A stretch of DNA of 64,000 nucleotides, from contig OY968796.1 of the NCBI GenBank assembly GCA_963695545.1, positions 1,920,001 through 1,984,000 of the forward strand, in the 5' to 3' direction. The position numbers and the translations under genes were made by a program. Shown piece by piece: positions 1-64,000 of the stretch (position 1 is its first letter; each line of letters begins with the position of its first letter). This stretch comes from Terriglobia bacterium. GTDB taxonomy: Bacteria; Acidobacteriota; Terriglobia; Acidiferrales; UBA7541. The notes beneath the pieces are model-generated. The model was not told the origin of the DNA. It saw only the letters and a list, made by a program, of their open reading frames with translations, and did not search any database.

Positions 1-123
1 GTTGTTGATAGCGTAGAACTTACCGTCCACGTTGGCGATTGCCAGCGTCGTCCCCTCAACCTGGAACTCGCGGACGGAACCGGCGGGAAGCTCATCGGTT
101 TTCGCTGCGCGTATCAACGCCAT
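1..123 (-). CDS. Rieske-type (2Fe-2S) ferredoxin, N-terminal part only (runs off window)
   Basis: Manual translation from ATG at 123: MALIRAAKTDELPAGSVREFQVEGTTLAIANVDGKFYAINN, a typical Rieske ferredoxin N-terminus just before the CxH motif; AGGAG RBS upstream; not in ORF track. Confidence 0.75.
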   Translation of the reverse strand, partial: MALIRAAKTDELPAGSVREFQVEGTTLAIANVDGKFYAINN

Positions 124-141
124 TGCGGAACTCCTGGGATC

Positions 142-702
142 TCAGCGGGGCGATGGCGTCTGCGCCACCATCACGCCGCGCTTGAATTGGTCCACCAACT
201 CGGGCCGCAGCCGCACCGCAGTAGGCCGCTTGGCCAGCGACATTTGGTCGATTTTGTCCTGCAATTTCAGCAGCGCATAGAACAGCGCCTCGGGCCGCGG
301 CGGACAGCCGATCACGTAGACATCCACCGGCACGATCTTGTCCACGCCTTGCAGCACGGAATACGCGTTGAAGGGACCGCCGACGCTTGAGCACGCGCCC
401 ATCGAGATGCACCACTTCGGATCCGGCATCTGGTCCCACACGCGCTTGAGCACCGGCGCCATTTTTAGCGTCACCGTGCCGGCCACGATCATTAAATCAG
501 CTTGGCGCGGCGAGGGCCGAAACACTTCGGCGCCGAAGCGCGCGATATCGAAGCGCGAGGTCGTGGAAGCGATCATTTCGATTGCGCAGCAGGCCAGTCC
601 AAATGTCAGCGGCCAGATCGCGGACTTGCGCGCCCAATTGAAAACGTAATCTACCGATGTGATCAGGAAATTTTTTTCAAACCGCTGATCGAGAACGCCC
701 AT
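142..702 (-). CDS. nuoB: NADH-quinone oxidoreductase subunit B
   Basis: [35 protein letters not shown] and GCPPRPE motifs; start trimmed to MGVLDQRF. Confidence 0.95.
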
Positions 703-923
703 GTGTGTTCCGATTCTCCCCGCGGAAGCGCGAGTATAGCGCCGTGCTTTGCCGCCGTCAAAGGCGTGAAATCGCCCCGAAGCCGCGTGTACCCGCAGGC
801 CGCGGTGCCGAATCGAATCAAGCAGGGAACTGCGCAGAGCAGCGCGCCGCGCCCCGTGCGACAATGAAGTTTGACAACGAAGATCGATAACGAAATCCCG
901 CGGTGGAAGAGGACCCCGGCTTG

Positions 924-2249
924 ATGCCCCGAATCACCTGGTACTTTGCGCGATTTACGATCCCTGTAATAACGCTCGTTCTCCTTTTTCTCTCGCAGCG
1001 CTACTGGCTGCGCCGCGGCCGCGAGATGTCTTCGCGCCTCGCGCGCGCCGCAGCGCGTCGATGGGCGCGCACAGCGTGCACCGCCTTGTTGGTGCTTTTG
1101 GTTTTTATCGTCGTGAACGACATGCTTGGCCGCTACGCTCCGTTGCCTCGCAATCGTTTGTTGGCCGAAATCGCTTGGCTGTGGTTTTCCAGTTCCATGA
1201 TGGCGTACGTGGCGATTCGGGCGGTGCACGCGGTGGCTTGGCTCTGGGATCGCGCGCTTCCTCCGCGCGCGGCGCGTGCGTCGGCTTCCGATGAAGCGCC
1301 GGTCGATCTCGCGCGGCGCCGCTTTGTGCAGACGGCCGCCGTGGTGGCTGGCGCCGCGCCGTTCGCAGGTTTCGCCTACGGTTTCGCCGTCGAGCGCTGG
1401 CAATTCCAAGTGCGCGAGCAGGAACTCGCGCTCGAGACGCTGCCGCCCGAACTCGACGGCCTGCGCATCGCGCAGTTGAGCGACCTCCACATCGGCAGCT
1501 TCATGCCCGCGCGCGAGATTCGCCGCGCCGTGGGCATGGCCAACGATCTGCGCGCCGACCTGACCGTCGTCAGCGGCGATTTCCTCACCGAAGCCGGCGA
1601 TCCGCTCGAGGCCTGCATCGCGGAACTCGCGCGACTCCGCGCGCCGCTCGGTGTCTGGGGCTGCAATGGCAATCACGAAATTTACGCGGGAGTTGAGGCG
1701 CTCGCGGCCGATCTCTTCAGCCGCTATGGCATGAAGCTACTGCGGCAGGAGCGCGCCGAGATTCGCTCAAATGGCCGCGCGCTCCATTTGATCGGCGTCG
1801 ATTATCAGCGCGAACGCAATCCGAACGGCACGAAGCGCCGCGCGCTCACCGCGATCGAATCGCTCGTCGATCCAAACATGTTTCACATCTTGATGTCGCA
1901 CAATCCCAATTCGTTCGAGCGCGCCGCGGAATTGGGAATCGATTTATCGCTTGCCGGCCACACCCACGGCGGCCAAATCCGCGTCGAGATTCTCGATGCC
2001 GATATCAGCCCCGCGCGCTTTTTCACGCCGTACATCGCGGGCCTTTACCGCCGTCCACTCTTCGCCTCGTCGAGCGACACCGATTTCGATCTGCGCACCG
2101 GCGCCGCTACAAATTTGCCGCAGGCGATCCCAACGCCCAGCGCCGGATCGCTGCTCTACGTCAATCGCGGTCTCGGCACCATCGGCGCGCCCGTTCGCCT
2201 TGGCGTCCCTCCCGAAATCACTTTGCATACTCTGCGCCGCTCCGTCTGA
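924..2249 (+). CDS. Membrane-anchored metallophosphoesterase (YkuE/YaeI-like)
   Basis: [24 protein letters not shown] and NRGLG calcineurin-like motifs; N-terminal TM helices; start 903 (GTG) or 924 (ATG). Confidence 0.9.
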
Positions 2250-2332
2250 CGCCCGCGAGCGGCGGCCCGGCACAACCCGCGATCCTTTTCCGACCGCGAT
2301 GCGCTACGTAGCTGCGTGATACCATCGCGCGC

Positions 2333-2797
2333 ATGAGCGATTCTCACATCGTCGAAGCCTGGGCCATCCACGATCGCATCAATCGCTATCTGCTTGCCGC
2401 GATTCCGGACAAGGCGCTCGCCGCGGTCTCCGCCTCGAAGGGCCGCTCCGTCGCTGAACAGTTCGCGCACATCCACACGGTTCGGCTGATGTGGCTGAAG
2501 GTCGCGCAGCCCGCGGCGCTCGCCGGCCTGCCGAAACTCGAAAAAGACGCGCTCGATCGCAAGAAGCTCAATTCCGCGCTCGAAAAATCCAGCGCCGCGA
2601 TTGCCGACCTACTCGCGCACGCCGCGGCGAATGGCGATCGTGTCAAAGGTTTCAAACCGCACGCCACCGCGTTTTTCGCCTATCTTGTCTCGCACGAATC
2701 GCATCACCGCGGCCAAATTATGCTCGCGCTCAAGCAGGCCGGTTTTCCCGTCGAGAAAAAAATCGCCTACGGCATTTGGGAGTGGGGCGCGCGGTAG
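2333..2797 (+). CDS. DinB family protein
   Basis: FAHIH and HESHHRGQ His motifs; 154 aa. Confidence 0.85.
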   Translation: MSDSHIVEAWAIHDRINRYLLAAIPDKALAAVSASKGRSVAEQFAHIHTVRLMWLKVAQPAALAGLPKLEKDALDRKKLNSALEKSSAAIADLLAHAAANGDRVKGFKPHATAFFAYLVSHESHHRGQIMLALKQAGFPVEKKIAYGIWEWGAR

Positions 2798-4303
<1,506 letters not shown>

Positions 4304-4322
4304 ATCGGCCTAAAATTTAGTC

Positions 4323-4351
4323 TTGACATAAGGCGAACAAAAAGCGAATAT
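4323..4351 (+). promoter_or_regulatory. Sigma70-like promoter with overlapping LexA-like box (GAAC-N7-GAAT)
   Basis: TTGACA (4323-4328), 17 nt, GAATAT (4346-4351); GAAC-aaaaagc-GAAT at 4335-4349. Confidence 0.55.
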
Positions 4352-4419
4352 GTCGCCGCGCCGCGATTCTCGCTCGGCGGGCAAGTTCCGCACCTCAAAA
4401 CTCAATCAGGAGCACCACC

Positions 4420-4926
4420 ATGCCGATCAACCAAGCCTTGCTTCCCGAATTCGATCACGAAATGGCCAACACTCGAAAAACTCTCGAACGCACTCCCGAC
4501 GCCAAATGGACCTGGAAGCCCCACGAAAAATCCGGACAAATGGGCTGGCTCGTCACCCATCTAGCCAACCTCCCCGGCTGGGGCGCCGACGTGCTCACCA
4601 GCGACAGCTTCGATTTCGCGCCCGGCGGAAAAATGGTCGAAATGGCCAAGGCCACCAACACCAAAGAGGCGCTGGCCCTCTTCGATAAAAACGTCGCCGC
4701 CGCCCGCGCCGCCTTGGCCGCCTCCACCGACGAGCAATTGATGAAGTCGTGGTCCCTGCTGCAGAACGGCACTCCCATTTTCACCATGCCGCGCGTCGCG
4801 GTCATCCGCAGCATGATCATGAATCATTCGATTCACCATCGCGCGCAGTTGGGCGTCTATCTCCGCCTCAACGATGTCCCCGTTCCCGGAAATTACGGCC
4901 CCACCGCGGACGAGCGCCCGTCGTAG
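4420..4926 (+). CDS. DinB family protein
   Basis: WKPHEKS, THLA and NHSIHHRAQLGVYLR...VPGNYGPTADE motifs; AGGAG RBS. Confidence 0.9.
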   Translation: MPINQALLPEFDHEMANTRKTLERTPDAKWTWKPHEKSGQMGWLVTHLANLPGWGADVLTSDSFDFAPGGKMVEMAKATNTKEALALFDKNVAAARAALAASTDEQLMKSWSLLQNGTPIFTMPRVAVIRSMIMNHSIHHRAQLGVYLRLNDVPVPGNYGPTADERPS

Positions 4927-4973
4927 ATTTTCCCGCGCGCCCACAGCGCTGGAGTTCGTAGCTTTTGAACTAT

Positions 4974-4996
4974 GTAGCGGAGGCCTTCAGGCCTCC
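4974..4996 (+). repeat. REP-like palindrome (GTAG + hairpin)
   Basis: GTAG-C-GGAGGCCT-TC-AGGCCTCC in the intergenic gap; single copy seen. Confidence 0.45.
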
Positions 4997-5067
4997 AGGT
5001 TTATGACTTTTCCTGCTTCGGTTTTTATGAGCGCGTGCGCCTTTTGAAAGCGCACCGCGCCCCAAAA

Positions 5068-5754
5068 ATGAACAACGATCTCCTCCGCGAAGAATTCAAC
5101 CGCTGGGCCGAAGCCGGCCGCGGCGAGCACATGGAAGAGGACCATCTCCCCATCACCCTCCCCGTGCTCGATCGCATGCAGATCCGCCCTGACGACAATA
5201 TTCTCGATGTCGGCTGCGGCGCCGGCTGGCTCGCGCGCCTGCTTGCCGAACGCGTTCCCGATGGCCGCGTCGTGGGCCTCGATGTTTCCGATGAAATGAT
5301 TCGCCGTGCCCGCCGCAATCTCGCCGACGTGGAAAATGTCCTCTTCGTAGTCGCCGGCGCCGACGAAATTCCCTGGGACGCGAATTTTTTCACCCACGCC
5401 ATCTCCGTCGAATCCGCCTACTACTGGCCCGATCCTCCGCGCGGCCTCAAGGAAATTTTCCGCGTCCTCGCCGAAGGCGGCCGCGCTCACGTCCTGATCA
5501 ATTTTTACCGCGATAATCCTCACTGCCACCAATGGGCCGCGCAATTCGCCACGCCCGCGCATCTGTATTCCGCCGAAGAATGGGCCGCGGTGTTCCGCGC
5601 CGCCGGCTTCGCCGACGTCGCGCACGATCTCATCCCCGATCCCACCCCCGCCCCCGAATCCTATTCCGGCCGCTGGTTCCGCGACGCCGCCCAACTCCGC
5701 GCCTTCCGCGAAGTCGGCGCCCTCCTCGTTCAGGGAACCAAGCGCAGCGAGTAG
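5068..5754 (+). CDS. Class I SAM-dependent methyltransferase
   Basis: ILDVGCGAG motif I, GLDVS, SVESAYYWPD. Confidence 0.9.
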   Translation: MNNDLLREEFNRWAEAGRGEHMEEDHLPITLPVLDRMQIRPDDNILDVGCGAGWLARLLAERVPDGRVVGLDVSDEMIRRARRNLADVENVLFVVAGADEIPWDANFFTHAISVESAYYWPDPPRGLKEIFRVLAEGGRAHVLINFYRDNPHCHQWAAQFATPAHLYSAEEWAAVFRAAGFADVAHDLIPDPTPAPESYSGRWFRDAAQLRAFREVGALLVQGTKRSE

Positions 5755-5776
5755 CTAGCGAATAAAGTTCGAGGAT

Positions 5777-6481
5777 TTATCGGCGTTCTGCGGCGTACTT
5801 CACCAATAGCCACGGTTCCCAAATAGCTGCCTCAGCTCCAGTGCGCACCATGTGTTCCGTCACCTGAATAGCCCCTTGGAGATCATCGATTAGTCCATTT
5901 TCGTTCGGCCGAACTCCAAAGAGTCTCTGCGCTTCGTCGGGCATGTAGTGGCAGAGCCAGGTGTGAAAATGCGTGGTCTCAAAGCCAAGGGGCTCGTACC
6001 CCAAAATGCCTCCTCCCTCCGCCAGCGATTCCTTCAGTTCGACACGTTCCAATAGTCCATAGCCCCGATTCGCGTCTTTTTCGATCTGTCCATAGAAGGA
6101 GGGAAGTAGAGATTTATGCAATCCAATTCCTACAATCTCGACTCCGTCGCCGACAACAAATCGCCGGACAAACTCGCACGCTTTCTGAAGCGAGAGAAAT
6201 GCATTCGGGTATTGACCCACGGGCGTCTCCGCCTTCACCCAGTCGACCAACTCCGGCGCAAGATGGGCCGGCACCTCGAATTTCGCAACGTGTTCAGCCG
6301 CCTCCTCTCGCGTGTTGTTTCCCCATGCCATGGTCCAAGCATCCGGTGCAATGGCCGCAAGACAGGATGAGAGCGTTATCAAGGTTCGCGGCAAGAGCGA
6401 AAAGGGCCCCTCGGGGCGCTGAATCGGCTTGACGACGAAATAGCCACCGCTGATGTATTCAGAATTGCTTGGTGAGGCCAT
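5777..6481 (-). CDS. Hypothetical protein
   Basis: 234-aa ORF filling the gap, protein-like composition, visibly less GC-rich than neighbours; no family recognised. Confidence 0.7.
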   Translation of the reverse strand: MASPSNSEYISGGYFVVKPIQRPEGPFSLLPRTLITLSSCLAAIAPDAWTMAWGNNTREEAAEHVAKFEVPAHLAPELVDWVKAETPVGQYPNAFLSLQKACEFVRRFVVGDGVEIVGIGLHKSLLPSFYGQIEKDANRGYGLLERVELKESLAEGGGILGYEPLGFETTHFHTWLCHYMPDEAQRLFGVRPNENGLIDDLQGAIQVTEHMVRTGAEAAIWEPWLLVKYAAERR

Positions 6482-6564
6482 CGAGCAAATTGTACGACTC
6501 CGGCTTCATAGATGCCACGCAAGATCGGACTGCTCAATCCGGAAGATGCCCTGCTAACAAATTT

Positions 6565-6919
6565 GTATTCGAATACTCACTTAATAGTTGACAGAATTCT
6601 GAATACGCGGTATATTTCGTCATGTTCGCCGCCAGTCAATTCGAATCGTTCCCCATCTCCACTTTTCCTCGCCTCGCCCGAGCATTCAATCCGACCTTTA
6701 TCGCCGCGCATCGCGTAAATCCCGCCCCAATAACCCATTCATTTTCAAATGGATCCACATCCCTTGAAAGGAGTGCGTATCTAGCTGAAAACACTGAACA
6801 TATGTATTCCGTTAAACCCTTTTGTTTCAGTCGATTGTGCACTCCTCATGCATGCTTTTCCTGCAAGTCCCATGTTCGCAGTCTTTTACGAATTGGGTAC
6901 CGGGGGTGTACACCCCTGG
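6565..6919 (+). repeat. Dispersed intergenic element, copy A
   Basis: Shares TTCGAATACTCA, TAGTTGACA, ACTTTTCCnCGCCTCGCC, CTTTTCCTGCAAGTCC and TACCGGGGGTG blocks, in order, with 32880-33210 (-). Confidence 0.85.
6588..6616 (+). promoter_or_regulatory. Sigma70 promoter within element copy A
   Basis: TTGACA-N17-TATATT. Confidence 0.75.
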
Positions 6920-6984
6920 GAAGTCAGAGGAAGGATGGGAGCTGCTTCACCGGAATGGGCGGGACTATCCTCCGCGCGATTTGC

Positions 6985-9123
6985 CTACACCAACCGAGCG
7001 AGAAGCGCCTTCAATTCATCGGGATCGTTGGTTGGCGGCTGGCAGGAGGTTCCGACGCAAACGAGAGCTTGCGCCACATCCGCGCGAACGTGGGGCAACG
7101 TTTCCGCGAGCGCGGGCGGCAGCGCCGCCGCTTCGGCGCCGTTCGGCAAGACGCGCAGAACGACTTTGCCGAAGCGATACGACCCGTTCGCAACCCGTTC
7201 GAGTTGCCCTGCCGTGTCATGGAGCGCCGGGCCCGTGACCACAATTTGCACCGCCCCTCGCGCATGCAGCAGCGCAGCGAGTCCATACGTCGCGGCGTGC
7301 AGTCCGTATTCGGGCGCAATTTTGGCGAATGCATCGAGCGTCGCCGTGCTGCGTTCGCGATACCGCGCGTCGCCCGTGAATTCGTAGAGCCGGTCGAGCA
7401 ATATCGCCGCGGCCGCGTTGCCGCCCGGCGTCGGCGAATCCTGAAACGGTTTTCGACGCACGTCGAGTCCGCCGAGCGGCGCCGCGCTCGCCGGCCGATC
7501 GAAGAAGCCGCCGGCAACAGAATCGGCAAACTGCGCGATCATCACGTCGGCGGCGCGCCGAGCGGCGTCGAAATACCGCCGGTCGAGCGTGGCTTCATAC
7601 GCGTCGAGCAGCGCTAGGCCGGTGAAAACTTGATCGTCGAGCGAACCATCCAGACGCGGCCCGCCTCCGAAGCGATGCGCGAAGCCGCGCTCTGCATTCC
7701 AGGTTTCGCCGAGGATGCGATCGAGCGTGCGCAATGCGAATTGCCCCGCGCGGCGGCCGAGATCGTTGTCGAGCACGCGCGCAGCCGCAAGAAATGCCGA
7801 GCAGAACATCGCGTTCCACGAAACGTAGTGCGTCGTGTCGACAAAAGGAGCCGCGCGCTTCTCGCGCACAGCGAGCAGCTTTTGTTTCGCCGACGCGATC
7901 AGTTCCGCGACGCGCGGCTCGGCCAGTCCAACTTCGCGCGCGATTTCGGCTGGCTCGAACGCGCGGCACAGCGTGTTTTTCAGCGGGTTGTGATGCATCT
8001 GCCCGACCGGCTCGACGCCGTAGAAAATTTCCGCCACGCGCGCTTCTTCCGGATCAAGCGCCGCGCGCAACTCGTCGAGCGTCCAGGTGAAATAGTCGCC
8101 GTCGTCGTCGAGCGTTTGATCGGCGTCCTGGCTCGCATAGAATCCGCCGCGCTCTTGATCCGAAAGCGTGGTCGTAACCCAGCCGATGATCGATTCGGCG
8201 ACCTCGCGGAACAGCGGCTCTCCGGTCACCTGGTAGCCGTGCAGATAGTTTTTGAGCAGTTCGGAATTGTCGTAACTCATTTTCTCGAAGTGCGGCACGC
8301 GCCAGTGCTCGTCGACCGAGTACCGATGAAATCCGCCGGCGAGCTGATCGTAAACACCACCGCGCGCCATGTGCTCGAGCGTAGTTTGCGCGACGTTCGT
8401 AAGTTCCGATTTTGCGGCGCCCGGCGAAGTGGACGCGATGGAAGAAGCCTGGCAGCGATCGAGAATCAGATCGAGCGCCGAAGGATGCGGGAATTTCGGC
8501 GCGCGCCCGAAGCCGCCGTCGCGCGGATCGAAGCGCGCCACGATCGATTCCACCATGCGATCGACAACACCCGCATCGAATGTGCCCGCTGCGCCTTCAA
8601 AACTTTCCGCGCGCGCCACGGCTTGCGAAAGCGCGTCCGCCGCTTCATCGACCTCTTTCCTGCGCGTGCGAAACGCCTCGGCCATCGTCGCGAGAACGCG
8701 CCGGAAACCGGGACGCCCGCCCATGTCGTCAGGCGGAAAATATGTGCCGCCAAAAAATGGCCGCCCATCCGGCAGAAGAAATCCGGTAAGCGGCCAGCCG
8801 CCCTGCCCGGAGACGGCGCTGATGGCGGTTTGATACCGCGCGTCCACGTCGGGCCGCTCGTCGCGATCGACCTTCACCGCGACGAAAAGTTTGTTGATCA
8901 GCGCCGCGATTTCCGGATCTTCGTAGCTTTCGCGGTCGATCACGTGGCACCAGTGGCACCACACCGCGCCGATATCGAGCAGGATCGGGCGATCCTCCTC
9001 GCGCGCCCGCGCAAAAGCTTCGTCGCCCCATTCGTACCACGCCACCGGCTGATGCGCAGCGGAACGCAGATATGGGCTGGCCGAGTGAGCGAGGCGTTGC
9101 GCGGCGGCGTCGGAGTCGGTCAC
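6985..9123 (-). CDS. YyaL/SPATA20-like thioredoxin-domain protein
   Basis: SPYLR..AHQPVAW, WCHWCHV, KVDRDERPDVD, GGWPLT, APKFP and VPHFEKM motifs. Confidence 0.93.
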   Translation of the reverse strand: MTDSDAAAQRLAHSASPYLRSAAHQPVAWYEWGDEAFARAREEDRPILLDIGAVWCHWCHVIDRESYEDPEIAALINKLFVAVKVDRDERPDVDARYQTAISAVSGQGGWPLTGFLLPDGRPFFGGTYFPPDDMGGRPGFRRVLATMAEAFRTRRKEVDEAADALSQAVARAESFEGAAGTFDAGVVDRMVESIVARFDPRDGGFGRAPKFPHPSALDLILDRCQASSIASTSPGAAKSELTNVAQTTLEHMARGGVYDQLAGGFHRYSVDEHWRVPHFEKMSYDNSELLKNYLHGYQVTGEPLFREVAESIIGWVTTTLSDQERGGFYASQDADQTLDDDGDYFTWTLDELRAALDPEEARVAEIFYGVEPVGQMHHNPLKNTLCRAFEPAEIAREVGLAEPRVAELIASAKQKLLAVREKRAAPFVDTTHYVSWNAMFCSAFLAAARVLDNDLGRRAGQFALRTLDRILGETWNAERGFAHRFGGGPRLDGSLDDQVFTGLALLDAYEATLDRRYFDAARRAADVMIAQFADSVAGGFFDRPASAAPLGGLDVRRKPFQDSPTPGGNAAAAILLDRLYEFTGDARYRERSTATLDAFAKIAPEYGLHAATYGLAALLHARGAVQIVVTGPALHDTAGQLERVANGSYRFGKVVLRVLPNGAEAAALPPALAETLPHVRADVAQALVCVGTSCQPPTNDPDELKALLARLV

Positions 9124-9183
9124 GAAGTGGCTCTCTTTCTTTTTGTGGCGCGTGCTTTGTGCGGTGCCCGTGGCGGGCGCGCG

Positions 9184-9636
9184 TTACTGGATCAAATCTT
9201 TCGCACCGCTGTCGTTCGGATCGATCGGCTTGCGCCCGGCAAATCCTTCGTCAGGACGATGCCAGAAGCGGATGCGGTCCTCGCCCAGGCGCCAGCACAG
9301 AAGCACCTCCTCATCATTCAACCGCGCGGGAAAATCCACCAGTCCGATGTCGAGGTCCTTGATGATGCATCCCGCCGCTTGTATACGATCGACCGCGGCG
9401 CGCACCACCTCTTCCAATTGGTCGCGCTCCACGCGTACTCGGCCCAGACTTTCATGCGGCAGCGTCACGCCGCCCATCATCAGAATGCGCTGCGAGACCT
9501 TGCCGAGCGCGTCATCGAGCTCGCTCATTTTCTGCCGGCACTCGACGGCTTCGGCCAGCGTCGGTTCGAGCTCGCGGCGCGCGCGCTCAGCCGATTTCAG
9601 CGTGAAAATCTTCGGTTCTGGCGATTCGTCGGACAT
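9184..9636 (-). CDS. DUF2203 family protein
   Basis: IKDLDIGLVDFP, LCWRLGE..I.FWH and GFAGRKPI; start trimmed to MSDESPEP. Confidence 0.85.
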   Translation of the reverse strand: MSDESPEPKIFTLKSAERARRELEPTLAEAVECRQKMSELDDALGKVSQRILMMGGVTLPHESLGRVRVERDQLEEVVRAAVDRIQAAGCIIKDLDIGLVDFPARLNDEEVLLCWRLGEDRIRFWHRPDEGFAGRKPIDPNDSGAKDLIQ

Positions 9637-9763
9637 ACTGCATTTTCCCCTAACCGGCCGATGTTTGCCAGCGCGCGGCGCGCAGCCTCGCGCTCGTCGC
9701 TTTCGCACCGGCGCTCGCGCCCTCGCGCCGCCGCTTCCGGCGTTTATGGTAGAGTCGCAAACC

Positions 9764-10930
9764 ATGCGCATCTTCGTTCTCGGCACCGGAGCGACGGGCT
9801 CGCTCCTGGCGCAACTCCTCGAGCGGCAGGGACATCGCGTCACTTGCGGCGACCGCGATCCCGAGCGCGGCCGCCGCTTTCTCGGCAAACGCAGCAAAAT
9901 TCCCGTGGTTGCCGTGAACGCGCGCAACTTGTGGGGAATCGTGCGTGCGGCGCGCGGATCGCATTTGCTCGTGAACGCGTCGGCCGCGGTGTTCAACGAA
10001 ATCGCGCTGCGCGCGGCGCTGCGTCTGCGCGCGCACTATCTCGATCTCGCCACGCATCTCGTGAGCCATCCCTTCCGCCCCGAACAATTGCGCTACAACC
10101 GCAAATTCCAATCGAAAGGCCGCGCCGCGGTTTTCGCCGCGGGCGCTTCGCCCGGTTTGACGAATTTGCTCGCCGCGCGCGCGGCCGAGCAGCTCGATTC
10201 AGTGGAATCGATTCGGTTGCGCCTATACGAGAGCACCGAAAGCGACGATCCAGTCTCGCAATGGTCGGCCGAGGTCTCCTTCGATGAAGCCGTTTCGCGT
10301 CCGCCGATCGTCCGCGAAGGACGCTTCCTTTTTGGAAAACGTTTCGGCGAACCGGAAACATTCCGCTTCCCGCGCCCGATCGGCGAAACGCGCGTTGTGC
10401 TCGCCGCGCAGGATGAAGTGTGCATCGTGCCGCACACGCTGAAGTTGCGCGAGATGGACGCGAAGATCGGCGGAAATGAAATGGATCGCTTGCGCCGCTG
10501 GTATCGGCAAGGGAAGTTGCGGCGCTCGCGTGGAATCGTGGCTTCGCGCTTTCCGAAGACGCCCACCCCGAAACAGGTGGCGCGCCTGATTCGCCGCGGC
10601 GTTTTGCACAACGCGCGATTCGCCGCGGCCATCGTGGTTCGCGGAGTGAAAAGCGACGAGCCGCTCGAGATCCGTTGGGACGCCGGCTTTCCGACGCTCT
10701 ATCAGCTTCGGGCCCGCGGACTGCACGCGTCGCCCGTGGCTTACGCCACCGCCGAAATCGCGGCGATGTTCGTGCGACATTTCCCGCGCGAAATTCCGGG
10801 CGTGCACGCGCCGGGCGATTTGCCGGCCGAGGCGCGCCAAGCGATCTTGAATGACGCGCGCGCGCGCGGTTTCAAACTGACGATGAAGACGACGCGCCTG
10901 AAAAAATCCGAAGACGACGAGGAGTACTGA
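9764..10930 (+). CDS. Saccharopine dehydrogenase-like NAD(P)-binding oxidoreductase
   Basis: MRIFVLGTGATG Rossmann motif, HYLDLA and AGASPGLTN; start trimmed from 9143. Confidence 0.85.
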   Translation: MRIFVLGTGATGSLLAQLLERQGHRVTCGDRDPERGRRFLGKRSKIPVVAVNARNLWGIVRAARGSHLLVNASAAVFNEIALRAALRLRAHYLDLATHLVSHPFRPEQLRYNRKFQSKGRAAVFAAGASPGLTNLLAARAAEQLDSVESIRLRLYESTESDDPVSQWSAEVSFDEAVSRPPIVREGRFLFGKRFGEPETFRFPRPIGETRVVLAAQDEVCIVPHTLKLREMDAKIGGNEMDRLRRWYRQGKLRRSRGIVASRFPKTPTPKQVARLIRRGVLHNARFAAAIVVRGVKSDEPLEIRWDAGFPTLYQLRARGLHASPVAYATAEIAAMFVRHFPREIPGVHAPGDLPAEARQAILNDARARGFKLTMKTTRLKKSEDDEEY

Positions 10931-10974
10931 ACGCCGCGCTGGGCAACTGCGCGCGTTAGTTGTTGAACGCTGTT

Positions 10975-12147
10975 TTAGACGTTGAGCAACATCGGTGAGC
11001 CGAGTTTTCCGCGATAGTGCGGACGGAAGCGCGCGACGTTGTACAACTTTTCGACGTCGAGTTTGCGCGGACCAAGCTTCGGATCGGGCAGCGGCACGTG
11101 CGTATATTTACCGCCCTCGAGCGCCACAAGCCGCCCGAAAGTTCCTTGGCGAATCAAATCGGCGGCGATGTTGCCGAACGTGATGGCAACGATTTGGTCG
11201 GTGGAATCGGGCGCGCCGCTGCGCAGTTCGTAGGTCAGATCGGCCAGCATGATTTCATTCCCGGTGCGGCGATGAATCTCATCGCCCAGCGCCTGGCCGA
11301 TGTCCACTTTTTTCTTGTGGCCGAAAGCGTCGGCCTCGCCGTACTCGCTGACGACGCGGCCTTTCCAAACCGCGCCTTCGGATGCAATCACGAACGAGTA
11401 GTGGCTGGAATTTTGGCGCTTATCTTCGGCGAGAATTTCCACCAGGCCTTCGAGATCGAACTCCACTTCCGGAATCACGCAGCGTCCCGAAGTCACGTAC
11501 GCGCTAAAGAGCGCCGTAAATCCGGCGTCGCGTCCAAACATGCGAAACACGCCGATGCGCTCGTGCGAACCGAGCGTGGTGCGCTGGCGCGTGATGATTT
11601 CTTTTGCGCGCGTGATGGCGGTGGAAAATCCGATGCAGTACTCCGTGCCGCGCACATCGTTGTCCATCGTTTTCGGAATGCCGAGAACGTTCACGCCTTT
11701 GCTTTCGAGCGTTTTCGCGAAGCTCAGCGTGTCGTCGCCGCCAATCGCCACCAGACAGCCGAGGCCAAGCCGCTCGATGTTTTCGAGGACGATCGGCGTG
11801 AAATCGAATGTGTCCGGCCCGGTCGCCAAGGTCTTCAAGCGCTCGGGCGAAATGAACGCGGGCAAACCCGATCGCTTCATCTTGAGAGCGTTGGTGCGCG
11901 AGGTGTGCAGAAAAGTTCCGCCGGTGCGGTCAACCGTGCGCGTGTTCTCCCAAGTGAGCGGAAGGATGTAGTCCGCGTCCGGCGCCGGGCCCGGCTTGAG
12001 ATGCGTCAATCCTTCCCAGCCGCGGCGAATGCCAATCACTTCGTAGCCCCAGCTCGTAGTTTGATAAACGACGCTCTTGATCGCGGCGTTGAGGCCGGGA
12101 ACGTCGCCGCCGCCGGTGAGAATGCCGATGCGTTTGGAAGCAGTCAT
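10975..12147 (-). CDS. pfkA: 6-phosphofructokinase (PfkA family, probably PPi-dependent)
   Basis: TGGGDVPGLN, GGTFLHTSR, IGGDDT, PKTMDND and FGRDAG motifs. Confidence 0.92.
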   Translation of the reverse strand: MTASKRIGILTGGGDVPGLNAAIKSVVYQTTSWGYEVIGIRRGWEGLTHLKPGPAPDADYILPLTWENTRTVDRTGGTFLHTSRTNALKMKRSGLPAFISPERLKTLATGPDTFDFTPIVLENIERLGLGCLVAIGGDDTLSFAKTLESKGVNVLGIPKTMDNDVRGTEYCIGFSTAITRAKEIITRQRTTLGSHERIGVFRMFGRDAGFTALFSAYVTSGRCVIPEVEFDLEGLVEILAEDKRQNSSHYSFVIASEGAVWKGRVVSEYGEADAFGHKKKVDIGQALGDEIHRRTGNEIMLADLTYELRSGAPDSTDQIVAITFGNIAADLIRQGTFGRLVALEGGKYTHVPLPDPKLGPRKLDVEKLYNVARFRPHYRGKLGSPMLLNV

Positions 12148-12251
12148 AGGGCCAAGATTTTAACATCGAGTGCGGGAATGCGCGCAAGTCAGGTTGGTCC
12201 GTTGTCGCAGGTTAATTTTCGATGCGCGATTGACGTTGCTTCGGTTCAGCC

Positions 12252-12279
12252 TGTAAGAAAATGCCGCCGTTGGCGTCTA
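12252..12279 (+). promoter_or_regulatory. Putative ECF-sigma promoter
   Basis: TGTAAG-N16-CGTCTA immediately upstream of an ECF sigma gene. Confidence 0.4.
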
Positions 12280-12304
12280 CCTTGGTAGGGAAAGCAAAAG
12301 AGCT

Positions 12305-12835
12305 TTGACGGAAACGATTGGCCAGGACGAGCTGTACCGGGAGGCGGCCGCTACGCACGCTGCGGCAATTGGCCGCCTTGCGCGAGCCTACGAGGCCGAT
12401 CAAGACAAGCGGCGCGACCTTATTCAGGACATTCACGTCGCGTTGTGGCGCAGCTTCGCGAGTTTCAATGGAGCATGTTCGCTGCGCACTTGGATTTACC
12501 GCGTGGCTCACAACACGGCGATCTCCCATGTGCTGCGTGAACGGAGAAGAAACAGGCACACCATGGTGAGTCTTGAAGAAATTGAGAACATGGCCAGTGC
12601 GATTGACACCGAACGGGCGGCGCGCCAGCAAGAAGCGCTAGAGCGCCTCCTGGCGATGATCCGGACGCTGAACCCAATTGATCGGCAAGTGATCCTTTGC
12701 TATTTGGAGGGCATGGACGCGGTTTCCATTGGAGAGATTGCCGGTTTATCCGCGGGAAACGTGGCAACCAAGATTCATCGCATTAGGAACGTGTTGTCTT
12801 GCCGGTTTCATGAAGGAGGGCGTGATGACAAATGA
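12305..12835 (+). CDS. ECF-type RNA polymerase sigma factor
   Basis: DLIQDI..ALWRS, TWIYRVAHN (region 2); region 4 LEG...EIAGLSAGNVATKIHR; TTG start. Confidence 0.9.
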   Translation: MTETIGQDELYREAAATHAAAIGRLARAYEADQDKRRDLIQDIHVALWRSFASFNGACSLRTWIYRVAHNTAISHVLRERRRNRHTMVSLEEIENMASAIDTERAARQQEALERLLAMIRTLNPIDRQVILCYLEGMDAVSIGEIAGLSAGNVATKIHRIRNVLSCRFHEGGRDDK

Positions 12836-13409
12836 GCCCGATCTGACGGAGGTGAAAAGTATCTGGCAGAACCAGCCTGTAGAGGACAGAACGATGCCAC
12901 TCGGCGAGGTTCGGAGAAGGGTTGAGCGCCTCGAAAGCACGGCGAGCAAATTTTATTGGGTTGGCTGGTTGACAGTTGTCGGCGTGACAGCAATCTTCGT
13001 ACGTTATCTGTTCCGCGCCGCCAACTTGCCTGAGCGGGTCGGGTCCGCCCTGTTCATCGTCGGCGCGGGACTCTTCGCGTGCCAACTCTTTCTGTTTCGC
13101 AAGGAGCCGAATGGCTCAGTCGCGGGAGGTGCGGAGCCGCTTGCGAGCGTCAGATTCTACCGAAGTCTACTGCAGCGGCAACGCGACTTTCACAGTGGCC
13201 TGTGGTTCTGGTCCAAACTAATCATTACTTCGACCGGTGCCTGCCTCTATCTTTCCGGTCTCGTCCCGGCGGCACCGGGGGGTATCGCCAGATGGGGCTG
13301 GCTGTATGTGGTGCTTGTCGTCGCGCTTGGCTACGGGCTGGTGTCGAACCTCCGAGAGGCCCGGAAATACCAGCGTGAAATCGATGCCTTGGACGCGATC
13401 AACGGGTAA
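12825..13409 (+). CDS. Membrane protein, probable anti-sigma factor
   Basis: Overlaps the sigma stop, AGGAGG RBS, N-terminal 'KSIWQ', about four TM segments. Confidence 0.7.
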   Translation: MTNEPDLTEVKSIWQNQPVEDRTMPLGEVRRRVERLESTASKFYWVGWLTVVGVTAIFVRYLFRAANLPERVGSALFIVGAGLFACQLFLFRKEPNGSVAGGAEPLASVRFYRSLLQRQRDFHSGLWFWSKLIITSTGACLYLSGLVPAAPGGIARWGWLYVVLVVALGYGLVSNLREARKYQREIDALDAING

Positions 13410-13440
13410 AAGAGCAGTGTGCGTCCCGTGCTGCGCGAGC

Positions 13441-14136
13441 CTAGCCGCGGCGCTTCGAGCCAGCGAGTGATGTGAATTCGTACAGCGGAAATACTTCGCG
13501 GAAAATCTTCGCGGCGTCTCCGGCAAATGTGGGGCGCGTGGCGGCTTTGGCGGGCATTTTTCGGCGCACGATCCACGCGAGAAGTTTTTTCCAATCGGCG
13601 GGATCGAGAGGCCAGCCGGAGTGTTTGGTCCACTCGCGTTTTTCCATCGAGTACCAGTAGCTTTCGTAGCGGCGGCCGAGGCGCCGTTTTTGTTGCGCGA
13701 GAAATTTGGGCCGAGCGGCGACGCGCGGGCGGGCGATTGCCTCGATCGCGGAGGTTTTGTCGCGCGACTCGGCGTAGATACGGAAGCCGGCGGTCGCAAA
13801 TTTCGGCCCGAGCCCGACGTACAGCTCACCGCCGTGGGAATTGCGTCCGCAGAAAAAAAGATACATTTGAGTGCGATACGGAGTTTTGTCGCGCGCGAAG
13901 CGGATATCGCGATTGATGCGCGAGAAATTCGTTCCGGTGCGGCCGTCGATCTCGAAGTTCGGGTCGAGATGCAGCGCCGCCGGCGTCAGCGCGTCAAGCA
14001 TCGCGCGGAACGGATCGACCACCGACGAACGATACCATTCGCGATTCTCGTCCATCCAGGCTTTGGCATTGTTTCGTTCGAGCTCGCGGAAAAATCGGAG
14101 CGTGCCGTCGGAGAAAATGGCGTTCTGTGATTTCAT
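13441..14136 (-). CDS. DUF2461 family protein
   Basis: FFREL..NN.K.W and SRINRDIRFARDKTPY motifs. Confidence 0.85.
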   Translation of the reverse strand: MKSQNAIFSDGTLRFFRELERNNAKAWMDENREWYRSSVVDPFRAMLDALTPAALHLDPNFEIDGRTGTNFSRINRDIRFARDKTPYRTQMYLFFCGRNSHGGELYVGLGPKFATAGFRIYAESRDKTSAIEAIARPRVAARPKFLAQQKRRLGRRYESYWYSMEKREWTKHSGWPLDPADWKKLLAWIVRRKMPAKAATRPTFAGDAAKIFREVFPLYEFTSLAGSKRRG

Positions 14137-14154
14137 GGCAACACTCCTCAGGCG

Positions 14155-15765
14155 CTACGCGCGCAAGCGAATCAGGCGCGCTTCGGTGATGGCTTCGAGT
14201 TCGCGCAGCGGCGTGAGCACGGAATCGGACACGTCGCCATCGAGGCGTACGAGGGAAATAGCTTCGGCGCCGCGAACGGCTTCACGGCGGCCGAGAGCGT
14301 ACGTGGCGATGTTCAGATTCTGCGTGCCGAGCAACGTGCCGATTTTGCCGATCGCGCCGGGAACGTCTCGATTGCGAAGCAGCAGCAGCGTGCCTTCAAG
14401 CGGCGCTTCGAGCGCCATGCCGTCGACGCGTAGAAGTCGCGGCGGAGTGTCCGCGAGCGCGGTGCCCTCAACGGAGAACGCGCTGACCGCGCTTTCGCCC
14501 GGCGCGGTCGCTGCTTCGCCGGAGACTTCGATGGTGTCCGGAAAACCGTGCTCGCGGCGGCCGCCGCGTTCTTCGACGGCCAGGCCGCGCGCCGAAGCCA
14601 CGGCTTCGGCGTTCACCAGGTTCACTTTTTCCGCCAGCGCGGAATTGAGCACGCCGGCGAGCACGGCGCTGCGCAGAACGCGCGTGCCGAGTTCGGCGGG
14701 TTCGCCGGCGAAAGCGATGCGCACGCGCCCAAGACGCGCGCCGCGGCCGGCGACAACCTGCGCGACCATCGAGCCGAGTCGCTCGGCGAGCAAAAGATAC
14801 GGTTGCAAGCGGCGATACTGTTCGGCGGAAAGCGAAGGCAAATTGACGGCGTTGCGCACCACGCCATCGGCCAGAAAGTCGCGCACTTGCTGCGCGATCA
14901 GCGTGCCAACTTCTTCCTGCGCTTCGGCGGTGGAACCGGCCACGTGCGGCGTGGCGATCAGATTCGCCAATCCGACGAGTGGCGAATCCTTTGGCGGCTC
15001 GACGGCGAAAACGTCGAGGCCCGCGCCGGCCAATTGGCCTGAGCGCAGCGCGTCAGCGAGCGCCGCTTCATCCACAAGTTCGCCGCGCGCGGTGTTCACA
15101 AGGTAGGCGCCGCGTTTGGTTTTCGCGAGGTTCGCGGCGTTGATCATGCGCTCGGTCTCCGGCACAAGCGCGGTGTGCAGCGAAAGAAAATCCGATTCCG
15201 CGAGCAGTTGATCGAGCTGCACAAGAACCACGCCGGCTTCGCGCGCCGCGTTCTCGGTGAGAAACGGATCGCAGGCCAGCACGCGCATTTCAAGCGAGCG
15301 CGCGCGGCGCGCCACTTCCGCGCCGACGCGGCCCAGGCCGATCAGGCCAAGCGTTTTGCCGCGCAGCTCCGTGCCCTGGCCTTTCGATTTTTCCCAGCGA
15401 CCGGCGTGCATCGCGGCGTTGAGCGCCGGAATTTTGCGCGCGAGCGAGAGCATCAGAGCCAGAGTGTGCTCGGCGACGCTGGGTGCGTTGCCGCCGGGCG
15501 TGTTCATCACCAGCACGCCGCGGCGCGTTGCGGCGTCCAGGTCCACGTTGTCAACGCCGACGCCGGCGCGTCCTACGACGCGCAGCTTCGGCGCGCGTTC
15601 GAGCACGGCGGAGGTGACGCGCGTGGCGCTGCGCACCACGAGCGCATCGGCCGTGGGCAATTCGGCGTCGAGCGATTCTTTCGTCGGGCGGACGACTTCC
15701 CAGCCCGTGGCGCGCAACAAATCGATGCCACGTTCACTGATCGGATCGGCAACAATGATTCGCAT
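14155..15765 (-). CDS. serA: D-3-phosphoglycerate dehydrogenase
   Basis: VRSAT, RAGVGVDNVD, GLGRVG, NTARG, LDVF..EP, TPHVAGST and a C-terminal ACT domain. Confidence 0.95.
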   Translation of the reverse strand: MRIIVADPISERGIDLLRATGWEVVRPTKESLDAELPTADALVVRSATRVTSAVLERAPKLRVVGRAGVGVDNVDLDAATRRGVLVMNTPGGNAPSVAEHTLALMLSLARKIPALNAAMHAGRWEKSKGQGTELRGKTLGLIGLGRVGAEVARRARSLEMRVLACDPFLTENAAREAGVVLVQLDQLLAESDFLSLHTALVPETERMINAANLAKTKRGAYLVNTARGELVDEAALADALRSGQLAGAGLDVFAVEPPKDSPLVGLANLIATPHVAGSTAEAQEEVGTLIAQQVRDFLADGVVRNAVNLPSLSAEQYRRLQPYLLLAERLGSMVAQVVAGRGARLGRVRIAFAGEPAELGTRVLRSAVLAGVLNSALAEKVNLVNAEAVASARGLAVEERGGRREHGFPDTIEVSGEAATAPGESAVSAFSVEGTALADTPPRLLRVDGMALEAPLEGTLLLLRNRDVPGAIGKIGTLLGTQNLNIATYALGRREAVRGAEAISLVRLDGDVSDSVLTPLRELEAITEARLIRLRA

Positions 15766-15868
15766 AGGGCAAGTAGCGTATTCGGCGGCGGCGGGCCTGT
15801 CAAATCGGCACGGTCTTGCTCGGCGCGAGAATTCACTTCGTCAGGGACGTTCGCTCAGACGCAATCGC

Positions 15869-16525
15869 TCATTTTCGGCTTTCGACGAATACCGAGCACT
15901 GCGCCACGCCCGCCTCTTCGCGCTTGATCGCGGCGAAAACTTCGGGCGCATAGAAGAGCGTTTCATCGCGGGACAGCTTCCACGCTTCGGAAAAGCCGGC
16001 GTCGAGCAGCAGCTCTTCGAGATAGGAAAAATCGAGACCCTGGCGATGGCCGCCTTCGCAGAAAAGTAGATTTGAGAGCTTGCCGCCGAGCGAGCGATGC
16101 GGGCGCGGGAAATCGCTGAAGAACGCGGCATCGCCCGAGAGATACGCGCGCGCCGCGGCACCCATGTCCGGCACAACGGCGCGGAGAAAACTCGCCGGCG
16201 CGAGAACGCGATGACATTCGCGCAGGAGTGCGGCGAGCTCTTCAGCGTAAAAATGCTCGAAGACGTGCGAAGAATAAATTGAAGCGACCGAACCCGAAGA
16301 AAAAGGAAGGCCGTTGCGCAGATCGAGCCATAGATCACGTTTTCGGAAAACGTTGCCGTCCACATTTACAAAGCCCGAAAGATATTTCGGTCCGCAGCCA
16401 AGATGCAGGTGCATAGCGCCGGAGCCATTGGCGCGCAGGCCGCGAATTTTCCAGTGCCAATAATTCAGTTTGTTGATGCGCCGCAGGGCCGTGAAGTAAA
16501 CGTCACGCGTTCGCTGATGAAGCAT
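15869..16525 (-). CDS. Class I SAM-dependent methyltransferase
   Basis: LHLGCG, SSHVFEH, RVLAP and VVPD; start trimmed to MLHQRT. Confidence 0.8.
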   Translation of the reverse strand: MLHQRTRDVYFTALRRINKLNYWHWKIRGLRANGSGAMHLHLGCGPKYLSGFVNVDGNVFRKRDLWLDLRNGLPFSSGSVASIYSSHVFEHFYAEELAALLRECHRVLAPASFLRAVVPDMGAAARAYLSGDAAFFSDFPRPHRSLGGKLSNLLFCEGGHRQGLDFSYLEELLLDAGFSEAWKLSRDETLFYAPEVFAAIKREEAGVAQCSVFVESRK

Positions 16526-17354
16526 ATTTGTAATCCCGTTTGCTGCGCGTCCAGCGAGCGAGGCAGCGGTGCGATATGGCCAGGAGTTTGCGATCGGAAG
16601 TGTCGCTCGCGAGCGTGCGGCCATCGAACAAGACGAAATCGAGATTGCGCAGCAGGCCCGGAATGGAATCATCGGCGTAACCGTCGATGTAGACGGCCTT
16701 CACGCGGCCCGATGCCAGCAGGCGCTCGGCGCCGCGCAGAACTTCGGCTTCGTGATTTTCGACGTCGATCTTGATCACGATGGAATCGCCCTCGATGGGC
16801 ACATCGTCGAGACGCAGCGCGGGAACGCGCACGGCGCGACCGCGGATTTGAAATGGACTGACGGGATCGATCGCGCTGAACGTCCAGGAGCCGCCGCCTT
16901 CGCGGAAATCCATCTCGCCGGAGTGATCGGAAAGCGCGCACTCGTGAATTTCGACGCCGCGATCTGCCAGCGTCGCCCGCAGGCGCTCGACGGTTTCGGG
17001 ATGCGGCTCGAAGGCGTAAAACTTCATGCGCGGGAAAACTTCGTTCGCGCGCGCCAGCACGGCGGAATACAAACCGACGTTCGCGCCGATGTCCACGAAG
17101 GTGTCCTCGGGTTCGATGAGAAGCGCGAGAGTGGCCAGAATTCCAGCGTCGCCGCCCAGGGGAATGCTGAGGCGCGCCATTTTTTGCGCGGCCGGGTAGC
17201 CGACCTCCTGGCGAGCGTTGACGCACAGGCGCGCGCCGAGCAGTTCAACTTCGACATCCCGATTCGGGAAAAATAACCGCAATAGGAAACGGCGGAATCG
17301 CGGATGAACGTTCACCGCCCGATGCAAGATGCCTTTTATTACACCGTTTTCCAT
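16503..17354 (-). CDS. FkbM family methyltransferase
   Basis: VDIGANVG, AFEP and IKIDVENHE motifs. Confidence 0.88.
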   Translation of the reverse strand: MENGVIKGILHRAVNVHPRFRRFLLRLFFPNRDVEVELLGARLCVNARQEVGYPAAQKMARLSIPLGGDAGILATLALLIEPEDTFVDIGANVGLYSAVLARANEVFPRMKFYAFEPHPETVERLRATLADRGVEIHECALSDHSGEMDFREGGGSWTFSAIDPVSPFQIRGRAVRVPALRLDDVPIEGDSIVIKIDVENHEAEVLRGAERLLASGRVKAVYIDGYADDSIPGLLRNLDFVLFDGRTLASDTSDRKLLAISHRCLARWTRSKRDYKYASSANA

Positions 17355-17494
17355 TTCTCCGTGCCTCCACGGGCGCGCGATGAAGCAATTAGAAAGCAAT
17401 CGCCGTGCCACTCGATAGAAGCCTGAGGTTTTGCTGTGCGAGGTGCGGCGCGCCGAGCCGGTTGCGCGCGTGTGCTATAGTTTGGGAACACTTC

Positions 17495-17950
17495 ATGACT
17501 TTGACCGAGCGCATCCAGAGCGATCTGACACAGGCGATGAAGGCGAAAGATGAATTGCGCCTGAGCGTTTTGCGCATGATGAAGAGCGCGATCAAGAACA
17601 AGGAAATCGAAAAAATCCGTCCGCTCGACGACGCGGAGGCGCTGCAGGTTTTGAATACGCTAGTGAAGCAGCGGCGCGAATCGGTGGAGATGTTCGCTAA
17701 AGGCGGGCGGAAAGATTTGGTCGACAAGGAAACGAAAGAGATTGCGATCATCGAGGCTTATTTGCCGGCGGGCGCGAGCGACGCCGATATGGATGCCGCG
17801 ATCGCCGCGGCTATCGCCGAAACCGGAGCGAATTCGGCGAAGCAAATGGGCGCGGTGATCAAAGCGGCGCGCGCGCGTCTTGAAGGCAAAACGGTCGACG
17901 GCAAGGCGCTGTCGGATCGCGTGCGCGATCGCCTGTCCAAGCCCGCCTGA
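17495..17950 (+). CDS. GatB/YqeY domain protein
   Basis: AMKAKD..RLSVLRM.KSAIKN, VKQRRES and YLP; extended -10 TGTGCTATAGT at 17471-17481. Confidence 0.92.
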   Translation: MTLTERIQSDLTQAMKAKDELRLSVLRMMKSAIKNKEIEKIRPLDDAEALQVLNTLVKQRRESVEMFAKGGRKDLVDKETKEIAIIEAYLPAGASDADMDAAIAAAIAETGANSAKQMGAVIKAARARLEGKTVDGKALSDRVRDRLSKPA

Positions 17951-18061
17951 ATCAGCGCGGCGCCCGCCGCTCGTTGCGTTTTCTTCCGCTTCGCCACTCA
18001 TAAAGCCGTTCCGACTCACTCCTACATCGCGCGTGGCGAGCAAGCGCGGTATTCTGATGCG

Positions 18062-18697
18062 GTGACGCTGCCGGAAAAAATCCCCGTCCGCTATTCGGAA
18101 GAAGAAGCGGGATATGTAAGTTTTCGTCCCGTGGTGCGCCAGGCATTCGGCGTCCACGAATTGCTCGACATGATTTTGTCGGTGACTGGAAAAGACGCCG
18201 CGCGCGTTAGGCAAATTCTGCGCGCGGGCACTATCGCATTTCATTCCTATCGCTACTGGTGGACGGGGTTCGAGCCGAGCGACGCCGATCTGCGCGAGGC
18301 CTTGGCCGATTTCCCGGACGCCGATGCGGCGCGCGCATTTTCCGCGAACGACTGCACACTCATAGTGCTGGAATCAGGCGGTGTGGCGGCACGCGAGATT
18401 GCGGAAATCAGTCGCGAGGCTGGTTCGGCGCGGCAATGGTTTAAGCGCGGAACAATCTGGCAGCTTTTGCTCGAGACAGTCGCGCGCGCCGCGCCGGCCT
18501 ATCACGGCTATTCGTACGAGCGACGCGCCGATTTGTATCGCCTCGATATTGAGCCCGGTGAAGCCGCCTCGCTCGCAGAGCGAGCCGAGCGCCTGGCGCC
18601 GCGATCGCTGCGCCAGTTGGCGCACACCCTCGCAGAAGCGCGGCGCCTGCTGTTCGTATGCCCGCGTCGCGCCGCGCGCGATTCAAAATCAATTTAG
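18062..18697 (+). CDS. Hypothetical protein
   Basis: 211-aa ORF with protein-like composition filling the gap; no family recognised. Confidence 0.7.
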   Translation: MTLPEKIPVRYSEEEAGYVSFRPVVRQAFGVHELLDMILSVTGKDAARVRQILRAGTIAFHSYRYWWTGFEPSDADLREALADFPDADAARAFSANDCTLIVLESGGVAAREIAEISREAGSARQWFKRGTIWQLLLETVARAAPAYHGYSYERRADLYRLDIEPGEAASLAERAERLAPRSLRQLAHTLAEARRLLFVCPRRAARDSKSI

Positions 18698-18732
18698 AGC
18701 ATGCTGGGAAGGTGGCATCGCGCCCGATGCGT

Positions 18733-20796
18733 TCAATTGGAGGCGGCGCGCTTGAGCACGGCGCTCGCACTCTCGTCCTGGGCAATTTTCTCGTAAAAGT
18801 TCTTGAGGTCATCGAGCTGCGCGGTGGGCACGAGCACGGAATTAATTTGCATGGTGCGCGTGTAGCGCAACACCTTGCCGTCGCATTCCACCTTGCTGGT
18901 GTAACTCCCGAAAGAGTATTCGGCTTTTGCGGGCGGCGGCAATTCGTCCACCACGTAGCCAGCCGGAAGCGCGATCTCGAAAATGTCCGAAACGCTTTCG
19001 GCGACTTCGAGATCCACGGGATATTTTCGGGGTTTTGAGGTGTCTTCGAGAAGGCCATTGCTTTCTTCGCCCATCACGCGCGGCCGCACCAGCAGCAGAT
19101 CGCCGGAAGCCTGCGCGTAATTCGGCGCGACGAACTGATAGTTCAGCACCAGCGTCTGCGAAGTATCGTCCATATTTTCCGCGGTGGCTTGCGTCAAGTT
19201 TGCGCCGGGAACGAATTGAGACAAATAACTTTCGAGCACATCGGCTCCCGGGTCCTTGGCCGTGGCTTGGCGAATCTGTTCGCGGCGCTGCGCAGCGGGG
19301 AAGCCCCAGCGCATTTCTTTCACGTCGCCTTGAAGCGTGCCGGTTTCATTCAGCGAGAATTCCGCAAATCGCAGCAATCGGTTTGTGGCGGGCGGAAGCA
19401 ACGGCAATTCCACCAGCTCGCCGCCTTGATCGCTGACCAACATTCCGTAGTTGTCCTGCAGATACCAAGGCAGGTAGCCGAGCGGAACAAATTCGTTGGT
19501 AGGATCGAAGAACAACAGCGTGCCGAGTTGGGGATCCTTATAGCTGGCGTACATGTTGGAAAGCGGCACGTCGGCCGGCAAACGGATTGCGACGATCACG
19601 TGATCGAATCCGTCCCACGGCGGGTCTTCAGGCCGGATCACGCCGCGCTGATCCTCGATGACCACGTAGTAGGAATCGATACCGGCGTCCTTCAGCATCG
19701 CGCCGAGCAGCGTGGCCTTATCCTTGCAATCGCCATAGCGATTCGCAAACACCAGAGAGGCCGGGTGAGGTTGGTGACCGCCGATGCCGATTTCGATGGC
19801 GAAGTAGCGGATTTGGCTTTGCATCCACACGGTGATCGCGCGAATTTTATCGAGCGAGGTGGGGGCCGACGCCGTGAGCTCTTTCACTTTGGCTTCGATG
19901 TCCGGTGAATCGTCGCGGCGGCCAGCGATGATGTGGTCGTACCAAAGGCCGAAGTCTTTCCACGAATCGAGAGTTTTCGCGCGCAGGGCCGGGTCGTTCG
20001 GAACGAAATCCAGAATGGCGCGGCCTTCGAGCGCTTCCTCGGGAGGCGCGTCCTCCTCGGGCTCCACGCCGGGGACGTCCTGCAGGTCCCAATGCCATGC
20101 GTTCTGGCCATCCTGCTGCGCGGCGACATCGGCGTGATTGATCCAGTGAGCGTTGAACTCCCAGCCCGCAGGAATCTCGAGCGTATAGTGCCCCTGGCGG
20201 ACAGGGTCTTCGCCTTGAAAATCCCATTCCTCCTGCAGCAAATCGGGTTGCGTGTGGATTTCGTACTCGAAACCAATCACGTTGCCGGGCTCGGGCTCGG
20301 GCGCTTGCAAGATTTGCACGCGGACGTCGTCGAACTCGTCCTCTTGGAACTGCGCTCGCTGCACGGCGTCTTTTTCGGACACGGCCAGATCTTTCCCGTC
20401 GGCGGGGATGCACCAACCTTTCATGCTGTCGATCTTTATCAGCTTGCTGAATGGGACTTCGAGCGTTCCCCGGTCGCGCCCCGAGCTGCGCAGAATTTTG
20501 TAGGCGACACGCTGATGTTCGACGACTTCGCCATTCGCGTCGACGGATACGGCTTCGTCGTCGAGTAAGATGACAGCTTTCGTCTCTTCGGGATATTGGG
20601 GCAGCGGCGCGGCGGCAGCGGCGTGCAGCCAGTCGGGCGCGTCGGGGTTGCGGCCCGCGCGCGCCGAAGGGACGTGCGTTGCGGCGAACGCCGCGAGCAA
20701 AAATCCGGCCGCCAGGAATCTACTGCTTGGCCTGCGTTCCCTGCGCGCCTGCCGCTTCCAGCATGACCTGCATTTGATCCGCATTTCGCGCCTCAT
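18733..20796 (-). CDS. DUF3857 / transglutaminase-like domain protein (exported)
   Basis: IRYFAIEIG, YGDCKDKATLL (Cys), FDHVI (His) and FFDPT (Asp); signal-like segment; start uncertain. Confidence 0.88.
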   Translation of the reverse strand: MRREMRIKCRSCWKRQARRERRPSSRFLAAGFLLAAFAATHVPSARAGRNPDAPDWLHAAAAAPLPQYPEETKAVILLDDEAVSVDANGEVVEHQRVAYKILRSSGRDRGTLEVPFSKLIKIDSMKGWCIPADGKDLAVSEKDAVQRAQFQEDEFDDVRVQILQAPEPEPGNVIGFEYEIHTQPDLLQEEWDFQGEDPVRQGHYTLEIPAGWEFNAHWINHADVAAQQDGQNAWHWDLQDVPGVEPEEDAPPEEALEGRAILDFVPNDPALRAKTLDSWKDFGLWYDHIIAGRRDDSPDIEAKVKELTASAPTSLDKIRAITVWMQSQIRYFAIEIGIGGHQPHPASLVFANRYGDCKDKATLLGAMLKDAGIDSYYVVIEDQRGVIRPEDPPWDGFDHVIVAIRLPADVPLSNMYASYKDPQLGTLLFFDPTNEFVPLGYLPWYLQDNYGMLVSDQGGELVELPLLPPATNRLLRFAEFSLNETGTLQGDVKEMRWGFPAAQRREQIRQATAKDPGADVLESYLSQFVPGANLTQATAENMDDTSQTLVLNYQFVAPNYAQASGDLLLVRPRVMGEESNGLLEDTSKPRKYPVDLEVAESVSDIFEIALPAGYVVDELPPPAKAEYSFGSYTSKVECDGKVLRYTRTMQINSVLVPTAQLDDLKNFYEKIAQDESASAVLKRAASN

Positions 20797-22693
20797 CGAA
20801 ATAGGTTCGCAAAGGTGCGTAATACTGCATGTCGTAATAAAAACCGTCGAGCGTCACCGATCGCTCGAAATGCAGAGCGCCCGGCTCTTTGGTGCAGGAA
20901 AGCTGATAGGTGCCGAATGGCGTAGGGTGATTCACCGGCGCGGGAAGATCGTCGGCTTCGAGAAGCAGCGGGAGCGTCAGCGTGACGTCGTCGCGGTACT
21001 CCCAGGGGTAATCGAAATAGATCGGATAGACTCGCAATGGGTGATCGAAACGAGGCAAGCCCGCGTCGGAAAAGAAATTCTCCGACAGCAGAACGCGATG
21101 CCCCGCATTAGCGCCCACGGGCCGCGTCCGAACATCGAACTCCGCGCGGAGCGGATTGTCCGAGCCGGCCCAATCAGGCTGATTCGTCAGTGTGAGCGTG
21201 GCGCCGGCAGCGAGCCAAGAGGTGACTTCGTCCGTCAAGGTTTTCGCGCGGTCGGCGTCGTCTTGATCGTCCGCGTTCTGGCGCCGGGCCATGGCCTCTT
21301 GCCCGGAGAACACCACGACGAGCTTGCCTTTGAGCCAGCCGTCGTCTCCCATTTGCAGCGTCGCGGTGCGCTGGACGACGGCGTCGGAACTCTTTAGAGA
21401 TGTCGTGGTCACAAACGTTCCGCCCTTATCGTCCAATGCCAGCCCCTGCACTCCGGTTTCCGGCCATGGCAACTGGCCGAAGCCGCAGTGCGGCGCGGCG
21501 GGATCGAGAAAAAGATCCTGGCCGTTCAGCTTTACCAGAACCACGTCGCCATCCATTTGCCGCTCGTCGAGAATTCTCGGACTGAAGAAATACTGGGAGC
21601 GACCTGAGATTCTGACGGAGCTGGCGTCGAAGCCCGCGGCTCGCGCCAGCGCGATGAAGAACCAGTTGACGTCCGTGTCGTAGCCGTAGCCGTTCTTCAG
21701 CACGTCCTCGGCGGTCTTGTCGTCCTTCAGCTTCTCTGACTTGATCTCTTCCGCGGTTTTTTCCGGCTGGTTGGACAAATTGCGAATTTGCTGGGCTCGC
21801 GCGTAGAGCTTCCTGAGCCTGGTTTCCTGAGGATCGCTCGACGGGGCAACCTTGTCGGCTTCGTCGCGGACGGCGGAATTGTGCCCGACGAATTTTTCGG
21901 TTTCGTCGTACCATTCCTTTCCCTGTTTTTTCCAATATTTGTTCGGGTCCGTGGTTTGATCGTCGGTGTAGTAGAAATCGAACTTTCCCTGGATGGCGTC
22001 GTCCGGCGGCGCGAAATCTTCCGATTCGATGCCGGGCAGATTTTGCGCGTCGAGATGAACCAGATCGTCGGCGCCTCTCGTCGCGGTGACGTTGGGCGGA
22101 ACTCTTTGCGCCTGCATCATCAGCACGTAAGCTTCTTCATATCGTTTCAGCGTGCAATGCAATTGGCGCGTAAAAAGATCTTCGTTGACGTACCAGGTGG
22201 TCCGGAAAAGGAGCTGGGGATCCCACTCGACCCGGTATTTGTACTCGATGATACTCCCGGTTTCGACATCGGGCATATTGAACGTGCTCTCGAGCACTTT
22301 CACGCCGTGGGCGCGCACCACAATTTGGTCAAGAGCCTTGCCTTCCCACGGAACAATCGTGCCGTCCGGATGGATCGTGCGGCCGCGAATCATAGCCACG
22401 TGGTCGTACGCGCCGTTGTAGGCGATCTCCACGGCGCCGAACTTTTTGCCCGCGTCGGTGAGAATCTTGACGCGATAGTAGTAGTCCGCGGTTCCGCCAA
22501 GGTCGTCACCGACGACCTCGCGATAAAGGTAGATCGCGGAGGCGCCGGGAGCCAGGGGCTCCGACTTCATGGCCAGATCCGCCGGGTCGATCGGCTGCCA
22601 CTGGTCGCCGGTGGCGGCGCGGCCCGGCGCAGATCCGGCAATCGCCAACGTAGCCGCCAGCGCCGAGCAGAGGACAATCCGGTTAAGTGTCAT
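20720..22693 (-). CDS. DUF3857 / transglutaminase-like domain protein, degenerate active site (exported)
   Basis: Signal peptide, GRTIHPDG, GSIIEY and FLDPA; paralogous architecture but no GDC motif. Confidence 0.85.
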   Translation of the reverse strand: MTLNRIVLCSALAATLAIAGSAPGRAATGDQWQPIDPADLAMKSEPLAPGASAIYLYREVVGDDLGGTADYYYRVKILTDAGKKFGAVEIAYNGAYDHVAMIRGRTIHPDGTIVPWEGKALDQIVVRAHGVKVLESTFNMPDVETGSIIEYKYRVEWDPQLLFRTTWYVNEDLFTRQLHCTLKRYEEAYVLMMQAQRVPPNVTATRGADDLVHLDAQNLPGIESEDFAPPDDAIQGKFDFYYTDDQTTDPNKYWKKQGKEWYDETEKFVGHNSAVRDEADKVAPSSDPQETRLRKLYARAQQIRNLSNQPEKTAEEIKSEKLKDDKTAEDVLKNGYGYDTDVNWFFIALARAAGFDASSVRISGRSQYFFSPRILDERQMDGDVVLVKLNGQDLFLDPAAPHCGFGQLPWPETGVQGLALDDKGGTFVTTTSLKSSDAVVQRTATLQMGDDGWLKGKLVVVFSGQEAMARRQNADDQDDADRAKTLTDEVTSWLAAGATLTLTNQPDWAGSDNPLRAEFDVRTRPVGANAGHRVLLSENFFSDAGLPRFDHPLRVYPIYFDYPWEYRDDVTLTLPLLLEADDLPAPVNHPTPFGTYQLSCTKEPGALHFERSVTLDGFYYDMQYYAPLRTYFDEARNADQMQVMLEAAGAQGTQAKQ

Positions 22694-22836
22694 GGTTTCT
22701 GTCCTTTACAGTAGCAGTTCTCCGCGCGGGTGTCCCACGGCAACGGTCTGGGTGACCGGTGCTGCCGCTCGGAGGTGCGAAAGCCGGCGTTCATGTTCCC
22801 TGCCCGTCAAGGCCTAAACGTCAAATGGTGGGGGGA

Positions 22837-22865
22837 ACCATAATCGCTCGTACCCTTCGTGTCAA
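22837..22865 (-). promoter_or_regulatory. Sigma70 promoter for the DUF3857 gene pair
   Basis: TTGACA-N17-TATGGT on the minus strand, about 140 nt upstream of the ATG at 22693. Confidence 0.6.
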
Positions 22866-23053
22866 TGGTTCTGTGGTGCTGATGTGTAGCCGCATATACT
22901 CGCCTGGGAACTTCGGCGCCCGTTCTCCCGCACGCGATAATCGGTTGGCAATCCGCGCCGCTAATCCAGTATTCCGTGGCCGGATTCTGAGCCATAATGC
23001 CCGGCATCCCGATGCAATGTTCGGGGTCATGCGCTGGCGCGCGGGGGTGAGGT

Positions 23054-25228
23054 GTGGCAACCAAGCCGTGGAGTTCGACGGCACCGGCCGATGAATTCCG
23101 GCCGTACGTTCCGCCGGAAGCGAATCTGCCGGAGTTCACGCTTCGCGCGATCCTACTGGGCATTCTCGCCGGACTTTTCTTCGGCGCGGTCACCGTGTAC
23201 GTGGGCTTGCGCGCGGGGCTCACGGTTTCGGCTTCGATTCCCATCGCGGTGCTTTCGATCAGCATCCTGCGCGGCTTCGGCAAAGTCAGCATCCTCGAAA
23301 ACAATATTGTGCAGACGACCGGCTCGGCCGGCGAGTCCATTGCGGGCGGCGTGATTTTCACGCTGCCGGCGCTCATTTTTTTGGGCTATCCATTGCAATA
23401 TTGGAGCGTTTTTTTTCTCGCGCTGATCGGCGGCTGGCTGGGCGTGCTCTTCATGATTCCGCTTCGGCGGCAACTGATCGTCAAAGAGCACGGGAATCTT
23501 TTGTATCCGGAAGGCACTGCGTGCGCGGATGTGCTCGTCGCCGGCGATCGCGGCGGCTCGTTCGCCAGCCGCGTATTTTGGGGATTGGGACTCGGCGGAG
23601 CGTATTCGGTGCTGATGAACACGCTTAACGTGTGGCTCGACACGCCGACGTATAACCCGAAATGGCTGCCAGGCGCGTCGCTGCGCTCGAACATCACACC
23701 CGAATATCTCGGCGTGGGTTACATCATCGGTCCGCGCATCGCGGGAGTGATTCTTTCCGGCGGCGTTTTTTCCTGGCTGGTGCTGATGCCGGCGATCAAA
23801 TTCTTTGGCTCGCTTGCTCCGGGACTGGCGCTCTATCCCAGCACGGTTCCGATTCCGCTGATGACCTCCGACCAGTTGTGGGCGAGTTACGTTCGCCCGA
23901 TGGGCGCGGGCGCGGTGGCCGCGGCGGGCGTGATCACGCTTGCAAAAACCATGCCGACGATCTGGAGCGCGCTTGTGGCCGGCCTGAAAGATGTTCGCGA
24001 AGGCGGCAAATCCGAGGGCGCCGCGCGCGTGGTGAGCCGCACCGACCGCGATCTTTCCATGAAAGTCGTGGTGTTCGGATCGATCGCCGTGCTCGTAATG
24101 ATGTGGGCGCTTCTGACTTTCCGGCCGATTCCCGGCGCCCAGACTTCTTTCGTCGGCAATCTCGCCGCCGCGCTGTTTGTGGTGGTGTTCGGTTTTTTGT
24201 TCGTCACGGTGTCGTCGCGAATTTGCGGCCTGATCGGCAGCAGCTCGAATCCCATTAGCGGCATGGCCATCGCCACGTTGATGGCCACCTGCGCGATGTT
24301 TCTAGTGGCAGGTTGGACGCGCGGAAATTATGCCGTGCTCGCGCTGACCATCGGCGGAGTGGTCTGCGTGGCGTCCGCCAACGGCGGCGGCACTTCGCAA
24401 GACCTGAAGACCGGTTACCTTGTCGGCGCGACGCCGTCGAAACAGCAGCTCGCGCTGATCATCGGCGCGATGGCTTCGGTTTTCGCGATCGGCGGCACGT
24501 TGAAATTGATGAACGTGGGCTTGGCGGAATACAAGCCGGTCGAAATCGCGGTTGACGTCGCCAATTTACCCGCGGGCGCTCAGGTGGAAAATCAGAATTA
24601 CGCCTATCAGGGAAAATCGTACGTGTTGATCAACGCCATCGGTTCGCACGACGTGCCCGACGGAAAATATCTCTACGATCCCGCAACGCATAAGATCGAA
24701 ATTCAGTGGGTGCAGGGAATCGGAAGCGATAAGGCTGCGGCGCCGCAGGCGCGCCTGATGGCCACGGTGATCAATGGGATTCTGAATCACCAATTGCCCT
24801 GGCGCCTGGTGCTGCTCGGCGTGTTCCTTGTGATCACGGTTGAATTGCTCGGCGTGCGCTCGCTGCCGTTCGCGGTAGGCTCGTATCTTTCGATCGCGAC
24901 AACTTCCGCAATTTTCGCGGGTGGTTTGGTTCGCTGGCTCGCCGAACGCGGCCGGAATACCGACAAGCGCCAGGGCGAAGGCGAAACTGGCCCCGGCCCT
25001 CTTTATGCCAGCGGCTTGATCGCCGGCGGCGGAATTTTCGGATTGTTCGGAATCGTGATCGCGCTGCTTGAAGACTCGGAATTTAAATACCACATCTTCC
25101 GGCCCGGTCTGTTTCAGATCGGGCCGCGAATTGCGCCATTCCTCGCGGCGAGCCATGTGTTTGCGCTGAGCATGTTCGCGCTGCTGATGGCCTCGCAATT
25201 TTATTTCGCGCGCAAGAAGATGAATTAA
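23054..25228 (+). CDS. OPT-family oligopeptide transporter
   Basis: EFTLRA, SASIP, ENNIVQTTGSAGES, YPEGTACA, QDLKTG and APQARLM motifs. Confidence 0.93.
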   Translation: MATKPWSSTAPADEFRPYVPPEANLPEFTLRAILLGILAGLFFGAVTVYVGLRAGLTVSASIPIAVLSISILRGFGKVSILENNIVQTTGSAGESIAGGVIFTLPALIFLGYPLQYWSVFFLALIGGWLGVLFMIPLRRQLIVKEHGNLLYPEGTACADVLVAGDRGGSFASRVFWGLGLGGAYSVLMNTLNVWLDTPTYNPKWLPGASLRSNITPEYLGVGYIIGPRIAGVILSGGVFSWLVLMPAIKFFGSLAPGLALYPSTVPIPLMTSDQLWASYVRPMGAGAVAAAGVITLAKTMPTIWSALVAGLKDVREGGKSEGAARVVSRTDRDLSMKVVVFGSIAVLVMMWALLTFRPIPGAQTSFVGNLAAALFVVVFGFLFVTVSSRICGLIGSSSNPISGMAIATLMATCAMFLVAGWTRGNYAVLALTIGGVVCVASANGGGTSQDLKTGYLVGATPSKQQLALIIGAMASVFAIGGTLKLMNVGLAEYKPVEIAVDVANLPAGAQVENQNYAYQGKSYVLINAIGSHDVPDGKYLYDPATHKIEIQWVQGIGSDKAAAPQARLMATVINGILNHQLPWRLVLLGVFLVITVELLGVRSLPFAVGSYLSIATTSAIFAGGLVRWLAERGRNTDKRQGEGETGPGPLYASGLIAGGGIFGLFGIVIALLEDSEFKYHIFRPGLFQIGPRIAPFLAASHVFALSMFALLMASQFYFARKKMN

Positions 25229-25257
25229 TTCGCCGCGCGGCGCCGGGCGAAGGCAGG

Positions 25258-25920
25258 TTGCTAATCGTAGCCAGCCAGGACAAAGCGGAAATAGGCGGAC
25301 TGACCAAGAACCGCGTCGAGACGCTCACCGACGGCGTCTTTGCCATCGCCATGACGTTGATGGTTTTCACGATTCGTGTTCCGCAACTCGAGGGCGGCGC
25401 CGTTTCGCAGCTATCGCACCGGCTGCTCGAGCTCTGGCCCACTTTTTTCATCTATGGCGTCACTTTCGCGGTGCTGGGAATTTTCTGGGTCGCGCACCAC
25501 ACTCATTTCTATTTCGTGCGCCACATCGATCGAAATTCGATCTGGATCAACATGACGTTTTTGCTGTTCATCACCACATTCCCGTTTTCAGCGTCGTTGT
25601 TGGGCGCTTATCCGGGGCAGCGCGTGGCGGTAATTTGTTACGGCGTCAATCTGTCTCTGGCCGCGCTTCTGCTTTTCTGCCATTTGAAATACGCGACCGG
25701 CCGCGGCCGATTGACGGGCCCCGAGAAGGACGAAAAAGGTCTGCGCCTGGCTAAGCAGCGGTTGCTCGCGTGTCCGTTTTTGTGCGGCGTTTCGATTGTG
25801 CTTTCGTTTTTCCACCCGCTTATCGCCAGCATGCTCTACTTGGTGATTCCCGTGATGTACATCATTCCGGGTCGCGTGGACCGTTACTTCGCCGATGTGC
25901 TTGCGGGCCGCGCCGGTTAG
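25258..25920 (+). CDS. TMEM175 family potassium channel protein
   Basis: RVETLTDGVFAIAMTL and FWVAHH; six TM segments. Confidence 0.85.
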   Translation: MLIVASQDKAEIGGLTKNRVETLTDGVFAIAMTLMVFTIRVPQLEGGAVSQLSHRLLELWPTFFIYGVTFAVLGIFWVAHHTHFYFVRHIDRNSIWINMTFLLFITTFPFSASLLGAYPGQRVAVICYGVNLSLAALLLFCHLKYATGRGRLTGPEKDEKGLRLAKQRLLACPFLCGVSIVLSFFHPLIASMLYLVIPVMYIIPGRVDRYFADVLAGRAG

Positions 25921-25962
25921 AGGACTTTGACTCCCGGAGTTCCGGCCCTTAGACTGAGGACG

Positions 25963-26742
25963 ATGGACTCTTCCGCACGCTCGTACCGCTTCCGCACCAA
26001 TTGGAAAGGATTTGTCACTCCCGCGATCAAGGCGATCGTGTTGATTTGCACCGGCGTCTTCCTGGCCCAGACGTTGGTGCAATTGTTTTGTCCTCCGGCG
26101 ATAACGGGCTACGTGAACCATTCGCTGGGACTCGCCCCGTATTACGTGACGCACCGCGGATGGATCTGGCAGCCACTGACTTACATTTTTCTGCACGGCG
26201 GAATCTGGCACATTCTCCTCAACATGCTTTTCCTGTGGATGTTTGGAGTCGATCTCGAACGCGCTTGGGGAACGCGCCGCTTCTGGAATTATTTTTTGGT
26301 GACCGGCATCGGCGCCGGCGTCATAAACATTCTGGTGAAAACGGCGCTCGATCCACACGGACTGGGGATGTCGCTTGTGCCGACCATCGGCGCTTCTGGC
26401 GCGATATATGGCGTGTTGGTCGCCGCGGCGGTGATGTTCCCGGATCGGCAGGTGTGGCTGATTCCGTTTCCCGTGCAGATTCCGATGCGCATCTATGTGA
26501 TCGCGGCCGTGGCCATCGAATTTTTCTTCACGCTGGGAGCCGGAGGAGACAACGTCAGCCATGTGACGCATCTGGGCGGAGCGCTGGTGGGATACATTTA
26601 TTTGCGGCGCGGATCGTTCATGTTTCGCGCGCGCAATGGATATCTCGATTGGAAGCGCAAGCGCGCGCGGCGCAAGTTCGAGGTTTACGTGCGCGATCAC
26701 CACGACGAGCCGCCTTCGCGGCCGGATAACTGGGTCAATTAA
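25963..26742 (+). CDS. Rhomboid intramembrane serine protease
   Basis: WQPLTYIFLHG, HILLNM, GASG and THLGG motifs. Confidence 0.92.
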   Translation: MDSSARSYRFRTNWKGFVTPAIKAIVLICTGVFLAQTLVQLFCPPAITGYVNHSLGLAPYYVTHRGWIWQPLTYIFLHGGIWHILLNMLFLWMFGVDLERAWGTRRFWNYFLVTGIGAGVINILVKTALDPHGLGMSLVPTIGASGAIYGVLVAAAVMFPDRQVWLIPFPVQIPMRIYVIAAVAIEFFFTLGAGGDNVSHVTHLGGALVGYIYLRRGSFMFRARNGYLDWKRKRARRKFEVYVRDHHDEPPSRPDNWVN

Positions 26743-26779
26743 GAAGCCGTGCGCAGGATTCCTCGCAGAACTTCGCTGC

Positions 26780-28234
26780 TTAGGCCGTGCCGCCGTTGCC
26801 CGTCGCACTTCCGTTCACGGGTGTGCCGACCACGTGGAATTTCATGAAGTTCGTCGTGCCGCCGACGTTGAATGGCGTACCCGCGACGATCCCAATGACG
26901 TCGCCGTTGCGTACAAGACCCTCCTCGAGCAGGCGACGCTCGGCCATTTCTTCGAGATCTTCCAGGCTGCGAATGGCGCCAATCGTCCGCGGCATCACTC
27001 CCCAATAAAGTGACATCATGCGGCGGGTCGCTTGCACCGGCGAAAAAGCCACTACGGGCGGCCGCGGGCGGTGCTTTGAAACCAGGCGGGCGGTCGGCCC
27101 GGTCTGCGTGAAGACGGCGATCACTTTCATCTGCAGTTCTTCGGAGGCGTGGCAGATCAGCTCGGCCGTGGTCTCGGCAACGTCGAGTCTGTGGGGAGCG
27201 GGCCGGGGGTAATGTTCGATATTGGCTTCGGCCTCGGTGATGATGCGGTCCATCATCTCGACCGCCTCGACTGGATAACGGCCGCTGGCGGTTTCGGCCG
27301 ACAGCATCAACGCATCGGTGCCGTCGAAGACGGCGTTGGCAACGTCAGACGCCTCGGCGCGCGTGGGGCGCGGATTCTCAATCATGGATTCGAGCATTTG
27401 CGTCGCCGTGATTACCGGGCGGCGGGCGTCGCGCGCGCGGGCGATCACCATTTTTTGCACCACCGGCACGCGCTCCGGGCTCATTTCCACGCCCAGATCT
27501 CCGCGCGCGACCATCACGGCGTCGGCCAGCGTCAGGATTTCATCGAGGTTTTCGATGGCCTCGGGCTTTTCGAGTTTCACGATGATCGGAGTTTTCGAGC
27601 CGGCCCGCGTGATGGCGGCGCGCACCGTGCGCACGTCGTCGCCGCGGCGAATAAAACTGACGGCGATATAATTCGCGCCGTGTTCGAGCGCGAACTTCAA
27701 ATCTTCGCGATCTTTCGACGTCAGCGCCGGCACGCGCAGATGCACGCCCGGCAAATTGATGCCTTTATGTTCGCCGAGCTCGCCTCCGTTTGAGACTTCG
27801 CAGACGATCTCGGTCTGCCCGGCCGATTTCACGCGCAGCTCGATCAAACCGTCGGCCAGCAGGATGCGGTCGCCGCGCTTCACTTCGCGCGGCAGGCGAC
27901 GGTAGCTTGTCGAAACACCGAGGCTCGTGCCCACTTCGCCGCCGGTCGAAATCGTGAATCGTTGACCGGATCGCAACTGCACGGGCTTTCCTTCCACGAG
28001 CAGGCCCGTGCGGATTTTCGGACCTTGCAGATCGGCGACGAGAGCAATCGGTTTTTGCAGTTTCGCCGAAGCTTGGCGGAGCCGCCCGATCAATTCTGCG
28101 TGGCGCTCGTGATTGCCGTGCGAGAAATTCACGCGTGCCACGTCCATCCCCGCGCGCATCAGGCTGGTGATCATGGGCAGAGAATCGCTTGCGGGACCTA
28201 GCGTGCAGACAATTTTTGCGTGCCGGAATTTCAT
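26780..28234 (-). CDS. pyk: Pyruvate kinase
   Basis: KIVCTLGPA, NFSHG, DLQGPKIR, MVARGDLGVE, ATQMLESM and MLSAETA. Confidence 0.97.
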   Translation of the reverse strand: MKFRHAKIVCTLGPASDSLPMITSLMRAGMDVARVNFSHGNHERHAELIGRLRQASAKLQKPIALVADLQGPKIRTGLLVEGKPVQLRSGQRFTISTGGEVGTSLGVSTSYRRLPREVKRGDRILLADGLIELRVKSAGQTEIVCEVSNGGELGEHKGINLPGVHLRVPALTSKDREDLKFALEHGANYIAVSFIRRGDDVRTVRAAITRAGSKTPIIVKLEKPEAIENLDEILTLADAVMVARGDLGVEMSPERVPVVQKMVIARARDARRPVITATQMLESMIENPRPTRAEASDVANAVFDGTDALMLSAETASGRYPVEAVEMMDRIITEAEANIEHYPRPAPHRLDVAETTAELICHASEELQMKVIAVFTQTGPTARLVSKHRPRPPVVAFSPVQATRRMMSLYWGVMPRTIGAIRSLEDLEEMAERRLLEEGLVRNGDVIGIVAGTPFNVGGTTNFMKFHVVGTPVNGSATGNGGTA

Positions 28235-28284
28235 GGGCCTCCCCTGATACCCGAGGCGCTAGCCGGCCGGCGGCAGGCGGCTGG

Positions 28285-29757
28285 CTATTGCGCTTGAACG
28301 AAGCTGCTGACCACGTGATACAAAAACGCGACGCCGGTCGGAATGCTCGCGAGCGGAATTCGCTCGTCATCGGCATGCATTCGCGAATCGTCCGCATCCG
28401 TCAGCGGAAATGGCAGCAGGCCGAAGGCCTGCACGTTGTGCAGCCGCAGTTGAGCGGAATCGGTGGCGCCGGTCGAAAGCTCGGGCACGACGACCGCGCC
28501 GGGAAAATCCTGCGGCGCGACGCGCTCGATGGTCTTATACAGCGGCGAATCGAGTGACGATGACGGCGCGTTTTCGCCGGAATCCGCAGCAATGTCGAAA
28601 TGAATCTGCGGATCGGCCACAACTTTGGTGAGTTGCGCGATGATGTCGTGAATTGAATCGCCGGGCATTAGGCGGATATTCAGGTTGGCGTGCGCCTCGG
28701 AAGGAATCACGTTCACGCGAACGCCCGCGGCGAGCATCGTCGGCACGATGGTATCGTGGAGCATCGCGCCCCAGGCCGGATTCATATCGCCCAAGTGATG
28801 CATGGCCAATTCCAGGCGCTCCGGTTCGTCGATCGCGCGCATCCATTTCCCGGTTTCGTCGTCTTCGATCGGCGCGAGTCCCTCGAAATAGCGCAGCGTG
28901 ACCGCGGTCGGTTCGGGCGGCATCTCGAAAGCGCCAATCTTCGTGATCGCGGCGGAAAGATGCACGACGGCGTTATCGGGAAGCGGCCGCGAGGCATGGC
29001 CCGAAGTGCCGAGCGCGGTCACCGTAACGTTGTACGGAACTTTTTCGCTCGACTGCACGGCCACGTATTTCACTTTGCCGTCCACCAGCGTCACCAGGCC
29101 GCCTTCATTCAGCGCGAAGCCGCACGCGAATTTGTCCCAGTATTTCGCGATCACCGGCTTGATGCTGGCATCGCCGCCCTGTTCTTCGTCGTCGTCCGCC
29201 AGGAATACGAGGTCGCGGCCGAGACGCATTCCCGATCGCTTGATGGCGATAAAAACCGCCAGGTTCGCGGCCACCATGCCTTTGTCGTCGATCGCGCCGC
29301 GGCCGTAGAGATAACCGTCACGCGTTACGGCCGCGAACGGGTCCACACTCCATTTGCTCGCGTCTACGCCGACCACGTCCAAGTGGCCCAGCAAAAGCAG
29401 CGCTTGCGAGGAATCCGCGATGGCTCCGGCTTGCAGGCGCGCGACCACGATTCCGCGCCCCGGCGCGACTTCGATCACTTCCGCGGCAATGCCTTCTTTT
29501 TCCAGCACGCCGGCGATGTATTTCGCGGCAGGCAATTCGTTGCCGGGCGGGTTGGTGGTGTTGATGCGAATCAAATCCGTCAGCCAGCCGGTGGTTTCCT
29601 GGGCCAGCGCGTTCAAATCCACGCCGGGCGAGAGCGGAGCTTGCGCGGCAGGCGACGCTAGAACAGGATGCTGCTGCGCGCGCAGTGGCGATCCTTCAAC
29701 GAGGACGATCGCCATAATCAATGCGAGTACAATCCAACCCCGAACGCGAAGATTCAT
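28285..29757 (-). CDS. M20/M25/M40 family metallohydrolase (exported)
   Basis: GHLDVV, GRGAIDDKG, DEEQG, GATDS and HADDE; signal peptide. Confidence 0.9.
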   Translation of the reverse strand: MNLRVRGWIVLALIMAIVLVEGSPLRAQQHPVLASPAAQAPLSPGVDLNALAQETTGWLTDLIRINTTNPPGNELPAAKYIAGVLEKEGIAAEVIEVAPGRGIVVARLQAGAIADSSQALLLLGHLDVVGVDASKWSVDPFAAVTRDGYLYGRGAIDDKGMVAANLAVFIAIKRSGMRLGRDLVFLADDDEEQGGDASIKPVIAKYWDKFACGFALNEGGLVTLVDGKVKYVAVQSSEKVPYNVTVTALGTSGHASRPLPDNAVVHLSAAITKIGAFEMPPEPTAVTLRYFEGLAPIEDDETGKWMRAIDEPERLELAMHHLGDMNPAWGAMLHDTIVPTMLAAGVRVNVIPSEAHANLNIRLMPGDSIHDIIAQLTKVVADPQIHFDIAADSGENAPSSSLDSPLYKTIERVAPQDFPGAVVVPELSTGATDSAQLRLHNVQAFGLLPFPLTDADDSRMHADDERIPLASIPTGVAFLYHVVSSFVQAQ

Positions 29758-29982
29758 GCAGCTCTCCTGTATCGGATAACCTGCGGGCTCAACGCGGCGC
29801 CATTTCTCAACGCGGAGCTATTAATCGTAACACGACTCGCGCGCGCCCGGTCCGCGATCGTCCGGCGCGTGGACCAGAAATGAACGTCCTGGAAGCGCCC
29901 CGAAATTGAACATCCCGAGGTTTCGTGGCAGCATCTCATCGTTCCGGGAAGCCACGGGTCAGGCGCGGAGGAGGCACCACCG

Positions 29983-31116
29983 ATGTCATCGATTTCCGCC
30001 ATTATTCGCAGCGCATTTTTGGGCATATTGATCAGCACGTTTTTAATTCCCGCAGGCGAACTCACCGCGCTCGCGCAGGAATCGGGCCCCGTGCAGCCGA
30101 CTCAGCCGACGCAGCAGCAGCCCGCGCAGGAAGCGCCCGCGCCGCAAGCGCAGCCGCCTGCCGCGTCATCGGGCGCCGAGCAGCAAACTCCGGCGCAGCA
30201 AGCGCCGCCGAATGGATACTCGATTTCGGTGACGGTGCCGGAAGTCAACGTGGACGTAGTGGTGACGGACAATAACGGCACGTACTTGCCCGGCCTGAAA
30301 AAAGAAAATTTCCGCGTGTTCGAGGACAACGTGCCGCAGACGATCACGAGCTTTGCGCCCACCGAAGCGCCGATCACCATCGTGCTGCTGGTGGAATTCA
30401 GCACGCTGGGCGGCGGATTCTTCTTTTACAACGGCAGAAATTGGGCCGCCGAATTTTTGGGATTGCTGCGTCCGAACGATTGGGTGGCGCTCGAAGATTA
30501 TTCGATGCAAACCCACGTTGACGTGGATTTCACGCACAACACCAACGAAATCATGCAGTCACTTTCCACCATGATCTTTCCACCGTTCCACGAAGCCAAC
30601 ATGTTCGACGCGCTTTCGGACACGATCGATCGGCTGCGCGACGTGAAGGGCAAGAAGGCCATCCTTCTGCTCGGCACGGGAATCGACACCTTCAGCAAAT
30701 TGACGCTCGACAAAATTATGGCCGAGCTGAAGGAAACCGACGTTTCCATCTACTTCGTCAGCACCGCGGGCGCGAACACGTTTCAGGGCCAGCCGACCAG
30801 CATGACGTTTCTGCAGGCGCAGAACGAACTGAATACTTTCGCCAAACTAACCGGCGGGCGCGCCTGGTTCCCGAACTTCGAGGGCGAAATCCCCGATATT
30901 TTCAAGGACGTCGCGGCGAGCTTGCGCAGCCAGTACACCATGTCCTACATCCCGTCGAACAAAGCGCTCGACGGAAAATATCGCAAGATCAGAATCGACC
31001 TGACCGCGCCGGATGGCGGGCCGCTCACCGTGCTCGATCAAAAGGGCAAGAAAGTTAAGTTCTACGTCTACGCGCGCCAGGGTTACGTGGCGCCGAAATC
31101 GAATATTCCGGATTAG
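29983..31116 (+). CDS. VWA domain protein (acidobacterial type, exported)
   Basis: Signal peptide, Pro/Gln linker, VVVTD...GL.KENF.VFED, TGGRA and LRSQY. Confidence 0.85.
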   Translation: MSSISAIIRSAFLGILISTFLIPAGELTALAQESGPVQPTQPTQQQPAQEAPAPQAQPPAASSGAEQQTPAQQAPPNGYSISVTVPEVNVDVVVTDNNGTYLPGLKKENFRVFEDNVPQTITSFAPTEAPITIVLLVEFSTLGGGFFFYNGRNWAAEFLGLLRPNDWVALEDYSMQTHVDVDFTHNTNEIMQSLSTMIFPPFHEANMFDALSDTIDRLRDVKGKKAILLLGTGIDTFSKLTLDKIMAELKETDVSIYFVSTAGANTFQGQPTSMTFLQAQNELNTFAKLTGGRAWFPNFEGEIPDIFKDVAASLRSQYTMSYIPSNKALDGKYRKIRIDLTAPDGGPLTVLDQKGKKVKFYVYARQGYVAPKSNIPD

Positions 31117-31167
31117 CGCCTCGCGCCGGAGATCGCGGGCGCGTCCAACCGCTTTGCGCAATCTCTG

Positions 31168-32730
31168 TCATCGCCCATTGATCCGCAAATCGCCGCCGGT
31201 CATTTCCGTCGGCTTCGGCACGCCGAGGACGCCGAGCAGCGTGGGCGCGATATCGCGCAAAGAGCCGCCGGGGCGCAGACCGGATGCGCCGTCGTCGGAG
31301 AGCAGCACGAACGGAACTGGATTCGTGGTGTGATAAGTGTGCGCGCCGCCGGTGACCGGATCGATCATGGTTTCGGCGTTGCCGTGATCGGCGGTGATGA
31401 TCCACGCGCCGCCGCGCGGCTTGAGCGATTGATAGATGCGGCCGAGGCCTTCGTCCACGGCTTCGACGGCTTTGATGGTGGGCTCGAGTTTACCGGAGTG
31501 GCCGACCATATCGGCGTTGGCATAATTCATGATGATGGCGTCGAAGTCGCCCTTTTCGATGGCTTTGATCACGGCGTCGGTGATGCCGGCGGCGCTCATC
31601 TCGGGTTTCAAATCGTAGGTGGCAACTTTCTGCGACGGCACGAGCACGCGTTCTTCGCCGGGAAACGGTTTTTCCACGCCGCCATTGAAAAAATATGTGA
31701 CGTGCGCGTATTTTTCGGTTTCGGCCACGCGCAAATTGCGGAACTCGAGGCCCGCGAAAACGTTCGCGAGAATCTGCTCGAGTTTTTCGGGGCTGAGCAC
31801 GTGTTGCAGCCAGGGCCACTTTTTGTCGTATTGCGTCATGCCCACGTAGAAGAGTTTGGTGGGACGCGCGGGGTCGGCGAAATCGTGGAAGTCCGGCTCG
31901 GCGAGCGCGCGCGTCATCTGGCGGGCGCGATCGGCGCGGAAATTGAAAAAAATCACGGCGTCTTCGTCGCGAATCGGGCCAACGGCGGGCGCCGCGGCTC
32001 CCGCGCCTTGCGTGATCACGACGGGCAGCGTGAATTCGTCGGTGGTGCCCTGCTCGTAGCTGCGCAGAATGGCCGCAATCGGATCGGGCGAACGCAGCTC
32101 CGATTCGCCGTGGGCCACGGCGCGATAGGCGCGCTCGACGCGCTCCCAGCGATTGTCGCGATCCATCGCATAATAACGGCCGGAGAGGCTGGCGATTCTG
32201 CCCAAGCCGTACTCGCGCAGCTTCTGCTGAATCTGGCGCAGATAATCGACGCCGCTATTTGGCGCGGTGTCGCGCCCATCCATGAAGCAATGAATGAAAA
32301 CGCGCTCGACTTTGTTTTCGCGCGCCATGCGCAGCAGCGCATAGAGATGATTCAAGTGCGAATGCACGCCGCCGTCGGAGACAAGACCCATGAGGTGCAA
32401 TTGCCGCTCGCGCCCGCGCGCCATGGCGCGCAACAGCAGATCATTCTGGTAGAAAGCGCCGGAAGCGATCATTTGATCGATGCGCGTGATGTCCATGTGC
32501 ACGATGCGCCCGGCGCCGATGTTCAGGTGACCGACTTCGCTATTTCCCATTTGGCCCTCGGGCAGGCCGACGGCGGGGCCCGAAGTTTGGATCAAGGTGT
32601 TGGGATATTGTTTCAGCAGGGAATCGTAAGTGGGCTTGCGCGCGAGAGCGATCGCGTTGCCTTTGATCGCCGGTGAGTAGCCCCAGCCATCGAGCACGGT
32701 CAACACAATCGGTTTCGGCCGCTTCGCCAT
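31168..32730 (-). CDS. gpmI: 2,3-bisphosphoglycerate-independent phosphoglycerate mutase
   Basis: [45 protein letters not shown] and ADHGN; start at MAKRPKP. Confidence 0.97.
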
Positions 32731-32879
32731 AGGATTCCAGAATACACAAACCCACCGCCAAAATGAAATTGTACCGGTGCGGTGGCCTGACGCAGAATCC
32801 GAGAGTTTGGCGGTAACGCGATGACTGTGCGGGACTTCTTTCTGTTCCGGCGCGTGAGCGGACGGACTGGGATTGAGGT

Positions 32880-33210
32880 GGGGGATACCCACCCCCGGTA
32901 TGTTTTGCGTAAGAGCGGCAGACAAAGGACTTGCAGGAAAAGAGTAACAAAGAGTGCGGAACAGATTGAGAACAATGGATTTGCGGGTGTTTATTTTCAA
33001 TGAAGTGCGCACTCTTTTGAGCGTGTGCGCATTAGTTTGAAAATAAAAGGGATATTGGGACCCGAGAAAACGGATGTGGAGGGATGCGGGGGCGGCGGCG
33101 AGGCGGGGAAAAGTCGAGGAGGGCAACAATTCGAATGCAGCGCGAGTGAACATTCAGAAGCATAGCATGAATTGAAACATGTGTCAACTACTGATTGAGT
33201 ATTCGAAATA
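32880..33210 (-). repeat. Dispersed intergenic element, copy B
   Basis: Collinear homology blocks with 6565-6919; internal inverted repeat at 32990-33047. Confidence 0.85.
33159..33187 (-). promoter_or_regulatory. Sigma70 promoter within element copy B, pointing into gpmI
   Basis: TTGACA-N17-TATGCT with extended -10 TG. Confidence 0.75.
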
Positions 33211-33219
33211 ACATGCGCG

Positions 33220-33681
33220 TTACGCGTCGACGATCTTGTGCGCGAGGCGGCCGAACATCGGATATGCCGACCATTTGCCGTGGTAGGCCTTGATGGAATA
33301 CACGATCGCCAGGATAAGGTTGCCGAACCAGCCGATCATGAAGACCAGCCAGAGCGCGCCAAATCCCAGGAAGAATGCCAGAGGAGGAGCGTTGTTCGAC
33401 GCGGCGTTCGGATGCTGATGAATGAGTGTGGCGAACATCGTGGCGAACATGACCATCATCCCGAGCATGATAATCACGAGATATGCGGCCTGCCAGAGAA
33501 GCGCCTGCATGGCGTGAAACGCGACGAAACGCGAATTGCGTTTGACGAGATAAATTACCAGCGGCGGTACGAAGCCCGCGAAAAACTGGAGCAAATGGGC
33601 CAGCATGGCGAAGTTGCGTTCGTCTTGTGTGGGTTCGGCGCCGGCGGACTGCACGCTTGAATGATCCGGTGTCTGGCTCAT
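33220..33681 (-). CDS. DUF4870 family membrane protein
   Basis: ERNFAMLAHL, PLVIYL, FVAFHAMQAL and YPMFG. Confidence 0.85.
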   Translation of the reverse strand: MSQTPDHSSVQSAGAEPTQDERNFAMLAHLLQFFAGFVPPLVIYLVKRNSRFVAFHAMQALLWQAAYLVIIMLGMMVMFATMFATLIHQHPNAASNNAPPLAFFLGFGALWLVFMIGWFGNLILAIVYSIKAYHGKWSAYPMFGRLAHKIVDA

Positions 33682-33769
33682 CGCCGCCTCCGCTTAAATC
33701 GCCACCTCGAGATTCGGGCGGAGTCTATCACGCCGACCGCGCGGCGGCCGCGTGCGCGGGATCGCGTGA

Positions 33770-35077
<1,308 letters not shown>

Positions 35078-35208
35078 TCACCCCTTCCGCGAACTGAATA
35101 AATTGTTCAGGAATGCAGCAGAAAGTTTAGCGTCTCTCGCCGTCCGGGGAAAGCGCGATTACGGAAAGATTCGGGCCGCGAATAATTTGAGGCGGAAATC
35201 GCCGAAGG

Positions 35209-36441
35209 CTACTCGGGTTCCTCGAGCATGGATTCATCGCGGATCACCACGACCACGCCGCTTTCGGTGACGTGATATTTCTTGCGGTCTTCTTCGGCGT
35301 CGTAGCCGATCACGGTGCGCTCGGGGAGATTCACGTGGCGATCCACGATGGCGTTGCGGATTTTCGAGTGCCGTCCGATATTCACGTGATTGAAGACGAT
35401 CGAGTTTTCAACTTCGCTGTAACTATTGATGCGCACGTCGTACCCAAGCACCGATCCCTTCACGCGCCCGCCGGAAATGATGCTGCCCGGGGCAACGATC
35501 GAGTCCAGAGCCACGCCCATGCGCTCCGGATCGGCGAACACGAATTTCACGGGCGGATATTGCTGCTGCCAGGTGCGCAGCGGCCAGCTTTTGTCGTACA
35601 AATTGAACACCGGCGAGACGCTGATCAAATCCATGTTCGCCGCGTAATAGGCGTCGAGCGTGCCAACGTCGCGCCAGTAATGCTCGTGCGGCTTGTTCTC
35701 GTCCTCGAAATTGTAGGCGTACACGCGATACTTCGAGAGGATGCGCGGCAGAATATCCTTGCCGAAATCGTGCGTGGAGCCGGGCTGTTCGGCGTCGGCG
35801 ATCAGCGTGGGCAGCAGGAATTGCGTGTTGAAAATGTAGATGCCCATCGACGCGTTCACTTTCGCGGGATTGTGCCGCGAACGCTTGGGCTGCGCGGGCT
35901 TTTCCTGGAAGCCGACCACGCGCCAGTGCGCGTCGGTCTCGATCACGCCGAAGCGGCCGGCCGCTTCTTCCGGATCGATTTCAAACGTGCCCACCGTGCA
36001 ATCGGCGCCGGCGTCGACGTGCTGCTGAAGCATTTTTCCGTAGTTCATTTTGTAAATGTGATCGCCGGAAAGCACGATGATGTAAGTGGAGCGATCGCTG
36101 CCGATGGAATAAATATTCTGATAGATCGCGTCAGCCGTTCCCAAATACCAATTCGCGGAGACGCGCATCTGCGGCGTGAGGATCTCGATGAAATCGCCGA
36201 GGCCCACGATGCCGGTCCATCCGCGGCGGATATGGCGATTCAGACTGAGCGCTTTATATTGGGTGAGAACGTAAACGCGGCGCAGATCGCTGTTGATGCA
36301 GTTGGAAAGCGTGATGTCGACGATGCGATAAATTCCGCCGAAGGGCACGGCGGGCTTGGCGCGGTCGCGCGTCAATGGCCATAGCCGCTCGCCCTGGCCG
36401 CCGGCCAGGATGATCCCAATGGCGTCACGCATCAGCGACAT
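35209..36441 (-). CDS. glgC: Glucose-1-phosphate adenylyltransferase
   Basis: LAGGQGERL.PLT..RAKPAVPFGG, GTADA, GDHIYKM, DFGKD and YWRDVGT. Confidence 0.96.
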   Translation of the reverse strand: MSLMRDAIGIILAGGQGERLWPLTRDRAKPAVPFGGIYRIVDITLSNCINSDLRRVYVLTQYKALSLNRHIRRGWTGIVGLGDFIEILTPQMRVSANWYLGTADAIYQNIYSIGSDRSTYIIVLSGDHIYKMNYGKMLQQHVDAGADCTVGTFEIDPEEAAGRFGVIETDAHWRVVGFQEKPAQPKRSRHNPAKVNASMGIYIFNTQFLLPTLIADAEQPGSTHDFGKDILPRILSKYRVYAYNFEDENKPHEHYWRDVGTLDAYYAANMDLISVSPVFNLYDKSWPLRTWQQQYPPVKFVFADPERMGVALDSIVAPGSIISGGRVKGSVLGYDVRINSYSEVENSIVFNHVNIGRHSKIRNAIVDRHVNLPERTVIGYDAEEDRKKYHVTESGVVVVIRDESMLEEPE

Positions 36442-36601
36442 GGCCGTACCTCAGCGCCGCGCGCCCGCGGCGTAGGATCCCAAGCAGCACACATTCTAGT
36501 TCGGTCGTCGGCGCTTTGCGAGCGCCTTTCCGCGCGAACTTCCCACGCCGCCGGGCCGATTCATGCTATGAATTCATCGCCATGCGAACGGGGCTGCAAT
36601 T

Positions 36602-38224
36602 TTGAATCGGCGAGAATTCATCGCAAGAGGCGGTCTGCTTGCGAGCGCGGCGCTGCCGATGCTGTCGCGGGCTTCGCGCGCGCGAGAGAAATTTGCGGCC
36701 GCGGCCGCGGCCGATTCATCGCTGGCGCCAGCGGAATCGCGAATCTCATTCGAGACAACCGATTCGCTGCTGGCGAATGCTTATCGCCACGCGCTCAGTG
36801 TTCTGGCCGCGAATGTGATGGTGCTGCCGTACTACTCTCGCCCCGTGCTGATCGAAGGCGGCGTGTATCAGCGGCTTTCCGGCGAAGGCGGTCCGCACGA
36901 AGGCCTGATTTACAGCTCGATTCGCGCTGACGTGGCGCGCAACAATCAAATGGCTTTTTTCGCGCTGCAGCGCGAAGACGGACTCATCCCGCACGCCATG
37001 AAATCCGATGAGATCGGCTGGCGGCATCTTCAACTCGCCGTGCCGCTGGTGGCCACGGCCTGGGAGCTTTCGCGGCAAACCGGCGATAGCGAACTTTTGG
37101 AGACGGCTTACAACGGTTGGAGCCGCTTCGATGCCTGGCTGCGTCGCTATCGAGACACGCTGCACACCGGACTGTGCGAAGGTTTCTGCACGTTCGACAC
37201 GGGGCAGGACAACAGTCCGCGCTGGGCAGGAATTCCAAATAGTTGCCCGGATGACGACGCGCGCAAGTGCCCGCCGCTCGCGTCGCTGCCGCGGCTGTGT
37301 CCCGATATGTCGGCCACGGTTTACGGCGGGCGCGTGGCGCTTGCGGCGATGGCTCGCGCGCTAGGCAAGTCCGGCGAGGCCGATCGCTGGCTTGCGGATG
37401 CCGACGCCATCCGCGCCGCTATCTTGAATCGACTCTACTCGGCTGACGACGCGGCTTTTTACGATGTCGACGCACAAAATCAATTCGTGCGCGTTCGTGG
37501 CGAGGTGATCCCGCGCGTTCTAGGCGAACACGTGGTAGACGCGAAACTCTTCGCCACGATCTACGATCGCCAGATTCACAATCCGGCGGCGTTCTGGGCG
37601 CCTTATCCCTTGCCCTCGATCGCGCTCGACGATCCGAAATTTGTGCGCCCGATTCCCGCCAATTCCTGGGGCGGAGCCTCGCAAGCCCTAACGGCCTTGC
37701 GCGCCACGCGCTGGATGGAGCACTACGGCAAGGCGGCCGATTTCGCTCAACTCATGCAGCAATGGGTCACCGCGATTTGCCGCGCGGGCGATTTCTATCA
37801 GCAGATCGATCCACTCAGCGGCGTCTCCACGCGGGATCCCGGGAAATATTCACCAGCGGCGCTGGTGCTCTTCGATTTCACGTGGCGCCTGGCGGGCGTT
37901 CGCCGCGTGGAAGATAATTTGGAGTGGAATGTTCGTCCGCCCGCGGCCCCGACGAGCGCGAGTTACAAACTGCAAGTAACGCCCACGCGAATCGCCGAGT
38001 TGCGCTACGCCTCAGGCGCGGCAGAACTTTCCATCAATGGGAAGCTTTTGTGCCGCACCAGCAGCACTGTTCGCTTGCTCACTGATCTCGATGGAAATAT
38101 TCACGCCGCGACGGGCATCGCGCCGGAAGTAACGAACGTGGAAATCCGCTGCTTCGCGAGTCACGCTCAAAGATTTTCAGTCGAGCCGAACGCAAGGATC
38201 GAATTGCCGGCGCCGCGGTCCTGA
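36602..38224 (+). CDS. Tat-exported (alpha/alpha)6 glycoside hydrolase (GH63/MGH1-like)
   Basis: NRREFI twin-arginine signal, DTGQDNSPRW, YPLPSIA and NSWGG. Confidence 0.7.
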   Translation: MNRREFIARGGLLASAALPMLSRASRAREKFAAAAAADSSLAPAESRISFETTDSLLANAYRHALSVLAANVMVLPYYSRPVLIEGGVYQRLSGEGGPHEGLIYSSIRADVARNNQMAFFALQREDGLIPHAMKSDEIGWRHLQLAVPLVATAWELSRQTGDSELLETAYNGWSRFDAWLRRYRDTLHTGLCEGFCTFDTGQDNSPRWAGIPNSCPDDDARKCPPLASLPRLCPDMSATVYGGRVALAAMARALGKSGEADRWLADADAIRAAILNRLYSADDAAFYDVDAQNQFVRVRGEVIPRVLGEHVVDAKLFATIYDRQIHNPAAFWAPYPLPSIALDDPKFVRPIPANSWGGASQALTALRATRWMEHYGKAADFAQLMQQWVTAICRAGDFYQQIDPLSGVSTRDPGKYSPAALVLFDFTWRLAGVRRVEDNLEWNVRPPAAPTSASYKLQVTPTRIAELRYASGAAELSINGKLLCRTSSTVRLLTDLDGNIHAATGIAPEVTNVEIRCFASHAQRFSVEPNARIELPAPRS

Positions 38225-38270
38225 TCCACGCAACGGAACTTCAGCGATTTCGCAACGGACAAGGCGAATG

Positions 38271-40424
38271 CTAATTCGCGCCGGTGTCTCCGGCCAGGCC
38301 GCGATCCTCGAGCATCGGCTGAATGCTCGGCTTCGCGCCCAGCCACTTCTCGTAAATTGTTTCAAGGTCCGCGGTGTTGCCTCGCGAAAGCACCATGCTG
38401 CGGAAACGATCGCCGTTGGCGCGCGTCAAGCCGCCGTTATCCTCGAACCATTTGTAAGCGTTATCGTCCAGCATCTCGCTCCACAGATACGCGTAGTAAC
38501 CCGCATCGTACCCCTCGGCCCAAATGTGCAGAAAATAGCTCGAGCGATAACGCGGCGGCACCGTGGCGATTGCTAGATGCGTGTTCTCCAGTGCCTGTTT
38601 TTCAAACGCGTCTGGATCTTCCAGAGGCGCGCTGGCGGGCAGCGTATGCCACTGCATATCAAGTTCCGCCGCGGCCAGCAATTCCGTCAGCATATATCCC
38701 TGATTGAAAGTTTTCGATTTCTTGATCTTGGCCACCAGTTCCGGTGGCATCGGCGCGCCTGTCTGATAATGCGTCGCATAGTGACTGAATACAGCCGGAT
38801 CGCTCGCCCAGTGCTCGTTAAATTGTGAAGGGAATTCGACGAAGTCGCGCGGCACATTCGTGCCAGCGAGGCTGGGGTATTCCGTGTCGCCGAACATGCC
38901 ATGCAACGCGTGGCCGAACTCGTGGAACATGGTGGTCACGTCGTCGAAGCTGACGAGAGCGGGCTGGCCGGCGACGGGCTTGCTGAAATTAGCGACGTTG
39001 TAGATCACCGGCAGCATCCCCAACAGCTTCGACGGGCTGACGAAGAAATCCATCCACGCGCCGCCGTTTTTGTTGTCGCGCCGGAAATAATCGCAATACC
39101 ACAGCGCCAGCGGCTTGCCGTCCGCGTCGGTAATCTCAAACACGCGCACGTCCGGGTCGTAGACCGGGATGTCGTGCCTTTCTTTGAACGTCAAGCCGTA
39201 TAGTTGATACGCCGCGTAGAACACGCCGTTCTGCAGCACGTTGTTCAACTCGAAGTAGGGTTTCACCTGCGCGTCGTCCAAATCGTATTTCGCCTTGCGC
39301 ACTTGCTCGGAATAAAAATTCCAATCCCACGGCTGCAATTGGAAGCCGCCGCCCTGCGTATCGATCAGCGCTTGAATTTCCTTGGCTTCGCTGGCCGCGT
39401 TGGCCGTGGAGGCCGGCACCAGCGCATCCATGAACTTCAGCACCGCGTCCGGCGTCTTGGCCATTTGATCCTGCAGATCCCACGCCGCGAAGTTCGGAAA
39501 CCCGAGCAGTTGCGCTTTCTGGGCGCGAAGCTGGGCCAGCCTCGCGATCGTCGAGCGCGTGTCGTTCGCGTCGCCGTGCTCCGTGCGATTCCATGAATCT
39601 TCAAAAAGCTTTTGCCGCGTGTCGCGATCGCCCAGAAAAGTCAGATCCGGCTGCTGCGTGGTATTTTGCAGCGAAATCAGATAGCCGGTTTGCTTATGGT
39701 CCGTCGCGGCTTGCGCCGCGGCCGCGATCTGCGCGTCGCTCAATCCCGCCAGAGCGCTCTTGTCGCTGGTCTCAAACGCCGCCGCGCCGGTTGCCGCGAG
39801 CAATTTTTCCATGAACGCGTTCGAGAGCGTCGATTCCTCTTCGTCCAGCTTTTCGAGCTTGGCCTTGTCGGCGTCTGAAAGATTTGCCCCGGCCTTCACG
39901 AATTCCAGGTAGTCGAACTCCACCAGGCGCAGCGACTCAGGATCGAGATTGAGCGAAGCGCGCTCGTCGTAGATCGCTTTTACGCGCGCGAATAATTTTG
40001 CGTTCAGAAAGATCGCATCCTGCAGGGCCGCCAGCTTCGGCGCCTCGATATCCTGCACCTTTTGCAGCGCCGGATCCGTGTTCGCGCCGGTGACGCCGTT
40101 GAACACCAGTTGCACGCGATTCAGCAGTTGCCCGGTCTTCTCGAACGCCACAATGGTGTTCTCGAACGTTGGCGCGGCTGGATCGTCCGCAATCGCCTGC
40201 ACCTCCTTCAGTTGCTGCGTCATGCCCGCTTCCATCGCCGGCTGATAATCCGCGTCCTTGATCTTGTCGAATGGCGGCGCGTGAAATGGCAACGCGCTCG
40301 GCGCGTAAAACGGATTCGACGGACCGAAGGCCTCTTGCGCGTTCGCAATGCACGCCACTCCGGCGCCAAGCGCAATCGCACATGCAATCGAAGCAATTCG
40401 CATACCCAGCATCGTGATCTTCAT
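38271..40424 (-). CDS. dcp: M3 family peptidyl-dipeptidase Dcp (exported)
   Basis: HEFGHALH, RDFVEFPSQFNE, GGAWM and YDAGYYAYLWSE; signal peptide. Confidence 0.92.
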   Translation of the reverse strand: MKITMLGMRIASIACAIALGAGVACIANAQEAFGPSNPFYAPSALPFHAPPFDKIKDADYQPAMEAGMTQQLKEVQAIADDPAAPTFENTIVAFEKTGQLLNRVQLVFNGVTGANTDPALQKVQDIEAPKLAALQDAIFLNAKLFARVKAIYDERASLNLDPESLRLVEFDYLEFVKAGANLSDADKAKLEKLDEEESTLSNAFMEKLLAATGAAAFETSDKSALAGLSDAQIAAAAQAATDHKQTGYLISLQNTTQQPDLTFLGDRDTRQKLFEDSWNRTEHGDANDTRSTIARLAQLRAQKAQLLGFPNFAAWDLQDQMAKTPDAVLKFMDALVPASTANAASEAKEIQALIDTQGGGFQLQPWDWNFYSEQVRKAKYDLDDAQVKPYFELNNVLQNGVFYAAYQLYGLTFKERHDIPVYDPDVRVFEITDADGKPLALWYCDYFRRDNKNGGAWMDFFVSPSKLLGMLPVIYNVANFSKPVAGQPALVSFDDVTTMFHEFGHALHGMFGDTEYPSLAGTNVPRDFVEFPSQFNEHWASDPAVFSHYATHYQTGAPMPPELVAKIKKSKTFNQGYMLTELLAAAELDMQWHTLPASAPLEDPDAFEKQALENTHLAIATVPPRYRSSYFLHIWAEGYDAGYYAYLWSEMLDDNAYKWFEDNGGLTRANGDRFRSMVLSRGNTADLETIYEKWLGAKPSIQPMLEDRGLAGDTGAN

Positions 40425-40452
40425 CGTTTTCGTCCTTCCGCGTCGCTCGAGT

Positions 40453-41550
40453 TCAATCTTCAAACGGTTTCCTCGCCGGAGATTCCGCCGGCGCCGCTCG
40501 CAAGTATTGGACGGGCCAGCTCATCGATTGTTTCAATTCGCGTGCCGCCCGCAGCACCCAATATGGATCGCGCAAAAATTCCCGCGCCATGAAAACCAGA
40601 TCGGCGTGATCCTTCGCCAGAATCTCCGCGACCTGCTCTTTCGTCTCAATCAATCCCACCGTGCCGGTCTTCACTCCCGCGTCGCGCCGAATCCGCGCGG
40701 CAAAGGGAACCTGAAATCCCGGTCCTGCGACGACCTCCTGATCCTGCACAAGCCCCGCTGATGAGCAATCGACTAGATCCACGCCCAGCGGCGCAAGTTG
40801 CTTCGCCAGTTCCACGGCTTGATCGAGATCCCATCCGCCTTTCTTCCAATCCGTCGCGGAAATGCGAATGAAGAGCGGCAGGCTCTCCGGTATCACCGCG
40901 CGAATCGCGGCTACCACCTCGTACGCGATACGCGTGCGGTTCTCGAACGAGCCGCCATACTCGTCCTTCCGGAAATTGCTGAGCGGCGAAAAAAATTCGT
41001 GCAGCAGATAGCCGTGCGCGGCGTGAATTTCAATCACGCGAAATCCCGCTTCAAGCGCCCGCTGCGCCGCCTGCGCGAACGCCGCCACGACGCCGCGAAT
41101 CCCTTCGATCGTAAGCGCCTGCGGCATCGGGTAGTCATCCGAGTACGCAACAGCGCTCGGCGCCACCGGCACCCAGCCGCCTTCGCTCACCGGAATCGCG
41201 CCGTAGCCCAACCACGGCGTGCGCGTGCTGCCCTTGCGCCCCGCATGCGCCAGTTGCATTCCCGGCACCGCTCCCTGGCTTTTCAGAAATCGCACGATGC
41301 GCGCCAGAAATTCAATGTGCGCATCCTTCCAGATTCCCAAATCCTCCGGACTGATCCGCCCCTCCGGCGTCACCGCGGTCGCTTCGGTAAATACCAGGCC
41401 CGCCCCTCCCACCGCCCGGCTCCCCAAATGCACCAGGTGCCATTCGTTGGCAAACCCGTCGATGCTCGAGTATTCGCACATCGGCGACACAACCACGCGG
41501 TTCGCCAAAGTGATCCCGCGAATCGTAACTGGCTCGAATATTTGCGCCAT
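40453..41550 (-). CDS. NADH:flavin oxidoreductase (Old Yellow Enzyme, YqjM/NamA-like)
   Basis: NRVVVSPMCEYS, QLAHAGRK, HAAHGYLLHEF and YGGSFENR. Confidence 0.92.
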   Translation of the reverse strand: MAQIFEPVTIRGITLANRVVVSPMCEYSSIDGFANEWHLVHLGSRAVGGAGLVFTEATAVTPEGRISPEDLGIWKDAHIEFLARIVRFLKSQGAVPGMQLAHAGRKGSTRTPWLGYGAIPVSEGGWVPVAPSAVAYSDDYPMPQALTIEGIRGVVAAFAQAAQRALEAGFRVIEIHAAHGYLLHEFFSPLSNFRKDEYGGSFENRTRIAYEVVAAIRAVIPESLPLFIRISATDWKKGGWDLDQAVELAKQLAPLGVDLVDCSSAGLVQDQEVVAGPGFQVPFAARIRRDAGVKTGTVGLIETKEQVAEILAKDHADLVFMAREFLRDPYWVLRAARELKQSMSWPVQYLRAAPAESPARKPFED

Positions 41551-41625
41551 GTTTTCCCTTTTCAGATTTGCGCGATTAGGCGCCGGCTGCGGCATTACGA
41601 GGACCTTCAGCCTCGCCGAAACATC

Positions 41626-42261
41626 TCACTTCGGTGGAGTCGCCTCGTCGATCTCACGCACAATCTCTTTCGCGCGCGATGCGTCGCTCGGAATAACGAA
41701 GATTCTTCGCAAGCCGCCATCCGCGCCGTCCGTGCGAGCACGAATATTGTTCTCGCGCAAAGACGACTCAACCATCGAGGCCTGATTTTCGCTCTTCCCG
41801 GACCAGATTTCCGCCGTGGCGTCTTCAGGAAACCAATCCTTCGAGTCCCACTCGTCGTCGGATTCCGCGGGAGCCGGCTCATCATCCTCGGCCGGCAATT
41901 CCATCACCGACGAATCCACGTTTTCGTCGAAAGGATCCAAGCGATCTTTGTAAATGATTTCCCTGGCTCGATCGTAGGAAACCGCCGGCACGCCGATCTC
42001 AAAGTATTGACCCAGTCCGGTTAGAAATTCCCGTCCTCGCTCATTCACTCGAAAGGGAATCCCAGCGTCCTTGAGCTGCGCACAAACCGCGGCGAACTCT
42101 TCTTGATCTTGGCCGCCCCAAACGCCACGGAGGTCCGCATCGGATAAAGATCCAGCGGATTCGGCGCCGGGTGCCGGCAAGCTGTCCACTAAATCCACGC
42201 CGCAATCCGAGCAGTGCGTGACACCGTCCACATACTCGGCTTTGCATTGCGGACAAATCAT
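41626..42261 (-). CDS. Zinc-ribbon plus DUF2007-like domain protein
   Basis: CPQC..EY...CSDC N-terminus; two 'L..AGI/NI' DUF2007-like repeats. Confidence 0.7.
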   Translation of the reverse strand: MICPQCKAEYVDGVTHCSDCGVDLVDSLPAPGAESAGSLSDADLRGVWGGQDQEEFAAVCAQLKDAGIPFRVNERGREFLTGLGQYFEIGVPAVSYDRAREIIYKDRLDPFDENVDSSVMELPAEDDEPAPAESDDEWDSKDWFPEDATAEIWSGKSENQASMVESSLRENNIRARTDGADGGLRRIFVIPSDASRAKEIVREIDEATPPK

Positions 42262-42371
42262 CAGGCGTTCGACGTTATCATTCCGCGGTAATCACGGCAA
42301 TCCTTTCCGAATCCTCCGCGGGCGACAAGTCTCTAGTGTCCGCCCTCGGTATCGAACCAATTTCCACAGGC

Positions 42372-42637
42372 TATTCGAATAACCGAAGCATTATCATTGA
42401 CATACACGGAAAAAGAGTGCTAAGATCTTGCGTGAGCTGCAAACGCATTCCCGCGCCCGACAAGTCGCTTGATGCCAACGCCGCCGTCGGTCCTTTTCTC
42501 GCCCATAACCCGTGTGGAATGAGCAGTTCTGAAAAATCGCATTTTAACCCCTTTAGAACGAGCACTTCTGGCGCAAAGGACTTAAAGTCCTTTAGAATGA
42601 GCAGTTCCAAAAAACACCCGGGGGTAGGGGGGTACCC
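42372..42637 (+). repeat. Dispersed intergenic element, copy C (divergent), with 3x39-bp tandem repeat
   Basis: TATTCGAATA palindrome, TTGACA-N18-TAAGAT, units starting 42507/42546/42585, terminal CACCCGGGGGTAGGGGGGTACCC. Confidence 0.75.
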
Positions 42638-42973
42638 GTGCCTCCATTCATCGATTTCTTCGATCGTTGGCGAGCCCGCGGATTTCGCAACCCCGCCGAA
42701 ATACCTCCCGCCTTTATCCGAATGTCTCTGCCCTGGGCGTGCGCTCGCCGCGGCCCGTGGCACGGGGTCGCGGGCTCGCAAGGGGCCGACTTTCACAGTC
42801 CACCCGCTGCGCAAAACATTGCTTGACTTGCAGGGGCACGCTTCTATAGAAGGAGGTACCATTAGGTCCTAATTCATAGCCATTTCTCATTTAAGACGTG
42901 CTTCGGGAAAAGTGCGGCACGTCCGTGCAAAATACGAGATCGACTTTAGAGCCGAAAGGGCGGTGATATTCGA

Positions 42974-43171
42974 GTGGCTGAAGTAAGCATTCAAGAAGGC
43001 GAATCCCTGGAGAACGCGCTGCGCCGTTTCAAACGCCGCGTGCAACAGGAAGACGTCATCAAGGAAATCAAGAAGCACAGTTACTACATGAAGCCCGGTG
43101 AAAAGCGCCGGGCCAAGCAGGCGCTGTCGCGCAAGCGGCTTCGCAAAAAGCAGCGCCGCGAACAGGATTAA
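42974..43171 (+). CDS. rpsU: 30S ribosomal protein S21
   Basis: GESLENALRRFKR and YYMKPGEKRR. Confidence 0.95.
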   Translation: MAEVSIQEGESLENALRRFKRRVQQEDVIKEIKKHSYYMKPGEKRRAKQALSRKRLRKKQRREQD

Positions 43172-43317
43172 GGCGGCCGAACCCTTGGGTTGTTCAGGGC
43201 AGCTCCCCATCTCTCGGCGAACGGGACCCGCAGGTCACCCCGGCGAATCCCAGCATTCTCGTGTTGGGGGTGGGGAAGCTGCGGGTTCTCCAAGTCTTGA
43301 GAGCCCGGGAGCAACGC

Positions 43318-43623
43318 ATGGAATACCACGATAAGGTCCTGAAGTGCGGCGAGTGCGGAGCTGAGTTTGTTTTCACCGCCGGCGAACAGATGTTTTTCGC
43401 CGACAAGGGTTTCAAGAACGAGCCCAAGCGGTGCAAGAGCTGCAAAGCCAAGCGCGCTCAAGGCATGGGCCAGGCAAGTAGTCAGCAGAGATCGGAAACC
43501 AAGACGACCTGCTCGCAGTGCGGCAAGGAAACCACCGTTCCCTTCCGCCCCACGCAAGGGCGTCCGGTCTATTGCCGGGAATGTTTCCAGGCGCGGCGAT
43601 CTTTGGGCGGCGCGCCCGCCTAA
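43318..43623 (+). CDS. Zinc-ribbon / CxxC-x17-CxxC domain protein
   Basis: CGECGAEFVFTAGEQ.FF..KGF.NEPKRC..C and CSQCG...VPFRP..GRPVYCREC. Confidence 0.9.
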   Translation: MEYHDKVLKCGECGAEFVFTAGEQMFFADKGFKNEPKRCKSCKAKRAQGMGQASSQQRSETKTTCSQCGKETTVPFRPTQGRPVYCRECFQARRSLGGAPA

Positions 43624-43868
43624 TCGTCTTCGCGGGCTCCGCTATCCCGGCGAACGCAGCGAACCGCGCGTCGCGGTTCGTGGCCAGGATGCGGGCTCTA
43701 CTTCAAGCTCGCCAGAACAGCGTGCACACAGCGTGTCCGCCGAGTTTTTCCGCTTTACCTCGCTTCGCACCGTGCGATCTGTAACGGCACCTGCTACGAT
43801 TATTTAGCTGAATTAATTGTCGCGCGGTTTTGTTGACTGATTGCCAGAGAAATGTCCGCGGAGAAAGA

Positions 43869-45311
43869 ATGAAGACGTCGCTTCCCCAATCCGCCGTGCA
43901 GCAGATCGAGTCGCGTCTCGAAGTAGCCAGCGCCTCGTTCGCGCGGCGCTATCCGGGCGAAAGCGGCCGGCGGCAACCCGTGCACGTGGTTTACGGCGGC
44001 GCGCATCTGTTCCGCGCCGATACGGCCGCAAAGTTGGGAGAAGTGGCGCGCCGCGCGCTTGAAGAATACGGCGGCGAACCCATCGCATTCGCGCGCGCCA
44101 TTGGGCTTGCGGGGGCCGATTCACTTCCGGCTTCCGCGGCGCAGGCCAAGAGTTTGGCGCGGCGCTTCGCCGCCGATCCCGAGCGGTTGCGCCGTGAGAA
44201 TGGCGCGGCCTGGCTGGCCCTGGCGGTGCACGGTCGCGTGCGCGAAAAGCTGGAGCGCGAGCCCGTCGAGGATTTCCGCATCGATTTCGAGGATGGCTAC
44301 GGCAATCGTCCCGACGAGGAAGAAGATCTGCACGCGCAAGGCGCGGCGGAGGAAGTGGCGCGGGGAATGGCGATGGGTTCGCTGCCGCCATTTATCGGCA
44401 TTCGCATCAAGCCGCTAACGCCGGAACTGCGGCAGCGCAGCATTCGTACGCTCGATATTTTTCTCACCAGTTTGCTCGAAGCCACGCGCGGGCGGTTGCC
44501 GCAGAATTTCGTCGTGACGCTGCCGAAAATTGTTGTGCCGGAGCAGGCTGCGGCGCTTGCGGCGCTTCTTGACGCGTTCGAGGACGCCGCGGGTCTTGCG
44601 CACGGCGCGCTGCGTTTCGAGTTGATGATCGAAACGCCGCAATCCATCATGAACGAGCGCGGCGAATCGAACTTGCCGCGATTTCTCGACGCTTCCGCCG
44701 GCCGCTGCGCCGCGGCGCACTTCGGCACCTACGATTACACCGCGAGTTGCAGCATCACCGCCGCCTACCAGACCATGACGAATCCCGTATGCGATTTCGC
44801 CAAGGAGATGATGCAGGTGGCTTTTGCCGGCACCGGCGTGTGGATTTCCGATGGCGCGACAAATATTTTGCCCGCGCCGCCGCATCGCGCGCAGGCCGGA
44901 AAGAAACTCACGCCGCGCCAGCGCCAGGAAAATCGCGCCGTGGTGCATCGTGCCTGGCATTTGCACGTCGCCCACATTCGCCACTCGCTCGAGGGCGGCT
45001 ACTATCAGGGATGGGATTTGCATCCGGCGCAATTGCCGACGCGCTTCGCCGCGGTGTACGCGTTTTTTCTTGCGGGACTTGACGCCGCGGCCGAGCGGTT
45101 GAAGCACTTCGTTGAGAAAGCCGCGAAGGCCACGCTGATCGGCGACGTCTTCGACGACGCGGCCACCGGGCAGGGACTTTTGAATTTCTTTCTGCGCGCC
45201 ATCAATTGCGGCGCCATCAGCGAAGCCGAAGCCGAACGCCGCACAGGCGTGACGGCGGAGGAATTGCGCGGCGCATCGTTCCTGAAAATTCTGAAGAACC
45301 GCGCGCGCTGA
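43869..45311 (+). CDS. HpcH/HpaI aldolase-citrate lyase (CitE)-fold protein, DUF6986-like
   Basis: RQPVHVVYGGA, IDFEDGYG, TLPK, MIETPQ, HFGTYDY, SDGATN and YQGWDLHPAQL. Confidence 0.8.
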   Translation: MKTSLPQSAVQQIESRLEVASASFARRYPGESGRRQPVHVVYGGAHLFRADTAAKLGEVARRALEEYGGEPIAFARAIGLAGADSLPASAAQAKSLARRFAADPERLRRENGAAWLALAVHGRVREKLEREPVEDFRIDFEDGYGNRPDEEEDLHAQGAAEEVARGMAMGSLPPFIGIRIKPLTPELRQRSIRTLDIFLTSLLEATRGRLPQNFVVTLPKIVVPEQAAALAALLDAFEDAAGLAHGALRFELMIETPQSIMNERGESNLPRFLDASAGRCAAAHFGTYDYTASCSITAAYQTMTNPVCDFAKEMMQVAFAGTGVWISDGATNILPAPPHRAQAGKKLTPRQRQENRAVVHRAWHLHVAHIRHSLEGGYYQGWDLHPAQLPTRFAAVYAFFLAGLDAAAERLKHFVEKAAKATLIGDVFDDAATGQGLLNFFLRAINCGAISEAEAERRTGVTAEELRGASFLKILKNRAR

Positions 45312-45351
45312 CGCGGCCCCCCCGAAGTTATCCTTATTTATTGGCGCGCGG

Positions 45352-46200
45352 CTATCGGCGAAATGTTGCTTCGATCAAGCCGTAAGGCTGAACGGTCGGC
45401 AGGAAAATCTCGTTGTTGTTGCGCAGGCCGAACGGTCCAAGGTCCATAGGGATGTGATGTTTGTTGGGCAGCGAGAAATGGATTTCCGAAACGTCGTCGA
45501 ACGAAGCAAGCACGGCTTCGCCCATCGCGTACATGGTGTGCTGCACCGAGCGGCTCTCGTGCTCGGCAAACGTTTCGAGGATCGTGCGCCGCACGCCTTC
45601 CCACATCGCGCCGTAGGCAAGACCGGCGCGCGCGTACAGCCAATTCGCCGCGATGGCCGTGGCGAAAATGCGATCGCTGGTTTCCTTGAGCGTGGTGAAA
45701 ATGTCGTTGCGAAAGCCCTCGAATCCGGAATGGCTGCTCTTCAGCACCACCAAGTCCTCAATCCCCGCGCGCACCGTGGTGGTTGCGTCGCGCAAGCCGC
45801 TGACCTCCGCGGTTCGCTTGTCGCTTGCGGCGCGCACAAACGCAGAGCCATGCGGCCGTCCGCCGACGGAGATCCGCGACCACGGGCTCTCCCACACATC
45901 TACAGTAGCCTTGGTGACCGCGGGGTTGATGCGCAGAAAATGAGAGACCAGGCGCGCGGCAAACTCTTCGATCTCGCCGGTGCCGGCCGCCGCGAGAGCG
46001 TACACGGTATTTTTCATGGTGTCGGTTGCGGTGATGTTGGAGTTGTCGCCCGCGGAGTGGGCAGCGGCGAAATCGCCTTCCACCTGAATACAAACCGAAA
46101 GGTCCGTGATCTCGTGCAATTCGCCGCGCCGCTCAAGACGCACCATTTTCACGAGCGATTTTCCGTAACCGTTCCAGACCATGTTCATCGAAGCGGTCAA
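45352..46200 (-). CDS. pucL: Urate oxidase (cofactor-independent uricase)
   Basis: YGK, ATDTMKNT, VLKSS.SGF, SVQHT, PNKHH and PYGLI; start 46200 (TTG) or 46188 (ATG). Confidence 0.93.
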   Translation of the reverse strand: MTASMNMVWNGYGKSLVKMVRLERRGELHEITDLSVCIQVEGDFAAAHSAGDNSNITATDTMKNTVYALAAAGTGEIEEFAARLVSHFLRINPAVTKATVDVWESPWSRISVGGRPHGSAFVRAASDKRTAEVSGLRDATTTVRAGIEDLVVLKSSHSGFEGFRNDIFTTLKETSDRIFATAIAANWLYARAGLAYGAMWEGVRRTILETFAEHESRSVQHTMYAMGEAVLASFDDVSEIHFSLPNKHHIPMDLGPFGLRNNNEIFLPTVQPYGLIEATFRR

Positions 46201-46538
46201 CTCCCGCGATAGGTCGAATAGCCGTACGGACTCAAAAGCAGCGGCACGTGATGGTTCTCGGCCGGATCGCGCACTTCAAACACGATCACGACTTGGGGAT
46301 AAAATCCCGCGACGCCCAACGCTTGAAAGTATGCGCCGGTATCGAACACCAGGCGATAGGTTCCGGCGGCGAGCGATGCACCGGCCGGCGCAAAATTCAC
46401 GGCGCGACCGTCGGCTGAAGTTTTGGCGCTACCGACGCGCTGCCATTCTCCGGCGGATGAGTGTTCGAGCACGACGCCGAGGCCCGCCGCGGGGCGGCCG
46501 CGCGATGTGTCGAGCACGTGTGTCGAGATTCCGCTCAC
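46197..46538 (-). CDS. uraH: 5-hydroxyisourate hydrolase
   Basis: ISTHVLDT..G.PA and HHVPLLLSPYGYSTYRGS transthyretin-like motifs. Confidence 0.96.
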   Translation of the reverse strand: MSGISTHVLDTSRGRPAAGLGVVLEHSSAGEWQRVGSAKTSADGRAVNFAPAGASLAAGTYRLVFDTGAYFQALGVAGFYPQVVIVFEVRDPAENHHVPLLLSPYGYSTYRGS

Positions 46539-47062
46539 TCAGATTCCGGCTCGGCGCCGCCCGAGAATAATTTCTCGAGGCGCCGGCGCGCGATCCGCCG
46601 CTGCTGCTCGGCGGCCTCGCGCAATTCCAACCGGGGATTATTCTGGATGCGCTGCTCAAGAAGCGCAAGTATCTCGGCGCGAGACTTCCCGGAGGCGTCC
46701 ACGATAAAGATAAAACCGAATCTCACCTGGTAGGCGCGATTGGCTTGAGCCAAGCGCGCGGCAACGTCTTCGCTCGCGGCGTTTGCCGCGGCTTGCTCCT
46801 GCGCGGCCCAGCGGCGCGCGGATTCCGAACCGGTTGCCGCGCGCTCGCCGATTTTGGGATGCGCGGCGAAGGCTTCGAGCCAATCCGCGCGGTCGAGCGA
46901 CCACCAGATTTCGTCCGCGGCTTCGCACAGCGCGGAGAAATCCGCGAATAGCCGACGCGCGGCGATCTCGCTGGCCCAGCGTTGCGAGCCGCAGCAGGCG
47001 ATCACTTCGGCTTCGGCGTCGCCGCGCGGCAGGGCGTTCCATTTTGCGAGGGCCGGAGTCAT
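46535..47062 (-). CDS. uraD: OHCU decarboxylase
   Basis: CCGS..W, AFAAHPKIG, EQ, Y..RFGFIFIV and EQ.RI; ATGA overlap with alc. Confidence 0.92.
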   Translation of the reverse strand: MTPALAKWNALPRGDAEAEVIACCGSQRWASEIAARRLFADFSALCEAADEIWWSLDRADWLEAFAAHPKIGERAATGSESARRWAAQEQAAANAASEDVAARLAQANRAYQVRFGFIFIVDASGKSRAEILALLEQRIQNNPRLELREAAEQQRRIARRRLEKLFSGGAEPESE

Positions 47063-48057
47063 CGCGCGTGTTGTGTGCGCTGGCCGAAAACGCGCAGGCG
47101 CGCTACGCCGCCATCGGGATAAATATTCAGGCGAACGTGCGTGGCTTCGCCGGACGAGCGCAGCTCTTTCTCGAAAACACGGCGCGCGTCGGCTTCGAGA
47201 GGCGTGCGCGCCAGAACTTCGGTCCAATCGAGATTCGCGTGTGTCGCGTCACCGCTTGCAGCACGGCTGGCGTCGAGCGAGCAGCTTTCGGGGAAATTGC
47301 CTTTGAAGAATGAAGTTTCCACGACAACACGGTGAATCGTTCCCGATGCGCCCAAACGCACGACGGCCCAATCGTGGCCGGGTCCGCGGCGGCGGCGCGT
47401 TTCCCAGCCGTCGAACATTCCGAGCGCTGGGCCGGGCAGAATGAGATTCGCGGGGGAACCGAAAAACATATCGCTCGAAGCTACGATCACTCCGCCGTGT
47501 TCAACCGCGGCGAGATCCACTTCTTCCCCAGCGTGCTCAATTTTCTCCCAATCCGGCAGGACTTCGCCGTGAACGCGCAGGCGAGCTACGCCGCCGTCAG
47601 GGAAAATCTTGAGGCGAAGATGAGTGAAGCGTTGTGCGGATGTGATGTGGAACCGGTTTTGCGAATCCCCGATCAGTGTGGATTCGGAGAGAATTTCCGT
47701 CCACGGATGCGCGGCAGCGAGCAGCAATTCGAGAGAGGGCGTGCCGGTGGCGACGCAAGCTTCAAGCGAAGCGCGCGCGGGAAAGTTTCCCTTGAAGAAA
47801 CTTGTGTCCACCACGACGCCGCGGATTCGGCCGGGGAGGCCGAGCTTGACGACGCACCAATCGTAACCAGGGGTGCGGCGGCGGCGCGTCTCCCAGCCGT
47901 CCATCCATTTGCCGCGGTCGGTGTATTTTTCCGCGACGAAAATGGGCGCGGCGGGTTTTAGTAGATTTTCCTTGGGCGCGAAAAAATCGTCATTGGCGGC
48001 AAGAACCCGGCCGCCCAGCCGCTCCGATGCCAGATCGACGAGTTCGGTGAAATCCAT
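47059..48057 (-). CDS. alc: Allantoicase
   Basis: Two repeats, each with DGWETRRRR, FKGNFP and I(F/Y)PDGGVARLRV. Confidence 0.96.
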   Translation of the reverse strand: MDFTELVDLASERLGGRVLAANDDFFAPKENLLKPAAPIFVAEKYTDRGKWMDGWETRRRRTPGYDWCVVKLGLPGRIRGVVVDTSFFKGNFPARASLEACVATGTPSLELLLAAAHPWTEILSESTLIGDSQNRFHITSAQRFTHLRLKIFPDGGVARLRVHGEVLPDWEKIEHAGEEVDLAAVEHGGVIVASSDMFFGSPANLILPGPALGMFDGWETRRRRGPGHDWAVVRLGASGTIHRVVVETSFFKGNFPESCSLDASRAASGDATHANLDWTEVLARTPLEADARRVFEKELRSSGEATHVRLNIYPDGGVARLRVFGQRTQHAR

Positions 48058-49418
48058 CAGCGCGCTTCCCGTTCGAGCAGCGAGCCCGCGGGCCGCCCGA
48101 AAAAGTTTCCGTCCTCGAAAATGCGGCGACCCTTTAAGAATGTCGCTTGTACCACGCCGGCCAATGCTTCGCCAGCGTACGGAGTTAACTTGTGGCGCTG
48201 ATGCATTTGGGCGCGTTTCACGTGGAACATTTCCTCGGGGTCCCAGATGGCGAGATCCGCGTCGGCGCCTTCGGCCAGAACTCCTTTTCGGTCATCAAGA
48301 CCGAGCAGACGCGCGGGGCCCTCGCAAAGCCACCGTGCGACTTGAGAGAGAGTGTGGCCGCGGCGGCGCGCTTCGGTCCACACGATGGGCAGGCGGAGTT
48401 CGAGCGAGGCGATGCCTCCCCAGGCTCGGAAAAAATTGCCGCGCGCGCCGGTTTTCATTTCGGGCGGACATGGAGAATGGTCGGAGACGATGAAATCGAT
48501 TTCGCCGCGCGCGAGCGCGCGCCAAAGACGATCGCGATTTGTGGCGTCGCGAATCGGCGGAGCGCACTTGAAGGCCACAGCGCCATCGCGGATCGCGGCA
48601 CTGGAAAAGAAAAGATAGTGCGGGCAGGTTTCGACGCTGATCGGAAAGTGCGCGCGGCGCGCGCGGCGCAGCGACGGAAGCGCCGCCGATGCGGAAAGAT
48701 GAACGATGTGAACGCGCGCGCGAAATTCGCGGGCGAGTCGAATCAACAGAGCGATGGCATCGCATTCGGCTTCGGGCGGGCGCGAGGCGAGCCACGTGGC
48801 GTAGCGTTTTGGATTTGCGCGCGCGAGTCGCGCGGTCGCGGCTTCGATTGGGCCGGGCAATTCCGCGTGCGCGAGTAGCGCGGCGCAGAGGCGCGCGAGC
48901 ACGGGCATGGCGGCGCGGAGATCGCGTTCCGTAACGTGCGCAAATTCCGGAACGCCTGACGGCACGAGGAAACACTTGAAGCCGAAAACTCCGGCTTCGT
49001 GCAGCGGACGAAGTGCGGCGGTGTTCCCCGGCACGACGCCGCCCCAGAAGCCGACGTCTACGTAGCAGCGACCGCGGGCCGCGCGGCGTTTCGCTTCGAG
49101 CGCGCGCAATGTGGTCGTCGCGGGAATGCTGTTGAGCGGCATATCGACGAGCGTGGTCACGCCGCCGGCAGCGGCGGCGCGCGTCGCGGTGGAGAAGCCT
49201 TCCCAGGAAGTGCGGCCCGGTTCGTTGATGTGCACATGCGAATCGACCAAGCCAGCCATTACGACCGAGCGGCCGACGTCGTAGAGCTTGCAGCCGGCGG
49301 GCGCGGATTCCCAATCGGCAACGGCGGTGATGCGGCCGCTCCTGATGTGCAGGGCGGCGCGGCGCACGCCTTGCGGCGTGATCACGCGCTCGCTGCGAAC
49401 CACTAAATCCAATTTCAT
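48057..49418 (-). CDS. allB: Allantoinase
   Basis: DSHVHINEPG, DMPLNS, FKCF, ETCPHYL, KCAPPIR, SDHSP and AWGGI. Confidence 0.95.
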   Translation of the reverse strand: MKLDLVVRSERVITPQGVRRAALHIRSGRITAVADWESAPAGCKLYDVGRSVVMAGLVDSHVHINEPGRTSWEGFSTATRAAAAGGVTTLVDMPLNSIPATTTLRALEAKRRAARGRCYVDVGFWGGVVPGNTAALRPLHEAGVFGFKCFLVPSGVPEFAHVTERDLRAAMPVLARLCAALLAHAELPGPIEAATARLARANPKRYATWLASRPPEAECDAIALLIRLAREFRARVHIVHLSASAALPSLRRARRAHFPISVETCPHYLFFSSAAIRDGAVAFKCAPPIRDATNRDRLWRALARGEIDFIVSDHSPCPPEMKTGARGNFFRAWGGIASLELRLPIVWTEARRRGHTLSQVARWLCEGPARLLGLDDRKGVLAEGADADLAIWDPEEMFHVKRAQMHQRHKLTPYAGEALAGVVQATFLKGRRIFEDGNFFGRPAGSLLEREAR

Positions 49419-50278
49419 GCGCGTAGAGTTTTCAAGAATTCTTCCAAGAGATTTTGCGCGACGCGCAGGCGATAACGCGCGGTCGAGCGAATGTCATCGA
49501 TGGGAGCGATGTCGCGTTCGAGCGCAGCGCGCGCCGCTGCAAATGCGCCGGGCACGAGAGGCTTGCCGTGAAGAGCAGCTTCGGCCGCTTTCGCGCGCAT
49601 CACGGTGGGAGCCACGCTGCCGAAAGCGATGCGAATATCGCGAATCGTTTTCGCGTCGATGAGCGCGGCTGCGGCGAGGCACACTTTCGAGATGGCTTGG
49701 GCTCTGCGCGTGCCGACCTTGGCGTACTGCTGAATCCAATCTTTCTTGTCGCGCGGCAGGCGAATGCGCGCGATCAATTCGTCGGGGCGCAGCAACATTT
49801 TTTTGTAGCCGATGTGGAAACCATCGTACGGAATCCAGCGCGAGCCGGCGGCGGAGACAAGCTCGAGCGATGCGTCGTAAACGACGAGCGCCGGCGGGGA
49901 ATCGGCAGCGGGCGAGGCGTTAGCGATGTTTCCGCCGAGCGTGCCACGATTTTGCGTGGCGACGCTGCCGGTTTCCGCCGCGGCGCGGCAGAGCAGCGGA
50001 AATTCGGCGGTAAGGATTGCGTGGTTTTGGATATCCGTGTAGGTGGCGAGCGCGCCGAGCGTGATGGAATCTTCCGCGAAAGTGATGCCGCGGAGTTCCG
50101 GCAGCTTCCAAATATTCAAATAGCGACGGTGGGAAAGTTTGCCGGCTTCGAGCAAAACCATCAGATCGGTGCCGCCGGCAAATGGCCGCCAGACGCCGGG
50201 CTCACGCGCGAGCGTGGACACGGTTTCGGCCAGCGTGGCCGGCGTGCGCATCTCGTAGGCGGGGACATAAGACCTCAC
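49415..50278 (-). CDS. Xanthine dehydrogenase family FAD-binding subunit
   Basis: AGGTDL, QNRGTLGGNIANASPAADS and PIDDIRSTARYR. Confidence 0.92.
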   Translation of the reverse strand: MRSYVPAYEMRTPATLAETVSTLAREPGVWRPFAGGTDLMVLLEAGKLSHRRYLNIWKLPELRGITFAEDSITLGALATYTDIQNHAILTAEFPLLCRAAAETGSVATQNRGTLGGNIANASPAADSPPALVVYDASLELVSAAGSRWIPYDGFHIGYKKMLLRPDELIARIRLPRDKKDWIQQYAKVGTRRAQAISKVCLAAAALIDAKTIRDIRIAFGSVAPTVMRAKAAEAALHGKPLVPGAFAAARAALERDIAPIDDIRSTARYRLRVAQNLLEEFLKTLRA

Positions 50279-50769
50279 GGCGTGACGCTCGTAGTTTGGC
50301 AGGCGCGCACGACGGCCTCGAAAATTCTGGTGTAGCCAGTGCAGCGGCAGAGATTGCCGGAAAGGCCGGCGCGAATTTCTGCGTCAGTGGGATGCGGATG
50401 CTTTTCGAGCAAGACGTGCGCGGCCAAAATCATGCCGGGCGTGCAGATGCCGCACTGCGCGCCGCCGCAGGAGAGGAACGCTTCCTGAACCGCGGCGAGT
50501 TGTTCGCCGGAGTGAGCCAGGCCTTCGATGGTACGGATATCGGAGCCGTCAGCTTGTGCGACGGGCACGAGACAGCTATTTACGAGCGCGCCGTCAAGGA
50601 GGACCGAGCAGGCGCCGCATTCGCCTTCGCCGCAACCTTCTTTCGTGCCGGTCAGCGCGAGTTCGCGGCGCAGCGCATCGAGCAAGCGTTCCATCGGCCA
50701 GGCGCGGAAGCGGCGCGGCGAGCCGTTCACCGTACATGCAATTTCGATTTTTGCGGAGGCGTCAGGCAC
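50275..50769 (-). CDS. Xanthine dehydrogenase family 2Fe-2S subunit
   Basis: GCGEGECGAC, QCGICTPG and GNLCRCTGY; GTG start inferred. Confidence 0.92.
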   Translation of the reverse strand: MPDASAKIEIACTVNGSPRRFRAWPMERLLDALRRELALTGTKEGCGEGECGACSVLLDGALVNSCLVPVAQADGSDIRTIEGLAHSGEQLAAVQEAFLSCGGAQCGICTPGMILAAHVLLEKHPHPTDAEIRAGLSGNLCRCTGYTRIFEAVVRACQTTSVTP

Positions 50770-53035
50770 GCGGCCTCGCGTGCTCGGGTTCGTGCGCGGC
50801 GGCGGCTGAGTCGAACGCTTCCATGATGCGCTCGGGCGTCGCCGGAATTTCGCGGATCGAAAGGCCGGTGGCATTTTCGATGGCGTTCAAAATGGCGGGC
50901 GCGGGACCGTCGATCGGAAGTTCGCCGATGCCTTTGGCGCCGTCGGGGCCGAACGCGTAGGGATTTTCCTCGAAGAAGACGCGGATGCGCGGCAGGTCGG
51001 CCGAGGTGGGCATGATGTAGTTGGTCATTTGACCGTTGGCCATGCGGCCGTCGTGCCAAACAACATTTTCGGTGAGCGCGAAACCCACGCCTTGCGCGAT
51101 GCCGCCTTCGATTTGTCCTGCGGCGAGAACGGGGTGAATCACCTTGCCGACTTCCTGCACGGCGACGAAGTCATCGACGCGCGCTTCAAACGTCGCGGTG
51201 TCGACCGTGACCTCGGCGACGTAAACGGCCCACGCGTAGGTGCCGTAGGCGTCGCCGGAATATGTGGCGTCGTCCCAATGCAGGCCTGGCGGCGCGTGAT
51301 ATTGGCTGCGCGAGCGAAGCGGGCCGCGCGTTTCGATGTAGAGGCGGCACGCGCTCGAAAAATCCGCTGAGGAATATTCCGCCGCGAGCAAGCCGGAGGA
51401 TGCGAGTTCGTGCTTGAGGCCGAGCGCCGCGGCTTCGACGAGTTTGCCGACGACCATTGAGGTGCGCGAGGCGACGGTGGGGCCGCTATTGGGCACGGCG
51501 GCGGTATCGGGCTGCGCGATTTCGATTTGATCGTAATCGAGACCGAGAGCGTCGGCGGCGATCTGCGCGAAGACGGTGTTGGCACCCTGGCCCATCTCGG
51601 TGTTGGCGGTCATCACGCGCACGCGGCCTTCCGGCGTGGCCTCGGCTTCGACGACGGAAGCCAGATAGGTTTCGCCTGAGCCGGTGAATCCGGCGCCGTG
51701 GAAAAACGCGGCGAAGCCGATGCCTTTTTTCACGCGCGCGGCCGGATTTTCGCGCGCGAAACGCTCGCGCTTCGCGGCGTAATCACTTTCGCGCAGAGCG
51801 CGATCGAGCAGGCGGTTCATGTCCACGGCTTCGTGGATCACTTGGCCGGTGGCCGTGGTTTCGCCCGTGTGGATGAAATTGCGGCGGCGAAATTCTTCGG
51901 GCGAAAGGCCGATGGCTTGGGCGACGCGATCCATGTGACGCTCGAGCGCGAAAATACTTTGCGGCGCGCCGAATCCGCGAAACGCGCCGTGTGGCGGAGC
52001 ATTGGTGGCCACGACGCGCGAGCGGATGCGCACGTTGGGGCAAAAGTAAGGGCCAGCGGCGTGAATGGTGCCGCGCGAAAGGACGACGGACGAGAGCGTG
52101 GCGTAAGCGCCGCCGTCGAGCGCGAAGTCGATATCCATGGCGAGAAGTTTGCCGTCGCGCGTGACCGCGGTGCGATGGCGCGTGCGCGAAGGATGGCGCT
52201 TGGTGGTGGCGGCCATGTCTTCGGCGCGATCGTAGACGATTTTCACCGGGCGGCCCGATTTCCAGGCGAGCAGCGCGGCGTGTCCGGCGATCATCGAGGG
52301 ATATTCTTCCTTGCCGCCGAAGCCGCCTCCGGTTTCCGCTTGCACCACGCGAATTTTCTCCGCGGGCAAACCGAATATCGGAACGAGGGCTTTGTGGATG
52401 TAGTAGGGACACTGCATCGAGCCCCACACGGTGACGCCGTTGTGCGGATTCGCGATCGAGACCATGGCCTGCGGCTCGATGTAAAGCTGCTCTTGCGCGC
52501 CGGTGCGATACTCGCCTTCGACGACCACGCAATCGGCGCGCGCGAAGGCGGTTTCGACGTCGCCTTTATTCACCGCGTAGGATTTGAAAACGTTGTCCTT
52601 GCCCCAGATGATTTCCTTGCGCGCGAGTGAATCTTCGAGCGTGAAAATCGGAGGCAACGGTTCGATTTCGATGCGCACGTCACGGCGCGCTTCTTCGAGG
52701 AGATACGGATCGGCGTGGGCGAGGAGCACGATGGCTTCTTCGGGATGATTGACCGCGCCATCGGCGAGCAGCGGCTGATCATGTTCGATCAGCAGAACGC
52801 AATTTTCGCCGGGAATATCGCGCGCGGTGACGATGATGAATTCGTCCCACGGAATGCCCGGACCGAATTCGATTTTGCGGATGATGCCGCGCGGAACTTC
52901 GCTGCGCACGGTGACGCCGTAGAGAAGGCCGGGGAAGGTGAGATCGTCGGTGTAGCGCGCGCGTCCGGTGACTTTGTCGCGGCCCTCTTTCCGCGGCACG
53001 GAGCGTCCCACCAACTTTTCTCTCGGCGAGTGCAT
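50762..53035 (-). CDS. Xanthine dehydrogenase family molybdopterin-binding subunit
   Basis: GGGFGGK, AFRGFGAPQ, EMGQG, QIEGG and KGIGE. Confidence 0.93.
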   Translation of the reverse strand: MHSPREKLVGRSVPRKEGRDKVTGRARYTDDLTFPGLLYGVTVRSEVPRGIIRKIEFGPGIPWDEFIIVTARDIPGENCVLLIEHDQPLLADGAVNHPEEAIVLLAHADPYLLEEARRDVRIEIEPLPPIFTLEDSLARKEIIWGKDNVFKSYAVNKGDVETAFARADCVVVEGEYRTGAQEQLYIEPQAMVSIANPHNGVTVWGSMQCPYYIHKALVPIFGLPAEKIRVVQAETGGGFGGKEEYPSMIAGHAALLAWKSGRPVKIVYDRAEDMAATTKRHPSRTRHRTAVTRDGKLLAMDIDFALDGGAYATLSSVVLSRGTIHAAGPYFCPNVRIRSRVVATNAPPHGAFRGFGAPQSIFALERHMDRVAQAIGLSPEEFRRRNFIHTGETTATGQVIHEAVDMNRLLDRALRESDYAAKRERFARENPAARVKKGIGFAAFFHGAGFTGSGETYLASVVEAEATPEGRVRVMTANTEMGQGANTVFAQIAADALGLDYDQIEIAQPDTAAVPNSGPTVASRTSMVVGKLVEAAALGLKHELASSGLLAAEYSSADFSSACRLYIETRGPLRSRSQYHAPPGLHWDDATYSGDAYGTYAWAVYVAEVTVDTATFEARVDDFVAVQEVGKVIHPVLAAGQIEGGIAQGVGFALTENVVWHDGRMANGQMTNYIMPTSADLPRIRVFFEENPYAFGPDGAKGIGELPIDGPAPAILNAIENATGLSIREIPATPERIMEAFDSAAAAHEPEHARPRA

Positions 53036-53053
53036 AGGCCTCGACGCCGCCGC

Positions 53054-53530
53054 TCAATATTCGATGCGGCCGAGTTGGTCGCGCCAGGCGCGAAACGCCG
53101 CCAGCGCATCCTCCCTCATGATGGGCGTCATAGGGATTTTGCGATGGCTGGGCTCGCGGCGCAACTCCTCATAGATGAAGCTGTCGTCGAAGCCGGCCTC
53201 AGCGGCATCCTGGGCGGTGGCGCCGAAAAAAACGCGGTCAGGCCGCGCCCAGTAGATCGCGCCAAGGCACATCGGGCAGGGCTCGCAACTCGTGTAGAGT
53301 TCGCAGGCGGAAAGTTGAAAAGTGCCGAGCGCGCGGCAGGCTTCGCGAATGGCGAGGACTTCCGCGTGCGCCGAAGGATCGTTGGTCTGCGTGACGCGAT
53401 TGACGCCTTCGGCGATGATGCGGCCGTCCTTGACGACCACCGCGCCGAACGGGCCGCCCGCGCCAGATTTCACGTTCTCGATGGCCAAGGCGATGGCGCG
53501 TTGCATGAATGGGCTGGGCACGCTCGGCAT
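53054..53530 (-). CDS. guaD: Guanine deaminase (cytidine-deaminase fold)
   Basis: GGPFGAV, DPSAHAEV, SCEPCPMCLGAIYWAR and AGFDD. Confidence 0.9.
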   Translation of the reverse strand: MPSVPSPFMQRAIALAIENVKSGAGGPFGAVVVKDGRIIAEGVNRVTQTNDPSAHAEVLAIREACRALGTFQLSACELYTSCEPCPMCLGAIYWARPDRVFFGATAQDAAEAGFDDSFIYEELRREPSHRKIPMTPIMREDALAAFRAWRDQLGRIEY

Positions 53531-53636
53531 GAGTGATCCTTTTCGGAACGGTCTAAGCTCAGAATTGTAGCGAACCCTCGCGTGCGGCACGCCATTTTCT
53601 TGGCTAGCGACGCATAGTTGATACAATTGCCCTCCG

Positions 53637-54884
53637 ATGAGCCTGACCGCGCTATTCGCGTTGCTGGGCGGCCTGCTGGTTCTGGCGTTCGTGGCCAACC
53701 GTTTGTTCCAGTGGACGCGCGTTCCAGACGTGGTCGTGCTGATGATGACGGGGCTTTTGATCGGCCCGGTGCTCGGCTGGGTGCACGCGGGGCCGTTTGA
53801 AGGCGTGGCGCGCGCGTTCGGTTCGCTCGCGCTGATACTGATTCTGTTTGAGGCGGGGCTTGATCTGGATTTGCGGCGCACGCTGCGGCATTTTCCGGGC
53901 GGCCTGCTGCTGGGATTTTTCACCTACGCACTGACGACGCTGGCGGTCGGTGGAATCGTCTGGCGAAATCTCGGATTGCCGCTGCGCGACGCCATGGCCG
54001 TCGGCGCGATCATGGGATGCACGAGCAGCACGATCGTGCTTCCGATTCTCCAACAGTGGAAGGCGCGCGAACCGGTGCGCGTGACGTTGCTGGTGGAATC
54101 GACGCTCGGCGATATTCTGGGCGTGCTCACGACGCAGTTTCTGCTCGATTTCGATCCTTCACAAGGCTCCGCGGTCGGCGGGTTGGCTTCGAAGCTGGCC
54201 TTGCAGGTCGCGATCTCTCTGGCTGCCGCGCTCGTGATTGGATTCTTGTGGTCGAAGTTGCTGCCATTTCTTTCCGAGCAGCGATTTTGGCAGGTGCTGA
54301 CGTTTTCGATGGTGCTGCTGCTTTACGCGGGAACCGAGGCGCTGAAGGGCAGCGGTTTGCTTGCCGTGCTCGGATTTGGCCTCGCGCTTTCCAATTTGCC
54401 GGGCGCGCGTCCGGAAATGGCGGCGATGTTCCAGTGGGCCACGCCGCAGGCGGCTAAGCACGAGCGGATCTTGAGCTTTCATTCGGAGCTGTCATTTCTC
54501 GTGCGAACTTTCTTTTTCGTGATGATCGGAGTGGTGGTGAAGTTGGGCGGGCTGCGCGCAATCTGGTTGTTGCTGCTCGGCGTGATGGGCGCGATTTGGC
54601 TGGCGCGCTGGATCGGCGTGCAATTGACGTCGTGGTCGTGGCGCGAATGCACGCCGCAAGATCTCAAGGTTGTGCTGTGGATGCTGCCGCGCGGCTTGAT
54701 CACCATCGTCTTGGCGCTGGCGGTGGTTGAAGCACGCGGAAGCGCGATGTCGTTTGTGCCGGCGCTGTCGTTCGCCGTGGTCTTGCTCACGAACTTGCTG
54801 GTGCTTGTTGGCGGAATCGACGCCGCGCGCGCCGTGCCGTCTCCTGCGCCCGCTGAAATTGACGTCCTCGCCGCCAGTGAGTGA
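53637..54884 (+). CDS. Cation:proton antiporter (CPA1/NhaP-like)
   Basis: Multi-TM protein with ILFEAG, VESTLGD and PRGL. Confidence 0.85.
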   Translation: MSLTALFALLGGLLVLAFVANRLFQWTRVPDVVVLMMTGLLIGPVLGWVHAGPFEGVARAFGSLALILILFEAGLDLDLRRTLRHFPGGLLLGFFTYALTTLAVGGIVWRNLGLPLRDAMAVGAIMGCTSSTIVLPILQQWKAREPVRVTLLVESTLGDILGVLTTQFLLDFDPSQGSAVGGLASKLALQVAISLAAALVIGFLWSKLLPFLSEQRFWQVLTFSMVLLLYAGTEALKGSGLLAVLGFGLALSNLPGARPEMAAMFQWATPQAAKHERILSFHSELSFLVRTFFFVMIGVVVKLGGLRAIWLLLLGVMGAIWLARWIGVQLTSWSWRECTPQDLKVVLWMLPRGLITIVLALAVVEARGSAMSFVPALSFAVVLLTNLLVLVGGIDAARAVPSPAPAEIDVLAASE

Positions 54885-55020
54885 GAAACCCTGGCGTGCG
54901 ATCAGGCGTCCTGAATGGGTGGGCGCAATGCGGTATCCTAGGCCTTGGCGGGCGAGTCTGGCGAGCGATCCCGCTGTCAAGCCAGACCGGTGAACTGCGA
55001 AGGGGAATTGAAGGACACAA

Positions 55021-56064
55021 ATGGTGAACGCGATGAATTTGAAAAAACGGCCGCTGGGTTCGAGCGGCATCGAGATTTCGACCGTGGGCTTTGGCGCCTG
55101 GGCGGCTGGCGGCGGGGGCTGGATTTTTTCGTGGGGGCCGCAGGACGACGCGGAATCCGTGGCCGCGATCCGGCGCGCGGTCGACTACGGCGTAAATTGG
55201 ATCGACACCGCGGCGGTGTACGGCATCGGTCATTCCGAAGAAGTGGTGGGCCGCGCGCTGCGCGAGATTCCCGTGGCGCAGCGCCCGCTGGTCTTCACAA
55301 AATGCGGCGTGCTGACCAATCCCGCAGATCCCTACGGTCCCGTGACGCGCACGATACGCCCCGATTCGATTCGGCGCGAGATCGAACTGTCGCTTAAGCG
55401 CCTCGGCGTCGATCGGATCGACCTCTATCAATTTCACTGGCCGGACGCGACGGGAGTGCCGGTGGAAGATTCCTGGGGCGAGATGGTGCGCCTGATCGAA
55501 GAAGGAAAAGTTCGCGCCGGGGGCGTATCGAATTTCGACGTGGCTCTACTCGAGCGTTGCGAGCGCATTCGCCACGTTGATTCGCTGCAGCCGCCGTTTT
55601 CCTTGATTCGGCGTCAGGCGGCCGCGGACGTGATTCCGTGGTGCGCGGCGCATGGCACCGGCGTGATCGTCTACAGCCCGATGCAATCCGGCCTGCTGAC
55701 CGATTCGTTCGCGGCCGAACGCATCTCGAAGCTGGGCGAAGACGATTGGCGGCGGCGCAACGCGGAGTTCCAGGAGCCGAATCTCGGCCGCAACCTCGCG
55801 CTGCGCGACGCGCTGCGGCCCATCGCCGCGCGGCACGGCGTGAGCGTTTCAGCCGTCTCGACGGCGTGGACGCTCAGTTGGCGCGGCGTCACCGGAGCGA
55901 TCGTCGGCGCGCGATCCGCCGAGCAAGTCGATGGCTGGATCGCCGCGGGGGCGCTCGACCTCACGCCGCAGGATCTTGACGAGATCGCGCGCGCCGTCCA
56001 GGCGACCGGGGCTGGCGACGGTCCCGCTCGGCCAGAGCAGGCCGGGGCCCGGGCCGGAGGTTAA
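55021..56064 (+). CDS. Aldo/keto reductase
   Basis: GFGAW, IDTAAVYG, TKCG, DLYQFHWPD, GVSNF and YSPMQSGLL; start 55021 or 55033. Confidence 0.93.
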   Translation: MVNAMNLKKRPLGSSGIEISTVGFGAWAAGGGGWIFSWGPQDDAESVAAIRRAVDYGVNWIDTAAVYGIGHSEEVVGRALREIPVAQRPLVFTKCGVLTNPADPYGPVTRTIRPDSIRREIELSLKRLGVDRIDLYQFHWPDATGVPVEDSWGEMVRLIEEGKVRAGGVSNFDVALLERCERIRHVDSLQPPFSLIRRQAAADVIPWCAAHGTGVIVYSPMQSGLLTDSFAAERISKLGEDDWRRRNAEFQEPNLGRNLALRDALRPIAARHGVSVSAVSTAWTLSWRGVTGAIVGARSAEQVDGWIAAGALDLTPQDLDEIARAVQATGAGDGPARPEQAGARAGG

Positions 56065-56177
56065 CTGCGCTGGATTATCTGGATTTGATATAGGATCAGG
56101 CGAATCGGAAACCGTCCCTGGGAACTCGATACCTCACTCTGGGAACCTGAGATTTCATGTCGTGAGAGGAGAGTCCA

Positions 56178-56576
56178 ATGGCATCAACGAATCGCTTGGT
56201 ACCGCTTGTGGCCAGGATCTTGATGGCCGTTCCGTTTCTAGTGTTCGGATTTCTGAAACTCAAGGGTTTTCATGGCAGTGTGACCTACCTTGCGGCCCTG
56301 AAAGTTCCTATGAGCACGGTCGCGGCCGTGATCGTGATCATTATCGAATTGTTGGGCGGCCTTTGCCTGGTGCTCGGCTTTAAGACGCGATTCTGGGCCT
56401 GGGTGATGTTTCTCTATTTGATTCCCGTCACGTTCCTGGCCCACAATTTCTGGGCGTTCACGGGTGCGGCGCGCTCGGACAACGAGGCCCAATTCGTGAA
56501 AAACATCGCGATCATGGGCGGATTGTTGATGCTGGCGGCGTTCGGTCCGGGTTCGCTGAGCATCGATAAGGCCTGA
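56178..56576 (+). CDS. DoxX family membrane protein
   Basis: ARILM, ELLGG, HNFW and KNIAIMGGLL...GPG.LSID. Confidence 0.9.
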   Translation: MASTNRLVPLVARILMAVPFLVFGFLKLKGFHGSVTYLAALKVPMSTVAAVIVIIIELLGGLCLVLGFKTRFWAWVMFLYLIPVTFLAHNFWAFTGAARSDNEAQFVKNIAIMGGLLMLAAFGPGSLSIDKA

Positions 56577-56618
56577 AGATAAAGATCTCACTCGGCTAAA
56601 TGGGGGCGCGCGGCGACT

Positions 56619-57668
56619 CTAGTAGCCGGCCTCGCCGTGCGCTCTCGCATCCACTTTTCCAGCGAACCTGCGATACGCGTGCACCGTGTATGCGGTCGCG
56701 AGCGCCATCCCGATGAACCACCAAATAAGTCCAATCCGCAGTCCATACTCCGGAGCCATCGCATTGTGAACAGTGAGGCCGAAGGCTGGGTCAGTTGATG
56801 CCGGCAGGACGTAGGGATACAGGCTGAACGCCGCGCTGGTCAACATGCCGAGCAGGTAGGCGCAGGAGCCGAAGAAAGCGTTGCGTTCCGCGCCGCGATA
56901 CGAAAACCACGCGATTCCCGCGAGGCCTAAAATCGCAAGAGCGGGGAATACCGCGCCCCAAGCGTGCCCGGAGAAATGCGTCGCCAAGCTGGGTTGCACA
57001 CGGAAGCTCGCTGCGGTAATCGCCGCCGTGAGCGCGGCGACGAGCCACACCGCGCGGCTCGCCAGGCGCCGCGCGCGCACGGACACATCTCCATCGGTCT
57101 TGAGCGCGACCCACAGCGCGCCATGCAACGTCAGCGCCGCAAGTGCCGTCAGGCCGACCAGAATCGTGTACCAATCGAGAACGCCCGCGTCCGGGCCGGG
57201 GCGGAAATTCGTCCACAGCGCCTCGAAAAATCGGCCGTTCGCGTCGAGCGGCACTCCGCGCACAACGTTGCCCAGCGCCGCGCCGAAGAAAACCGCCAAC
57301 AGCAGACTCGCCAGCGCGAAAACCGCGTCCCAGAACGGCGCCCACACGGCGCCGGTCACGTGACTGCGAAATTCCACCGCGACGCCGCGCAGCGTCAAGA
57401 GCCAGAGCACGATCATCAGCGGCAAATAAAAACCGCTGAAGCTTGAGGCGTACAGCGCGGGGAACGCGAAATACAACGTGCCTCCCGCGGCGATCAGCCA
57501 GACTTCGTTGCCGTCCCACACGGGACCGATCGAGCCGAGCACGGAGCGGCGCTCGGAATCCGTGCGCGCCACCAACAGATGCACGATGCCCGCGCCCAGA
57601 TCGAAGCCGTCGAGCACCACGTAGACGGCGAGCATTAGTGCGACCAAGCAGAACCAGAGTGTCTCCAT
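56619..57668 (-). CDS. cydB: Cytochrome bd ubiquinol oxidase subunit II
   Basis: LDGFDLGAG, GPVWDGNEVWL and RGVAVEFR. Confidence 0.96.
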   Translation of the reverse strand: METLWFCLVALMLAVYVVLDGFDLGAGIVHLLVARTDSERRSVLGSIGPVWDGNEVWLIAAGGTLYFAFPALYASSFSGFYLPLMIVLWLLTLRGVAVEFRSHVTGAVWAPFWDAVFALASLLLAVFFGAALGNVVRGVPLDANGRFFEALWTNFRPGPDAGVLDWYTILVGLTALAALTLHGALWVALKTDGDVSVRARRLASRAVWLVAALTAAITAASFRVQPSLATHFSGHAWGAVFPALAILGLAGIAWFSYRGAERNAFFGSCAYLLGMLTSAAFSLYPYVLPASTDPAFGLTVHNAMAPEYGLRIGLIWWFIGMALATAYTVHAYRRFAGKVDARAHGEAGY

Positions 57669-57680
57669 CGCGTCTCGTCC

Positions 57681-59027
57681 TCAGGCCGCTACCGGCGCGC
57701 CTTCGTCGTCGCCGGGCCCGCGCTCGATTTCGATGTACACCAGGAAGAGAAACAGAATCGCGAGCACGGTATACAATCCAAAAAATCCCAGCAACGTGAA
57801 CCACGCGTCGCCCGCGGGCACTTGCGGCGACATACCTTTCTGCGTGCGCATCAAGCCGTAGATCAGCCAAGGTTGCCGCGCCGATTCGGCGGTGATCCAG
57901 CCGGCCGTATTGGCGATGAAGGGCAGCGGCAACGAAAGCATCAGAATCCACAACATGGCGCGCGAGTCGTAAAGTTTTCCGCGCAACAATTGCAAAGCCG
58001 CCAGAAGCTGGATGGCGATGAAGATCGTGCCCAAGCCAACCATGATGTGATAGCTGAAATAGACCAGCGGAATCTCATCGGGCCATTCGTCGGCGCTGAA
58101 GCTATCGAGGCCGCGCACCTCGGCGGCCCAGTTGCGATACGTCAGAAAGCTCAGCATCCGCGGAATTACGAGCGGGTTGTCCAGCGTGCGCTTGTTTACG
58201 TCCGGCTGGCCGAGAATCGCAATCGGGGCGCCGCGCTCGCTGTGGAACAATCCCTCCATCGCGGCGAGCGACGCCGGTTGGTACTCGGCGACCATTCGGC
58301 CCTGCCCATCGCCGGTGGGCCAGAGTTGCAGCGCGGCCGCGCACACGCCGACGATCACCGCCGTGCGCAGAAACAGTTGCGCGGACGCGCGATGGCGATC
58401 AGAGAGCAAATAAAACGCGCCGACGGCGGCCATCGTGAAGCAGCCGGTTTGCACCGCGCCCAACATGGTGTGCGCGTATTGCCAGAGCGCCCAGCGATTC
58501 AGCAGCAGCGCCCAGAAGCTGGCGAGTCCCATGCTGCCATCGGGACCGATCGAGTAGCCGACCGGATGCTGCATCCACGCGTCGGTGGCCACGATCAAAT
58601 ATCCGGAAAGCCACGAACCCAGAAACATCGCGAGCGCCGCGAGCCAGTGGCCGCGCGGCCCCAGCCGCTTTTCGCCGAACAGAAACAATCCAAGAAAACT
58701 CGACTCGAGAAAAAACGAAAACACTCCCTCCATCGCGAGCGTCTGGCCGATCACGGCGCCGGCCGTCTTTGAAAATTCGGCCCAGTTCGTGCCGAATTGA
58801 AATTCCATCGGAATGCCGGTGACCACGCCGAGCGCGAAACTGATTCCGAAAATTTTCGCCCAAAAGCGCGCCGCGCGATCCCATCTCGGATCACCCGTGC
58901 GCAGCGCAATCGACTTCATCACCAGGATCAGCAGCGCCAGGCCCATGGTGAGCTGCGGAAAAATGTAATGGAACGTGACGGTGAAGGCGAACTGCAGGCG
59001 ATCGACCGTAAGAGCGTTTTCGAGCAT
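57681..59027 (-). CDS. cydA: Cytochrome bd ubiquinol oxidase subunit I
   Basis: QFAFTVTFHYIF, GVVTG.PMEFQFGTNW, AWMQHP, HIMVG and RQPW. Confidence 0.96.
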   Translation of the reverse strand: MLENALTVDRLQFAFTVTFHYIFPQLTMGLALLILVMKSIALRTGDPRWDRAARFWAKIFGISFALGVVTGIPMEFQFGTNWAEFSKTAGAVIGQTLAMEGVFSFFLESSFLGLFLFGEKRLGPRGHWLAALAMFLGSWLSGYLIVATDAWMQHPVGYSIGPDGSMGLASFWALLLNRWALWQYAHTMLGAVQTGCFTMAAVGAFYLLSDRHRASAQLFLRTAVIVGVCAAALQLWPTGDGQGRMVAEYQPASLAAMEGLFHSERGAPIAILGQPDVNKRTLDNPLVIPRMLSFLTYRNWAAEVRGLDSFSADEWPDEIPLVYFSYHIMVGLGTIFIAIQLLAALQLLRGKLYDSRAMLWILMLSLPLPFIANTAGWITAESARQPWLIYGLMRTQKGMSPQVPAGDAWFTLLGFFGLYTVLAILFLFLVYIEIERGPGDDEGAPVAA

Positions 59028-59178
59028 CTAGCGCCTTTCCCGAAATGGTGGCGCGTCGCTCATCCGGCTTCAATGCTCCGAAACATTCGTGGTGGGCGTG
59101 CTGGGATTCGGACCTCGAAATATAACATTTCCATGCGTCACTCCACACATCTAGCCCGGCACTCGAGTCCGCGCCGTG

Positions 59179-60342
59179 TTACACAGCTCGCCCCGCCGCG
59201 GCGCCCGAGGCCCAGGCCCATTGGAAGTTGTGACCGCCGAGGTGACCGGTGACGTCGACGACCTCGCCAATAAAAAATAGTCCCGGCACCCGGCGACTTT
59301 CCATCGTCTTGCTCGATAGTTCGTCGGTATCCACACCGCCCACGGTTACCTCAGCTTTGTCGTAGCCTTCCGTGTCCGCGGGTATCAGAGTCCATTCGTG
59401 CGACTGCCGCTCAAGTTCCGCCAACGCTTGGTTTGTCCAGTCGGATGGCGTATGCAAATCCAGCCAACGCGAGGCGAAACGCTTCGGCAGAAGTCGTTGG
59501 AACGCGCTGCGGGCGGCTGCCATATCCCGAATCTTGGCGTCGCGAATCGCAGCCGTCACATCTCGATCGGGTGCTAGGTCAATTAGGATCGGCTCGCCTT
59601 TGTTCCAATAGGACGAGATCTGAAGGATCGCCGGCCCGCTCACCCCGCGATGAGTAATCAGCATTTTTTCTTTGAACGAGTGATGGCCTGCAGCGACGAC
59701 CACTTCCGCCGACACGCCAGTTAGATCGCAATATTGGGTTTGCTCTTTCGATGCCAACACAAGCGGCACAAGCGCGGGTCGCGTGTCGCGAATTTTCAGC
59801 CCGAATTGGCGGGCAAGGTCGTAGCCGAAAGCAGTAGCGCCCATCTTCGGGATCGAGAGCCCGCCGGTCGCGACCACGAGCGTAGGCGCGTGAAACTCCT
59901 CCAGCTCCGTTCGCACCACGAACTCTGTCGAGCGCCGCACCTCGCCGATTCGGCGATTGACGAATGTTTCCACTCCTGCGCCCTTACACTCGGATTCGAG
60001 CATGTCCGTGATGTCGCTTGCCGAGCGGTCGCAGAAGAGCTGCCCCAGGGCTTTTTCGTGGTAGGGGATGCGATGTTTTTCGACGAGCGCGATGAAATCT
60101 GAAGGTGTGTATCGAGCCAGAGCGGATTTCGCAAAGTGCGGGTTCGCCGAGATGAAATTATCCGGCTGGCAATTGGTGTTCGTGAAGTTGCAGCGTCCTC
60201 CGCCCGATATCAGGATTTTTTTGCCGGCACGCTCGGCACGCTCAATGATCGCGACGCGGCGCCCGCGCTTACCTGCCTCGGCCGCGCACATAAGTCCCGC
60301 AGCCCCGGCACCGAGAATTAAGACGTCGAATCTGCGGCTCAC
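59179..60342 (-). CDS. HI0933/YhiN-family flavoprotein
   Basis: GAGAAG, GKKILISGGGRCNFTN, ATGGLS.P, THRGVSGP and GEVVDVTG.LGG.NFQWAW; start 60342 (GTG) or 60366. Confidence 0.93.
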   Translation of the reverse strand: MSRRFDVLILGAGAAGLMCAAEAGKRGRRVAIIERAERAGKKILISGGGRCNFTNTNCQPDNFISANPHFAKSALARYTPSDFIALVEKHRIPYHEKALGQLFCDRSASDITDMLESECKGAGVETFVNRRIGEVRRSTEFVVRTELEEFHAPTLVVATGGLSIPKMGATAFGYDLARQFGLKIRDTRPALVPLVLASKEQTQYCDLTGVSAEVVVAAGHHSFKEKMLITHRGVSGPAILQISSYWNKGEPILIDLAPDRDVTAAIRDAKIRDMAAARSAFQRLLPKRFASRWLDLHTPSDWTNQALAELERQSHEWTLIPADTEGYDKAEVTVGGVDTDELSSKTMESRRVPGLFFIGEVVDVTGHLGGHNFQWAWASGAAAGRAV

Positions 60343-60410
60343 CCTAGCATTTTGCGTCGGTCGCATGAAACCGACAACCGACTGTTGGGCAGGTCCGTGG
60401 CGTGGAGGGT

Positions 60411-60487
<77 letters not shown>

Positions 60488-60703
60488 CACCTGTGCGACG
60501 GCTGATTTTACATCTCCGTGGCAGGATTGCGCGGAAGATACGAAACGCCCAGAAGCGTTCCGGTCATGTTCACACCTATCCGCGCGGCGCGCGATCGCGG
60601 GCTGCGTCGCCGCTACCTGACCAATCTTCCGGGCTCGATCCTAGCCACTTGGCGGATGTGGACGCCGGCGCGTCTGTGCGAATGTGTGCTTGGAGGAATG
60701 AAA

Positions 60704-61618
60704 ATGTCCAAAGAACTGATCGAGCTTTCAAACGCATTGGCGCAAGCCACCGAACGCGCTGCCGCGAGCGTCGTGGCTATCCACACAGAATCGCGCGGCT
60801 CTTCGAGCGGAATCGTGTGGCGCTCGGGCGTGATCGTGACGTCCGAACACGCGCTGCGCCGCGATGAAGAAATTCAGGTGACGCTTCCAAATGGCGGCGT
60901 GGCGCCGGCAACGTTGGCGGGCCGCGACGCCTCGACCGACATCGCGGTTTTGAAGTGCGCTGAGGCCAGCGGGCCTGTGCTGGAATTCGGCGACGCAGCC
61001 GCGCTCAAGCCGGGTTCTCTCACGCTCGTCGTGGGGCGTACGCGTGCTAGCGGCCCGGTGGCGGCGCTCGGAGTCGTAAGTCTGATTACGCCGGAACGCC
61101 GCGGTTGGACGGGAGCCTCGCTCGCGCCGTACATTCGGCTCGACGTCGGATTGCAACCCACCGCGGTCGGCGGCGCGGTGATCGACTCGCAGGGTAAAGT
61201 CGTCGGCCTGGCCACACCGCGCTTTGCGCGTTTCGGCGCGATTGCCGTTCCGGCCGCGGCCATAAACAAAATCGCCGGCACGCTTCTCGAAAAAGGACGC
61301 ATGCCGCGCGGCTATCTCGGCGTCGGCTTGCAGCCGGTGCGCTTGCCCGACGCACTTCGCGAAACTCTTAAGCGCAACGAGAAGGGCGCCGCGATCGTTC
61401 TCGAAGTTCATTCCGGCGGCCCGGCGGACAAGGCTGGCATGGTCATCGGCGATATTCTAGTCTCGATGGGTGGCCAAGCCGTCACGCGCCTCGAAGACGT
61501 TCAGTCGCACCTTGCCGCGGACGCGATCGGTAAATCTTTGGCGGTGAAATTTGTTCGTGGCGGCGCGCTCGAGGAACGCAGCATCGAGGTCGCCGAGCGT
61601 CCGCACGGGGGGGAATGA
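60704..61618 (+). CDS. HtrA/S1C-like protease-PDZ protein lacking the catalytic Ser
   Basis: SSGIVW, TSEH, TDIAV and RGYLGV PDZ start; 'PTAVGG' where GNSGG is expected; GGAGG RBS. Confidence 0.85.
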   Translation: MSKELIELSNALAQATERAAASVVAIHTESRGSSSGIVWRSGVIVTSEHALRRDEEIQVTLPNGGVAPATLAGRDASTDIAVLKCAEASGPVLEFGDAAALKPGSLTLVVGRTRASGPVAALGVVSLITPERRGWTGASLAPYIRLDVGLQPTAVGGAVIDSQGKVVGLATPRFARFGAIAVPAAAINKIAGTLLEKGRMPRGYLGVGLQPVRLPDALRETLKRNEKGAAIVLEVHSGGPADKAGMVIGDILVSMGGQAVTRLEDVQSHLAADAIGKSLAVKFVRGGALEERSIEVAERPHGGE

Positions 61619-61619
61619 A

Positions 61620-62516
61620 ATGGCGTTATCGGGTATCGGTGAAGTTGTCGGATTTGGCGAGATCGCCGAAAAACTTCGCCGCTCGACCGTAGTGGTTCGC
61701 GCTGGCAGCCGCGGCAGCGGCTCCGGCGTGATTTGGTCGAGCGACGGCCAGATCATCACCAATGCGCATGTCGCACGCGGTACGCGCGCTCGCGTTGAAA
61801 TTTGGGATGGGCGCGAGTTCGACGCGACGGTCACATCGCGCGATCCGCGGCGCGATCTCGCCGCGCTGCGCATCGACGCGACGAATCTTCCCTCCGCGCT
61901 CGCCGCCGATTCATCGCAAGTGCGCCCCGGCGAAATCGCAATCGCCATCGGCAACCCCTTGGGCTTCGTCGGCGCCCTCACCACTGGCGTGATTCATGCC
62001 GTCGGTCCGTTGCCCGGACTCGGCGCGCAATCGTGGGTGCAGGCCAATGTTCGCCTGGCTCCGGGCAATTCCGGCGGGCCGCTCGCCGACGCGCGCGGCC
62101 GCGTGATCGGAATCAACACCATGGTCGCTCGAAATCTCGCGCTCGCGATTCCGAGCAGCGTCGTGCGCGATTTTCTTTCCGCGGGCGCGTCTGACGCGTG
62201 GCTTGGCGTCACCGTTCATCCGGTGCAAATTCCTAAATCGAAGTCCGGCAGCGCGAGCGCGCACAGATTCGGCTTGGTTCTCCTCGAAGTCGAACCCGGC
62301 AGTCCCGCGTCCACCGCATCTCTTCTGCCGGGCGATATCTTGCTCGGCGCCGAAGAAAAAACCTTCGCGTCGCTCGGCGATCTTTCGCAGGCGCTTCACG
62401 GCACCGGCGCACGCACGTTGCGAATAGAGTTTCTCCGCGGAGATTACGCGCGAATTCGCCGCGTCACCGTTCAGCTCGGCGGCCAAAGCGCCATCGCGAG
62501 TTCCGTGGCCGCGTGA
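61620..62516 (+). CDS. HtrA/S1C-like serine protease with PDZ domain
   Basis: GSGVIW, TNAHV, RDLA, IGNPLG, PGNSGGPL and GINT. Confidence 0.9.
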   Translation: MALSGIGEVVGFGEIAEKLRRSTVVVRAGSRGSGSGVIWSSDGQIITNAHVARGTRARVEIWDGREFDATVTSRDPRRDLAALRIDATNLPSALAADSSQVRPGEIAIAIGNPLGFVGALTTGVIHAVGPLPGLGAQSWVQANVRLAPGNSGGPLADARGRVIGINTMVARNLALAIPSSVVRDFLSAGASDAWLGVTVHPVQIPKSKSGSASAHRFGLVLLEVEPGSPASTASLLPGDILLGAEEKTFASLGDLSQALHGTGARTLRIEFLRGDYARIRRVTVQLGGQSAIASSVAA

Positions 62517-63151
62517 TTCGCGTCTTCATCGTCGCCCCGTCGTCGCTCGCGCGAGCGGGTCTGCAAAGTCTCGTCGCCACGCGCGATGTGGAGGTCGTCG
62601 GCAGCGCTTCGAGCTTCGAGTCGCTTGCCGGTCAATGGATGGACGTTGACGCCGACGTCGTCCTCGTCGAGGCCTCCGGCCGGCAGTTTGATTCACTAAT
62701 GAATTCTCTCGCCGCGTCACAACTTGCATCCGAAACCGCGATCGCGATCCTCTCCGATCACCCCGAGCCAGGGTCACTCGCTCGCGCGCTGCGTGCCGGC
62801 GTTCGCGCGATTCTTCCCAGCGATATTTCGTCCGAACATCTCGTCGCCGCGCTCGAAGCCGCGGCAGCGGGGCTCGTCGTTATGCATCCAGTGGAAATCG
62901 CCGGCGCGTTTCCCGCAATCGAGCCCGCTTCGCGCCCGCTCGCGGAACTCGCCGAGCCACTTACGCCACGCGAAAGCGAAGTGCTGCAAATGCTCGCGAG
63001 CGGCCTGGGCAATAAGGAAATCGCCGCGCGCCTGGCGATCTCCGAGCACACTGTAAAATTCCACGTAGCTTCAATCCTCGGCAAACTCGGCGCCGGCACG
63101 CGAACCGAAGCCGTCTCCATCGGCATTCGCCGCGGCCTGGTTCTTCTTTGA
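62513..63151 (+). CDS. NarL/LuxR-family regulator with atypical receiver domain
   Basis: LTPRE.EVL..LA.GL.NKEIA..L.ISEHTVKFHV HTH; receiver lacks the acidic pocket; GTGA overlap. Confidence 0.9.
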   Translation: MIRVFIVAPSSLARAGLQSLVATRDVEVVGSASSFESLAGQWMDVDADVVLVEASGRQFDSLMNSLAASQLASETAIAILSDHPEPGSLARALRAGVRAILPSDISSEHLVAALEAAAAGLVVMHPVEIAGAFPAIEPASRPLAELAEPLTPRESEVLQMLASGLGNKEIAARLAISEHTVKFHVASILGKLGAGTRTEAVSIGIRRGLVLL

Positions 63152-63222
63152 TGCACTACAAAATTTGCGGGCCGATTGCCTGAAACGATTTCGCCGCCGC
63201 GTGAGTCATACTGATTGGCGTC

Positions 63223-64000
63223 ATGCGACTCCTCCTGCGCACAATCGTCCTCACGGCCGCCATCGCACTCGCTGCCTGTTTGCCGGTCCACGCGCAACAG
63301 CCATGGCTCGAGATTCAGATGCCCACCGCGGCCGAAGTCGCAAGCCAATGGAAAACGCCGCCACCGGAATATGGACCGGAGCCCTACTACGGCTTCGGCG
63401 GCGCCATGGACGAAACCGTGATCAGCTACGATTTGGATTCCATGAAGGCCATGGGCTATCAGGCGATCACCGTGCAAGCCGGCGGAAGAGATATGCCCGA
63501 GCCGTATCTTTCAGAGGCCTACTTCAAACTTTTTCGCGTGTTCGTTGACGAAGCCAAAAAGCGCGACATGCGCATCTGGATCGTCGACGACGCCGGTTAT
63601 CCCAGCGGATTCGCGGGCGGCAAGTTCACCGAGTTCGCGCCGAATCTGCGCATGCAAGCGCTGGTCGTGGCGAAGAAAATCGATGTCGCCGCCGGCGGCA
63701 CTCTGTCACAGCCGGTCACTCCGGAAACTGTCGGCGCGATCGCGGTCGATGCCGGCGGCGCTTCGCAACCAGTGCCGGTGACAAATGGCGCGATCGATTG
63801 GACGGCTCCCGCGGGAAAGTGGACCGTCTTGATCGTCGAGCATCAGTTCAGTACCTCGCCCACGATGTCGGATACAAATCCCGTGCGCCGCAAAGACACT
63901 TCTCAATCGCTCGAGGATTATCTCGATCCCGCCGCAACCGCGCAGTACCTCGCGTTCACGCACGAACAGTACAAAAAATATGTCGGCGACGAGTTCGGCA
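63223..64000 (+). CDS. Exported glycoside hydrolase, GH106 (alpha-L-rhamnosidase)-like, partial
   Basis: Manual translation MRLLLRTIVLTAAIALAACLPVHAQQPW...PPPEYGP...YLS..YF...EAKKRDMRIWIVDDAGYPSGFAGG; runs off window. Confidence 0.7.
   Translation, partial: MRLLLRTIVLTAAIALAACLPVHAQQPWLEIQMPTAAEVASQWKTPPPEYGPEPYYGFGGAMDETVISYDLDSMKAMGYQAITVQAGGRDMPEPYLSEAYFKLFRVFVDEAKKRDMRIWIVDDAGYPSGFAGGKFTEFAPNLRMQALVVAKKIDVAAGGTLSQPVTPETVGAIAVDAGGASQPVPVTNGAIDWTAPAGKWTVLIVEHQFSTSPTMSDTNPVRRKDTSQSLEDYLDPAATAQYLAFTHEQYKKYVGDEFG

Follow-up and report, generated by a model that had tools for sequence, protein, structure and literature searches.

Three AT-richer intergenic stretches (copies A, B and C) within one 64-kb window, i.e. 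the whole stretch of 64,000 nucleotides analysed from the genome of a soil acidobacterium (Ca. Acidiferrales, genome G000), raise the question of what these repeats are and how they came to be dispersed. In each copy a TTCGAA palindrome is followed by a promoter of the sigma70 type, the predicted +1 of which coincides with a start codon; three or four IHF-like boxes in helical phase come next, and a G-run closes the element (Table 1). The blocks quoted in the first-pass annotation were found where it had placed them: TTCGAATACTCA and TAGTTGACA are identical between A and B, an 18-mer agrees at 17/18, a 16-mer is fully identical and the G-rich end, too, was found. The A-B alignment score was 183, as compared with a maximum of 43 among 200 dinucleotide shuffles. 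The A-C and B-C scores of 29 and 33 were equalled by 6/200 and 3/200 shuffles, respectively, and thus C is not collinear with A and B. The single ordered layout first read into all three copies holds for A and B. C represents a second subtype: its box array differs, and it has only the promoter module and the G-run in common with A and B.

Table 1. Features of the three copies and of one neighbouring gene, in window coordinates
Feature	Position	Strand	Basis
Copy A (subtype AB), TATTCGAATA palindrome, 5' of -35	6566..6575	+	sequence
Copy A, sigma70-type promoter (TTGACA, 17 nt, -10), activity predicted	6588..6616	+	
Copy A, leader frame, ATG at predicted +1, antisense into next gene	6622..7617	+	
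Copy A, IHF-like box array, both orientations	6730..6892	+	
Copy A, terminal G-run / GGGG...CCCC pseudo-palindrome	6898..6917	+	
Codon-atypical 234-aa gene 5' of copy A (cargo side)	5777..6481	-	
Copy B (subtype AB), TTCGAA palindrome and -35 TTGACA	33182..33210	-	
Copy B, leader frame from ATG 33153	31168..33153	-	
Copy B, IHF-like box array	32908..33056	-	
Copy B, terminal G-run	32880..32900	-	
Copy C (subtype C), DnaA-box-like ATTTCCACA and TATTCGAATA palindrome	42360..42381	+	
Copy C, sigma70-type promoter, predicted	42397..42426	+	
Copy C, leader frame from GTG, open through element	42432..42872	+	
Copy C, three direct boxes, ~39-nt period, with AAAGGACTTAAAGTCCTTT palindrome	42506..42609	+	
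Copy C, terminal G-run	42617..42637	+	

A repeat model built from A, B and C alone recovered 102 loci in G000, which rose to ~112 copies after two iterations, with 0 matches in the reversed genome. The earlier guess of a high-copy, dispersed family of non-autonomous copies was thereby borne out. Copies are 250-600 bp long (~0.8 kb for the full unit with its gene, see below) and ragged at their ends, and the median nearest-neighbour identity among them is only 69%. Pattern scans of IMG/VR for the element returned 0, 0, 2 and 1 loci. One IMG/VR locus (L074) carries the boxes, and its neighbouring genes have no packaging annotation.

The predicted DNA-binding site array of the first-pass annotation corresponds to the box arrays, in boxes that we take to be IHF-like from their likeness to the IHF consensus; G000 has three HU/IHF genes. 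Single boxes were also found at -40/-60 of 2/4 sigma54-type promoters, next to the 3' end of tRNA-Pro and, once, between HNH and terS-terL (the cos region) of a phage contig. The AAAGGACTTAAAGTCCTTT palindrome is the site of IS1595-type insertions in other C copies. The G-run by itself separates poorly (74/94 loci of homologues of the linked gene described below vs 59/175 other genes), and in copy A it is a candidate cut or initiation site. A dif-like site or a G-quadruplex/R-loop origin was considered as well, from motifs that we assume to mark such sites.

A property absent from the earlier annotation is that the start-codon frame is open across the element. A strong promoter, a 9-bp inverted repeat that is invariant in AB copies, a single frame in 16/16 C-type copies and one 156-nt metatranscriptome contig over the 3' half of copy B could point to a family of structured non-coding RNAs or functional small proteins. 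The contig (one study, strand unknown, DNA possible) is a weak hint of transcription, which is otherwise suggested by the open-frame signal. The structured RNA proposed in the first-pass annotation was not supported, as 0/14 predicted pairs covary and Rfam covariance models gave no match to the element. For a peptide, AB copies are split between two different frames over the same block (36 vs 29), and dN/dS is ~0.89 in the C core. Moreover, box spacings vary in steps of 10-11 bp, which indicates phasing at the level of DNA. An RNA or small-protein function is thus largely refuted, and we consider it very improbable.

The first-pass annotation had suggested looking for a nuclease, recombinase or RT gene consistently linked to some copies. 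A linked gene does exist, beyond the 64-kb window, but it encodes a small zinc-finger protein rather than any of these enzymes. In G000, this protein (~140 aa, a CCCH zinc finger with a helical hairpin) is encoded by four genes; 4/4 lie directly behind a copy, coupled to its leader frame, and start 38-56 nt past a G-run on the same strand. The same arrangement of copy and gene was found again across Terriglobia: a TTGAC promoter lies upstream in 66/94 homologue loci vs 6/175 other genes, and the leader frame is open in 45/46 promoter-bearing homologue loci (other frames, 1 and 12). Among these, the leader stop falls between -25 and +4 nt relative to the gene start, falls inside the gene or is replaced by a fusion in 42/45. 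No other recurrent linked gene was found in the 94 homologue loci. As a genus-specific signal, the promoter pattern occurs 48 times in G000, 26 times in G003 and <=4 times elsewhere among 251 genomes; the terminal pattern was therefore used for co-occurrence counts. At least 11 terminal patterns were present in 18/34 gene-positive vs 0/37 gene-negative family genomes, and repeat expansion is patchy by genus. Genome G001 (83% complete) has copies, and the zinc-finger gene was not found there.

The predicted structure of this protein (~16 kDa) comprises an N-terminal CCCH finger, a helical hairpin (70-115) and a tail; a His-x-His motif is not conserved. The family comprises 2,481 clusters at 50% identity and is unannotated, with no Pfam or PHROG assignment. 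No homologue was found in IMG/VR (one spurious match) or phage records, and one query protein had no match among phage or plasmid records. Fold searches gave no match at E<=0.001 in PDB Foldseek and BFVD, and no TerS match in VIA (best Z 6.6, generic bundles). In the ESM Atlas, matches were limited to Acidobacteriota clusters without names, one weak lead to DUF5763 and phage look-alikes that were likewise weak (TM<0.45). A full-text literature search, judged from its listings, surfaced no description of the element, the zinc-finger protein or the phage head cluster discussed below.

Could the copies be kept by the host as portable strong promoters with translated leaders for downstream genes, under the control of the zinc-finger protein and of a factor that binds TTCGAA? 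Both the promoter and the open frame are retained even at the low identity between copies, the downstream gene is co-oriented for 76/103 copies (tandem gaps, 38 vs 17), and sites A and C are common to three species. However, 27/103 copies, A included, point into convergent genes and yet keep the frame open, and the types of intergenic gap occupied equal the background. Domesticated regulation would also account neither for the dispersal nor for the upstream cargo, and we regard it as quite unlikely. In-frame fusion to downstream genes was rejected as a function: the copy B leader runs in frame into a gene starting at 32730, presumably gpmI, but only 21/76 copies are in frame and this is not enriched genome-wide.

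The surroundings of the copies are polar. Codon-atypical genes make up 24% of upstream vs 2% of downstream genes, and GC is lower on the upstream side for 78/100 copies and 26/34 homologue loci. As for the orthologous-site comparison proposed in the first-pass annotation, copy B is absent in congeners G001, G002 and G003, but the empty sites are too diverged to be exact. At site A, different subtypes and different upstream DNA are present across three species (G003 and G004 carry different DNA at the spot upstream of copy A), and at site C a C-type copy occupies the same place in G003 and G004. Contigs carrying the element showed no clean excision and no empty-site joint.

Such a pattern may suggest a transposon-like cassette moved by another enzyme (e.g. 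HUH or a recombinase, one-ended from the G-run), with the zinc-finger protein as accessory or autoregulator and gene-less copies as deletion derivatives. The multi-copy gene and the repeat co-occur, patchily by genus, and three congeners lack copy B at the corresponding position. Mobile elements commonly have IHF-like arrays at their ends, and one-sided cargo fits one-ended transposition; an ORF that we take from its motif to be Y1-transposase-like lies near 6 homologue loci. Nevertheless, no enzyme gene is consistently linked in the 94 loci, and none of the five tyrosine-recombinase matches in G000 lies next to a copy. The absence of terminal inverted repeats and target duplications, already noted in the first-pass annotation, was confirmed in 90 copies: 0/90 had a terminal match of >=9 (mean 5.2 vs 5.6 for cross-pairs), and flanking direct repeats were 6.0 vs 6.0 in the control. 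Transposition of this kind seems to us unlikely. A retroelement was rejected, since RT (PF00078) was found in 0/5 repeat-rich genomes (control positive) and the promoter upstream of +1 is copied along with the element.

A different route is suggested by the C-terminal tail of the zinc-finger protein, for which neither transposition nor domesticated regulation accounts. It matches the tail of a 92-aa protein encoded in a phage head cluster that is conserved and single-copy. A strict motif, [IVL][IVWF][WFM]D[MILG]P[GRS]P.[RP], composed after the tail had been seen, occurs in 3/59,113 ORFs from all six frames: the 92-aa protein and two of the zinc-finger proteins. A looser motif is present in 69/120 homologues and missing from 51/120; the G000 zinc-finger protein at 524778 has an acidic tail instead. 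In G000, the cluster with the 92-aa protein encodes TerL (phrog_979, E 4.6e-41; found with PF03237 and missed with PF03354) and a major head protein (phrog_14242, E 1e-6), and carries an IS. The TerL gene occupies 3404171-3405748 of G000 C1 and the gene for the 92-aa protein 3395093-3395368, both on the minus strand. In 6/8 loci the position immediately upstream of TerL is taken by an orthologue of the 92-aa protein, and the tail is visible in 6/7 orthologue sequences inspected; in neither G000 nor G003 do the two genes adjoin. The 92-aa protein is likely a small packaging protein of this resident phage-like cluster. The cluster occurs in 19/25 genera, with host-like codon use and no tyrosine integrase inside, and its capsid gene is present in 47/71 family genomes, nearly always once and mostly at 59-92% identity. 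A scan of the cluster stretch with the element model found no copy. The capsid gene was not found in 6/18 repeat-rich genomes, and its presence in 12/18 equals the family-wide rate, so that dependence of the repeat on the cluster is not shown by these counts.

Since the zinc-finger protein shares its tail with a likely small packaging protein, the repeat is likely a selfish packaging signal, by which it and the DNA next to it would pass from cell to cell. Starting from the observed anatomy, gene linkage, common tail and conserved cluster, we propose, with a probability of about one half, that the protein is an alternative small terminase and the copies are dispersed pac-like sites, which together hijack the resident cluster or related phages. 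A, B and C would be gene-less copies of a one-gene cassette made up of promoter, translated leader, IHF-like boxes, G-run and zinc-finger gene, whose product would recruit TerL of the GTA-like cluster or of related phages. In our model, IHF would bend the box array, the zinc finger would bind a site in the element, the helical hairpin would oligomerise and the tail would bind TerL. Packaging would then proceed from the G-run via boxes and promoter into upstream DNA, and delivered fragments would recombine in recipients, often at resident copies, which would account for the mosaic make-up of copies, for ragged ends that have no target duplications and for the accumulation of foreign genes upstream. 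The open leader frame would help ribosomes across a stretch that is C-rich and Rho-sensitive and on into the gene, probably with no role for the peptide. In its fullest form, which we hold more tentatively, the element would be a minimal integrase-free parasite of an unnoticed Acidiferrales GTA, in which one alternative small-terminase gene and ~100 packaging-start sites direct transduction chromosome-wide and offer landing pads to foreign genes.

If packaging hijack is the true explanation, a repeat can spread with no need for a transposase, an integrase, RT or a replicase; a GTA-like system would then have a selfish element of its own, such packaging could be sequence-directed, and one-sided hotspots of gene acquisition in an abundant uncultured soil lineage would be accounted for. 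Independently of mechanism, an unannotated protein family is tied to a high-copy repeat, a leader is under selection to be translated but free in sequence, and a phage head cluster is conserved in Ca. Acidiferrales.

Among known systems, the Correia/NEMIS, RUP and ERIC MITEs (PMC2229807) resemble the element in being intergenic and AT-richer with a promoter, an IHF-type site and open frames. Unlike them, the element has neither TIR nor TSD, is ragged at its ends, spans 250-600 bp and has a non-transposase partner gene. With REPIN/RAYT it shares many non-autonomous intergenic copies, a few linked partner genes, long persistence and targeting by IS. In contrast to that system, the partner is no HUH (Y1) transposase and has no Pfam match, is multi-copy and always stands behind a copy, and the element has no covarying hairpin but includes a promoter, translated leader and box array. 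The modelled zinc-finger protein resembles the TerS layout of a hairpin core and a C-terminal TerL-binding tail at 15-21 kDa (PMC9611059). Its hairpin and tail come from the model, with no fold match to solved TerS, and it has a CCCH zinc finger where known TerS use helix-turn-helix. Like GTAs, which are domesticated phage head clusters, the resident cluster is conserved, nearly always single-copy and host-like in codon use. GTAs package near-randomly, whereas the proposed system would impose sequence-directed starts, the element being a parasite of the cluster and not the cluster itself. SaPI/PICI satellites carry their own TerS and redirect helper packaging, and lateral cotransduction starts from pac sites. 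Similarly, we propose that a small terminase-like protein from outside the helper would recruit the helper TerL to its own site, and that adjacent chromosomal DNA would be transferred. The element differs in that integrase, att sites and primase/replicase are all missing and no multi-gene island is present; its unit is a ~0.8-kb array of promoter, boxes and one gene, with ~100 gene-less sites across the chromosome, a zinc finger in place of the HTH and, as the probable helper, a vertically inherited cluster.

Of the three intergenic repeat copies for which the first-pass annotation had proposed one layout, A (6565-6919, + strand of the window) and B (32880-33210, -) share it, the blocks quoted for them being exact at their positions and their alignment scoring 183 against a shuffle maximum of 43, whereas the alignments of C (42372-42637, +) with A and B are marginal, their scores being reached by 6/200 and 3/200 shuffles. 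The predicted high copy number was borne out: searching the 4.16-Mb genome (G000) with an HMM from A, B and C gave 102 loci (E ≤ 1e-3), rising to 112 after iteration, with 0 matches in the reversed genome. By its named homologous loci, the organism belongs to Ca. Acidiferrales (Acidobacteriota). Neither terminal inverted repeats nor flanking direct repeats were found at the copies, as had been noted earlier. Identity to the nearest neighbour has a median of 69% and a maximum of 85%, indicating that no burst of copies took place recently. Full-text literature searches covering the main text of openly available articles listed no description of the repeat.

A promoter module was recognisable in 104/112 loci, and in 103 of these, counting from the first base of the -35, ATG or GTG follows at 34-36 nt; a search for the promoter pattern outside copies found none. 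That the copies are domesticated promoters seems unlikely. The module is followed by a C-rich linker (C>G in 99/100 copies), then by the boxes and, in all copies, by a terminal G-rich end (G-run), often symmetric (GGGG...CCCC), beyond which similarity decays unevenly. Modules at C1 (G000 contig) 1310787 and 1205173 (both -) stand without recognisable box array or G-run, and in one gene-bearing copy (C1 3770896-3771604, -) a ~125-nt linker block is repeated two to three times, the frame still being open. A DnaA-box-like word ahead of the palindrome occurs in 31/90 copies versus 0/90 control windows. In copies of the AB subtype, boxes are oriented + - + + (39/72) or + - + (24/72) at spacings of 35 or 45, 40 or 50-51, and 26-27 or 37, alternatives that differ by one turn of the helix. 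In C copies the boxes number three or four, all in direct orientation and ~39 nt apart. Outside copies, the AB box matrix gave 131 matches (32-78 for five column-permuted matrices), 61 of them intergenic (10-20). Lone AB boxes lie at -40 and -60 of 2/4 sigma54-type promoters and one adjoins a tRNA-Pro end, while a C-type box lies, in one of two viral matches, between what we take from their motifs to be an HNH gene and terS-terL-like ORFs. From these placements, the three HU/IHF genes of G000 and the likeness of the boxes to the IHF consensus, we infer that the boxes are probably IHF-like host-factor sites.

The leader, the open frame from the start codon at the predicted +1, was analysed in 90 copies with start and end (13 without recognised end and one without start were excluded). 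Its frame is open up to the G-run in 67/72 AB, 16/16 C and 1/2 unclassified copies, versus 4/72 and 10/72 (AB) and 0/16 (C) for the remaining two frames. AB copies translate one block in two frames (36 versus 29) and the C core has a dN/dS of ~0.89 (15 copies); thus, stops have been purged from the leader but the peptide sequence is not conserved. For this reason, and because the structured ncRNA suggested at first gained no support from an Rfam search or structure tests, a function of the copies as RNA or peptide is highly improbable. Fusion of leaders to the genes downstream of copies was at chance level (21/76) and was rejected.

The anticipated linked gene exists, as one unannotated family, but it is of zinc-finger type and not a nuclease, recombinase or RT. 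All four family genes in G000 start 38-56 nt past a G-run, the leader stop overlapping the gene start in two and adjoining it in one, with the leader broken in the fourth. One search for the family gave 664 matches, and another 2,481 clusters at 50% identity; it is patchy, occurring in 57/251 class genomes, and multi-copy, with up to 11 family genes per genome. Of 108 homologue loci, the 94 that had 600 nt of sequence ahead of the gene were analysed; the promoter precedes the gene in 66 of these, versus 6/175 other genes; the G-run test discriminates weakly (74/94 versus 59/175), and no other linked gene recurred beyond 6 loci. The leader frame is open in 45/46 of these loci having promoter, start and G-run, and in 42 of the 45 it is coupled to, overlapping or fused with the gene. 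In a sister family (loci L143, L147; proteins P0324, P0335, P0338, P0341, P0362), the G-run is translated as the zinc-finger protein N-terminus (TPQGGGG), so that leader and gene are fused. Across 71 family genomes, at least 11 terminal-pattern matches occur in 18/34 gene-positive versus 0/37 gene-negative genomes, a cut-off above every control total, with counts inflated by overlapping matches and related genomes not independent. Sixteen gene-positive genomes fall under it, including G003 despite 26 promoter-pattern matches there; G001 (83% complete) has copies, and the gene was not detected in it. A CCCH finger is predicted for the protein, together with a helical hairpin and a tail; fold and family searches gave no informative match, and no viral homologue was found in IMG/VR or phage records.

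The sequence PVIWDMPGPDRE ends both one zinc-finger protein and a 92-aa protein of a resident phage-like head gene cluster. Of 59,113 six-frame ORFs, 3 carry the strict tail motif, and 69/120 zinc-finger homologues have a looser form of it; the family HMM aligns the tail only (E 2.4e-5 against two sequences), and 1/4 G000 zinc-finger proteins lacks it. A single query detected the 92-aa protein in 9/71 genomes; the gene for TerL, the large terminase, follows directly in 6/8 other loci, the usual terS-terL order, and not in G003 or G000, where TerL was detected by PF03237. PMC9611059 describes small terminases (TerS) as a DNA-binding HTH domain, a helical hairpin and a C-terminal part, which binds TerL in lambda and P22. 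Codon scores of the cluster are host-like, and a PHROG search of eight of its proteins matched TerL, major head protein and lytic enzyme, five being without match. The capsid gene is present, nearly always once, in 47/71 family genomes and 19/25 genera, and was not found in 6/18 repeat-rich genomes, the same rate as in the family. In Ca. Acidiferrales, the cluster may represent a gene transfer agent.

Alongside the observed anatomy, leader-gene coupling, co-occurrence, shared tail and conserved cluster, we propose, at roughly even odds (about 0.5), that the repeat is an alternative small terminase with dispersed packaging sites using the cluster or related phages. IHF would wrap the box array, the zinc-finger protein would recruit TerL, packaging would begin at the G-run and proceed into the DNA upstream, and packaged DNA would recombine in recipients. 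Counting against this proposal are the repeat-rich genomes in which the capsid gene was not found, the G000 protein that lacks the tail, the negative search for viral homologues and the founding of new repeat sites, which packaging would not itself explain. That another mobiliser moved the repeat is a possible, if doubtful, alternative.

Codon-atypical genes make up 24% of upstream and 2% of downstream neighbours (8% genome-wide), upstream neighbours are lower in GC, and in a 20-copy sample 10 upstream and 16 downstream neighbours matched Pfam. Site A carries differing AB variants and differing upstream DNA in G000, G003 and G004; site C holds a C-type copy in each, with ~2 kb extra upstream in G004; and the suggested comparison of orthologous sites found B missing from G001-G003. 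These observations are compatible with exchange at resident copies and import on the upstream side. Upstream of G000 copies 30217, 515657, 524438, 1426485, 1473981, 2099788 and 3771360 lie TA-like pairs, a DpnI-family gene (Pfam match) and ORFs presumed from motifs to be GIY-YIG- and Y1-transposase-like. C-type copies at G000 136817 (+) and 4065585 (-) precede paralogous ~700-aa glycoside hydrolase genes, 79% identical, which suggests that element and gene were duplicated together.

Mobile elements target the repeat: of five elements in G000 that we assign, from the transposase, to an IS1595-like group, three lie within C-type copies (two unrelated ones at the same, duplicated CTTAAAG), one in a lone box and one elsewhere. 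One G001 copy is likewise split.

Coordinates of features associated with the repeat
Feature	Location	Strand	Remark
Phage-like cluster	G000 C1 3386666-3413276 (loci L257, L259)		~27 kb, IS-interrupted
IS1595-like elements	G000 C1 343331-346900, 245200-248062, 3685917-3688900, 2003300; locus L061 (G001)
Long tRNA, anticodon TAT	G000 C1 344768-344860	-	near one of two related IS1595-like transposases
Long tRNA, anticodon TAT	G000 C1 2007231-2007327	+	near the other
tRNA-Met	window 60414-60487	-	sole Rfam match in window
Zinc-finger genes	G000, near 29.8 kb, 524.8 kb, 3745.3 kb, 3770.4 kb
144-aa gene between eno and copy B	window 33220-33654	-	present G001, G002, G004; absent G003

SaPI/PICI satellites redirect terminase, and the proposed packaging would resemble this redirection; the repeat unit, having no integrase, att or replicase, is not itself such a satellite. 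Related papers are PMC10085698, PMC8575950, PMC9662315 and 10.1101/2024.04.22.590561. The repeat likewise falls outside MITEs, as PMC2229807 sets these out, and outside REPINs. TerS proteins bear an HTH according to PMC9611059, whereas the repeat-linked protein has a predicted CCCH finger.
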